Shown piece after piece: positions 1 through 64,000 of a DNA stretch of 64,000 nucleotides. The stretch is from an uncultured Clostridium sp. (GTDB lineage Bacteria > Bacillota > Clostridia > TANB77 > CAG-508), in assembly GCA_948434985.1 (NCBI GenBank), contig CAOJFV010000002.1, positions 17,873-81,872 of the forward strand, in the 5' to 3' direction. The notes under the pieces were generated by a model. It was not told the origin of the DNA and made no database searches. It saw only the letters and a list, made by a program, of their open reading frames with translations. A program made the translations under genes and the position numbers. Numbering within the stretch: the first letter of the stretch is position 1; each line of letters begins with the position of its first letter.

Positions 1-9099: not shown

Positions 9100-10861
9100 T
9101 CATTCATTTTTTGTGTATCTTAAAGTAATAAAAACGTTAGAGCTAATATATTGGCTTCCTAAATGATAACGTATTTTTTTTGTTTGCGTATTAAACCAAC
9201 ATTGACATTTAGCATTAGCATTATAAAAAGTATTTAACTGAGTATATGTTCTTCCATTATCTGTAAATAAGTAACTATTTTTAAAATCAATCATTACAAT
9301 ATTGGCTGCTGGCAACATAAAATTAGCTTCTTTACTTGTACCATATATACTATCGGTTATAAAAGATTTAGAAATTCTATATATTTTATTTCCATCTAAA
9401 TATTCCCCTGTAAATACTTCTTTTTCTGACAATATATCTTTATTGTCTATACTATTTGTAATTGTATCTTCTGTTTTTGTATATCTTATTGTTAAAAATA
9501 CTTTAGTATTAACATCCTCTTTACCTTGTATATAATATATGCTTTTACTAGGTACATTAAACCAACATTGAATAGCTTTATTTTCGCTATAATATGTGTT
9601 AATTGAATTATACGTTTTATTTTGCTCATTATAGTAATAGCTATTGTCTAAATCTAAAAATACAGTTTCAACTTCTGGTAAAGTGATATTACTTTTCTCA
9701 GCGACACCTACCGCATCATTAGTAAGTAATTCTTTTGATATCATATATATTTTTTTTCCATCTTTATAATACATTCCTGTAAACTGTTCTGTATCTATTA
9801 AAGGTGTATTCAATCTTTCTTCTGTAGTTTTTGTATAGCTTATCGTCACATATGCGTCTGAATTTATGTATTGATTTCCTACCGAATACATTATATGATT
9901 TGTACTAGCATCAAACCACAAATTAAACCACGCATATCTATCTTCCAAATAATATGTATTTAGAGAAGCATATGTATGCCCATTATCTGTATATATATAA
10001 CTATTAGATAATTGAAAGCATATATTATCCACATTTTCTAGTGCTATATTTGTATCATACTCTCCTTCTGCTGAAGCAGTTCTAAACTTAAATGTTTGAT
10101 AATAAATTTTTCTTCCATCAACAAAATGAGTATCCATATATCCAATTATTGTATTAACTATTGTTTCATTTCCTGCTTTATCTGTTAATTTTACATCATA
10201 TGTTCCGAGGATTGTTTACTTCAAAATATGTTTTTTCTCCTACAATAATCCAATTTTCACTACTATGTAACTTATAGCTCAATATTCCACTTGTTACATT
10301 ACTATTATAAACAACATTTTTTATTGTAAGTCTCCAAAAATTTGATAGTTTATTTACTTCTACTTCAAATTCTGGTGCCTGTGTATTTGAATTTATATAT
10401 TCTATATTATGTCCCGTATAATTTGGTATATCTTTTAGTTTATAGTATTTTACCCCATCTATTTCAAATCCATTTAAACTTACTATTTCTCTTGTATCAT
10501 AATTTATTAATACTTCTTGGTTTATATTATCTAAATCTAGTTTTTTTAAATCTTCTTGATTAAAAAACCTAAATCCATCTTTACTTGTCTGTCCTAATGC
10601 TTCATTTACACGTGTATCCTCTAAGCTAGATATATCTTGTCCAATTGAATTATAATATTCTATTTTTTCACTACTTGCTTTTCTTTCTTCATAAATTACA
10701 TTTACTTTAGCTTGTATCATTTCAAGTTCAGATATAAATGCAGTTTTTTGTGAAGTATTAACAGATTCTAGTCCATTATATGTAACTACTCCTGTTATTA
10801 TAATCAATATCACAATGGTTATTACTAATGTTATTAGAGTAATTCCCTTTTGATTTTTCAA
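9100..10861 (-). CDS. Prepilin-type N-terminal domain protein with three ~115-aa C-terminal repeats; frame interrupted at an in-frame CGG
   Basis: N-terminus MKNQKGITLITLVITIVILIIITG looks like a pilin/pseudopilin leader. It is followed by three tandem repeats (...NSYIYTDNGHTYASLNTYY...RYTK...). ORFs 10196..10861 and 9100..10137 join when the C of CCT CGG AAC (plus 10205-10207) is skipped: ...VNNPGTYDVKLTDKAGNETIV... Confidence 0.6.
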
Positions 10862-10901
10862 ATATTTTTCACCTTCTTCTTTTGCAATATGATTTTTAAA
10901 T

Positions 10902-11987
10902 TTATATCATTAGATTGTCAAATACAAATTGTTCTTGCATTCTTTTTAATGATTGTTTAATTGTACGTGCTCTTACTTCTCCAATTCCATCTACATCATC
11001 AAGTTCTGGTATATCTGCTGATATTATATGTTGTAGAGATTTAAATTTCTTTATTAAGTTTTCAACAATGTTATTTGGCATTCTTGGTATTTTATCTAAT
11101 ATCCTATATCCTTTTGTATATACCCCAACTTCTTCATAATTATCAAATATTTCATATCCTAGTAATTTTGCTATTATTTGAGAATTCATTAAATCTTCAT
11201 ATTCTAAATTCATTACTTCCTTTAATATTTTTTCTGGCGTACGTTTTCTTGATGGTACTATATAATCCTTTATTATTAATAGTTCTTCTTTTTCAAGTCC
11301 ACCTATTAATTCTTCTAATTGCATCTGTACAAGTCTTCCTTCTTCTCCTAATTCACTTATATCTCTTTGGACTTCTGCTACCATTTTCATAACCATTTCT
11401 GCTCTTTGAATTGCTGTTATTACATTATCTAATGTAACTATATCATTAAATTCGTATTCGTTTAAAACACTTAATTTACCATCAAATACCTTTTTATATT
11501 TTTCAACCGTTTGTAATGCTTGGTTTGCTTTTGTAAGAATTTTTGATGTATCTTCTATTACATATCTAAAATCACCCTTAAAGACTGTAATGATATTTCT
11601 TCTTTGCGAAATACTTATAACAAGTTCACTAGTTTGTTTTGCTGTACGTTCGGCTGTTCTATGTCTTGTACCTGTTTCTTTTGTTACAATTCCTGCATTT
11701 GGTATTAATTGTGCATTTGCAAACAAAATTCTCTTTAGGTCTTTACTAAGAATTATTGCTCCATCCATTTTTGCAAGCTCGTATAGTCTTGAAGATGTAT
11801 AATCTTCATTAATATTAAAGCCTCCATCTACTATATCTAATACTTCTTTTGAATCTCCAATTACTATTAATGCACCAGTTTTTGCTTTTAGTATACTCTC
11901 TAATCCTTCCCTTATATCTGTTCCAGGTGCGATTAGCTTTAATATTTCTATAGTATCTACATCTTTGTCTAGTCTCACTTGCAACAC
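10902..11987 (-). CDS. disA: DNA integrity scanning protein DisA (diadenylate cyclase)
   Basis: 361 aa. DAC domain (APGTDIREGLESILKAKTGALIV, RHRTAERTAKQ) and C-terminal HhH. Confidence 0.9.
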   Translation of the reverse strand: MLQVRLDKDVDTIEILKLIAPGTDIREGLESILKAKTGALIVIGDSKEVLDIVDGGFNINEDYTSSRLYELAKMDGAIILSKDLKRILFANAQLIPNAGIVTKETGTRHRTAERTAKQTSELVISISQRRNIITVFKGDFRYVIEDTSKILTKANQALQTVEKYKKVFDGKLSVLNEYEFNDIVTLDNVITAIQRAEMVMKMVAEVQRDISELGEEGRLVQMQLEELIGGLEKEELLIIKDYIVPSRKRTPEKILKEVMNLEYEDLMNSQIIAKLLGYEIFDNYEEVGVYTKGYRILDKIPRMPNNIVENLIKKFKSLQHIISADIPELDDVDGIGEVRARTIKQSLKRMQEQFVFDNLMI

Positions 11988-11997
11988 CCTTTCTATT

Positions 11998-13357
11998 TTA
12001 TTTTAAGCCCACTTTCCTCATAGCATCATTTATATCAGTTACGCCTATTATATCTAATTTGTAGTTTTCTTTCAATAGTTTTTTGTTACTTTCTGGAATT
12101 ATGCAACATTTAAACCCTAATTTTTCAGCTTCTTTTATTCTTTTTTCGATTAAATTAACACTTCTTATTTCTCCTGTTAAACCAACTTCTCCAATTGCAA
12201 CATATCCATTTGGTATTGGCTTATTTTTATAACTTGATGCTGCTGAAAGTACTACTGCTAAATCTATTGCTGGTTCATTTAGTTTTATTCCTCCAACTAC
12301 ATTTATATATACATCTTGGTTTCCAAGTGGTAATCCTACTTTCTTTTCTAATACTGCAATTAACACTGTTAACCTGTTATAATCCATTCCATTTGCTGTT
12401 CTTCTTGGCATACCAAATACACTCCCGAGTTGTTAAACTTTGTATTTCTATTAATAATGGTCTCGTTCCTTCCATTGTTGCAACAATAATTGAACCTGAA
12501 GGATTATCTTCTCTTTCAGAAATTAGAATAGAAGATGGATTAGTAATTTCTACCATTCCTTTATCTTGCATTTCAAACATTCCAATTTCGTTTGTTGAAC
12601 CAAATCTATTTTTTACTCCTCTTAATATTCTATATGAAAAATATCTTTCTCCTTCTAAATATAAAACTGTATCTACCATATGTTCTAGAACTCTTGGACC
12701 TGCAATATTTCCATCCTTAGTAACATGTCCTATAATTATTGTAGTAACCCCTTTTTCTTTACAAATCCTCATTATTTTAGCAGTTATTTCTCGAACTTGA
12801 CTAACACTTCCTGGTGCAGATGTAATTTCATCTGAATACATAGTTTGAATTGAATCTATTATTACTAGTTTTGGATTTATTTTTAAAATTGCTTCTTCTA
12901 TTAAACTAATATCTGTTTCTCCTAAGAATAGAATATCTTTATTATTTATTCCAAGCCTATCTGCTCTTATTTTTATTTGTTCTGCTGACTCTTCTCCTGA
13001 AACATATAATACACTACCTTCTCCTTTTATTTTGTCACAAATTTGTAGAATTAGAGTAGATTTTCCAATTCCAGGTTCTCCTCCAAGCAAAACTAATGAT
13101 CCATTAACAATTCCTCCACCTAAAACTCTATCAAGTTCCAAAAAACCAGTAGAATTTCTTATAACATCTTTTCCTTCTAATTCATTTAAAACAGTTGGTA
13201 TTACATCTTTTTTCTTTTCATATTTTGTTCCAGTAGATTTTACAAGTTTTTCTTCATAAAAACTATTCCATTCATTACACCCTGGACACTTTCCCATCCA
13301 TTTTGGTGATTCATATCCACAATTACTACATACAAATACAGTTTTATCCTTAGCCAT
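11998..13357 (-). CDS. radA: DNA repair protein RadA/Sms; frame interrupted at an in-frame CGG
   Basis: Zinc ribbon CSNCGYESPKWMGKCPGCNEW, Walker A GGEPGIGKST, and Lon-like C-terminus in a second ORF. ACT CGG GAG (plus 12425-12427): skipping the C gives ...IEIQSLTTGSVFGMPRRTANGMDYNR..., the conserved RadA sequence. Confidence 0.9.
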
Positions 13358-13514
13358 TAAACTTCTCCTTTACTACTATTACAATTTATATAGAATAAAA
13401 TTTTTTATTAACATTATAATATATTTAGAAAATAGGAAGCCACAAAATGTGGTTGCCAAATGTTAAATTATTTTAAGCCCATTTTCCACTGGTATGCAGA
13501 AATGGGCTGTTTTT

Positions 13515-13631
13515 TTATTCTTTGCACATCATTATAACTATTGCAATAATTAAGGCAACTGTAATGATAGTCATTGCACCAAGTGCAATTAGAAGTAATA
13601 TTATTAATTGAAATAATGCTTGTTCTATCAT
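13515..13631 (-). CDS. Hypothetical 38-aa hydrophobic peptide
   Basis: MIEQALFQLIILLLIALGAMTIITVALIIAIVIMMCKE. Lies between 12-bp inverted repeats atgtggttgcca/tggcaaccacat. Weak RBS. Low confidence. Confidence 0.2.
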   Translation of the reverse strand: MIEQALFQLIILLLIALGAMTIITVALIIAIVIMMCKE

Positions 13632-13798
13632 ACACGCCATCTCTTATCATATGTATAAAAGATGGCAACCACATTCTGCTCTTTTTAATTTCAAAATGAT
13701 TATATAAGTTGTAATACAAAATGTCAATAGATTTCAAAAAATACACAAACATTTTTTCGCAAGCAGTTATAGATAAAATTTCAAAACTGGAAGAACCA

Positions 13799-14293
13799 TT
13801 AAAGGCTCTTCCAGTTTTGAAAATGAGACATTATTTCTGTAAACAGGTAAATAAGAAAGCAAATCATATTGAAAATAGATTTTTCACACGCTACTACAAC
13901 TATAGTAATCTCGCCTATCCATAACGTATCAGTAATAAACCTTACAATAGTTAAATTATCGTTTATTGTATAATATATTCTTCCACCTTCCATTCTAAAT
14001 TTCATTGTTATTTTTATAAAGGGATTACTATCTAAATATAAAATAACTTTAGATCTTTTGCTTTCACAAACATAATCCTTTATATCTATTTGGCTTACTT
14101 TCTCTTGAATTTCGGCTTCATATTTTCTAAAGTTAATGTTTGTTCTATATAAAAACAAAAGTACAAACAATAAATCTATGATTACTATTATTATTCTTCT
14201 TATTCTGTTTTTATATTTTGTCATATACTGCATACAACATTTTTGTCTTTCCTCCCATGTTCTTCTTACTTTAGTTCCTTTTCTCCGTCTCAT
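13799..14293 (-). CDS. Hypothetical membrane-anchored protein
   Basis: Strong RBS AAGGAGG 7 nt before the ATG. Basic N-terminus MRRRKG (the third codon is an in-frame CGG read as Arg), then a TM helix. Confidence 0.5.
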   Translation of the reverse strand: MRRRKGTKVRRTWEERQKCCMQYMTKYKNRIRRIIIVIIDLLFVLLFLYRTNINFRKYEAEIQEKVSQIDIKDYVCESKRSKVILYLDSNPFIKITMKFRMEGGRIYYTINDNLTIVRFITDTLWIGEITIVVVACEKSIFNMICFLIYLFTEIMSHFQNWKSL

Positions 14294-14419
14294 AATTTTC
14301 CTCCTTAAATTTTAGTTAAAATCAAACTACATACTACTTTATTGTAAAACTGTATATATTATAATATGCTCTTAAAATTATGTCAATTTAATTTGTATTA
14401 AATTATAGCTATTTATATC

Positions 14420-16375
14420 TTATTTTTCCATTAATTTCTCTAACACTAAAATAAACATCGCATGGCTCCAACCAAGTCCTATTACCCAGTTTGCTTCCAT
14501 AGTATTATTATCTACTTGTTCTGCTAAAAAGCCATGTTTTGTACTAGAGTTTACTACAAAATTAAAGCATTCTTTTGCTTCTTTGAATTTTTTAACTTCT
14601 ATGTAGTATAATGCCATCCAAAGTGTTGCAATTACCCAAGGATTACCATCTCTATAATGGTCATCTTCAAATCTTTTATATCCTCCTGTATAAGTACGTA
14701 AAGTTAAATTTATTTTTTCTACAGTATTTAAAACTTTCTTTTCTTTGCTTGTGAACATATTAAATGGAATAATTGCGCCTAATATGCTTATATCCATCAA
14801 TTTATCTTCTATATTTCTCACAAAAGTTTTTGAAGTTTCATCATATAAATTTGCAAGTACATATTTTTTCATTATTTCTAATTGTTTTTGGATTATTCTT
14901 TTATGTCTTATTATACTTTCTTGTTTTAGTCTAATTCCCGCACCATTAGTATCTTTTTCCACTACTTCATATATTTTAAGCATAGCCTCGTACGCTGCAT
15001 ATATACTTGCTATCGAATAAAAACTTACTCCTTCGTGCATTTCCCATAAATCGTAACTAACTGGTATTTTTTCTATTTTATCTTTATAGTCTTCTTCTAG
15101 TTCTTTTTTTACAAGATCCTCTTCTTCATGTATATCCATAACTTGTGCAATATATTTTTCTAAAAAATGCACTGCTTTTTCACACATCTTGAAGGTATCT
15201 TTTAAAAACTTTTCATTTTTTGTTTTTTCATAATGATTATATACTCCATAAACAACACTTGCTGTTTCATCTATTTGATATCCCCAGCAAGGTGCTAATC
15301 TTCCATCTGTATAAAAACGTTGTTCCCACATTCCCGATTTACTTTGTGTATTTTTACAGAAATTTTTGTAAAATTTCTCTGTTTCTTTTTCCATATTTAA
15401 AATATCTAATGCCTTTGTAATAAATACAGCATCTCTTGGCCAACAATAAGAATATCTACCACAAGTAGTTAAATCTTCATCTATTTCTACACTTGCTGAA
15501 ATTCCACCTGTTGTATCATTTGCAAGAAGTGGATATAGTAATATTGTTCTTGCATATATGTTCTTTATTTTTCTTTCCCCTTCTGTTTTATCTTTTAGTT
15601 CTATTGTAGTATGATCCTTTACATATCTATTCCAATATTTTTTTGTATTTGTAAGCTCTTTATCAAAATCAATTTTCCTTATCTTTTCTACTTCATTTTC
15701 AATTTCGTCCATTTTATAATTTTCGTTATTTTCATTTATCCATATAAATATTTCAAGTGTCTTTTCTTCGTTTGGTTTTATAACCCCAATATCAAAGCTA
15801 ATACTTGAATCATGTGACATTCCTATATAATCTTTATCTCCAATCACACCTGAATGAATGTTACTATCTGTATCATTTATTTGATAACTATATAATTTAG
15901 TTTTTTTAGAAGCTATTGCAACTGAATAATCATGTGCATATTGAATCATTCCTTGTTTTATAACTTTTGCACTTACAAAGTTATTTGCGTCTGAAAGTAG
16001 TTTTGAATGTAATAAAAATTTAACATCTAAATCAATATTATTTTCATTAATAAATTTATATCTTTTAACCAATACATTCTCTTTAATTGGAATAAAATCC
16101 AATTGTTTAATTTTTAAATTAAAATATGTATTTTTAATTTCTGTATTTAATATGTTAGTATTTTCAGTATAATATTGATTATATTGATTATTAATATCGT
16201 CATGTAAATTTACAAGGCCTGAGTCGTTTATTTTAAGTCCTACATACATATAATCAATAAATTGTCTATAATCTGGTGATTTATAATATAGCCTTAATAA
16301 TTCACCATTTTTAGTGAAACTTGCTACCATTTGTTTATTTCCTATTATTGCATCATTATAATACTTTGTTTTCAT
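14420..16375 (-). CDS. Glycoside hydrolase family 15 (glucoamylase/glucodextranase-like)
   Basis: 651 aa with an N-terminal beta-sandwich and a C-terminal (alpha/alpha)6 region containing CWPRDA, typical of GH15. Confidence 0.75.
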   Translation of the reverse strand: MKTKYYNDAIIGNKQMVASFTKNGELLRLYYKSPDYRQFIDYMYVGLKINDSGLVNLHDDINNQYNQYYTENTNILNTEIKNTYFNLKIKQLDFIPIKENVLVKRYKFINENNIDLDVKFLLHSKLLSDANNFVSAKVIKQGMIQYAHDYSVAIASKKTKLYSYQINDTDSNIHSGVIGDKDYIGMSHDSSISFDIGVIKPNEEKTLEIFIWINENNENYKMDEIENEVEKIRKIDFDKELTNTKKYWNRYVKDHTTIELKDKTEGERKIKNIYARTILLYPLLANDTTGGISASVEIDEDLTTCGRYSYCWPRDAVFITKALDILNMEKETEKFYKNFCKNTQSKSGMWEQRFYTDGRLAPCWGYQIDETASVVYGVYNHYEKTKNEKFLKDTFKMCEKAVHFLEKYIAQVMDIHEEEDLVKKELEEDYKDKIEKIPVSYDLWEMHEGVSFYSIASIYAAYEAMLKIYEVVEKDTNGAGIRLKQESIIRHKRIIQKQLEIMKKYVLANLYDETSKTFVRNIEDKLMDISILGAIIPFNMFTSKEKKVLNTVEKINLTLRTYTGGYKRFEDDHYRDGNPWVIATLWMALYYIEVKKFKEAKECFNFVVNSSTKHGFLAEQVDNNTMEANWVIGLGWSHAMFILVLEKLMEK

Positions 16376-16429
16376 TTCATTTTCTCCTTTTGTATTGACT
16401 TTTATTGGTTTTTATGTTACAATTGTTTT

Positions 16430-16738
16430 ATGAATTTTGTTAGTTCATAGGAATGCACAGCAATAGTATGCTTTTATAGATGCTGTTTGTAAATTCGGTA
16501 AAACTACTAAAACTGCCGTTTCCTTGTGCAAAAACTAAATATCAAAAAGATAGAAAGTTACAATTGTATATGGAACCATTAGTAGATTCTTTTGAAGAAT
16601 CTTATCTCTTACTTTTGGAAAGGTGGAATGCCAACTTTTTGTAACTAAAAATTAAATATGAATATGCGATTTTTTTGCCCAAAATAATGTACTACCTTTC
16701 TATCTTTTCCCCAATCTTTTAAAAGGTTGGGGTTTTTT
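16430..16738 (+). ncRNA. Candidate sRNA A: own sigma-A promoter and intrinsic terminator
   Basis: TTGACT (16395-16400), 17-nt spacer, TACAAT (16418-16423). Terminator ccccaa..ttgggg + TTTTTT at 16709-16738. No conserved ORF. Paralogous to element B. Confidence 0.4.
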
Positions 16739-16867
16739 ACTCTCTTATAATACAATCTGTACTTTTTATACATATTAACTTTTCTATTTATTTCATTATG
16801 TTTTCACTTCTAGATATTTCTTACTCTTTATGTTGACTTCGCATTAATCTTATGTTATAATACTAAT

Positions 16868-17088
16868 ATGAATTGTTCATAGGATTGTGCAGAAGTATAG
16901 AATAACATACTTTAAAGTTGGTGATTAACATTTAAAACCTCATCATTTCCTTGCGCAAAAACTGAATAAAATAAATAGAAAGTAAAATTTAATATGGAAC
17001 TGGTTATATCATTTTGACTTAGAACCTATCAAAATTTTGTCAACAACTTTCTATTTTCCCCCGCTTCCAAGAAGCAGGGTTTTTTTAT
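16868..17088 (+). ncRNA. Candidate sRNA B, a paralogue of A
   Basis: TTGACT (16833-16838), 17-nt spacer, TATAAT (16856-16861). Terminator cccgcttc-caa-gaagc(a)ggg + TTTTTTT at about 17059-17087. Shares blocks gttcatagga.tg..cag and ttccttgYgcaaaaact.aata..atagaaagt with A. Confidence 0.4.
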
Positions 17089-17089
17089 T

Positions 17090-18736
17090 TTATCCCTCTA
17101 AGATTCTTACTATTTGTGCTTCTAATTCTTTTATTTTTTCATTTATAGAAGCTACTTCTACATCTTTTGCTTTTTCTGTAATTATTTCTTCTTTTATAAT
17201 TTCTGTCATATCTTTTACTTCATCTTTTAATTTTTGCATTCTTTCTAGAACTTCTAGTCTTACTGGTTTATATCTTGTTGGAAGTTCTACTTTGTTTGTT
17301 ATTTTTATTTCATCATTTAATTCATAAGTTTCTCCAAAATCTGGTATTGTTACTGGTATTCCTATTGTTTCTAATATTTTTTCTTTTAATACATTTTGGG
17401 ATTCTTCTTCACCATGTACTAAAAAGATATGTTTTGGTTTTTTTATAAAGGAATATATAAAATTTAATAACCATTCTTGGTCTGCATGTCCAGAATATCC
17501 TTCAATATATTCAATTCTAGCATTTACAGATATCTCTTCTCCAAATATTTTTACCTTTTTTTCTCCATTTACAAGTTTACTTCCCAAAGTGCCAGGCGCT
17601 TGATAACCAACAAATAATATTGTACTATTTGGATTCCATAGATTATGTTTTAAATGATGTTTTATACGTCCAACTTCACACATTCCGCTTGCAGATATAA
17701 TTATTGAAGATTTATTAATTTCGTTTAATTCTTTTGACTCTTCTGCTGTTTTTGTAAACTGTAATCCCGGAAATTCTAGTGGATTATCTCCTTTTTCCAT
17801 TTCTTTTTTTACATCATCATCAAATAAGTCCATATTTTCTCTAAATATCTCAGTAGCAGATATTGCAAGAGGACTATCTACAAAAACTGGTACACTCATT
17901 AATGTCTTATATTTTTTTATAAATTCTTCATCATCTGTATTTTCTTTTAATTTGTTTAACTCATATACTATTTCTTGAGTTCTACCTACTGCAAATGAAG
18001 GAATTACTACTGTTCCACCCTTATCTAATGTTTCAGATACTATATTTAAAAACATTTCTGCTTTATCATCATTTCTCATATGTAATCTACTTCCATATGT
18101 AGATTCCATTACTAAGTAATCTGCTGATTCAATCATTGTAGGTGATGCTAACAGTGGAATATCATTATTTCCTAAATCTCCTGTAAATACTGCTTTTTCT
18201 GTTTTTCCATTTTCAGTTGCCCATACTTCTATAATACTAGAACCAAGCATATGACCTGCATCATTAAACCTTACTTTTATGTTTTCATCTATTTCAATTA
18301 TTTCATCGTATTTTACACCTCTAAATAGTTCTAATGATTTAGTTGCCTCTTCAGCTGTATATAATGGTAGTAGTTCTTTTTTTCCTTCTCTTTTTCTTTT
18401 CTTATTTTTCCATTCTATTTCCATTTCTTGAATATGTCCACTATCTGGTAGCATAATAGTACAAAGATCACAAGTTGCCTTTGTTGCATATATTGGATTT
18501 TTATATCCCTCATTGTATAATTTTGGTATTCTTCCTGAATGGTCTATATGTGCATGAGTTAATAGCATAAAATCAATACTTGATGCATCAAATAAAAATG
18601 GGTCTTCATTTTCTTTTTCCTCTGTAGCTTTTCCTTGATACATTCCACAGTCTACTAAGAATTTTTTGCCTACTGCTTCTACTAAGAAATTTGAACCTGT
18701 TACAGTTTTTGCTGCTCCTAAGAATGTTATTTTCAT
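17090..18736 (-). CDS. rnj: Ribonuclease J (metallo-beta-lactamase/beta-CASP)
   Basis: 548 aa. HAHIDHSG motif, beta-CASP and C-terminal domains. Confidence 0.9.
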   Translation of the reverse strand: MKITFLGAAKTVTGSNFLVEAVGKKFLVDCGMYQGKATEEKENEDPFLFDASSIDFMLLTHAHIDHSGRIPKLYNEGYKNPIYATKATCDLCTIMLPDSGHIQEMEIEWKNKKRKREGKKELLPLYTAEEATKSLELFRGVKYDEIIEIDENIKVRFNDAGHMLGSSIIEVWATENGKTEKAVFTGDLGNNDIPLLASPTMIESADYLVMESTYGSRLHMRNDDKAEMFLNIVSETLDKGGTVVIPSFAVGRTQEIVYELNKLKENTDDEEFIKKYKTLMSVPVFVDSPLAISATEIFRENMDLFDDDVKKEMEKGDNPLEFPGLQFTKTAEESKELNEINKSSIIISASGMCEVGRIKHHLKHNLWNPNSTILFVGYQAPGTLGSKLVNGEKKVKIFGEEISVNARIEYIEGYSGHADQEWLLNFIYSFIKKPKHIFLVHGEEESQNVLKEKILETIGIPVTIPDFGETYELNDEIKITNKVELPTRYKPVRLEVLERMQKLKDEVKDMTEIIKEEIITEKAKDVEVASINEKIKELEAQIVRILEG

Positions 18737-18751
18737 ACTAATCCTTCCTTT

Positions 18752-20383
18752 CTAATTATTTTTAAACACTTTTGTAATCTTTTCAAATTTCATTATAACT
18801 TTTTGCTTATCAAACATTGATATATTAATACTTTTTTCAAAAACGTCTCCATCATATATATTTACTTCTAAACTTGCTGCATTTTGTTTTAGCTCAACTC
18901 CTACATTTTCTAAAGAAATAATTTTTGTTTTTAAAATATTCATTATAATTTCATTGTTTGCATCTTCCTCATTGGTTATAGTGTTAAGCACTTTTAAATC
19001 ATATGCTTTTTTTATTATAACCTTCTCTAAACTTTCTAGTTCTTCTTTTAACTCTTTTAAATCTTTTATTTGTTCTATTTCTGTAATATAAATTAAATTA
19101 TAATATCTTAGCATATATAGTAAATTTACTATTTCTTCTTTCTCTTTTGCATTTTCTATTTTTATATAAAAACATTTTATAAATGCTTTCTGTAAATCTA
19201 TTAAATATTTAAATTTGTTTTCTTCTTGATTATTCTTTCCTATATCTTTTAATAATTCTAATTGTTTTTCTAAATTTTCCGTTATTTGTACATAATATTT
19301 TGGCTCTAACAATTTATTATTTTCTTCTATCACTTTAAGTTCTTTGTTTCTTTCTTTACTTAAAATTTCTGTTAAATGACTTATACTAAAAATTTTGTTG
19401 TACTCTGCTCTTTTTTCATTTCTTTTCTCATATTCTTCTTCTAATAATTTTTTATCATTTAATATATTATCTATTTTCTTTATTTTTTTTAATGCTTCTT
19501 TTTTTATAGCAGATATTTCATCTAATAGTTTAAATTTATCTTTTAATCTTCCCAATTCTTTTTCTAAAATTTCTTTTTCATCTAACAAACGTTTTTTCTC
19601 TGCTTCATTTTTCTCAGTACAAATAATGATTGAAATTTTATAAATTTGATTTAGTATTTCCTTTGTATTTTTTTCAGTATAAAACTCCATTAATTTCTCT
19701 TCAGTTAATTTTATATAATCAACCACTTCTTCTGTATGCACTAAGTTTTTTATAAAATCAATTCCCAAAAGATAAACTAAATTTTGATAAATAAGATTTG
19801 TAGTAATTTCTGGAATTTCTCTATTTAAAGTATTCCAATTCCATCCATTAAAATCACGTAATACTTCTATACTATTAATATTTTCTCCTGCATTTAAAAG
19901 ACTTGATAAAGCATTTCTAATTAGATTATATTTTTCATCTAAAAATATTTGTTTATTATCAATTTTGTAAAGTGTATATAAAAGTAAGCTTTCATTTGGA
20001 TACATTAAATAAATTGTATTTTCTAAATGATTTACAAAAAACTTTCTTTTTTCTTCTTCTAATTCTTTTGCTTCATTCGAACCTTCTTCTACAATAATAA
20101 TTTTTTCACATTTTTCTTTAATAATTCTTAAAATGTCTTCAATATAAGTTTTCTTATCCTGAACAATTCTTTTAACTGTTGTATAGTCTTTATAGCCATT
20201 TTCAATCTTATATAACATAGAAAGAAGAAGATTTTTTACATTTACAGAAAAATCCTTATTTTCAAGTATTGTTTCTAGTTGATTATTATAATCTCTAGAA
20301 TTTAATTTTGAAAATAATTTTTCTGTATCCATAACCCTCTTCTCCTTTCCAAAAGCTAAGCTCTTATACTCTTTACTTTTCAC
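18752..20383 (-). CDS. Hypothetical coiled-coil-rich protein, co-oriented upstream of rnj
   Basis: 543 aa, K/E-rich with long predicted coiled coils; no recognisable catalytic motif. Confidence 0.45.
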   Translation of the reverse strand: MKSKEYKSLAFGKEKRVMDTEKLFSKLNSRDYNNQLETILENKDFSVNVKNLLLSMLYKIENGYKDYTTVKRIVQDKKTYIEDILRIIKEKCEKIIIVEEGSNEAKELEEEKRKFFVNHLENTIYLMYPNESLLLYTLYKIDNKQIFLDEKYNLIRNALSSLLNAGENINSIEVLRDFNGWNWNTLNREIPEITTNLIYQNLVYLLGIDFIKNLVHTEEVVDYIKLTEEKLMEFYTEKNTKEILNQIYKISIIICTEKNEAEKKRLLDEKEILEKELGRLKDKFKLLDEISAIKKEALKKIKKIDNILNDKKLLEEEYEKRNEKRAEYNKIFSISHLTEILSKERNKELKVIEENNKLLEPKYYVQITENLEKQLELLKDIGKNNQEENKFKYLIDLQKAFIKCFYIKIENAKEKEEIVNLLYMLRYYNLIYITEIEQIKDLKELKEELESLEKVIIKKAYDLKVLNTITNEEDANNEIIMNILKTKIISLENVGVELKQNAASLEVNIYDGDVFEKSINISMFDKQKVIMKFEKITKVFKNN

Positions 20384-20465
20384 TTTTTTAAGTCTACCAC
20401 CATATAGTATACTATATGGTAAATAGCAATCCTTACTAAATTTGCGTTAATTTGTTTTTTATAAA

Positions 20466-22868
20466 TTACTCTTCAGTAGTGGTTTTTGCCATATTAAGTT
20501 CTTGCCATCTTTCTTTACTCATTAATACTTGGCGAGGTTTACTTCCTTCATATCCTGAAATTATACCTCTTTCCTCCATTTGGTCGATAATACGACCTGC
20601 ACGAGCATATCCAACTTTAAATCTTCTTTGTATAAATGAAGTTGATGCTTGTCCTGTTTCTATTACTGTTTCTATTGCATCATTTAAAAATGGATCTGTA
20701 TCATCATCACATTCTTCTCTTTCTAAATCTTTGTCTGTAGAATTTGATTTTTCTATCGTTTCTATTATATCTTCACTATATTGCACTTCTCCATTAGATT
20801 TTAAGAAATCAACAATTTTTTCAACTTCTTTATCAGATACAAATGCACCTTGTAATCTTGTAGGTTTTGGCGCTCCTGAAGGATAAAATAGCATATCTCC
20901 TTTACCTAATAGTTTCTCCGCTCCAACCATATCAAGTATTGTTCTTGAATCTACTTGTGAAGATACTGCAAATGCAACTCTTGAAGGAATATTTGCTTTA
21001 ATTATACCTGTTATAACATCAACAGATGGTCTTTGTGTTGCAATAACAAGATGCATTCCTGCTGCTCTTGCCATTTGTGCTAATCTACAGATAGCATCTT
21101 CAACATCTTTTGCTGCTACCATCATAAGATCTGCAAGTTCGTCTATAATTATTACAATTTGTGGTAATTTTTCAGCAGAACCTTCTTTTTCTATAGCTTC
21201 ATTATATCCACTTAAGTCTCTAACCCCTTTTGCCGCAAATAAACTATATCTATTAACCATCTCTTGTACTGCCCAGGCAAGTGCTCCTGCTGCTTTTTTA
21301 GGGTCTGTTACAACAGGAATAAGTAAGTGTGGTATTCCATTGTATACAGATAATTCAACTACTTTAGGGTCTACCATTAATAGTTTTACTTCACTTGGTT
21401 TTGCTTTATATATAATGCTTGTTATTAAAGTATTTATACATACACTCTTTCCTGATCCTGTTGAACCCGCAATAAGCACATGTGGCATTTTTGCAATATC
21501 TGTTACCACTTCATTACCTGCAACATCTTTTCCAAGCGCAAATGCAAGTTTTGATTTGTGGTCTACAAAACTATTTGTTTGTAATATATCTCTTAAATGT
21601 ACCATTTCTGTTTCTGTGTTTGGTACTTCTATTCCTACTGCTTGTTTTCCAGGTATAGGAGCTTCTATACGAATAGATGCTGCTGCAAGGTTTAATGCTA
21701 TATCATCTGCTAAGTTTGCAATTTTATTTACTCTTACACCTTCTGCTGGTTTTAATTCATATCTTGTAATAGCAGGTCCTACTGATACATTTTCTACTTT
21801 TGCTGATACTCCAAAGCTATATAATGTTTTTTGAAGTTTTGTAGCATTATCTGCTATAGCCTTTTTTCCACCTCTTAAGTTTCTTCCTTCTCCTTCACTT
21901 AACAACTCGATTGGAGGGAACTCATAATGTTCATCTTCTACTGTTATAGCATGTTCTAATTGCAATACTTCTTTACTTTTATCTTCTTTTATTGGCTCTT
22001 CTGTTTTAAATAAATTTGCTTCTAATTCATTTGGAGATGATTTCTTTTTCTCCTCCATACCTAAAGGAAGTAAATCATCTTCATTATGGTCATATTTCTT
22101 TAAGTTTTCTTTACTATCATTCAAATTTATTATTATTTGATCATCATCTAATGGAATATCAATTGATTCTTTTTTATGATTTTTCTTAACTTCTCTTTTA
22201 TTTATCTTCTTAGGTCTCTCTTCTATTATCTCTTCTTCATATTCTTCTTCATCTTCTTCTATTCTTTTTTGTTTTCTTTCTTCTTTTCTTTCTTCCATAC
22301 TCTCTACTGCATTTGTGATATATTTTGCAGGGTGAATTCCAAACATAAATATTAGAACTAAAATTGCAATTCCTATCGCAAGAATTATCGCTCCTGTACT
22401 TCCTAATAAATTGACCATTGGTAATCCTACAATTGCTCCAATTGCTCCTCCACCAATATTTTTTTGTCCTAATTCATAACTTTGTTTTAAGATAGTTCCA
22501 AATTCTGCATTTTCATCTATGTTCCCTACTGATAGTTGATATATAAACATTATAACTGCTATACACATTAAGAAAATTCCATATTGTACTAGTTTTGGAG
22601 ATAATGTTTCCTTTTTTTCACAAGCTAGATTTATTGCAATTGCAAAAGTGCCAATTGGTAATATATATTTCATCCATCCTATAATTCCACCTAATAATGG
22701 ACTTAATGTTTTTCCTATATAACCTGAACTTGTGTATATTAATACAGCTAATAATATACTAATAATAATCATAGATACAACAGCTAAATCTATATCCACT
22801 TTATTTTGTTTTTTTCTACTATATTTCTTTGCTCCAGTTGTAGTTTTCTTTCTTTTTGCTTTTGCCAT
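20466..22868 (-). CDS. ftsK: DNA translocase FtsK/SpoIIIE
   Basis: 800 aa. N-terminal TM segments, acidic linker, motor domain with Walker A GSTGSGKS, and a gamma domain. Confidence 0.95.
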   Translation of the reverse strand: MAKAKRKKTTTGAKKYSRKKQNKVDIDLAVVSMIIISILLAVLIYTSSGYIGKTLSPLLGGIIGWMKYILPIGTFAIAINLACEKKETLSPKLVQYGIFLMCIAVIMFIYQLSVGNIDENAEFGTILKQSYELGQKNIGGGAIGAIVGLPMVNLLGSTGAIILAIGIAILVLIFMFGIHPAKYITNAVESMEERKEERKQKRIEEDEEEYEEEIIEERPKKINKREVKKNHKKESIDIPLDDDQIIINLNDSKENLKKYDHNEDDLLPLGMEEKKKSSPNELEANLFKTEEPIKEDKSKEVLQLEHAITVEDEHYEFPPIELLSEGEGRNLRGGKKAIADNATKLQKTLYSFGVSAKVENVSVGPAITRYELKPAEGVRVNKIANLADDIALNLAAASIRIEAPIPGKQAVGIEVPNTETEMVHLRDILQTNSFVDHKSKLAFALGKDVAGNEVVTDIAKMPHVLIAGSTGSGKSVCINTLITSIIYKAKPSEVKLLMVDPKVVELSVYNGIPHLLIPVVTDPKKAAGALAWAVQEMVNRYSLFAAKGVRDLSGYNEAIEKEGSAEKLPQIVIIIDELADLMMVAAKDVEDAICRLAQMARAAGMHLVIATQRPSVDVITGIIKANIPSRVAFAVSSQVDSRTILDMVGAEKLLGKGDMLFYPSGAPKPTRLQGAFVSDKEVEKIVDFLKSNGEVQYSEDIIETIEKSNSTDKDLEREECDDDTDPFLNDAIETVIETGQASTSFIQRRFKVGYARAGRIIDQMEERGIISGYEGSKPRQVLMSKERWQELNMAKTTTEE

Positions 22869-22895
22869 TTATTATTTCATCCTTTCTGTTTAGAG

Positions 22896-22958
22896 GTTAG
22901 ATGTTAGAAATTAGAGGTTGGAAGCTTAATCTCCAACTTCCAACCTCCAACTTCTAAC
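22896..22958. repeat. Intergenic hairpin repeat element (ccaacctccaacttcta family), copy 1
   Basis: Long imperfect hairpin tagatgttagaa-atta-gaggttggaag / cttccaacctc-caac-ttctaacgtcta. Shares a 22/24 nt core with the copy at 32028-32066. Confidence 0.5.
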
Positions 22959-22964
22959 GTCTAT

Positions 22965-23403
22965 TTAATTTAATTCCTTCCTATTATTTTGAACTGTTTT
23001 TAGAGCTTCTTCTAAAACAACCTCAATTTTTTCTAGAAGATTGTCAGCATAATCTTTTGTTCCTTTTGATATTTCTCTAGACATTTCATTTGCTGTTTCA
23101 ATTATTTGAGCTTTTTGCTCATATGCTTTTCTTGTAATTTCATGTTCATCTATCATAGATATAATTCTATTTTCTGCTTCTTTTACTATATCTTCTGCTT
23201 CTTTGCCGAGCTTCTGCAAGAATTCTTGCTCTTTCCTCTTTAACCCATTTTGCTTGTTTTAATTCATCTGGAAGTTTTATTCTTATTTCTTTAATAATGT
23301 CTAAGAAGTTCTCTTTGTCTACAATTCCTTTACCTGAAAATGGTATTGTTTTACTTTTTTCCAATTCTTCTTCTAAAGCTTCCAACAGTGTAAATATTTC
23401 CAT
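22965..23403 (-). CDS. Hypothetical coiled-coil protein (ATP synthase b/E-like); frame interrupted at an in-frame CGG
   Basis: ORFs 23167..23403 and 22965..23219 fuse when the C of GCT CGG CAA (plus 23216-23218) is skipped: ...KEERARILAEAGKEAEDIVKEAENRIISMIDEHEIT... Confidence 0.5.
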
Positions 23404-23406
23404 TTT

Positions 23407-23961
23407 TTACCCCTTTCGATTTAAGAATATAAGAGTAACTCTTCCATATTTTCTCAAATCATATACATTAACGTTTAGTTTATTTAAATTCTCTAATTCT
23501 CTTTTTTCATTATCAGTTTCTAGAATAATGATACCATCATCTGTTAATAAGTCCAATTCAATAATGTTTTTAATACTATTTACTGCAATATCTAAATTAT
23601 ATGGTGGATCAATAAATATTACACTAAATTTTTGTCCATATAGTAACTCTAGCACTTTCTTATAATCATTTTTTATAACCTTGGTTTTTTCTTCTAAGTG
23701 TGTTTTCTTTATATTTTTATTAATAATTTGTATGGCTTCATATGATTTATCACACATTACACAAGTTTTTGCTCCTCTGCTTAAAGCTTCAATTCCTAAA
23801 GCTCCACTTCCAGAGAACAAATCTAAGACACTCGCATCTATAATATCAAATTGTATAATATTAAATAACGCTTCCTTAACTCTATCTAAAGTAGGTCTTG
23901 TATTATTTCCTTCAAGGGTTTCTAAATTAGTTCCTCTTGCCGTTCCACTAATTACTCTCAT
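23407..23961 (-). CDS. rsmD: 16S rRNA (guanine966-N2)-methyltransferase RsmD
   Basis: 184 aa; SAM-binding motif LDLFSGSGALGIEALSRGA and the DPPY motif. Confidence 0.85.
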   Translation of the reverse strand: MRVISGTARGTNLETLEGNNTRPTLDRVKEALFNIIQFDIIDASVLDLFSGSGALGIEALSRGAKTCVMCDKSYEAIQIINKNIKKTHLEEKTKVIKNDYKKVLELLYGQKFSVIFIDPPYNLDIAVNSIKNIIELDLLTDDGIIILETDNEKRELENLNKLNVNVYDLRKYGRVTLIFLNRKG

Positions 23962-24113
23962 TTTTAACCTTCCTATGATATATCTATTTTATTCTTTTTT
24001 CCTTATAAGTCAATAGTGATAATAGAAATGTAATATACATTTAACAATTCTGTAACAGATGTTGAATAAAAAAATATAAAGACTAATCTCTGTCTTTATA
24101 TTTTTCTTTTGCA

Positions 24114-24563
24114 TTATTCTTTATTAATTTCTTTTAACATTTCTAGTTGTGAAATAAGTAAAGATTCCATTTTTGCTTTATATACATCAAATTGTTTTTG
24201 TGCATCTTCTAATTCTTTTTTCTTTACCATAATTTCTTGTTCTAATCTTATTGCTTCATTTTGTGCAGCATTTTTTGCATCAATTATAATTTGTTCTGCT
24301 TGTTGCTTTGCAACATTTTTTACTTCTTCTGCAGTAGATTGCGCCATTAATAATGTGCTTTGTAAAGTGTTCTCTATTGCTTTATAGTGTGCTATATCAT
24401 CATTTAATTGTTCAATCTTTTCTCTATATTCTGTATTTTCTTTATACATTTTTTCATAGTCAACTGTTAATAAATCTAAGAATTCATCCACTTCTTCTAC
24501 ATTATATCCATTAACCATTTGTTTTGAAAATTTCTTATTTTCTATTTCTAGTGGTGTTATCAT
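24114..24563 (-). CDS. divIVA: Cell division protein DivIVA
   Basis: N-terminus MITPLEIENKKFSKQMVNGYNVEEVDEFLDLL followed by coiled coil. Confidence 0.8.
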   Translation of the reverse strand: MITPLEIENKKFSKQMVNGYNVEEVDEFLDLLTVDYEKMYKENTEYREKIEQLNDDIAHYKAIENTLQSTLLMAQSTAEEVKNVAKQQAEQIIIDAKNAAQNEAIRLEQEIMVKKKELEDAQKQFDVYKAKMESLLISQLEMLKEINKE

Positions 24564-24705
24564 AAACTCTCCCCATTTCTTTTATAGTTTAACAAAGATT
24601 TTTGCATCTTACAAAATTCCACTGTTATTCTTTATTAAAAAAACGGACGCATAATATTTTAATGGATTTTTTCCAAATAAATTTACATCCGATTTTATAA
24701 GTATT

Positions 24706-25182
24706 CTAATTGTTTTTTAACCATGATACAGATAATCTATTTTTTATTTCTTCTCTCGCCATTTCATTAGCAATTTCATAATTAGTTGGAGCAATTAAGA
24801 ATATTGAATTAGATATTTTTTGAATATGTCCGTCTAATGCATGAACAGATCCACTAATAAAGTCAACTATTCTTCTTGCAACATCTTTATTAACATATTC
24901 AAGGTTAACAATTACAGATTTTCTTTCTTTTAAATAATTACATATTTCTTCTGACTGTTCAAAAGTTGTTGGTTGTGATATTACCATTTTAATACTTTGA
25001 ATTTGTGGCATATTTACAACTTTTGATTTTCTTCCAAATAGTTTATTTATTCCTTCTGATTCTTGTTCTTCCTCTTCTTCTTCATACTCATAGTCATATG
25101 CTCTATCTTCTATATCTTCCTCTTCTTCTGCACTTTCCATTCCTAAAAAATCCCAAATTTTATTCATTACAGCTCCTGCCAT
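24706..25182 (-). CDS. sepF: Cell division protein SepF
   Basis: Acidic linker and C-terminal SepF domain (...VVNLEYVNKDVARRIVDFISGSVHALDGHIQKIS...). Confidence 0.85.
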   Translation of the reverse strand: MAGAVMNKIWDFLGMESAEEEEDIEDRAYDYEYEEEEEEQESEGINKLFGRKSKVVNMPQIQSIKMVISQPTTFEQSEEICNYLKERKSVIVNLEYVNKDVARRIVDFISGSVHALDGHIQKISNSIFLIAPTNYEIANEMAREEIKNRLSVSWLKNN

Positions 25183-25304
25183 TTACAAAACCTCCCTATA
25201 TTTCTCCTTGGTATTCGTTAATAGTATCTTACTTTTTAAAACAAATGTCAATACCTTTTTAAATTGTAATTTATTCTTAACAACTCTGTAATATTGCTGT
25301 AATA

Positions 25305-26588
25305 TTATATTTTTGGATTAAGAATAATTTCATCATGCAATACTATTGTTTTTACTTGTTTTAACTCGTTATCTGTATACCCCATTTTTTCTTTCAATTC
25401 TTCATTTGTATAATTGGTAATTATAGAATATGATTCATTTTGTTTTAGTATTTTTATTAATATCTTATCTGTATATCCCATTCTATTTCTAACTATATAG
25501 TAAATATCTTGTCCTGCTATAGTTCCTCCTTCTGGTGCTGTTTCTTTAATTAAAGCTTCATTCGGAACTTTGAGTCCAGTATAATTCCACCAAATAATAT
25601 CAAATGTTATTTTCCTATAACTTGCAAGCAATTCTAATCCATTAGTAATTTGGAATATAAATAATTTAGAATCTTCTTCCTCTATAATATATTCTATTTT
25701 TGCATTTATTACTTGTGAATTCGACAATCTTATGCTTATATTGTCTCCTACTTTGGCTTCTTTTGATTTTTTAGACGAGAGGGATGCCGCTATATAAGCT
25801 TCAAAATTATCTATTATCTTTCCTTTTTCATTACTTGATGCAACAATTTGTCCTGTTTTTAATTTTAAATCTTCTAAAAATTTTTTATTTAAACTAGAAA
25901 AACTTTCTTTAGTTAATATATTTTCTAATCCATCTACTCTATATGATACAATTCCGCTTTCTGGCGCTGTTACATATTCTGCCCCTGAATTTAAATTTTT
26001 CTCATATCCGCTTCTTTCTTCAATTAGTTTTCTTATATACGAGCCTTGAGGACTTAAATCTCCTGCAATTTTTGCTTTTTTAGTTATTTTAGTATTTATA
26101 TCTTTTTTATATTCTGATATTTTTTGAATATCTTTTAAATTTGATGCTTCGTTTAATTTTTGACTAATTTGATTTTCTAAAAGTTTTATATCACTTGAAA
26201 ATATATCCGTTTCATTTTCCATAGCATCTTGTATTTTATGGTCTAATTCTTCAATTTTTTTTACTAATGTTTCTTCATTATTACTATAATATCTATAAAT
26301 CGAATCTCCCTTTGCTACTCTTTCTCCTTCTGTTTTTATTTGTATCATTCCGTTTTTGTAGTTATCTCCTTGTACTACTGTTTCATTTCTTATAACATAT
26401 CCTACCGCGCTTTCCTCTTCAGATAGTCCTCCATTTTCAATCCTAAAAACATCTGTTGGATTTTTTATAAGTTGAATAATTGCATAAACGAAATATACTA
26501 ATACTATTAGAGCTATAAAATAACAAGTCATTACTTTCTTCATATTTTTTTTAGGAGTTACTCTATCATTTTTTCCAATTTTCTTCAA
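25305..26588 (-). CDS. Membrane-anchored HlyD/barrel-sandwich-like protein of unknown function
   Basis: N-terminal TM helix, coiled coil and C-terminal beta-rich region; overlaps the miaA stop by 4 nt (operon). Confidence 0.4.
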   Translation of the reverse strand: MKKIGKNDRVTPKKNMKKVMTCYFIALIVLVYFVYAIIQLIKNPTDVFRIENGGLSEEESAVGYVIRNETVVQGDNYKNGMIQIKTEGERVAKGDSIYRYYSNNEETLVKKIEELDHKIQDAMENETDIFSSDIKLLENQISQKLNEASNLKDIQKISEYKKDINTKITKKAKIAGDLSPQGSYIRKLIEERSGYEKNLNSGAEYVTAPESGIVSYRVDGLENILTKESFSSLNKKFLEDLKLKTGQIVASSNEKGKIIDNFEAYIAASLSSKKSKEAKVGDNISIRLSNSQVINAKIEYIIEEEDSKLFIFQITNGLELLASYRKITFDIIWWNYTGLKVPNEALIKETAPEGGTIAGQDIYYIVRNRMGYTDKILIKILKQNESYSIITNYTNEELKEKMGYTDNELKQVKTIVLHDEIILNPKI

Positions 26589-27544
26589 TTTATTCCCTCC
26601 AAAATAATATTGATATTATTTTGCATATCCACACTTGCATCTAGCCATATAGTTTGTTTGTTCTTTCTAAACCAAGTTAATTGCCTTTTTGCATATCTTC
26701 TTGTTTCTTGTTTAACTTTTTCAATTGCCTCTTCTTTTGTTAATGTTCCTTCAAGATATTCTTTTATTTCTTTATATCCTAATGCTTGCATAGCTGTTGG
26801 ATATTTATTATATTTTTTACATATGTTTTGTGTCTCTTCTATAAGTCCTTGTTTTATCATAATATCCACTCTTCTATTTATTCTGTCGTATAAAATCTCT
26901 CTATCCATATTTAACGCAAAAACACGATAATCATATGGAATTTCATTTTTTCTTGATTCTATTTCTTGTTCGGTTTTTGTTTTACCTGTTGCTTTGTATA
27001 TTTCTAATATTCTAATAATTCTTTTTTTATCATTTTTGCTTATATTTTTTATTGCTTGTTCATCAATTTCTTTTGCTCTATTATATAACCTTTCTAAACC
27101 TTCTTTTTCTGCAATCTGTTCCAGTTTATTTCTATATTCTTCATCAAATTCTATATCTTGATATTCTATTCCATATATTAATGAGTCAACATATAATCCT
27201 GTTCCTCCCACTACAATAGGTATTTTCCCATTTTTTAGTATTTCTTCTATTGCATTAGTTGCTTGTTTTTTATAGTCTGCTACACTATATCTTTCATCTG
27301 GAGATACAAAATCTATCATATAATGTTTAATGTCACCCATTTCCTCTTTTGTTGGTTTTGCACTTCCAATATCCATATCTTTATATATTTGCATTGAATC
27401 TGCTGATACTACTTCACCATTAATTTTCTTTGCTAGTTCAATTGATAAAGCTGTTTTTCCTGAGGCAGTAGGTCCACATATAACAATTACTTTTGGTTTC
27501 ATAAGATTCGAAGATTTTTTTACTATTAATTCTTCACTTTTCAC
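26585..27544 (-). CDS. miaA: tRNA dimethylallyltransferase
   Basis: P-loop GPTASGKT; 319 aa MiaA family. Confidence 0.9.
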   Translation of the reverse strand: MKSEELIVKKSSNLMKPKVIVICGPTASGKTALSIELAKKINGEVVSADSMQIYKDMDIGSAKPTKEEMGDIKHYMIDFVSPDERYSVADYKKQATNAIEEILKNGKIPIVVGGTGLYVDSLIYGIEYQDIEFDEEYRNKLEQIAEKEGLERLYNRAKEIDEQAIKNISKNDKKRIIRILEIYKATGKTKTEQEIESRKNEIPYDYRVFALNMDREILYDRINRRVDIMIKQGLIEETQNICKKYNKYPTAMQALGYKEIKEYLEGTLTKEEAIEKVKQETRRYAKRQLTWFRKNKQTIWLDASVDMQNNINIILEGIN

Positions 27545-27571
27545 TTCTAGTTATTCACCTCAAACTTTTTA

Positions 27572-27994
27572 TTAATCATTTATTGCACTACTTATTAATC
27601 CCATTTCAAAATCTTTAATATATGCCATTTCAAATATAAATATGAGAATTAGTATAATGGAAAATATTAAAATCTTCCTTTTTAACTGTGTTTCATTAAT
27701 TCTTCTATCTTTATATTTATTAAGCACATTACATATATATGGTAATGATATTATTGCATTAATAGGCGCAAATATTAATATAGAAGTATTTCTAGCAATA
27801 CTAACATAGTTAGCACTTGCACTTATTCCATTTGCACTAATAAAGCATATAATTACTGTTGCAATAAAAGTTATTATAAATCCAATTATCATTAGTTTTA
27901 TTTTACTTGATTTATCATAATTATACAAATTATAATAAATCATAACCCCAGCAACAATATATATAATTATTGATATTATTGATATTAATAACAT
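27572..27994 (-). CDS. Hypothetical integral membrane protein
   Basis: 140 aa, four predicted TM helices. Confidence 0.4.
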   Translation of the reverse strand: MLLISIISIIIYIVAGVMIYYNLYNYDKSSKIKLMIIGFIITFIATVIICFISANGISASANYVSIARNTSILIFAPINAIISLPYICNVLNKYKDRRINETQLKRKILIFSIILILIFIFEMAYIKDFEMGLISSAIND

Positions 27995-28007
27995 ATTTTA
28001 CCTCTTT

Positions 28008-30537
28008 TTATTTTCTTCTTGCAAATTTCTTTTCCATATCATTTTTGTCCATTTTTATTGCAGTTGGTCTTCCGTGTGGACAAGTAAATGGGTTTGGTAA
28101 TTTTAATAATTTTTCCATTAAGCTATCTACTTCTTCATTAGTTAAGTCCATATTAGCCTTTACTGCTGCTTTACAAGCTACTGTTGCTATAAATCTTTCT
28201 TCTATTTCTTGTTTTGCTGTTCTTGCAACTTGGTTAATTTCATCTAGTGTCTCTAGGAATAATTCTTTAGTGTCTATTTCTAAACAAATATCTGGTACAC
28301 CCGTTAATTTTATTGTATTATCTCCAAACTCTTCTAATACAAATCCAGCTTTTTCAAACATTTCAATATTATCTTTTAATATATCGATTTCTTTATGTGT
28401 TAATGTAATAATATCAGGTAATAATAACATTTGAGAATTTTTGTCTTCACTAGAATAATAGTTTTTCTTTACTTTTTCATACATTACTCTTTCATGCGCT
28501 GCATGTTGGTCTATAATGTATAGTTCATTCTTTATTTCAATTATAATATACGTATTAAAAGCTATCCCCACTAGTTTATATACTGGTTTTTGATATTCTG
28601 GTATATCTTCAAAAACAGAAATGTTGTTATCTTTAATTAGTTCATATGCACTGATTTTTTCTTCTTCTTTTTTCTTTTCTTCTTCTACTGATGCTGGTAA
28701 TTTTCCAAATATTTTTTCATACATATTTGCGAATTCTGGACTTTCATCTACATTTTCTATTTTTTCTAGTTTGTCTATCATATCTTGTAATTCTTGACTT
28801 GTAAATTGTTGTGTATTCTGCTCTTCTGATGTGTTATTTACATTTGTTAAAGATTTTTCATTTTCGTTGTTTATATCTTCTTTTAATTCTACACCAATAT
28901 TTTGATTTTCTTCTGGATATATATTTTGATTTGTTATTTCTTCCAAATTATTAAATGTAGCTGGTTCTTCCACATTTTGTATTGTTTCTTCTTCTATTAT
29001 TTTATATGGTTCTATATTTTCTTTTAGTTTCTCTATTGGTTCTTGACTATAAATATTACCTATATTTTCTTCCTTTTCTAAAGTATTTTCGTTATCTTTC
29101 ACATTTTCTTTTAATATTGTTAAATTTTCTACAGCATCTCTAATATTTGTTGAATCAACCATAAATGTATTTTTTATATCTTTTTTAACGCTTTCTCCAA
29201 CTTGTAACCTTTGTGTATCTTTTATTAATGTATCAATATTGGTATGTAGTTTTGGGTCATTTTCTGCTTCTTCTTTTAAACGTTGTTGCATTGCCATTAG
29301 TTCTTTGAAAACATCCATTTTTTTATCTTCTTTTTGTACAGTTTTAGGTTCAAAATTTGATTCTAATTTTGGCTCTTCATTTAATATTTTTGTTTCTTCT
29401 CTATTATTATATATTTGTTCTATAACATTTTCATTTGGTTTTTCTATTTCTTGTGATTTTATTTTTCTAAATAAATCTGTTATACTGGATTTGGAAGGAG
29501 CAATATTCTCTATTTCCTCAATAGTTTTTTCAGTATTCGCAATTAATTCTGATTTAAGTAAAGTGTCTTTTATTGAATGATATATTGCTTTAAAAACTTT
29601 ATTTTCTTCTTGAAACCTTACTTCTAATTTAGCTGGATGAACATTTACATCAACCTTACTTGGATTCATATCTATATTTAATACTAAAAATCCATATTTT
29701 CCTATTGGAAGTAATCCCTTAAAACTATTTTCTGCTGCACCCATTAATGTTTTATCTTTTACAAATCTTTTGTTTACAAAGAAAATTTGATTAGAACGAT
29801 TTGATCTTGCTATTTCTGGTTTTCCAACTACTCCTGTTATATGCATATCTTCGTATGTATAATCCACCTCTAAAATACTATTTGCAATATCTTTACCATA
29901 AATTGCATAAATTACGTCTTGTATTTTACCATTTCCGTGAAGTTTGAATTATAGTTTTTCCACTATTTATTAATCTAAATGCAATACTAGGATGAATTAA
30001 AGCAAGTCTTGTAACTACGTCTTCAATATATCCAGATTCTGTATAATCTTTTTTTAAGAATTTATATCTTACAGGTGTATTAAAAAATAGATTTTGTACT
30101 GTTATAGTAGTTCCAACTTGACAACCTGTTTCTTCAAATGAAATAACCCTTCCTGCTTCTACCACAATTCTATTTCCTATTGGTTCATTGATAGTTCTAG
30201 AAATCATTTCAACATTTGCAATTGCAGCAATACTTGCTAATGCTTCTCCTCTAAACCCCATAGATTTAACTAATTTTAAATCATCTGCACTTCTAATTTT
30301 ACTTGTTGCATGTCTTTCGAATGCAATTTCCATATCGTCTTTTTCGATACCTTTTCCATTATCTGTTATACGGATATAAGATATTCCACCATTTTTTACC
30401 TCTATATTTATAGTAGTTGCTCCTGCATCAATTGAATTCTCTATCATTTCTTTTATTACAGATGCTGGTCTTTCTACTACTTCTCCAGCAGCAATTTTAT
30501 TTATTGTAAGTTCGTCTAATAAAACAATATTCCCCAT
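28008..30537 (-). CDS. mutL: DNA mismatch repair protein MutL; frame interrupted at an in-frame CGG
   Basis: N-terminal GHKL ATPase (DELTINKIAAGEVVERPASVIKEMIENSIDAG...) in 29926..30537, remainder in 28008..29867. TCA CGG AAA (plus 29935-29937): skipping the C gives ...IIQTSGNGKIQDVIYAIYGKDIANSILEVDYTYEDMHITGVVGKPE... Confidence 0.9.
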
Positions 30538-30770
30538 ATAAATACCCTCTTTTCCTATGTTTATAACTTCATATGGATTATATCATTTATTGTTATTTTT
30601 TGTATAGTTTTTTGGAATAATTTCTCGATTTTTTAGAATTAAATTATTTATCAAATACATCTTTTTGAATTTTAAAATTTATTTTGAATTCAGTTTACTG
30701 CGAGTATAAACTTAATGTAAACTAAAACGAGCCCCCAGCTTCGTTCTTAGTTTTATTCTTCCCTTTTAGA

Positions 30771-31145
30771 TTATTGCACCATTTTCAGTTCTTCAGTCTT
30801 TTTATCTACTGTTTCTACATCCATTAATACTGCATCAATTCTATCATCAAGGTGTTTTACTGTTTGTTTTAACCAGACCACATCTTTTTTCATCTGTGTA
30901 ACGCTGTGTAATATTATTGTTTGCCCTCTTTTTACACTCTTGATTTCATCTTGCATTATAGCTTGACTTGCCTTTAAATCAGCTATTTCATACTGCATTA
31001 TTGTTTGATTTGATTTCAATTCTTCTTGTCCTGCCTTTAATACTTCTTGATTTGATTTCAACTCTTCTTGAGAAGCATCAATTCTGTCTAATCTGTTTAA
31101 GATTTCTTGTGCTAGTTTTTCATTCATATTTTCCACCTCCTCCAT
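30771..31145 (-). CDS. Hypothetical coiled-coil protein with internal repeats
   Basis: 124 aa; repeated EELKSNQ / LKASQAIMQDEI units. Confidence 0.4.
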   Translation of the reverse strand: MEEVENMNEKLAQEILNRLDRIDASQEELKSNQEVLKAGQEELKSNQTIMQYEIADLKASQAIMQDEIKSVKRGQTIILHSVTQMKKDVVWLKQTVKHLDDRIDAVLMDVETVDKKTEELKMVQ

Positions 31146-31285
31146 TTGTCATATTGATATACTAACATATAATAAATTTCATTGCAAGTAGTTTTCTAAA
31201 ATTTGTAACACTTTTTTTGAAGTAAGAATAGTATATACCATACAAAAGAACAAAAAACTTAGTTCTTTATAGGGAGGTTGCTTAA

Positions 31286-31387
31286 ATGAGAAATTGTTGT
31301 AATTGTGAGATTTTGTGGTTCATTATCTTATTTTTACTACTTTTCTGTAACTGTGGCAACAGCTGTTGTAGAGGAAACTGCAACTAG
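31286..31387 (+). CDS. YjcZ-like tiny Cys/Gly-rich transmembrane protein
   Basis: MRNCCNCEILWFIILFLLLFCNCGNSCCRGNCN, with RBS GGGAGG. Cys clusters flank one hydrophobic helix; first of a tandem pair. Confidence 0.45.
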   Translation: MRNCCNCEILWFIILFLLLFCNCGNSCCRGNCN

Positions 31388-31442
31388 TATGTATTACCCT
31401 AACAGAAAAGTACATTTATTATTTTGAAAGGGGGGAATTCAT

Positions 31443-31568
31443 ATGCCAGAAAACAGAGGTTGCGGATGCGGATGTGGTTTCGGTGGTGATAACTGCATTT
31501 GGATAATTATCGTTATATTAATAGTTTTATGTTGCTGCGGTGGTAATAACAATTGTGGATGTTGCTAA
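31443..31568 (+). CDS. YjcZ-like tiny Cys/Gly-rich transmembrane protein
   Basis: MPENRGCGCGCGFGGDNCIWIIIVILIVLCCCGGNNNCGCC; RBS AAAGGGGGG. Resembles the sporulation-associated tiny_TM (YjcZ) family. Confidence 0.5.
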   Translation: MPENRGCGCGCGFGGDNCIWIIIVILIVLCCCGGNNNCGCC

Positions 31569-31627
31569 TTAGCTGTCAAAAGTTTGAAGTTGAATATTAG
31601 ATTTTTAATTTCTAACTTATTACAAAA

Positions 31628-31670
31628 AGAGGGGACTGTTCTTATAGAACAGCCTCCTCTTCTTTTGTAA
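31628..31670. terminator. Bidirectional intrinsic terminator
   Basis: 15-bp stem agaggggactgttct/agaacagcctcctct with T-rich flanks on both strands. Confidence 0.7.
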
Positions 31671-31675
31671 TATAC

Positions 31676-31936
31676 TTAAAGTGCAAGTTTATTACTAATC
31701 AAATTGTGCACTATAGCAAGAATTATTGGAGTAACTGAAAGTATTATTGCTGTTATTAACGAAATCCGTAATAGAGTTCGTCCCATTTTCTCATATTTAT
31801 CAGTTTCATAACTTTCATTAGTCCAATCATCTTCTAATTTCATAAACTCTACAAAGCTATCAAAAAATCCCATTTTAGTACCATCTCTTGCATTTGTTTT
31901 CTTGGTACTTATTTTCCGTATTTTGCTATTATGCAT
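31676..31936 (-). CDS. Hypothetical small protein with C-terminal TM helix
   Basis: Strong RBS AGGAGG 8 nt before the ATG. Contains two in-frame CGG codons read as Arg (KIRKIS, LLRISL). Confidence 0.4.
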   Translation of the reverse strand: MHNSKIRKISTKKTNARDGTKMGFFDSFVEFMKLEDDWTNESYETDKYEKMGRTLLRISLITAIILSVTPIILAIVHNLISNKLAL

Positions 31937-32027
31937 TTTGATTTCCTCCTACTGTTTTGTTAAAATATTTTTCATTTTAGCATAAATTATATATTTTGTA
32001 AACTGTTTTTTCAAAATATACTAAAAT

Positions 32028-32066
32028 TGAAGGTTAGAATATCTAACTTCTAACCTCCAACTTCTA
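32028..32066. repeat. Intergenic hairpin repeat element (ccaacctccaacttcta family), copy 2; doubles as the groEL terminator
   Basis: aggttagaa/ttctaacct stem. Core aacttctaacctccaacttctagc versus aacttccaacctccaacttctaacg at 22928-22952. Confidence 0.5.
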
Positions 32067-32075
32067 GCTTTTATA

Positions 32076-33716
<1,641 letters not shown>

Positions 33717-33741
33717 TCAAATCCTTTCTTTTTATAAATCT

Positions 33742-34032
<291 letters not shown>

Positions 34033-34143
34033 TTACCTCCTTCAAAATTCGAAGAATTTTGTACTCTTCACTTTTTGGGCGGACACGGGGCCCGCCCCTA
34101 CATTTTTATTTCTATATTACCTGTTTGTAAAAATTATAAATTA

Positions 34144-34170
34144 TTAGCACTCTATTTCTTCGACTGCTAA
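34144..34170. promoter_or_regulatory. CIRCE operator (HrcA site) of groESL, with sigma-A promoter just upstream
   Basis: ttagcactc-tatttcttc-gactgctaa against the consensus TTAGCACTC-N9-GAGTGCTAA (1 mismatch). A TTGACA -35 lies at about 34195-34200 on the minus strand. Confidence 0.8.
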
Positions 34171-34282
34171 TAATTTATACCCAAAACTTTCAAATGTCAA
34201 TAGAATTTATAAAAATTCACACATTTTTCACAAAAGAACAGCAGTGGACTTTTTACAAATTACAAAAGTCTATGTTTATTGC

Positions 34283-34345
34283 AAAGTCCACGCCCGTTGT
34301 TCGCTCGCAAAATTTTATGAAATAAAATTTGTGTGGAATCTTTAT
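34283..34345 (+). other. GC-rich structured ~65-nt motif, copy E1 (AAAGTCCRCG...TTGTTCGCYCGC + hairpin + TGTGGAAT)
   Basis: aaagtccacgcccgttgttcgctcgc-caaaatttta tgaaa taaaatttg-tgtggaat; second copy at 54348-54410. Confidence 0.4.
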
Positions 34346-34349
34346 CTAA

Positions 34350-34390
34350 TTTTCTTATTAATTAAAGAACGCTCATATCATTTTATGAGC
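34350..34390. terminator. Bidirectional intrinsic terminator
   Basis: Perfect 13-bp stem aaagaacgctcat/atgagcgttcttt with A-run/T-run flanks. Confidence 0.65.
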
Positions 34391-34473
34391 GTTCTTTTTA
34401 TATTATTCTTGTCTTTGTATATTATTTTAGAATATACAAAGACAGAGACTCAAGAAGAGCCTCTGTCCTTGTA

Positions 34474-34716
34474 TCAAAATCTCACGCCCAAGCCAAATGC
34501 TTGTATCAATTTGGCAAGTTCAAGAGAGTTTTTATGATTGCAACATGGACATTTGAAAAAAAGATACGCTTTCTTACTTCCTTCCATCATTCCTCCGCAA
34601 TCGACATCACGCTTTTGTACGTCTTTAGCAGAAATCTCAAGTTCGGCACTGCACTCTTGACAAACTACCCGCATAACCTTTGCTTCTTTTTTAGTGCCCT
34701 CTTTAATGATTTTCAT
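34474..34716 (-). CDS. Zinc-ribbon domain protein
   Basis: 80 aa with CQEC...CPCC cysteine pairs; RBS AAAGGAGGA. Contains an in-frame CGG read as Arg (VMRVVC). Confidence 0.5.
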   Translation of the reverse strand: MKIIKEGTKKEAKVMRVVCQECSAELEISAKDVQKRDVDCGGMMEGSKKAYLFFKCPCCNHKNSLELAKLIQAFGLGVRF

Positions 34717-34810
34717 ACAAAATCCTCCTTTGATATGTGTAATTGTACATATTTTAATACTACTAATAATACTAAAATAATTATATCATACAACTTTTCA
34801 TTTGTCAAAG

Positions 34811-36445
<1,635 letters not shown>

Positions 36446-36695
36446 TTATAAAAACAAAAAACAGATTAAAAAAATTCCTGAAAAATCGGTTTTTTTTTAA
36501 TCTATTCTCTAACTCTATGTATCTAGTTTAACATTTCTAAATACAAAATGCAACATTTTTTTCAAAAAGTTTTATAATTAATTGCTTATTAATAAAAATG
36601 TTATATATTTATTTCATATAAAATGATTTTACTTTTTTTACTCATATGTTATAATCAATGTGATACTTTAATAAATTTAGTTAGGAGATATACAT

Positions 36696-37640
36696 ATGAT
36701 AAAAGAAACTTATGATTTTTATAGTCCGTTTAATTTTAAATTATACAATCTAAACCCTAAAATACAATATCAGTTAGATTTACTTGCATCACACGATTTA
36801 CTTACAAGAAAGCATAGCGAAAATGTCGCAAATTTAGTTTATAGACTTTGCGAATATTTACATTGTAATTATAAATTTACATTTTATTGTACATGTTGTG
36901 CTTATTTACATGATATTGGAAAATTATTTATTTCTTTAGAAATTTTAACCAAACCTGATAAATTAACTGAAGAAGAATTTGAAATTATGAAAAATCATAC
37001 AAAATTAGGTTATGATTTATGTTATAAAGATTTAGAATTGCGTCCATATGCTGATGGTGCTTTATACCATCACGAATCGTTAAATGGAAGTGGTTATCCA
37101 AATGGTGCTACAAAAAAAGATATACCATATATGGCACAAATTCTTCGTGTTGCAGATGAATATGATGCTCTTGTAAGTAAAAGGCATTATAAAACTCACG
37201 TAAATATCTCTGAAACTTTAAAAATATTAATAAAAGAAGCTCAAGGTGAAGAATATACAAAAACAATCGCATTAGATCAACTATCAAAAGACTCTAAGTT
37301 AGGAAAAATTAATCCTAAAGTTTTAAAAAAACTATTTAAAGTTGTTATCGATGATACTATGTATGAAATTGCTTGCATTAAAGAATATGTAGCTCATTTA
37401 TTAAATGAAGTGGAAAGATTAAAATTAATAGATAAATTTAATACAAAAATGCTTGCAGCAAAAAAAGATAAAAAGAAGGAATATTACTTAAATGGAATTA
37501 AAGCACTTTTAAAAAGAGGAGAAACTCCTGAAAATTATAAACAGATTTTAGAAGAATATAAAGAAGCAATTGAAAGTAAAAAATTTATGATAAATAAACT
37601 TTATGATGAAATTAAGATTATAAATAAATTAAAAGTATAA
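36696..37640 (+). CDS. HD-GYP domain protein (putative c-di-GMP phosphodiesterase)
   Basis: HD motif YLHDIGK and YHHESLNGSGYPNG (HHExxDGxGYP-like). Confidence 0.7.
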   Translation: MIKETYDFYSPFNFKLYNLNPKIQYQLDLLASHDLLTRKHSENVANLVYRLCEYLHCNYKFTFYCTCCAYLHDIGKLFISLEILTKPDKLTEEEFEIMKNHTKLGYDLCYKDLELRPYADGALYHHESLNGSGYPNGATKKDIPYMAQILRVADEYDALVSKRHYKTHVNISETLKILIKEAQGEEYTKTIALDQLSKDSKLGKINPKVLKKLFKVVIDDTMYEIACIKEYVAHLLNEVERLKLIDKFNTKMLAAKKDKKKEYYLNGIKALLKRGETPENYKQILEEYKEAIESKKFMINKLYDEIKIINKLKV

Positions 37641-37981
37641 AAATAAATAATATTATTTAAAGAATAAAAGCTAAAACAAGGTTCTATTTCCTGTTTTAGC
37701 TTTTTATAATCACAAATATCCTATTTGCAACCACTTTGTATATTTATTATATGTACCTATGTAATAAATATACAAAAATGATAAAAGGAAACTTGTCCTA
37801 AGTTTCCCAACTTTTAAAATTTATTACTGTTACTAATGTCAATTAGCAACCTATTTGTATTTTAATTATATCATTTGCTAAAACTATTGTTTATACTTTT
37901 TCAACAATTTCTTCAAATCTTCGAAGTTAGCGCTGTTTGATATTTCTAATAGTTCTTGCATTTGATCTTATTAATTTACAC

Positions 37982-38410
37982 CTAATTCAAATATTGTTTA
38001 AATTTATAAGAGTGTTTCACAAAATTATTATTTTTATAAAATCTATGTGCATTTTCATTGTTTATGTAACTTGTTAATTCTATTACTTCACAATCATTAC
38101 TTTTTGCATAATCTACTGCATTTTGTAATAGTGCTTTGCCAATCCCTTTATTTCTATATTCTTTATCAACAATTAAATCTTCAATAAAACTTTGTTTTCT
38201 TGCTCTATGAAGTTTAACTTGAATTTCTGAAGTTACTACCCCTACAATTTTATTATCTAAAATTGCCACTATATAATAACTATTTATATCATTTAATTTT
38301 AATTGGTAAATTTGAGAAAATTTATCATATTTCAACTTGTTTTCATATAATTCATTTAGTAATTCAAATACTCTATTTAAATCATTCAATGTTATTCTTC
38401 TTATTTCCAT
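37982..38410 (-). CDS. GNAT family N-acetyltransferase
   Basis: 142 aa; acetyl-CoA binding motif RNKGIGKALLQ. Confidence 0.75.
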   Translation of the reverse strand: MEIRRITLNDLNRVFELLNELYENKLKYDKFSQIYQLKLNDINSYYIVAILDNKIVGVVTSEIQVKLHRARKQSFIEDLIVDKEYRNKGIGKALLQNAVDYAKSNDCEVIELTSYINNENAHRFYKNNNFVKHSYKFKQYLN

Positions 38411-38613
38411 TTTTACCTCCTACTTTTAAATGAACTACTATTATTCGTTAACATTATAACACAAAAAGACATAATATTCAAATGATTAACTATAGTTTTA
38501 TGATAATTTGTACATACTCTATAATTTAATAAAATCTTAAGCTATTTTCATAAAATCTTAAAACCTAATCCCTAAAAATTTTATATAATTGCTTAAGAGG
38601 TGAAAAGGATACT

Positions 38614-39324
38614 ATGAAAAGAAAGAAAAAGAAATCATATATAAAATTAATCATTTTTATTATATTTTTTATAATATGTGGTTTCTATTTAGGAAATAAG
38701 TTTTTCTCCAAATATACACTAGTTGCGACATCTAGCAATATTAATTATTCAGGCGTTGGACAAAGGTCTATTTCTGGAAAAGATGGTTATGTAACTACAT
38801 TTACTACTGCTGACGGAAAAACATACAAAGAATATAAACAAAATGGAAATAGCTCTTGGGCAGAACGCTATTATTGGGGTGGAACAATGTCTGAAAACGG
38901 CTGTGGTATTACTTGTATCGCCACTCTTGCAAGCGGATATGGTAAGAATTATACTCCTGAAGATTTAAGAAAGAAATATGCTCCTAATAAAAATGATCAT
39001 TTAGCAGGTGACCTTATTTCTTTTGAGTTAGAAAATTATTTTGGAATTGATAATTCTGATTTTAAATATTCTAGTGATTATTTTGAAAAGGATTACATTT
39101 TTAATTGGTTAAAAGATGACAAACCTATTTTAATTTGTGTTTGGAATAAGCCTAGTAGCAAATGGACAACCTCTTCTCATTATATGTTACTTCTTGCGAC
39201 AGATAATATTTCTAAAGTTTATGTATCAAATCCAAATGGAGATACAAATAGTCCTAGAGAATCTGGATGGTATGATTATACTGATGTATTACCATATATT
39301 GCAAAAGCTCTTTTTATTATGTAA
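38614..39324 (+). CDS. Membrane-anchored papain-like (peptidase C39-like) cysteine peptidase
   Basis: N-terminal TM anchor. Candidate catalytic Cys in SENGCGITCIATLASGYG and His in SSHYMLLLATD. Confidence 0.45.
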   Translation: MKRKKKKSYIKLIIFIIFFIICGFYLGNKFFSKYTLVATSSNINYSGVGQRSISGKDGYVTTFTTADGKTYKEYKQNGNSSWAERYYWGGTMSENGCGITCIATLASGYGKNYTPEDLRKKYAPNKNDHLAGDLISFELENYFGIDNSDFKYSSDYFEKDYIFNWLKDDKPILICVWNKPSSKWTTSSHYMLLLATDNISKVYVSNPNGDTNSPRESGWYDYTDVLPYIAKALFIM

Positions 39325-39512
39325 GAAATATCTTGTCTATTAACAAAGGTTATATGATTTATTTTATACATTTCAGGTTATAACCTTCCCACTGATGCTG
39401 TAACAATGCAAATGCATTTAACAGCATTCAGCGGTCCCCACGTAGTTAAACCCTCCATTTCTAAAATAAATATATAACCTTTGTTTTGAAATTATTATAT
39501 GGATATTTATTT

Positions 39513-41525
39513 CTAATTTGCAATACTAGTCTTTTTTGTAATTGTTTCTTCAATCATATTTACTGTTTTTTCAATTCCTAAAGCATCTACGTTTAAGCTA
39601 ATATCATAATTGCTTAAATCTTTCCAAATTTGTCCTGTGTAATGATTATAATGTTTTTCTCTTGCTTTGTTGATTTTATTTATTTCTTTTAATGCATTTT
39701 TTTCTTCTAAACCATAATATTTTACTGCTCTTGCTATTTTATTTTCTTCATCACTATATAAGAATACTGAAATGACATTTTCATTATCTTTTAATATGTA
39801 ATCTGCACATCTACCAATAATTACACAAGAACCCTTTTCTGCTATTTCTTTTATTGCATTTGTTTCTGCAATAAATAAATTATCATCATTCGTTAAGTTA
39901 TTATAATATTGTGAATTGAAATTTGATAATAATTTATCTGTTATATTTTGTTCTTTTTCTTCAATATATGATGCTGATAATCCACTTTCGCTTGATACCA
40001 TCATTATTAAATCTTTGTCATATAATTTTATTCCTAGTTTTTCGGCAAGTAACTTTCCAACATATCTACCACCTGAACCATATTCACGATTAATTGTAAT
40101 TATTAGATTGTTTTTTTCTTCTATGTTCTCTTCTTTTACATTTTCTATTTTTTCTTCACTTTCATTTTTATTTTCTTCTTTGTTAAATTTCTTTACTTGA
40201 AGAACTAATAAAATAACTGCTATTATAAATGCAAATCCATCCGCTATTGGTCCTGCATATAAAACTCCCATAACACCATAGAATTTAGATAATATAATGG
40301 CTGATGGTATGTAAAACAAAATTTGTCTAGATAATGTAAGAAATGCAGATTTTGTTGGTTTTCCTACTGCTTGGAAGAATATACCTGATGAAATTTGAAT
40401 TCCGTTACAAAACGTTAACATTAAAAATGTTCTAAATGTTAAACATGCAAATTCATTATACAATTCATCTCCAGAACCAAATATACTAATTAATTTTTCT
40501 GGTATTGTTTGGAATAATATGAATGATACTACTGATACCATTGTACTTAATAATAGTACCCATTTTAATGTTTGTTTTACCCTATCGTATTTCTTTGCTC
40601 CATAATTATATCCAACAATTGGTTGACTTCCTGCTGCAATTCCTATGATAATACTTGCTAAAATCATATTTACTTTCATAACAATTCCATGAACAGTAAT
40701 TGGTATCTCTGTACCAAATTTGCTACTAGCTCCATATATGTTATATAGAGTATTTTGCGCTGTAATAACTATTACAATTGCCATTTGTGTAATAAATGAA
40801 GAAATTCCAAGCATTGCCACATTTTTTATTAATTTTAAAGATAGCTTAAAACTACTTTTTGTAAGCCCAATACTTTTAAATTTCTTTAAATAAAGTATAT
40901 TAATTAAGAAGTTAACAATTTGGCTAATAACAGTTGCAAGTGCCGCTCCTTTAATTCCCATATCAAATACAAATATAGAAATTGGGTCTAATATAATATT
41001 TAAAACAGCACCAATAATCATTGATGTCATTGCATATTTAGGTGAACCATCTGCTCTTATTATTGAGTTTAGAGTAGTTCCTATCATCATAAATGGAATT
41101 CCAATTGCAATTATATAACCATAGTCCATAGCATATGCTCTTAAAGTATCTGTTCCACCAAATAGAGTAATCAAGTTTGGTAAAAATATTAGAATAGCTA
41201 TTCCTAGAATAATAGATAAAATAGCAGATGCTATAATTCCATTTCCAACACCACGTTCTGCTTCTTTTTTCTTTTTTTCACCTAGTTTTAAACTTAAATA
41301 TGCTGATGTTCCATCTCCAAACATTAGAGAAACTGCTAAACATATTACAGTTATTGGGAAAATAATATTTGTTGCTCCGTTTCCTAGATAGTCTACACCC
41401 CATCCTATAAATATTTGGTCAATTATATTGTATAGTGCATTTACTACTAATGATATAATACATGGTACAGAAAATGCCATTAATAATTTTCCTATTTTTT
41501 CTTTTCCTAAATCTAATTGTTTCAT
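39513..41525 (-). CDS. MATE family efflux transporter fused to a C-terminal cytidylate-kinase-like (P-loop NMP kinase) domain
   Basis: About 450 aa with 12 TM helices (MATE). Then INREYGSGGRYVGKLLAEKLGIKLYDKD... of the cytidylate-kinase-like family. Confidence 0.65.
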   Translation of the reverse strand: MKQLDLGKEKIGKLLMAFSVPCIISLVVNALYNIIDQIFIGWGVDYLGNGATNIIFPITVICLAVSLMFGDGTSAYLSLKLGEKKKKEAERGVGNGIIASAILSIILGIAILIFLPNLITLFGGTDTLRAYAMDYGYIIAIGIPFMMIGTTLNSIIRADGSPKYAMTSMIIGAVLNIILDPISIFVFDMGIKGAALATVISQIVNFLINILYLKKFKSIGLTKSSFKLSLKLIKNVAMLGISSFITQMAIVIVITAQNTLYNIYGASSKFGTEIPITVHGIVMKVNMILASIIIGIAAGSQPIVGYNYGAKKYDRVKQTLKWVLLLSTMVSVVSFILFQTIPEKLISIFGSGDELYNEFACLTFRTFLMLTFCNGIQISSGIFFQAVGKPTKSAFLTLSRQILFYIPSAIILSKFYGVMGVLYAGPIADGFAFIIAVILLVLQVKKFNKEENKNESEEKIENVKEENIEEKNNLIITINREYGSGGRYVGKLLAEKLGIKLYDKDLIMMVSSESGLSASYIEEKEQNITDKLLSNFNSQYYNNLTNDDNLFIAETNAIKEIAEKGSCVIIGRCADYILKDNENVISVFLYSDEENKIARAVKYYGLEEKNALKEINKINKAREKHYNHYTGQIWKDLSNYDISLNVDALGIEKTVNMIEETITKKTSIAN

Positions 41526-41738
41526 TTCTTTCTCCCTTCTTCACTCTGTTTTCGCACAAAAAACAACACATTTAAATGTGCTGTTCGTTAATCACTATTT
41601 TTATAGTGTGCGTTTCCATTATTTATTTTAGATTTATATTCTATAATATTTTGTGGAATCTTGTCAATGTTTTTTTTACAAATATTCAAAATATTATAAA
41701 TTGTGTTGCTATTATATTAAATGTGAATTGTAACTTAG

Positions 41739-43049
41739 TTATTCAATTTTCCCAAGTAAATCATAGTCTCTAACTTCTGTTATCTTACAATCTACAAACT
41801 GACCTATCTTGTCTTTAGTTTTGTTTTCATTTTCTATAAAAATAACACCATCCATATCTGGAACATCCATATATGTTCTTCCTATGTAATATTTTCCGTC
41901 AAATGAAACATCTTCTATCATAGTTTTATATGTCTTACCAATCTTATTTTCTAGATTAGTTTTTGATATTTCCTGTTGTAATTTCATTATTTTATTATAT
42001 CTACTTTTTTTAGTTTGAGGATGAATTTGTTCTTTTAATCTTGAGGCTGGTGTACCATCTTCTTTAGAATACATAAATGCACCTAATTTATCAAATTTAG
42101 TTTCTTTAATGAATTCATAAAGTTTATCGAAATCTTCCGTAGTTTCTCCTGGGAACCCAACAATTACAGTAGTTCTTAATATAACTTTTGGTATTTCTTT
42201 TCTTATCTTTTTCATTAATTCTTTTATTGATTCTTCATTACTTTTTCTATTCATTCTTTTTAATACTGTATTAGATACATGTTGAATTGGTATATCAAAG
42301 TATTTACATATTTTATCATTGTTTTTTACAATATTAATTAATTCATCTGTTATTGTTTCTGGATATGAATATAAAAATCTAACCCACTCAATTCCTTCTA
42401 TTTTACAAAGTTTATCTAAAAGCTCTGCCAGCTTTGATTCTCCATATATATCAATACCATATTTAGTAGTATCTTGTGCAATTACTATTAGTTCTTTTAT
42501 TCCTTTTTTAGCAAGTAGAGTGGCTTCTTTTAGTATATCTTCTATTTTTCTACTAACAAATGACCCTCTAATATTTGGTATAGCACAATATGTACATCTA
42601 TTACTACACCCCTCTGCTATTTTTAAATATGCCATTTTATCGCCAGTAGTTATAAGTCTTTTATCATATTCTAAGCTATAGTTTGATACTTTCTCTTCCC
42701 TTTTTATAATTTTTTCTACTTCTTTCCAAAACTCATCATAACTATCACAAGATATAAATAAATCTACTTCTGGTAGTGCCTTTTCTAATTCTTCTTTATA
42801 TCTTTTAACTAAGCAACCTGTGGCTATAATATATTTACATCTACTTTTTTTATATTCTGCCATTTCTAAAATTGTATTGATTGCTTCTTCTTTAGCACTT
42901 TCTATAAATCCACAAGTGTTTATTAATATTATATCTGCAACACTTGGATTATTTACAATATTATATTCTTGTTCTTTAAATAACCCTATCATCATTTCTG
43001 TGTCTACTAAATTTTTACTACATCCTAGTGATACAAATCCTATATTCAT
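41739..43049 (-). CDS. rimO: Ribosomal protein S12 methylthiotransferase RimO (MiaB-like radical SAM)
   Basis: MTTase N-domain, radical SAM CxxxCxxC (CSNRCTYCAIP), and C-terminal TRAM domain. Confidence 0.8.
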   Translation of the reverse strand: MNIGFVSLGCSKNLVDTEMMIGLFKEQEYNIVNNPSVADIILINTCGFIESAKEEAINTILEMAEYKKSRCKYIIATGCLVKRYKEELEKALPEVDLFISCDSYDEFWKEVEKIIKREEKVSNYSLEYDKRLITTGDKMAYLKIAEGCSNRCTYCAIPNIRGSFVSRKIEDILKEATLLAKKGIKELIVIAQDTTKYGIDIYGESKLAELLDKLCKIEGIEWVRFLYSYPETITDELINIVKNNDKICKYFDIPIQHVSNTVLKRMNRKSNEESIKELMKKIRKEIPKVILRTTVIVGFPGETTEDFDKLYEFIKETKFDKLGAFMYSKEDGTPASRLKEQIHPQTKKSRYNKIMKLQQEISKTNLENKIGKTYKTMIEDVSFDGKYYIGRTYMDVPDMDGVIFIENENKTKDKIGQFVDCKITEVRDYDLLGKIE

Positions 43050-43160
43050 TTTCTTCCTCTTTCTTTAAAATATCTATAATTTTATCACATTTTGTCGTGT
43101 TTTTCTAGACTATTTTATAATATTTAGTATATAATAATTATAATTTAAGGAGGTTTTATT

Positions 43161-43881
43161 ATGACACCACATATTGAAGCAAAAAAAGAAGAAATTGCAA
43201 AAACTGTATTAATGCCTGGTGATCCACTTCGTGCAAAACTTATTGCTGATAATTTTTTAGAAAATGCTAAGCTTGTAAATTCTGTTCGTAATATTTTTGC
43301 ATACACAGGATTATATAAAGGAAAAGAAATAACTGTTATGGCTTCACGGAATGGGAATGCCTAGTATGGGGATTTATTCTTACGAACTATTTAAGTTTTA
43401 TGATGTAGAAAATATAATAAGATTAGGCTCTTGTGGAGGATATAATAAAGATTTAAATTTATTTGATTTGGTACTTGTAGATAATTCTTATACCGAAGGC
43501 AATTATGCCCTAAGTATTGATAATACCGATTGTCATTTTATAAATTCAAGTAATAAACTTAACTCTATAATTGAAGATACTGCAAAATCAATAGATATAT
43601 CTATAAAAAAATCTAATATTGCTTGTGGTGAAGTTTTTGATGCTTATATGAGTGATATGTCTAAATACTTAGAAAGATTACCAAAAGAATATAATATATC
43701 AGGTGCTGAAATGGAGGCTTTTGCGTTATTTTATAATTCAAAATTGTTAAATAAAAATGCTGCTTGTATACTTACTGTTGTTGATTCGTATTTTTATAAT
43801 GAAAATGTATCAGCTGATGCTAGACAAAACTCATTAAATCAAATGATTAATCTTGGACTAGAAAGTGCTATTAAAATATAA
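43161..43881 (+). CDS. deoD: Purine nucleoside phosphorylase DeoD-type; frame interrupted at an in-frame CGG
   Basis: [44 protein letters not shown]... then a break. TCA CGG AAT (43347-43349): skipping the C gives ...[21 protein letters not shown]..., the conserved PNP core. Confidence 0.9.
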
Positions 43882-44066
43882 TTATTTAGTTCTATTCAGC
43901 CTATCTTGTTTGCACTCCGCTCCCATGTAGTAATATATTCACGCTAATTTAGTACCATAGGCTGAACTGTAACCCAAAATTTATAAAAAAGTAATTAAAA
44001 ACTTGATTTTTAGTCATTTTTTTTGTATAGTATAATTTAGAATTTTATTATAAAGGAGATTTTATT

Positions 44067-44984
44067 ATGAGTACACTTATTTTTGGACATAAAAACCCAG
44101 ATACAGATTCAATCTGTTCTAGTTTAGTTATGGAAAAATTTGATAAAAATTTAGGATTTGATGTAGAGGCTGTAAGACTTGGTGATGTTAATAAAGAAAC
44201 AGCTTATGTACTAAATTATTTAGGAATTGAAGCACCAAGAATGATATCTTGTGTAGAAGAAGGACAAGCTGTAGTTTTAGTAGATCACAACGAATTTTCA
44301 CAAAGTGCTGATGGAATTGAAAAAGCAAAAATCGAAACAGTTGTAGATCATCACAGAATTGCAAACTTCCAAACAGCTGAACCATTATATTATAGAGCAG
44401 AACCAGTAGGTTGTACATCTACTATTCTTTACAAAAAATTTAAAGAAGAAAATATGACAATTGAGAAAAAAGAAGCTGTTTTAATGCTTTCTGCAATTGT
44501 ATCAGATACATTGTTATTTAAATCACCAACTTGTACTGAAGAAGATAAAAAGGCATGTGCAGAACTTGCTCGTATTGCTGAAATTGATGTTAATACATAT
44601 GGCTTAGATATGTTAAAAGCAGGAACTGATTTAAGTGATTTTACACCTGACGGATTAATTAATATTGATTCAAAAGAATTTGCAAATGGAGATTTCAGAT
44701 TCCAAGTCGCACAAGTAAATACTGCTTGTATTGAAGATGTATTAAAGGGTAAAGCAGAAATTGAAAATGCTATGCAAAACTTTATAAATTCTAATGGATT
44801 AAACTTATTTGTATTTTTAATTACAGATATTATAAATAGCAATTCTCAATGTGTTGTTTTAGGTAATAATACAGATATATTTGAAAAAGCATTTAATACA
44901 AAATTAGAAGATAATATGGCATTTTTAGAGGGTGTTGTTTCTAGAAAGAAACAAGTTGCTCCTATTATTTTGAATACTATATAG
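44067..44984 (+). CDS. ppaC: Manganese-dependent inorganic pyrophosphatase (DHH family II)
   Basis: MSTLIFGHKNPDTDSICS and DHH/DHHA2 motifs. Promoter TTGATT-17-TGnTATAGT at about 44001-44035. Confidence 0.9.
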   Translation: MSTLIFGHKNPDTDSICSSLVMEKFDKNLGFDVEAVRLGDVNKETAYVLNYLGIEAPRMISCVEEGQAVVLVDHNEFSQSADGIEKAKIETVVDHHRIANFQTAEPLYYRAEPVGCTSTILYKKFKEENMTIEKKEAVLMLSAIVSDTLLFKSPTCTEEDKKACAELARIAEIDVNTYGLDMLKAGTDLSDFTPDGLINIDSKEFANGDFRFQVAQVNTACIEDVLKGKAEIENAMQNFINSNGLNLFVFLITDIINSNSQCVVLGNNTDIFEKAFNTKLEDNMAFLEGVVSRKKQVAPIILNTI

Positions 44985-44995
44985 TTTTTTTAATA

Positions 44996-45030
44996 ATTTA
45001 TATAAAAATCAAAACGTATTACAAAAAAGG
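44996..45030. terminator. Bidirectional intrinsic terminator
   Basis: Stem aaacgtattac/gtaatacgttt with A-run/T-run flanks. Confidence 0.65.
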
Positions 45031-45051
45031 TAATACGTTTTATTTTATATA

Positions 45052-45642
45052 TTAAAGTATTGGTATAAACTTTGGAGTTTTATTTTCTATTTTACATATA
45101 CGTCTTTCGTGGTTATTTAATACCCTTTCTATCATCCTACGTTGTTTTTCTACACTTTGTATTATTGTCCCACAGTTTTCTACTACTGCTCCTTCAACTT
45201 CATCAATTTTGGTTTTAACTTGTGATATTTCTGTTTTTAATTCCTCTCTTAATTCTTCTTTTGCATCTTTTATTTCTTCTTTTAGTTCTTCCTTAATATT
45301 ATGCATTTCTTCCCAAGTTTTGATTTGGTTTCTATACAACTCCTTTATTTGTTGTTGCATACCTCCCATTTGATTTTGCATTCCATCAAATTGTCCTTGT
45401 AAACCGTCAATTTGACCTTGCATGCCTCCTATTTGATTTTGCATTCCATCAATTTGACCTTGCATACTTCCTATTTGATTTTGTATGCCTCCTATTTGAT
45501 TTTGCATTCCATCTACTTTGCTAGCAATAATACTAACTTGTGATAAAATTTGTTTTGCTATGTTTTCTTCCATAAAAACAACCTTCCTTTCTATATTATA
45601 TTTGGGGATAAATGTTTTAATACTGTATATTTGACAAAACAT
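45052..45642 (-). CDS. Hypothetical repeat protein (Q/G/M-rich nonapeptide repeats plus coiled coil)
   Basis: Repeats QNQIGGMQG/QIDGMQNQIGG are encoded by tandem DNA repeats at about 45350-45545. Confidence 0.4.
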   Translation of the reverse strand: MFCQIYSIKTFIPKYNIERKVVFMEENIAKQILSQVSIIASKVDGMQNQIGGIQNQIGSMQGQIDGMQNQIGGMQGQIDGLQGQFDGMQNQMGGMQQQIKELYRNQIKTWEEMHNIKEELKEEIKDAKEELREELKTEISQVKTKIDEVEGAVVENCGTIIQSVEKQRRMIERVLNNHERRICKIENKTPKFIPIL

Positions 45643-45730
45643 TTTGTATCCTTATTGTAATACAGTAATTGTCAAATTGCAAGTAAAAATCTAAATATTT
45701 TACAAAAACTTTTCGACAAATTGCGACACT

Positions 45731-46798
45731 TTACAAAATTTTTCCTCCACCTACTACTATATCTCCTTTATAAAACACGACTGATTGTCCTTTAGTTATA
45801 GCTCTTTGTGGATTTTCAAATTCTACCTTTATTTTATCTTTTTCTATAGGTATAATTTTTGCTTCCGCTTCTTTTGCTCTATATCTTATTTTAGCTGTTA
45901 CTTTCATTTCTTGTTCTAATTCTTCAAATAGTAAGAAATTTAGTTCATTTGCATATAATTCTTTCTTATATAATTCTTCTTCAGTTCCTACTATTACTTG
46001 GTTCTCTTTTTCTTTTAAATCAACAACATATAATGGTTCTTTATATGAAATCCCTAATCCCTTTCTTTGACCTATTGTATAATATATCAAACCATTATGT
46101 TTTCCTACTATTTCTCCATTTTTAGTTACTATGTTTCCTTTCTTTGGAGCATTTTTCATATTTTGTATTAAAAAATCTGTATATTTATTATTAGGTATAA
46201 AACATACTTCTTGACTATCTGGCTTTTTAGCTACTAGCAAGCCATGTTTTTCTGCAATGCTTCTAACTTCTTGTTTATCAGTATAATTTTCTAAAGGAAA
46301 TAGCATTTTAGGTATTACCTCTTTTGGTATTCCATATAAAAAGTAAGTTTGGTCTTTTGCTACTTCATTTGATTTTTTTAAAACATATTGATTACATTCT
46401 TCATCAAACTCTGTTTTCGCATAATGACCTGTTGATATATAATCACATCCTAATTCCATTGCTTTTTTATAGAATAGATCAAATTTTATGTGTTTATTAC
46501 ATTCAATACATGGGTTTGGAGTTTTGGTACATCCATAACATTTTATGAAATCATCTATTACATATTTCTTGAATTCTTCTTTATAGTTTAATGTATAGTG
46601 TGGAATTCCTAATTTATCACATACTCTTTTTGCATCATAAACAGCACTTAAAGAACAGCATCCACTTTCTACATTAGCTGTTTCATCTTGCCACAATTCC
46701 ATTGTAGCTCCTATTACTTCATAGCCTGATTCTTTTAATAAGATTGCAGATACAGAACTATCTACTCCTCCACTCATTCCTAATAATACTTTTTTCAT
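45731..46798 (-). CDS. mnmA: tRNA-specific 2-thiouridylase MnmA
   Basis: PP-loop SGGVDSS; 355 aa. Confidence 0.9.
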   Translation of the reverse strand: MKKVLLGMSGGVDSSVSAILLKESGYEVIGATMELWQDETANVESGCCSLSAVYDAKRVCDKLGIPHYTLNYKEEFKKYVIDDFIKCYGCTKTPNPCIECNKHIKFDLFYKKAMELGCDYISTGHYAKTEFDEECNQYVLKKSNEVAKDQTYFLYGIPKEVIPKMLFPLENYTDKQEVRSIAEKHGLLVAKKPDSQEVCFIPNNKYTDFLIQNMKNAPKKGNIVTKNGEIVGKHNGLIYYTIGQRKGLGISYKEPLYVVDLKEKENQVIVGTEEELYKKELYANELNFLLFEELEQEMKVTAKIRYRAKEAEAKIIPIEKDKIKVEFENPQRAITKGQSVVFYKGDIVVGGGKIL

Positions 46799-46838
46799 TT
46801 TATTTTCATTCCTTTAAAAAACATTGCTTTATTTTATC

Positions 46839-47726
46839 CTAATTTATTTTACTTAATAGTTCTTCTAATTCTTCCTTACTGAAATTATATTCTTTATTGC
46901 AGAAATGACATACTGTATTAATGTTCCTTTCAGTATTTATAATATCTTGTAGCTCTTTTTTTCCTATTGCAATTAATCCTCTTTCTATCTTTTCTTTACT
47001 ACAGTCACATTCATAAACAGGTACTATATTATCCTCTATTATTTTAACATTTACATCTCCTGTAATATCTTTTGCAATTTCTTCTAGAGTCATATTTTCA
47101 TCTAACATTTTGCTTATAGGTTTTGCCTCTTTTATTCTGTTTTCTAAAATGAATAAATCATCTTCTGTAGCATCTGGCATTGGTGTTACAACATATCCTC
47201 CACTTGATTTTACCCCTTTACTATCTACCAAAACTCCTAATGCAACTGCTGTATTTGTTTGTTCAGATGTAGCAAAATAATTTGTAAAATCTTCCGCAAT
47301 TTCACCTGTCACTAGTGGAACCATTCCTATATATGGGTCTTTTAGCCCTATATCTTTTATTATATTTAAATATCCCTCTTTACCTACTGCTCCCCCAACA
47401 TCTAATTTTCCATTTAAATTTAGTGGAATATCTACTAATGGATTTTGTACATATCCTTTTAGTTTTGGTGAATTACTTGCTACAACTACAATTCCTCCAA
47501 GTGGTCCATTTCCTTTTATTTGTATAGTTAGCTTATCTTCTTCATTTTTCATATTACTTGCCATTATACTAGCAATAGTTAAAGTCCTTCCAAGTGCTGC
47601 TGTTGCTACTGGGCTTAAATCATGTGTCATTCTTGCTTTTTCTACCAAATATGTAGTATTAGCACATATTATACTTACTCTTCCATCATATGCTAAAAAT
47701 TTTATAATTTTATCTTTATTTTCCAT
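46839..47726 (-). CDS. hslO: 33 kDa chaperonin Hsp33 (redox-regulated)
   Basis: C-terminal zinc centre CDCS...CHFC; 295 aa. Confidence 0.85.
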   Translation of the reverse strand: MENKDKIIKFLAYDGRVSIICANTTYLVEKARMTHDLSPVATAALGRTLTIASIMASNMKNEEDKLTIQIKGNGPLGGIVVVASNSPKLKGYVQNPLVDIPLNLNGKLDVGGAVGKEGYLNIIKDIGLKDPYIGMVPLVTGEIAEDFTNYFATSEQTNTAVALGVLVDSKGVKSSGGYVVTPMPDATEDDLFILENRIKEAKPISKMLDENMTLEEIAKDITGDVNVKIIEDNIVPVYECDCSKEKIERGLIAIGKKELQDIINTERNINTVCHFCNKEYNFSKEELEELLSKIN

Positions 47727-47804
47727 TTGTATCTCCTATAAATAATTTGATAGTGCTAATTATACCATATATAGCAAAAAAAGAAAAGGTATATACCTTT
47801 TCTT

Positions 47805-49043
47805 TTATTCTTCTTCAAACATATCTTTTCCTACTCCACATAATGGACATACCCATGTATCTGGTAATTCTTCAAATGGTGTTCCTGGTGCTATTCCATT
47901 ATCTGGATCTCCAATTTCTGGATTATATTCATATCCACAAGCTAAACATTTATACATTTCATTTCCTCCTCTCAACTTAAATATATTTTTATATCCTAGC
48001 GCAATTACTGCAACTACAATTAACGCAAATGATAGTGCTTTCCATATTCCGCTTTCTAATAATACTATTGCAAACATTCCAAATGTAGCACTAATTCCAT
48101 ATAATATTAAAACTGCCTCTTTTTGTGTAAATCCTTTTTTTAGCATTTTATGGTGTAAATGTCCTTTATCTGGCATTACTACTGCTTTTAAAGATTTTCC
48201 TTTTATTAGTCTTCTAATAATTGCAAACAGTGTATCAAACACTGGAAGTGCAAGTACTATTAGCGGTGCTACTATTACTATTAAAGTATATGTTTTTGCA
48301 ATTCCTAATATTGATATTACAGCTAATGAATAACCTAAAAAATTAGACCCTGTATCTCCTATAAAGGTTTTTGCAGGATTAAAGTTAAATGGTAAAAATC
48401 CTGTTAATGCTCCTGCAAGTGCTGTTATCATAATAATTGCAATTAGTGGTGAACCATTTAGTGAAAATATAATTATTAATGATAAACATGATATTAATGA
48501 TATTCCTGAAGATAGCCCATCTAATCCATCTATTAAGTTAATTGCATTCGTAATCCCTACTATCCAACCAAGTGTTAACATCGTAGAAAATACTTTGTTT
48601 AATTCCATTAGCTCATCTGTCTCTAAAAATGGTATACTTATATGTTCTATTATTATGCCACTTTTTATTACTAAAATTGCCGCAATTATTTGACCTGCAA
48701 GTTTTACAAGTGGTGAAATTCCTTTTAAATCATCTATAAAACATACTATTATTATAACCAATGCTCCAAGAAAAAATCCAACTAATTTCAAATAGTACTG
48801 TTCTTCTCCTAAATTAATTGACCCTTCTATCCCCATAATTGTAAGTAAATATATTATAGATACTAGAAATCCTGCAATAACAGCAAGACCTCCTAAACGT
48901 GGCATTACTTTTTTATTTATTCTTCTTTCATCTTTTGGTGAATCAACTGCACCTACTTTTTTTGCTAGTTTAATAGTATATGGTGTGATAACAAATGCTG
49001 TAATAAATGCAAGTAAAAATGCAATTGCTATGTCTCCCCACAT
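47805..49043 (-). CDS. Glycosyltransferase family 4 (WecA/TagO/MraY-like phospho-sugar transferase) with C-terminal rubredoxin domain
   Basis: Multi-TM transferase with DDLKG and [12 protein letters not shown] motifs. C-terminal [13 protein letters not shown]...[15 protein letters not shown] is a rubredoxin fold (CxxCG...CPxCG). Confidence 0.7.
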
Positions 49044-49155
49044 AAGTAGACCTCCTACTATATCTTTAATTTTATATTTACAAATATATCACAATAAGAT
49101 GTATATTACAACATTTTTTTAATATATATGTAATATATTATGGAGGTTGTTTAAA

Positions 49156-50345
49156 ATGAAGTCGCACTTTTTCGTTTTATCTATAAAGAAACATATATTG
49201 CCAAGCTTATTTATACTTTTTACAATATGTTTAGTAATCTTTTCTAAAGAAAATTTGTCTGCAACAAAAAATGGATTACTATTATGGGCAAATTCTGTTG
49301 TCCCTGCTCTTTTACCATTTTTTATAGCTACTGAATTATTAAGTCATACTGAAGTAGTAAATTTTATTGGTAAGTTATTAAATAAATATATGAAACCTAT
49401 TTTTAATGTACCTCGGTATTGGTGCTTATGCTTTTATTATGGGAATTATAAGTGGCTATCCAGTTGGTGCAAAAATTGTTACAGAGTTTAGAAAAAATGG
49501 CAATTGCTCAAGAGCTGAAGCTGAAAGATTACTTGCTTTTACTAATAATTCTGGACCACTTTTTATTATTGGTACTGTTGGTGTTAGTATGTTTGGTAAT
49601 ACTTTGATACGGATTATTATTATTTATAACTCATATATTATCTTGTATTATAGTTGGCTTTTTATTTAGATTTTGGAAATATAATGATAGAGAATTGGTA
49701 TCATCAAAAAAATCTTCAGTATCTTCAAAAACTGCTGTAACATTTTCAAATTTAGGAGAAGTGTTATCTACTAGTATTATGAATTCAGTTAATACTATTG
49801 TTATGATTGGTGGATTTGTAATTCTATTTTCTGTAATAATATCAATTTTAAATAATTCTGGATTATTAGATATAGTTTGCAAAATGTTTTATCCAATTTT
49901 TAATTTGTTAAATATTGATATAAATTTTATTAAACCTATTATTTCAGGATTCGTAGAACTTACAAATGGATTAAATAATCTTTCTTGTATTAATACTAAA
50001 TCTTTTTCTACTTTAATTACTTTTGCAAGTTTTATTTTAGGATTTGGTGGTATAAGTGTGTGCCTTCAAGTTTTAAGTATCACTTCAAAATCAGATATTT
50101 CAATAAGTGCTTATATTATAGGAAAATTATTACAAGGTACAATTGCAGCCATTTTAACATATGTTATTATTCACATTTTCCCAATATTTAATCTGGATTT
50201 AGTACCAATTTTTTCTCAGAATGTGAATAAATTGCCTGCATTTACTGCATATATTAATCCTTATAATATAGTGATTTTACTTTTAATTATTAGTACTGCT
50301 ACTTTTATTTTATTTAATAGAAAAAAATATAAACTTTATAAATGA
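49156..50345 (+). CDS. YlbJ/SpmA-SpmB-like nucleoside-recognition-domain membrane protein; frame interrupted twice at in-frame CGG codons
   Basis: Three consecutive ORFs (49147.., 49406.., 49695..). CCT CGG TAT (49414-49416) gives ...NVPGIGAYAFIMG... and ATA CGG ATT (49610-49612) gives ...TLIGLLLLFITHIL..., so one continuous membrane protein. The real start is the ATG at 49156 (GGAGG 9 nt upstream). Confidence 0.6.
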
Positions 50346-50427
50346 TAAAATTATCATATGTACTTTGATTTTGAATATAAGTATAAAGAACTATTATTAA
50401 TTTTTATATAAGATTGGAGTGTTTATA

Positions 50428-50646
50428 ATGGATAGAAATATGGATTTTGGTGGTTACGATAATATGAATTTTGACCCTAATATGGTAAACGATAATATGT
50501 ATAGGGATCCTATGTTTAACCCTATGTTACAATATGAACAAGCGTATATGTACTATAGATATTTGTCTCAACAAATGGAATATAAGATAAGGTGTAAAGA
50601 ATATGATAAGCTTTGTGGCAAAGAAAAAGAAAGAAGAATTGAGTAA
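50428..50646 (+). CDS. Hypothetical Tyr/Met-rich small protein
   Basis: ORF with RBS GGAG 9 nt upstream; low-complexity, spore-coat-like composition. Confidence 0.3.
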   Translation: MDRNMDFGGYDNMNFDPNMVNDNMYRDPMFNPMLQYEQAYMYYRYLSQQMEYKIRCKEYDKLCGKEKERRIE

Positions 50647-50895
50647 TTCTTCTTTCTTTATTTAACAATTACATTATTTCCAAAAAATTGTCTTGATTTT
50701 TTATATATTTTGTTAAAATATCTATAATTTATAATCTTTCAACTTTGGTTTTACATTATGATTTTTTATTCTAATTTCAAACAATTATATATTTTCATTT
50801 TATATTTATTATCATATAAATTACATCTAGATATTCATAGAAAAATTGTATTTACTTATTATTTTATAAATGATATAATTAGAAAGGTGACTATT

Positions 50896-51153
50896 TTGCC
50901 AACTATAAGTATGTTTTATGGCATTATAATTCGTATGTTCTATGATGACCATAATCCACCACATTTTCATGTTGACTATGGAGATTATTCTGCTATGTTC
51001 GATTTTGATGGTATTTTAATTCAAGGAACTATTTCAAAACGTCAGCAAAAATTAATTGAAGCTTGGGCTGTATTACATAAGGATGAATTAGTAGCTAATT
51101 GGAAATTATCAAAAAATAATGAAACACTATTTTATATAAATCCATTAACTTAA
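50896..51153 (+). CDS. DUF4160 domain protein
   Basis: TTG start with RBS GAAAGGTGA. ...MFYGIIIRMFYDDHNPPHFHVDYG... is the DUF4160 signature. Confidence 0.6.
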   Translation: MPTISMFYGIIIRMFYDDHNPPHFHVDYGDYSAMFDFDGILIQGTISKRQQKLIEAWAVLHKDELVANWKLSKNNETLFYINPLT

Positions 51154-51166
51154 GGGGGGGCTTAAT

Positions 51167-51400
51167 TTGAAAAAAATTATTAATGTAGAACCATTGGAAG
51201 ATTATAAATTATTATTAACTTTTGATGATAATATAAAAAAAATAAAAGATATGAAACCATATCTTGATAAAGGTGTATTTAAAGCTTTACGTGATAGAAA
51301 TGTGTTTAATAATGTCAAAATAGTTCTAGGAACTATTGCTTGGGGAGATATCGATATGTGTCCTGATTCTTTGTATGAATCTAGTAAAACAATAGAATAG
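51167..51400 (+). CDS. DUF2442 domain protein (partner of DUF4160)
   Basis: TTG start after a GGGGGGG RBS, 14 nt downstream of the DUF4160 stop. Size and sequence fit DUF2442. Confidence 0.5.
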   Translation: MKKIINVEPLEDYKLLLTFDDNIKKIKDMKPYLDKGVFKALRDRNVFNNVKIVLGTIAWGDIDMCPDSLYESSKTIE

Positions 51401-51432
51401 AAATGAACAAGATATCATATCTTGTTCATTTT

Positions 51433-52303
51433 TTATCTTATTTCCTCTTCATCTCCCATATGTTCCTCTTTTATATCTCTTTGTAATTCAGCTGTAAGTC
51501 TTGTTCTAAAATCTTCTAACATTTCTGTAAGAGTATCTAATATTGATAAATCTAAATCATAATTACTTGCAATTTCTTCATTTTTACTTGCTAAAATTCT
51601 TGCCATTCTTGCTTTTATTGATATATTAAATTTTATAACTTTAAACATAGAAATTCTATTTTTTATACGTTCTTCAAGCTGTATACTGTCTATCTGTGAA
51701 AAAGTACTTTCTAATCCGCCTTCCATATGATTTTTGTATTCTGTTTAGTACTTCTTCTAATGCTATAATCTGATATCGTATATTGGCATATTGTTCATCT
51801 GAATTTTGAGCAATAATTTCAAATTTACAAGCATTTATTTTTAATTCAGTTCTAATTGTTTCTATTTTTTCTTGTATTAAATTCACATTATTTATTTCTG
51901 TGATTCTTGTATATTTCTTGTTGTTTTCACCTGTTGTCGTTTTCTTCAAGCTTCGTTTTGAAAAGACTCTTTTGACTTTATCTCCAAATTTTTCTTTTTC
52001 TTGCTCTGTGTTCTCGTCTATTGTTAATATTAACTCTTCTTGCATATCTTTTATTCTTGTAGAATGAATATTTAATAATCCTATCATCAAGTCTATTTCT
52101 CTATTAATTTCACCTATTTCACTGTCACAAAACCCATTAATTGTTTGCGGTAATTTTAAATTTATCTGTCCAATATAATTATCAACTATTATTATATCTT
52201 CTTCTGATAATTCTGAATATCTTGGTATTCCTATAGACAGCTCATTATCTTCTTGTATATCTTGTTTTCTTTCTTTATCCATCTCTTTCATTTTCCTCTT
52301 CAC
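51433..52303 (-). CDS. Hypothetical protein (~290 aa); frame interrupted at an in-frame CGG; second gene of a two-gene operon
   Basis: ORFs 51674..52303 and 51433..51726 fuse when the C of AGG CGG ATT (plus 51716-51718) is skipped: ...RIQKSYGRGLESTFSQIDSIQLEER... Its start overlaps the upstream gene's stop (ATGA). Confidence 0.5.
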
Positions 52304-54161
52304 GTTTTATAATTCTATCCATTTCTTGTTTTGACATCATTTGTACCTTTTCATAATCTATTGGTAAATCTGAAATATTTGCTAAATTTATACATATATT
52401 AAATGTTGCGCCTGAAGAATATCTATAAGAGCTATAGTTTCTAAATACTTCTATTCCCAATCCCTTAAAATCCATTTTATATTTTTCCCATAAAGGTCCT
52501 GTATAACTTCTACAATAATATCTACTTTCATATTTTGAACCATATGCAAAGCTATGACTCACTTCAACGTCCTCATATCCTTCTTCTATTGGAATTGGTG
52601 CTGACTCTAATGCCATTATTCTTCCCCAATACCTATTTGGCTCTCTCATATCTTCTAACGGTAATTCCCACTCATTATATTCAATATCTAATAATAAATA
52701 TATTCTTTTTATTTCCATTAATATTTCCTTATTTTCTTCTAATGAAAGTCTTTTACCTTTTAATCCTTCAAAATGCTTTATCCTTTTCTCTAGTTGTTCT
52801 ATTTTTTCCTCATTTCTTCTTTCTGTATTGCTTTCTTTATTTATCATATCTTGTATTAATAATATAATCATATCAATATTAGTAGTAATTATACCCGTTT
52901 TTTTGATTTGTTCTACTTTGGTATCTAAATAATTTGGGTTATTTGAATACTGCTTATTTTTTCTTTTTCCATGTTGGGCATTAAACAATTCTAAATCAAT
53001 AATTTCTCCTTTTAAATCTTCTATAGAATATTCTTTTTCTTCGTAATCAAAATCATATGCTAATCCCGTAAGAGATAATTTACAGAATCCTTCTTCTTTT
53101 TTTGTTTCATTTTTTTCATTTATCATTTGCTTAAATCTTTCTGAATTATGTACTTTATCAAAAATCATTTTTACACATTTTTGTCCTATACCTATCATTA
53201 TTGGCCTGCATTCAAATCCAAATTTTTGATATATTCTTTCACATTCTATAATACTAATATCCTCATCAGTTATTAAGTTCCTTAATACTGCATATAAAAT
53301 CGAAAAATTTACTTTATTCGTTTTTAGTGTAGCACCTTCTCTTATTTTAAAATCATCCCAAACAATTTTTTTCCATTGTTCAGATGTTAGATATACTTCT
53401 TTTTCAAATGGGTTATTTCCTATATTACATAAATGCGCATTAAAAATTGGAGCTCTTACCAAATTTATATAATTGAATGGATTTTTATCCATATCCATTA
53501 CAATTAATCTTTCTAATAATTTGCCATTGCTTAATATTTCTTTTGGTTCTATTTTTAATATCTGGTCATTTTTTCCTTTTGGATCATATAGCGACTTAAT
53601 TTTCTCCTTTAGCATTTCAATGAAAATATTTTTTTCTCTTTCATTTTCATATTGTATTAAATTACTATCTTTTCCACCGTTTTGATAAACTAGTTCTTCT
53701 ACTTGTTTTCTATATAAAACATCAAATTTAAACTTAGTAATTTTATCTTGTAATTCACAATCTGACCCATATAGTTTTGTTAATTCTTCTAATGTTTCTA
53801 TACTTTGTAAGATATACTCTAATCCTTGAAAATTCTGATAACTTTCTGAGTTTTCTAATTTTTCTATATATGCTAATATAATGTCCTTATATTGTAATCT
53901 TGTTTTATATATATACTCATCTAACTGTAACTCTATTTTTGATATTTCTTTTATAATAATATTTTCTAATTCAGAATATTTATCATATACCTCTTCTTGT
54001 ATTATTACATTATATCCTTCTATATATTTTTCTTTTATGTATGTTATATTTTTAGCTTCTTTACAATTCAAACCATATAACATTTTAAATAACTTAGTTA
54101 GTTTATTTATTCTTTGCAACATTACTTTAAATTTTAATTCTATATTTTTTTCTGATAACAC
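52275..54161 (-). CDS. Hypothetical large protein (~628 aa), first gene of a two-gene operon
   Basis: The start is probably the GTG at 54161 (RBS AAGGAG 7 nt upstream) rather than the ATG at 54182, which lies inside the RBS. No recognisable motifs. Confidence 0.5.
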   Translation of the reverse strand: MLSEKNIELKFKVMLQRINKLTKLFKMLYGLNCKEAKNITYIKEKYIEGYNVIIQEEVYDKYSELENIIIKEISKIELQLDEYIYKTRLQYKDIILAYIEKLENSESYQNFQGLEYILQSIETLEELTKLYGSDCELQDKITKFKFDVLYRKQVEELVYQNGGKDSNLIQYENEREKNIFIEMLKEKIKSLYDPKGKNDQILKIEPKEILSNGKLLERLIVMDMDKNPFNYINLVRAPIFNAHLCNIGNNPFEKEVYLTSEQWKKIVWDDFKIREGATLKTNKVNFSILYAVLRNLITDEDISIIECERIYQKFGFECRPIMIGIGQKCVKMIFDKVHNSERFKQMINEKNETKKEEGFCKLSLTGLAYDFDYEEKEYSIEDLKGEIIDLELFNAQHGKRKNKQYSNNPNYLDTKVEQIKKTGIITTNIDMIILLIQDMINKESNTERRNEEKIEQLEKRIKHFEGLKGKRLSLEENKEILMEIKRIYLLLDIEYNEWELPLEDMREPNRYWGRIMALESAPIPIEEGYEDVEVSHSFAYGSKYESRYYCRSYTGPLWEKYKMDFKGLGIEVFRNYSSYRYSSGATFNICINLANISDLPIDYEKVQMMSKQEMDRIIKREEENERDG

Positions 54162-54347
54162 AATATAACTCCTTCTAATCATTCTTTCAGCAATAGTATA
54201 TCACACTTTTACATAATTGTAAATGTTTTATGTATATTTAGTATGTAATATTAAAACAGTATTTCTTAATTTTTTATATACTCGGCACAAAACAGTTTAA
54301 AGAACAAAAGCGGATATCAAGAACATTGTAACTGTTTAAAACATTTA

Positions 54348-54410
54348 AAGTCCGCGTCTTTGTTCGCCCGCGAAAAATTGCTATGCAATTTTTCTGTGGA
54401 ATGTATTTAT
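54348..54410 (+). other. GC-rich structured ~65-nt motif, copy E2
   Basis: aaagtccgcgtctttgttcgcccgcg-aaaaattgc tat gcaattttt-ctgtggaatg; the hairpin arms covary with E1. Confidence 0.4.
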
Positions 54411-54486
54411 ATAATAGGAAGTTCGGAGAACTTTCCTATTATATAAAAAAAAGTGGTATTACTACCGCTTCTTTTTTATCTTATAT

Positions 54487-55792
54487 TTATTTAACAATAC
54501 CAATTATAGCTTTTGGTTCTTCTATCTTTTCTTTTGAAATTTTATATGTCTCTTTTAATTTATCTACAGCCTCATTTCCTAATTTTTCATTGTTTGCGTG
54601 TACATAACAAAGTACATCTCCTACTTTTACCTCATTTGATACCTTTTTACAAAGTACAATTCCAACACTTTCATCTATATTATCTTCTTTTCTTACTCTT
54701 CCTGCTCCAAGAAACCCTGATATAACTCCTACTTCTCTTGCATTTATTTTTTCTACATATCCATCTTTATCAGATATTACAGGAATTATAAATTTTGCTT
54801 TTTCAAATTTGTTTACATCTTCTAAATATGAAACATCTCCACCTTGATTTTTTACAAGTTCTTTAAATTTGTCATATGCTTTTCCATTTTGTATGTTTTC
54901 TAATATTTTTTGTTTATTTTCGTTAATATCATCACCAAGTCCTACAAGTTTTATCATATAGCTACCTAGCTCTAATACTACAGCTTTTATGTCTTCTTCC
55001 ATATCACCTTTAAGAGCTTTAATTGCTTCAATTACTTCTAGATTATTTCCAACGCTTTTTCCTAATGGCTCATCCATATTAGTTAGAACACATACTGTTT
55101 CTTTTCCTGCAAGTTTTCCAATTCTGTTCATAGTTTCAGATAGTTTTATAGCATCCTCTTTGTTTCCGCATAAACGCTCCAGACCCGCAAGTAACATCTA
55201 ATACTATTTTATTTGCTCCTGCTGCTATCTTTTTGCTCATAATACTAGATGCAATAAGAGGAATATTATCTGTACAAGAAATTGTATCACGTAAAGCATA
55301 TATTTTTTTATCTGCTGGCGCTAGATTTAAAGTTTGTCCAATTAAACTTATTCCAACACTTTTAACATTTTTTATAAACTGTTCAATTTCAACATTTGTA
55401 TTATATCCTGGAATTGATTCTAATTTATCTATTGTTCCTCCCGTGAAGCCAAGTCCACGCCCAGACATTTTTGCAACTGGTATACCAAATGAAGCAACAA
55501 TAGGAAGAAGAATTAAACTAACTTTATCTCCTACTCCTCCTGTTGAATGTTTATCTACAACATTTTTTCCAAATACTGATAAATCTAACATTTCACCAGA
55601 ATTTGCCATGCTTAATGTTAAGTTAGTAATTTCTTCGTCATTCATTCCATTTATATATATTGCCATAACTAATGCTGCTGCTTGATAATCTGTTACTTCG
55701 CCCTTTGTATATCCTTTAACAAAATATTCAATTTCTTCTTTACTTAGTTCTTTTTTATCTCTTTTTTTAGCTATAATTTCTAATATATTCAT
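54487..55792 (-). CDS. pdp: Pyrimidine-nucleoside phosphorylase; frame interrupted at an in-frame CGG
   Basis: N-terminal ORF 55136..55792 (HSTGGVGDK, SGRGLGFTGGTIDKLESIPG) and C-terminal ORF 54487..55197. ATG CGG AAA (plus 55166-55168): skipping the C gives ...DVTCGSGAFMGNKEDAIKLSETMNRIGK... Confidence 0.85.
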
Positions 55793-55852
55793 CTTTACCC
55801 CTTCCTTATTAACTAAATTAGTTAATATTTAATATTGGTAATCAGCACGAAT

Positions 55853-55920
55853 GTAGTAATATATTTATTTTGAAAAGCTTTGACAAGTGTCGAAGCTTTT
55901 CAAAATAAATATATTACTAC
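55853..55920. repeat. 28-bp perfect inverted repeat (long AT-rich palindrome)
   Basis: gtagtaatatatttattttgaaaagctt - tgacaagtgtcg - aagcttttcaaaataaatatattactac, between the rnhB stop and the pdp start. Confidence 0.7.
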
Positions 55921-55955
55921 ATAGGAGCGTACTGCAAAAGCAATATTTAAACATT

Positions 55956-56591
55956 TTATACAAAATTCTTAGTAAAACTTCTTCTATGTATTGGACATAA
56001 TCCGTATTCTTTTATCGCTTGTATATGAAATGCTGTTCCATAACCTTTATGTTTTTCAAATCCATACATTGGATATATTTCATCCCACTGTCTCATAATT
56101 CTATCCCTTGTTACTTTAGCAATTATAGACGCACATGATATTGAATAACAAAGTGCATCTCCTTTAATAATTGACTTATAAGGAATTCCTAAAGTATCTA
56201 TTTTATTTAGTGCATCTACTAAAATAAGGTTTGGTTTTGTATTAAGTTCTTGTAAAGATGTTGTTAATCCAAGTTTTGTTGCATTTAATATATTAAGCTC
56301 ATCAATTTGTTCGTGGTCTATAATTCCTACACCATAACTAATTGCTTCTTCTATTATTTTATCATATAGTTCTTCTCTTTTCTTTTCAGAAACTTTTTTA
56401 GAATCATTAACTCCTTCTATCATAGAATCTCTTGGCATTATAACACTTGCAATAACAACAGGACCCGCAAGTGGTCCTCTTCCTGCTTCATCAATTCCAC
56501 ATATATTGTTTATATCAGAATTGTTATTATATATTTCTTCTTCTATTTGTTTTAACTTTTGTAATCTTAATTCTTCTTTTTCTTTCATCAT
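55956..56591 (-). CDS. rnhB: Ribonuclease HII
   Basis: GIDEAGRGPLAGPVV active-site motif; 211 aa. Confidence 0.9.
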   Translation of the reverse strand: MMKEKEELRLQKLKQIEEEIYNNNSDINNICGIDEAGRGPLAGPVVIASVIMPRDSMIEGVNDSKKVSEKKREELYDKIIEEAISYGVGIIDHEQIDELNILNATKLGLTTSLQELNTKPNLILVDALNKIDTLGIPYKSIIKGDALCYSISCASIIAKVTRDRIMRQWDEIYPMYGFEKHKGYGTAFHIQAIKEYGLCPIHRRSFTKNFV

Positions 56592-56610
56592 TTATTCCTT
56601 CATCAAAAAA

Positions 56611-57078
56611 TTATTTTACAGTTACATTTTTCATATCAGTTAGCTTATGATAAGTTATTCCATCATTGTCATATCCCTTAACATATATAACTTCTTCTGT
56701 TTCATAATTAACTATATATCCATCTTCTATTTCAATTTTTTCTAATCCCATACTTACTAGATCATCTTTTGAAAGCAAGTAGTATTTACTTGTGTCTTCT
56801 ATAATTCCTATTTCTAGCAATTTATCTATTTTCTTATTACCTAAAACCTCACTTAAAACTGTTCCTTTATAGTTATCTTGGTTATTATTAAATTTAGCTT
56901 GTTCTGCTATAGTTTTGGTTTTTGCTTGAATTAGCATCATATTTGTATTTATTGTTTGAAGTGTTGCTTGTTTTATAACTGAAGTACCTATATATACTGT
57001 AGTTCCACCAATAATTAGTAATATTATAATTGTTATTATTAAAGATACTATTGTTATTCCTTTTTGATTTTTGTTCAT
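56611..57078 (-). CDS. Prepilin-type N-terminal domain protein (pilin/pseudopilin-like)
   Basis: N-terminus MNKNQKGITIVSLIITIIILLIIGG is a paralogue of the N-terminus at 10861. Confidence 0.5.
   Translation of the reverse strand: MNKNQKGITIVSLIITIIILLIIGGTTVYIGTSVIKQATLQTINTNMMLIQAKTKTIAEQAKFNNNQDNYKGTVLSEVLGNKKIDKLLEIGIIEDTSKYYLLSKDDLVSMGLEKIEIEDGYIVNYETEEVIYVKGYDNDGITYHKLTDMKNVTVK

Positions 57079-64000: not shown

Follow-up and report, generated by a model that had tools for sequence, protein, structure and literature searches.

Several classes of regulatory RNA with their own promoters and terminators have been described in bacteria. RoxS/RsaE are stand-alone trans-acting small RNAs of Firmicutes, whereas riboswitch-controlled antisense or trans-acting RNAs include the SAM-riboswitch antisense RNA of the C. 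acetobutylicum ubiG operon, SreA and SreB of Listeria, and AspocR. Known sponges of the CsrB/RsmZ type carry 5 to 22 GGA sites, and Bacillus has a pair of 6S RNAs, 6S-1 and 6S-2. To our knowledge, almost no regulatory RNAs have been described in uncultured AT-rich gut Clostridia. Here we analyze two tandem units, A and B, in a 64-kb stretch of DNA from this group (hereafter, the window), which are probably paralogous genes encoding a single structured small RNA that had not been described before and is predicted to be regulatory. Judging from the available sequences, the small RNA family is narrowly distributed, duplicated in this genome, without a match in Rfam and dispensable in many relatives.

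Both units lie on the plus strand in the intergenic gap between the minus-strand ORFs 14420-16375 and 17090-18736 (Table 1). An earlier, sequence-only reading of this DNA had placed them in a 715-bp gap flanked by two minus-strand genes; the genes and the two units are where it put them, and the gap measures 714 nt. The near-consensus promoter and the terminator assigned to each unit were likewise recovered, with two terminators found against 0.2 expected from shuffles. The blocks said to be common to the units are genuine: GTTCATAGGAWTGYRCAG of the 5' block occurs exactly twice in 64 kb (at least two matches were seen in 1 of 100 shuffles), as does TTTCCTTGYGCAAAAACTRAATA of the central block (two matches in none of 100 shuffles). 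Alignment of unit A with unit B over 217 positions gives 65% identity, in agreement with the proposed paralogy. The predicted lengths of about 300 and 220 nt were close (about 309 and 219 nt), whereas the insertion of about 110 nt in unit A turned out to be a net difference of about 90 nt spread over several blocks.

Table 1. Features of the two units, the flanking genes and the orthologous units (positions are those of the window unless a contig is named).
Feature	Position	Strand	Details
GH15/oligosaccharide-amylase-like protein	14420..16375	-	651 aa
Promoter A	16395..16423	+	-35 TTGACT, 17-nt spacer, TG-extended -10 TACAAT; 10/12 matches
RNA A (predicted, long form)	16430..16738	+	about 309 nt; predicted start near 16430; folding z = -3.6
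H1, 5'-terminal hairpin AUGAA/UUCAU	16430..16448	+	starts at predicted +1
5' domain, unit A	16454..16530	+	H2 closes the junction holding hairpins H3 and H4
H2	16454-16460 with 16524-16530	+	closing helix of the junction
H3	16464-16469 / 16480-16485	+	hairpin in the junction
Candidate GH15-directed promoter inside unit A	16465..16493	-	TTTACA-17-CATACT; 9/12, common by chance
H4	16496-16500 / 16514-16518	+	hairpin in the junction
Joining strand UUUCC	16519-16523	+	invariant
H6 5' strand, unit A	16545..16557	+	AAAAGAUAGAAAG; region 94% complementary to 16693-16708
H6 3' strand, unit A	16696..16708	+	CUUUCUAUCUUUU; directly adjoins the terminator
Terminator A	16709..16738	+	10-bp stem, then UUUUUU
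Inter-unit spacer	16739..16832		decayed duplicated junction/unit material weakly suggested
Promoter B	16833..16861	+	TTGACT-17-TATAAT with TG; 11/12; predicted start near 16868
RNA B (predicted, short paralogue)	16868..17086	+	about 219 nt; folding z = -2.6; homology score 105 bits
H6, unit B	16973-16983 with 17046-17056	+	100% complementary
Terminator B	17058..17086	+	4 nt separate its end from the convergent beta-CASP stop codon
Beta-CASP/RMMBL ribonuclease	17090..18736	-	548 aa; Beta-Casp and RMMBL domains; TTHA0252/CPSF/Cas14-like
Orthologous unit, L006	2856-3157		one per genome, corresponding site
Orthologous unit, L014	2626-2940	-	one per genome, corresponding site
Orthologous unit, L088	2604-2942	-	one per genome, corresponding site

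A pattern scan of a genome collection with one genome per species returned seven matches, of which only one was real, namely L006, a metagenome-assembled genome (MAG) of an uncultured Clostridium sp. with a single long-form unit between the GH15 and beta-CASP genes, as in the window. Further relatives were sought through a GH15 homologue search followed by examination of the contigs, which uncovered intact units in L014 (GH15 77% identical) and L088 (81%). Neither nhmmer nor a 5'-domain covariance model detected a further copy in the 64-kb window or in about 98 kb of related loci, and no unit was found in viral contigs, phage records or plasmid records. The motif is also absent from the searched supplements of a human-microbiome structured-RNA catalogue (PMC8040213), and an exact look-up of the window's own GH15 protein gave no record. 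All 62 loci from a metagenome pattern scan were rejected as false, being either chance matches or copies of a conserved protein-coding segment from an unrelated gut bacterium; in about 58 of the metagenome contigs (L017-L078), the degenerate RNA pattern had matched a coding region, GGAATTCCTTGTGATGGC...GATAGAAAGGTATAATATGGAACC, of this abundant organism.

Neither the window nor five related loci contain a match to Rfam 15 at gathering thresholds, and with E values up to 10 on positions 16300-17200 the best match, RsaOG, reached 21.7 bits against a gathering score of 50 and was driven by the terminator. The first suggestion of the sequence-only reading, a duplicated small RNA gene, gains support on several counts, since the units are non-coding, have their own conserved promoter and terminator, have homologues in three other genomes, adopt a covariation-supported structure and match no Rfam family.

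The promoter pattern TTGACT-17-TAnnAT with TG is also found in the three orthologous units, the terminators are strong, with a GC stem and a run of 6-7 U, and the terminator stems of the orthologues carry compensatory changes. Thus, the units have their own promoter and intrinsic terminator, both kept in the orthologues, as expected of an independent small RNA gene, and each is predicted to give rise to a discrete RNA of 220-310 nt from a housekeeping-type (sigma-70-like) promoter. We note that an 11-mer, GTTACAATTGT, makes up the -10 region of promoter A (16416-16426) and recurs inside RNA A (16557-16567), and that a -10-like box, TACAAT/TAAAAT, is kept at this internal position in all homologues.

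In line with the sequence-only reading, the units share no conserved ORF. The 54-aa ORF of unit A is missing from unit B, L006 and L014 (the scan covered these three), and indels in the unit alignments are not multiples of three. Two kinds of mini-ORF were rejected, namely a leaderless MNFxxS at the 5' end and an internal MP(T/I)F, as neither frame nor length is conserved.

The comparisons point to selection on an RNA fold. Both RNAs fold more stably than shuffled sequences (z = -3.6 for A and -2.6 for B). The structure of the 5' domain was defined by hand and scored on an alignment of five sequences (A, B, L006, L014 and L088); with only five distinct sequences, which also served to derive the structure, the statistics on covariation are soft and indicative only. 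In this alignment, 95% of the cells are paired and six pairs are altered on both sides, values reached in none of 500 shuffles, with slid controls being 22-48% paired. The compensatory changes of the 5' domain are located in H2 and H4, whereas all five pairs of H1 are invariant and paired in all five sequences, and hence show no covariation. H6 (GAUAGAAAG / CUUUCUAUC) is a long-range helix of 11-13 bp in which the region following an A-rich linker pairs with the bases just ahead of the terminator. Of its cells 98% are paired, and variation is confined to two positions, both of which covary (G-C to A-U in unit B and L088). The covariation analysis across related genomes that the sequence-only reading had suggested yields compensatory changes in H2, H4 and H6. 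Furthermore, 13 cells with G-U pairs would become A-C mismatches if the opposite strand were folded, indicating that the plus strand is the folded one.

Collectively, the helices are kept through compensatory changes beyond the controls across the five sequences, as expected of a structured RNA, and these changes support a 5' three-way junction and a long-range helix next to the terminator. The modeled fold would begin with a 5' hairpin and continue through the three-way junction with its UUUCC strand and an A-rich linker to a second domain; the helix closing this domain, H6, would stack on the terminator. Unit B retains H1, H2, H3, H4, UUUCC, H6 and the terminator and lacks most of the 3'-domain interior. 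The difference between short and long forms sits in this second-domain interior, where UUACAAUU.AAUAUGGAAC and GGUGGAAUGCC are conserved and where consensus folding gave no supported structure.

The gene to the right of the units had been labeled rnj, a label that does not hold. RNase J models score only about 27-32 bits (31.9 bits for TIGR00649, against a cutoff of 400), and there is no RNase J chain among the PDB matches, so that the identification as RNase J was rejected. The best PDB match of the beta-CASP protein is TTHA0252 of T. thermophilus (E 1.8e-83), followed by type VII CRISPR Cas14 (E 1.5e-65) and then by the archaeal and eukaryotic CPSF group; the NCBIfam model cas14_MBL_CASP gives 444 bits, below its cutoff of 800. 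In several relatives, the beta-CASP gene is broken into 2-3 ORFs (L006:3155-4805, L080:2259-3907 and L083:1364-2921), which in these MAGs are probably assembly frameshifts.

On the minus strand, positions 18752-20383 encode a conserved protein of 524-553 aa that in relatives always lies directly upstream of the beta-CASP gene and has no Pfam, NCBIfam or PDB sequence match, apart from a marginal PADLOC match to MTase_II (E 0.0027). On the other side of the locus, radA/sms (11998-13357, minus strand) is split into ORFs of 326 aa (Zn ribbon and ATPase) and 137 aa (ChlI/Lon_C), whereas in relatives it is a single 452-aa gene; the split is a frameshift, due either to a pseudogene or to a sequencing error. 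Two small minus-strand ORFs (164 and 94 aa; 13468-14293) without family matches separate GH15 from radA, a junction that among relatives holds sigma-factor genes, Spo0A-like genes or nothing. In L088, three ORFs of 201, 253 and 161 aa (L088:744-2533), also without family matches, lie between the beta-CASP gene and the unit; neither Pfam nor PADLOC gave an informative match for these ORFs or for the small ORFs of the window. The beta-CASP/GH15 junction appears to be an insertion hot spot.

An intact unit is missing in nine other lineages (9 of the 13 examined). In eight of these, the gap between the beta-CASP and GH15 genes is 1 nt (L079), 2 nt (L087), 18 nt (L082), 46 nt (L011), 65 nt (L008), 79 nt (L083), 89 nt (L081) or 93 nt (L080), and in L086 the locus is rearranged. 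The short gaps, with the GH15 ribosome-binding site often located inside the end of the upstream gene, suggest that the two genes presumably form an operon. With the two genes presumably co-transcribed in relatives lacking the unit, any read-through from the beta-CASP gene into GH15 in the present genome would be fully complementary to the RNA.

We propose that the RNA acts as a regulator through its conserved unpaired segments, UUCAUAGGA, UUUCCUUG and AAUAUGGAAC, which would bind either mRNAs or a protein in trans. Conservation of the fold and of the invariant unpaired stretches exceeds the demands of an antisense role alone, which is suggestive of such binding. The invariant UUUCC is a short junction strand and may perhaps be unavailable for pairing to a second RNA. 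When duplexes with 57 start regions from the window were folded to predict targets, the structures were implausibly long and the flanking genes were not enriched, and the prediction was discarded as uninformative. The units would also act in cis, with antisense pairing and the convergent promoter uncoupling or lowering GH15 expression.

Against the preferred reading of a trans-acting regulatory RNA stands a purely cis-acting cassette, which would not need a conserved fold. In such a cassette, which we consider unlikely, a strong promoter would be fired against read-through from beta-CASP into GH15, and the units would perhaps also supply a divergent GH15 promoter, so that GH15 would be insulated or repressed through transcriptional interference and antisense pairing, with no function in trans. 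The orientation of the units against the beta-CASP-GH15 operon, together with the gaps of 1-93 nt in relatives without the unit and the overlap of the GH15 ribosome-binding site with the end of the beta-CASP gene, would suit this arrangement, as would a GH15-directed promoter-like site at the homologous position in 3 of the 4 long-form units (A, L088 and L014). An mRNA from this candidate promoter would overlap the first 30 or so nucleotides of RNA A in antisense. However, the site matches at 9 of 12 positions, which is within chance expectation, and is missing in L006, and unit B does not adjoin GH15. The compensatory changes and the strand-specific G-U pairs also point to selection on the RNA fold itself.

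A structured regulatory RNA could also be a sensor, and the sequence-only reading had offered orphan riboswitch-like leaders as its second suggestion. Accordingly, the 5' junction would bind a ligand or factor and modulate the terminator, with read-through yielding antisense RNA across the convergent beta-CASP nuclease gene. Several features would suit this picture: the units possess a multi-helix junction with invariant unpaired nucleotides in its joining strands, H6 directly adjoins the terminator, the terminators of L006, L014 and unit B end at most about 10 nt from the convergent beta-CASP stop codon, and no gene in the same orientation follows. By contrast, no conserved antiterminator partner was seen for either terminator arm, the region before the 3' strand of H6 is variable and the terminators, with their 6-7 U, are strong. 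We therefore take the terminators to be constitutive, which makes the riboswitch-like reading less likely. In addition, no Rfam riboswitch matches even at E values up to 10; what comes after unit A is the spacer and then unit B, and in L088 other genes, rather than directly beta-CASP, come after the unit. A riboswitch or cis-acting leader would be expected to precede a gene in its own orientation, and only a convergent gene or the other unit is found 3' of the units. Thus, we regard a sensor as quite improbable.

The history of the locus can be traced in the relatives. The long-form units are 72-80% identical and follow the same order as the GH15 nucleotide identities (72-83%), whereas four-fold sites are only 42-55% identical, indicating vertical descent under purifying selection. 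At the same time, L014 and L087 share a GH15 gene that is 94% identical, yet the unit is exactly present in the former and exactly absent from the latter. The L014 unit is bracketed by an 11-nt direct repeat, TTTTATTCTCC, which is present as a single copy at the empty L087 site, is degenerate around the other units and consists of the beta-CASP stop codon and the GH15 ribosome-binding site; selection could explain the repeat, as could target-site duplication. Two lineages retain remnants. In L083, the left flank extends to the first bases of the -35 element and is followed by CTTTCTATC and the terminator, corresponding to an internal deletion of about 285 nt, whereas the 3'-truncated remnant of L086 comprises the promoter and the first 75 or so nucleotides, about 95% identical to L014, and then gives way to unrelated DNA. 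The clean absence in L087 and the remnants in L083 and L086 argue that the RNA gene has been lost repeatedly, and its frequent loss, even between genomes with 94% identical GH15 genes, that the RNA is dispensable.

The spacer between the units might preserve traces of the duplication. Its first 20 nt are common to the sequence following the L088 unit (alignment z of about 2.9), and alignment of the spacer to the beta-CASP 3' end and the GH15 5' end is 1.6-2.9 standard deviations above shuffles, so that its origin as a remnant of these two gene ends is tentative. The L088 unit is followed by a stretch of about 20 nt common to the window (TTTTTTACTCTC.TATAAT), which resembles the end of a beta-CASP gene. 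A further spacer segment, CTTTTCTATTTATTTCATTATGTTTT (16781-16804), is 88% complementary to positions 16958-16981 in the linker/H6-5' region of unit B and 70% complementary to the corresponding region of unit A (16541-16570), and may be the decayed 3' strand of H6 from a further copy of the unit. Taken together, the comparisons indicate that one old insertion at the operon junction was passed on vertically under purifying selection, was lost several times and became tandemly duplicated in this genome, and that the ancestor of the clade already carried the gene at the beta-CASP/GH15 junction.

The same pattern of loss might be read as that of a decaying relic or a small mobile insertion without current function, that is, a promoter-terminator cassette inserted with a target-site duplication and now disappearing. 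The 11-nt repeat, which stands on both sides of the L014 unit, once at the empty site of L087 and in degenerate form around the other units, is compatible with this, as is the absence of an intact unit from 9 of 13 lineages, two of them with remnants. However, the identity of the units far exceeds that of four-fold sites and their divergence is congruent with that of the host, the helices carry compensatory changes, the units have no terminal inverted repeats, neither the 64-kb window nor the related loci (about 98 kb) contain another copy, and none was found in phage, plasmid or viral collections; we consider this origin very improbable. Most doubtful of all is a new sensor-like class of structured RNA tied to the adjacent Cas14/CPSF-like beta-CASP ribonuclease, whether as a conditional terminator gating antisense transcription into the nuclease gene or as a partner or decoy of the nuclease.

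A regulatory RNA encoded by units A and B would give the uncultured, AT-rich gut Clostridia a small RNA family with structural support. The analysis also relabels the neighboring gene from RNase J to a TTHA0252/Cas14-like beta-CASP nuclease. The locus provides a clear example of small RNA gene turnover, in which an ancestral insertion at an operon junction was inherited vertically under selection; most lineages then deleted it, some precisely and others in part, and one duplicated it in tandem. Uncoupling of the beta-CASP nuclease gene from the GH15 amylase gene by the RNA, if it occurs, would illustrate how an operon is rewired by a small RNA gene; should the nuclease-linked reading prove true in either form, an RNA-degrading enzyme of gut Clostridia would be under the control of an RNA-based circuit.

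As with Bacillus 6S-1 and 6S-2, a Firmicute carries a pair of paralogous small RNAs with a size of about 200 nt, and the internal TACAAT/TAAAAT box is -10-like; unlike 6S RNA, however, the units do not form a rod with a central bubble, do not match the Rfam 6S model and, in contrast to a housekeeping RNA, have been lost in most relatives. GGA-containing motifs (UAGGAA, AUGGAAC and GGUGGAAUGC) recall the CsrB/RsmZ sponges, but conserved GGA sites number three in the long form and two in unit B and are not consistently in hairpin loops, below the at least five looped motifs expected of a CsrB/RsmZ-like RNA, and there is no Rfam match. With the ubiG antisense RNA, SreA, SreB and AspocR, the units share a promoter, a structured domain, a terminator, the lack of a same-orientation gene 3' and convergence toward a protein gene, whereas known aptamers are unmatched and the antiterminator alternative was not found in the units. 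RoxS/RsaE differ from the units in having no similarity to them in sequence or by covariance model; the units are larger (220-310 nt) and contain a three-way junction, and in place of a loop, a 5-nt strand of the junction would serve as the candidate seed. Nevertheless, the units resemble RoxS/RsaE in having their own sigma-A promoter, an intrinsic terminator, no ORF and a narrow phylogenetic range, as well as a conserved, unpaired C/U-rich stretch with the potential to base-pair to ribosome-binding sites.

Follow-up and report, generated by a model that had tools for sequence, protein, structure and literature searches.

REP/BIME sequences, which are paired with RAYT (an IS200/IS605-like Y1 transposase), are imperfect extragenic palindromes at gene 3' ends. 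Both they and other IS200/IS605-derived elements lack terminal inverted repeats and target duplications, carry hairpins near both ends and sit in a fixed orientation beside a short target. Class C group II introns insert just past the stem-loops of intrinsic terminators, also in a fixed orientation. MITEs such as Correia, ERIC and bcr1 are small, non-coding, multi-copy, stably folding and polymorphic for presence or absence, and are defined by terminal inverted repeats together with target-site duplications. In the pneumococcus, the BOX, RUP and SPRITE repeats are non-coding and shorter than 200 bp, number from tens to hundreds of copies within a single lineage, have extensive predicted hairpins and a modular build (boxA, boxB and boxC), and are enriched downstream of genes (PMC3049150). 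SPRITE lies near 3' ends and has A/T-run termini, and neither an empty site nor a target duplication could be defined for it (Croucher et al. 2011, PMC3049150). The clostridial repeat described here shares the size, copy number, folding, modularity (a core plus a 3' hairpin) and gene 3'-end placement of these pneumococcal families. It differs in having no sequence similarity to them, a host of a different class, a fixed junction with the T-tract of a pre-existing terminator and a strongly preferred orientation. Terminal inverted repeats and target duplications, both present in BOX and RUP, are absent from the clostridial repeat.

Two copies of the repeat, E1 and E2, are present on the + strand in direct orientation within the window (the whole 64 kb stretch of DNA analysed), each upstream of a minus-strand promoter, as the original prediction had described. 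The 5' end of E1 is ~36 bp from the groES -35 element and that of E2 is ~79 bp from the predicted -35 of a gene encoding a hypothetical 628-aa protein. The GC enrichment described for the copies is also real (35-38% vs ~27% for the window). The predicted coordinates fall on the right sites but span only the 3' two-thirds of a larger unit at each, the conserved core beginning ~50 nt further left, at 34235 for E1 and 54301 for E2. Chance expectation for the degenerate motif is 0.00 occurrences in the window, and a covariance model built from family members scored 93.9 bits for E2 (E 8.9e-19) and 82.5 bits for E1 (E 3.4e-16), with no third copy detected by this model in the 64 kb. E1 and E2 are homologous and belong to two diverged subfamilies.

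An exact 21-base motif identified 66 stretches in 27 species-level Clostridia MAGs, with up to 15 in the richest, plus three GC-rich chance matches. The covariance model found 91 copies in 469 kb of motif-bearing loci and 23 further copies in metagenome contigs. Some MAGs hold tandem arrays with a 153-bp period, E1-like copies occur at unrelated loci in other species (L013), and ~110 other copies flank unrelated genes, mostly at gene 3' ends. A miniature repeat element, one of the options originally raised, is thus borne out by multiple copies in 27 related MAGs, unrelated neighbours, tandem arrays and presence or absence of the whole unit at the pyrG-groES spacer. Decayed and truncated copies are common. 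Some orthologous sites are occupied in two species (L030/L049 and L058/L137), so that some of the spread reflects old, vertical inheritance. In short-read assemblies, contig ends coincide with the repeat family and its palindromes. No Rfam family matched the window at gathering score, and relaxed searches (E up to 1-10) with E1, E2 and one tandem array returned chance-level matches only, so that a known RNA family (riboswitch, ribozyme, sRNA or group II intron domain) was rejected. Phage and plasmid collections held no matches to the repeat; the sole match in a viral contig was in host DNA, identical to L021, on the far side of a prophage integrase and tRNA att site, and phage carriage was discounted. 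A literature search with the motif strings returned unrelated primers only. The repeat is previously undescribed, non-coding and hairpin-forming, and occurs only within one AT-rich lineage of uncultured gut Clostridia.

The family core of ~100 nt consists of two helices, P1 and P2, with strong covariation. P1 is a long hairpin, GAACAAW.GYGGAC / GTCCRC..WTTGTTC, in which two conserved boxes enclose a dispensable loop, and P2 is a hairpin closed by SCGC/GTGS with a fixed CGC/GTG base. A 3' hairpin, TAGGAA..TTCCTA, is an additional feature of most copies. Across the family, 98.1% of cells paired in the consensus fold are paired, and the covariation score of 0.277 compares with 0.066 for shuffles and at most 0.031 for slid controls. 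The internal hairpin reported from the two copies, with both arms changing together, is real, with double-sided changes in 7 of 12 pairs across the family. The outer helix proposed between TCCRC and GTGGA was rejected, its second pair (alignment pair 55/105) being broken in 32 of 52 sequences. The real partner of TCCRC is an upstream GYGGA (C-G to U-A covariation), and the CGC block just 5' of the hairpin is the partner of the 3'-end GTGG (G-C 26 : C-G 18). A G.T pair is fixed on the + strand in 49 of 53 copies, and the two strands fold nearly alike, the + strand better in 22 of 35 copies. A subfamily without the P1 loop has still multiplied, and there is therefore no essential promoter inside that loop. 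A larger parent element was also rejected, since the common 3' sequence of this loop-less subfamily stops after ~200 nt and is not an IS. The 3' hairpin bears a resemblance to dif/XerC and FRT arms, with no second arm present.

At E1, the whole inserted unit occupies 130 bp (34236..34365, +), as defined by comparison of filled and empty alleles, and its boundary can be rotated by at most 2 nt leftward. Within it, the core of P1 and P2 (34235..34337, +; model R1) comprises hairpin P1 at 34237..34301, supported by the consensus fold and pair counts and with its upstream arm visible in the sequence, and hairpin P2 at 34305..34336, closed by TCGC/GTGG with a G.T pair and a 1-nt T bulge. The outer box of P1 pairs 34237-34242 with 34296-34301, and the inner box pairs GTGGAC (34244-34249) with GTCCAC (34286-34291) below an AT-rich terminal loop. 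The remaining 3' module (34338..34365, +) is degenerate, and comparison by eye with full copies, for example L018, suggests that the top of its 3' hairpin appears to have been deleted. Adjoining E1 is the A/T-tract of a bidirectional intrinsic terminator of the host (pyrG / 80-aa ORF; 34364..34397), located by a terminator scan and also present in L071, which lacks E1.

Among contigs encoding an identical GroES, L070 and the window are of a filled type, and L071, L073, L076 and L077 are of an empty type. The two types differ by exactly 130 bp, the 5' edge of the difference is the 5' edge of the family, and the empty allele in L071 and L073 reads CACAAAA^AGAACGCTC, with the insertion point at ^. 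Movement or loss involves the entire unit. The E1 locus is the one clean empty site, at which precise loss instead of gain is possible; L024 against L053, considered as a further empty site, had diverged too far to be read. At E1 the empty allele departs from the filled one by a single A within a homopolymer, so that a 7-bp target duplication (AAAGAAC) and no duplication are indistinguishable there. The groES promoter and CIRCE lie outside the repeat (34146..34200, -), with the -35 TTGACA at 34200-34195 and CIRCE at 34146-34172, separate from E1, and the same TTGACA/-10 promoter and CIRCE are kept in genomes without E1. Because a sibling with identical GroES, promoter and CIRCE lacks it, E1 is an insertion polymorphism outside groESL control and not an integral, conserved part of that control region. 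The repeat has no role in groESL regulation and is not a regulatory site tying the hypothetical operon to heat-shock control, as had been suggested. No HrcA- or CtsR-type operator is common to E1 and E2 beyond the repeat itself, and the motif lies inside a repeat, a finding that the original prediction had itself counted against its proposal.

E2 is a copy of ~145 bp (54302..54446, +), delimited by the family alignment and the covariance model match, with a 3' boundary that may be placed anywhere within the A-run 54444-54452. Its core (54301..54400, +; model R1) contains hairpin P1 at 54303..54364, drawn from the consensus fold and pair counts, with an outer box at 54303-54308 / 54359-54364 and an inner box of GCGGAT (54310-54315) and GTCCGC (54350-54355), followed by hairpin P2 at 54368..54399 with closing pairs CCGC...GTGG. 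The 3' module, common to most family members, forms a long hairpin, TATATAATAGGAAGTTC-GGA-GAACTTTCCTATTATATA (54406..54446, +). E2 directly adjoins the A-tract of the bidirectional host terminator of a pyrimidine-nucleoside phosphorylase gene (54445..54478; terminator scan). The homologous terminator in L099 has no repeat unit after it, which confirms only the terminator-side junction of E2. No empty site of E2 was readable among relatives, the contigs of which break at palindromes or carry different downstream genes.

This arrangement recurs in the family. Of 59 scorable copies, 51 have a downstream gene that converges on the repeat. Copies located between tandem genes are mainly antisense (27, against 5 sense), and 17 copies separate convergent genes and 3 divergent ones. 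At least 24 of 52 copies are followed beyond the 3' end by an A-tract, hairpin and T-tract, mostly 42-62 nt past the core, that is, directly beyond the 3' module, while a terminator upstream of the copy was found in only 7 of 52, at scattered distances. In convergent gene pairs, the unit sits between the stop codon of one gene and the shared terminator. The adjacent terminators are a different host sequence at every locus. In short forms that lack the 3' hairpin, the distance to the end of the converging gene is 16-56 nt, with no other obvious terminator. The repeat takes up a single orientation on the outer side of intrinsic terminators, its 3'-hairpin end abutting the T-tract, which reads as an A-tract on the + strand of the repeat. 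Replication-strand bias was considered as a source of this orientation, and here local GC skew tracks gene orientation, convergent regions being C-rich in 9 cases and G-rich in 7, so the replication test is uninformative and replication and gene orientation are inseparable.

Terminal inverted repeats are absent from the unit, its 5' end AGAACAAWAGYGGAC and 3' end ..TTCCTATTATATAA not being reverse complements; the inverted repeats it does contain (P1, P2 and the 3' hairpin) are all internal. Target duplication is likewise absent family-wide, the longest word common to a copy's own flanks averaging 6.59 nt vs 6.61 nt in mismatched pairs, although isolated flanking direct repeats occur at E1 (AAAGAAC, 7 nt) and L035 (~12-16 nt). 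A hairpin stands at each end of the unit (P1 and the 3' hairpin), and the sole common feature of the targets is the T-run after the terminator hairpin. The unit holds no ORF. An all-against-all comparison of 626 ORFs from the 8-kb loci around copies revealed no recurrent protein family and hence no linked transposase; no Y1 transposase was seen there, nor was a mobilising enzyme or autonomous parent found. Taken together, E1 and E2 are probably non-autonomous mobile interspersed repeats of the BOX/RUP/SPRITE/REP kind that insert at terminator T-tracts. The unit would be mobilised in trans by an enzyme encoded elsewhere, which may recognise the folded hairpins on a single strand together with a hairpin-plus-T-run target. 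Recognition of single-stranded hairpins would explain why base pairing has been kept by compensatory change. If the repeats affect adjacent genes at all, for example by supplying additional 3' hairpins or by insulating a terminator from the promoter that follows it, this would be a by-product.

Among described elements, REP/BIME and IS200/IS605-derived elements resemble the clostridial repeat in their imperfect extragenic palindromes at gene 3' ends and their lack of terminal inverted repeats and target duplications, and it may share their hairpins near both ends and fixed orientation beside a short target. However, REP is a single palindrome of 20-40 nt with a conserved GTAG-type head, whereas the clostridial unit spans 130-200 bp and combines three or four different hairpins, with no Y1 transposase seen near its copies and no conserved target tetranucleotide found beyond the T-run. 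The repeat is as small, non-coding, multi-copy, stably folding and presence/absence polymorphic as MITEs, but its ends, GAACAA... / ...CCTATTATATAA, are not inverted copies and no duplication is specific to its copies. P2 superficially resembles group II intron domain V, being ~34 nt with a CGC base, a G.U pair and a 3'-strand bulge. An intron remnant was nevertheless rejected: there is no Rfam intron match even at relaxed thresholds and no GUGYG 5' end, and the domain-V-like polarity lies on the + strand, whereas insertion in the terminator sense needs the opposite strand. P1 is like an integron attC site in its two paired boxes, unpaired spacer and variable terminal loop shrinking to 3 nt, and attC clusters without integrase also form head-to-tail arrays of short units. 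The attC R-box consensus (RYYYAAC / GTTRRRY) is not matched by the clostridial boxes (GAACAA / TTGTTC), the attC spacer is symmetric whereas the clostridial internal loop is 1 nt by 3-5 nt, and clostridial copies are scattered at terminators rather than gathered in one array.

Placement immediately after terminators or stop codons could instead reflect maintenance by the host, with the repeats acting on the reverse-complement (gene-sense) strand, when read-through from the upstream gene reaches them, as back-up terminators, insulators or mRNA-stabilising hairpins. On that strand P1 is a GC-rich stem followed by UUUUGUUCU, the short forms stand where a terminator might be wanting, and REP, BOX and SPRITE provide precedent (PMC3049150). 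Such a role is nonetheless rather unlikely to be the explanation, as E1 is dispensable in a sibling genome, most copies already follow a good terminator, many are decayed or truncated, and the proposal accounts for a possible side effect and not for the spread or the fixed T-tract junction. At a similarly low probability, the family might represent a new class of terminator-seeking non-autonomous element, in which a folded strand of DNA or RNA is joined via its 3' hairpin to the last T's without inverted termini or target duplication, and the 3' hairpin and A-run would be a 'handle' common to at least two unrelated cores, comparable to the LINE tail that SINEs make use of.

The original prediction also offered a small structured RNA, and multi-copy small RNA genes on the + strand, ended by the adjacent bidirectional terminator and with the invariant AAAGUCCGCG..UUGUUCGC as functional or seed region, would fit the covarying structure and the fixed G.U-compatible pair. 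Downstream of E1, E2 and roughly half of all copies there is a terminator active on the + strand, and the element with its terminator folds far better than shuffles (z -4.7 and -7.05). This reading is weak and we consider it unlikely. No + strand promoter-like site was found upstream of or inside E1 or E2, such sequences are not enriched upstream of copies (7/54 vs 7/54 in the control), and the P1 loop, being absent from one subfamily, holds no promoter that is essential. Each locus has a different terminator, which is of host origin and exists independently of the element, so the copies have neither their own promoter at a conserved distance nor their own terminator. Sporadic mismatches on the + strand (6 G.U vs 11 A.C) show no preference for G.U, and the context is mixed, being 3' UTR in convergent pairs and antisense past the terminator in tandem pairs.

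Spread through an RNA intermediate, in the manner of a SINE, would involve a putative transcript ending in the 3' hairpin and an A-run and reverse-transcribed from the 3'-OH of a nicked T-tract. The A-run at the 3' junction does face an opposite-strand T-tract in the orientation predicted by target-primed synthesis, terminal inverted repeats are absent, 5'-truncated copies (L032, L031 and L005) keep the 3' junction, a second, unrelated core has the same 3' module, and flanking direct repeats occur at E1 and L035. However, target duplications are not general, 3'-truncated short forms also occur, the empty allele shows the A-run to be part of the host terminator and no reverse transcriptase was seen near copies, making this route very unlikely. 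Shared operators through which HrcA, CtsR or another transcription factor co-regulates groESL and the 628-aa gene are scarcely credible despite the position of both copies upstream of promoters and the invariant GC-rich boxes forming inverted repeats, being contradicted by the empty allele, the many copies beside unrelated genes, paired positions that covary unlike fixed operator half-sites, and the unequal promoter distances.

Reading E1 and E2 as terminator-associated mobile repeats disposes of a misleading clue: no additional shared operator lies in the groESL promoter region, and a link between the 628-aa gene and heat shock is not demonstrated. The family is now definable for masking and annotation in MAGs of this uncultured gut lineage. 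With its strict T-tract junction, its fixed orientation and neither terminal inverted repeats nor target-site duplications, the clostridial repeat offers a tractable case for how small bacterial repeats of the REP/SPRITE type move.

Both repeat copies of the window, E1 and E2, were confirmed in its sequence where the original prediction had placed them, on the + strand, and the degenerate motif that they share proved non-random, with 0.00 matches expected from shuffles. The observation was real but incomplete. Alignment of the two copies with their flanks placed the start of similarity at AGAACA..AG(T/C)GGA, approximately 50 nt to the left of the predicted start, with E1 occupying 34236–34365 (+) and E2 54302–54446 (+). 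This upstream block is the reverse complement of the AAAGTCC(A/G)C that opens the predicted motif, and the A/G difference between E1 and E2 is matched by the T/C difference in the block. Extraction and alignment of copies defined a core of ~100 nt with two helices, P1 and P2, supported by RNAalifold and explicit pair counts. P1 pairs GAACAAW with WTTGTTC in its outer box (variable pair U-A 27, A-U 23) and GYGGAC with GTCCRC in its inner box (C-G 45, U-A 5); the boxes flank an asymmetric internal loop and are capped by an AT-rich loop of roughly 37 nt. P2 is the hairpin of the original prediction, closed by SCGC/GTGS (G-C 26, C-G 18), and contains a G.T pair that hardly varies, together with a 1-nt bulge. 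Paired cells made up 98.1% of the total, and the covariation score was 0.277 compared with 0.066 for shuffles and at most 0.031 when partners were slid. The outer helix formerly drawn around this hairpin does not hold, its second pair being broken in 32 of 52 sequences. Beyond the core, most copies continue through a variable linker, often with a GCGAAGC mini-hairpin, into a long 3' hairpin whose TAGGAA/TTCCTA base is conserved (the 3' module).

A scan of species-representative genomes with the pattern AAAGTCCRCG-N3-6-TTGTTCGCNCGC returned 69 stretches, three of which were GC-rich chance matches in Acidobacteriota, Pseudomonadota and Thermomonas. The other 66 belong to 27 MAGs whose labels are uncultured Clostridia or Clostridium sp., sampled from the gut of human, mouse, rabbit and other hosts, with 15 stretches in a single rabbit MAG. 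Several motif matches coincide with contig ends, and tandem copies with a period of 153 bp are present at L026, L010, L055, L057 and L014. A covariance model trained on 53 cores gave E2 a score of 93.9 bits and E1 one of 82.5 bits, found no third copy in the whole window, and identified 91 copies in 469 kb of fetched loci and 23 further copies in 27 metagenome contigs. Rfam gave no match across the window at gathering thresholds and only chance-level matches for E1, E2 and a tandem array at relaxed thresholds, phage and plasmid collections returned zero matches to the repeat, and the motif strings were absent from any relevant paper in the literature. The E1/E2 repeat is a new family. The sole viral-contig match consisted of host DNA and arose because a prophage integrase and tRNA gene, likely an att site, adjoin a repeat copy at a distance of ~110–280 nt (L021 132–1700, equivalent to L094 13136–14685).

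Contigs encoding the exact GroES protein of the window were compared and were of two types. The filled type, comprising L070 and others, is arranged as in the window with pyrG, an 80-aa ORF, a 447-bp spacer and groES, and the empty type (L071 (GCA_022791395.1), L073, L076 and L077) has a 186-bp spacer. The right-hand flank, including the TTGACA promoter and CIRCE, was identical in both alleles by reading and by script, the terminator is common to both, and the window contains exactly 130 bases more than the empty allele. At the junction the sequence is CACAAAA^AGAACGCTC when the site is empty and CACAAAA[ GAACAGCAG...TTAATTAA ]AGAACGCTC when it is filled, with the insert in outer brackets, and the 5' edge of the insertion coincides with that of the family consensus. 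AAAGAAC is present at both E1 junctions, and because the empty allele holds one extra A, this site does not distinguish a 7-bp duplication from none. Family-wide, neither copy-specific target duplications nor inverted termini were found. Another species (L013) has an E1-like copy at a locus unrelated to this one. The empty allele and roughly 110 further copies flanking unrelated genes contradict a common operator that would tie groESL and the hypothetical operon of the 628-aa gene near E2 to heat shock. Of the original interpretation, only the option of a miniature repeat element is right.

Two further differences were observed around this spacer. The segment at 34405–34716 (-), between pyrG and its terminator, contains the 80-aa ORF, which has a weak zinc-ribbon match, with a promoter-like region upstream of the ORF and two hairpins downstream (34405–34470). 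The window and L070-type contigs have this segment and L071-type genomes lack it, which makes it a second indel polymorphism of the pyrG-groES spacer. Separately, a GC-rich hairpin, GGGCGGACACGGGGCCCGCCC (34077–34097, inside segment 34068–34105), lies in a ~70-bp part of the groES 5' UTR between CIRCE and the ribosome-binding site; the window has one copy of it, and the L071-type genome lacks it.

The placement of copies relative to genes was strongly oriented. Orientation was scored with a crude ORF call, which mis-scored E1, a copy whose two true neighbours both lie on the opposite strand. The gene 3' of the repeat was opposite to it in strand in 51 of 59 cases. Of the copies between tandem genes, 27 were antisense and 5 sense, and convergent and divergent spacers contained 17 and 3 copies, respectively. 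An A-tract, stem-loop and T-tract followed the copy in 24 of 52 cases under strict criteria, with more visible by eye, and in most the terminator started 42–62 nt past the core, immediately beyond the 3' module. Upstream, a terminator-type site was present for only 7 copies, at scattered distances. The adjoining terminators differ from locus to locus, and that of E1 is present in the empty allele, so the terminators belong to the host. At E2, a 92%-identical relative (L099) has the homologous terminator with no unit after it. Where two genes converge, the unit is located between the stop codon of one gene and the shared bidirectional terminator (L040), and copies are therefore sometimes in a 3' UTR in + sense and sometimes antisense beyond a terminator, which argues against a single RNA-level role. 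No recurrent protein family was found near copies, and replication and transcription effects on GC skew at copies were inseparable.

Near E2, two overlapping ORFs, 218 and 236 aa in length, encode the pyrimidine-nucleoside phosphorylase (54487–55792, -). Many relatives, down to about 70% identity, share the C-terminal 236-aa ORF in this form, which shows the split or frameshift to be conserved and no assembly error. The interval from rnhB to the phosphorylase gene contains a perfect palindrome (55851–55922; stem of ~30 bp, ATGTAGTAATATATTTATTTTGAAAAGCTT...AAGCTTTTCAAAATAAATATATTACTACAT), inside which short-read contigs from several samples terminate.

Copies were found in decayed, 5'-truncated and 3'-truncated forms. 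The P1 inner box differs in the L063 subfamily, and in another subfamily, itself multi-copy (L019, L041, L062 and L127), the P1 loop is shrunk to AAA and is therefore dispensable. Two copies of an unrelated ~70-nt core (..TTTGAGTTTTCNACTG..AAAATCTCAAA..) in one MAG (L033 2580–2700; L036 2500–2660) share with the family the TAGGAA/TTCCTA hairpin, A-run and terminator that come after the core, so the 3' module could be the placement-relevant part of the unit. In several genomes a second small element with ~38-bp inverted ends (ATGAAACTTTAAGTYACGCAACTCAAAGTGAAAATAAAT) is nested within the 3' hairpin (L042 ~3510–3580; L045/L124 ~4020–4085; L047 ~4920–5000); this element is possibly an IS or MITE targeting the hairpin. 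A truncated copy at L058 3079–3103 (orthologues L128, L129 and L131) abuts the ribosome-binding site and ATG of the downstream gene; a species with 87–90% identical flanks has a fuller copy at the orthologous site (L137 1985–2068), so the L058 copy is an old, decayed insertion.

Both strands were near equal in folding, the + strand having the better fold in 22 of 35 copies with a mean advantage of 1.4 kcal/mol, and sporadic mismatches comprise 6 G.U against 11 A.C. No + strand promoter was found at E1 or E2, nor any promoter enrichment upstream of 54 copies.

Taken as a whole, the family fits a selfish, non-autonomous interspersed repeat, of the same general kind as BOX, RUP and SPRITE in pneumococci (PMC3049150). 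In other hosts this general kind carries the name REP or BIME. The E1/E2 family stands out by its strict, orientation-specific junction with the terminator T-tract and by its absence of TIRs and TSDs. For its movement, an RNA-mediated route is a minority possibility. In the preferred reading, a trans-acting enzyme would recognise the hairpins folded on one strand and would target a hairpin plus T-run, for which an IS200/IS605- or RAYT-like route is the closest precedent.
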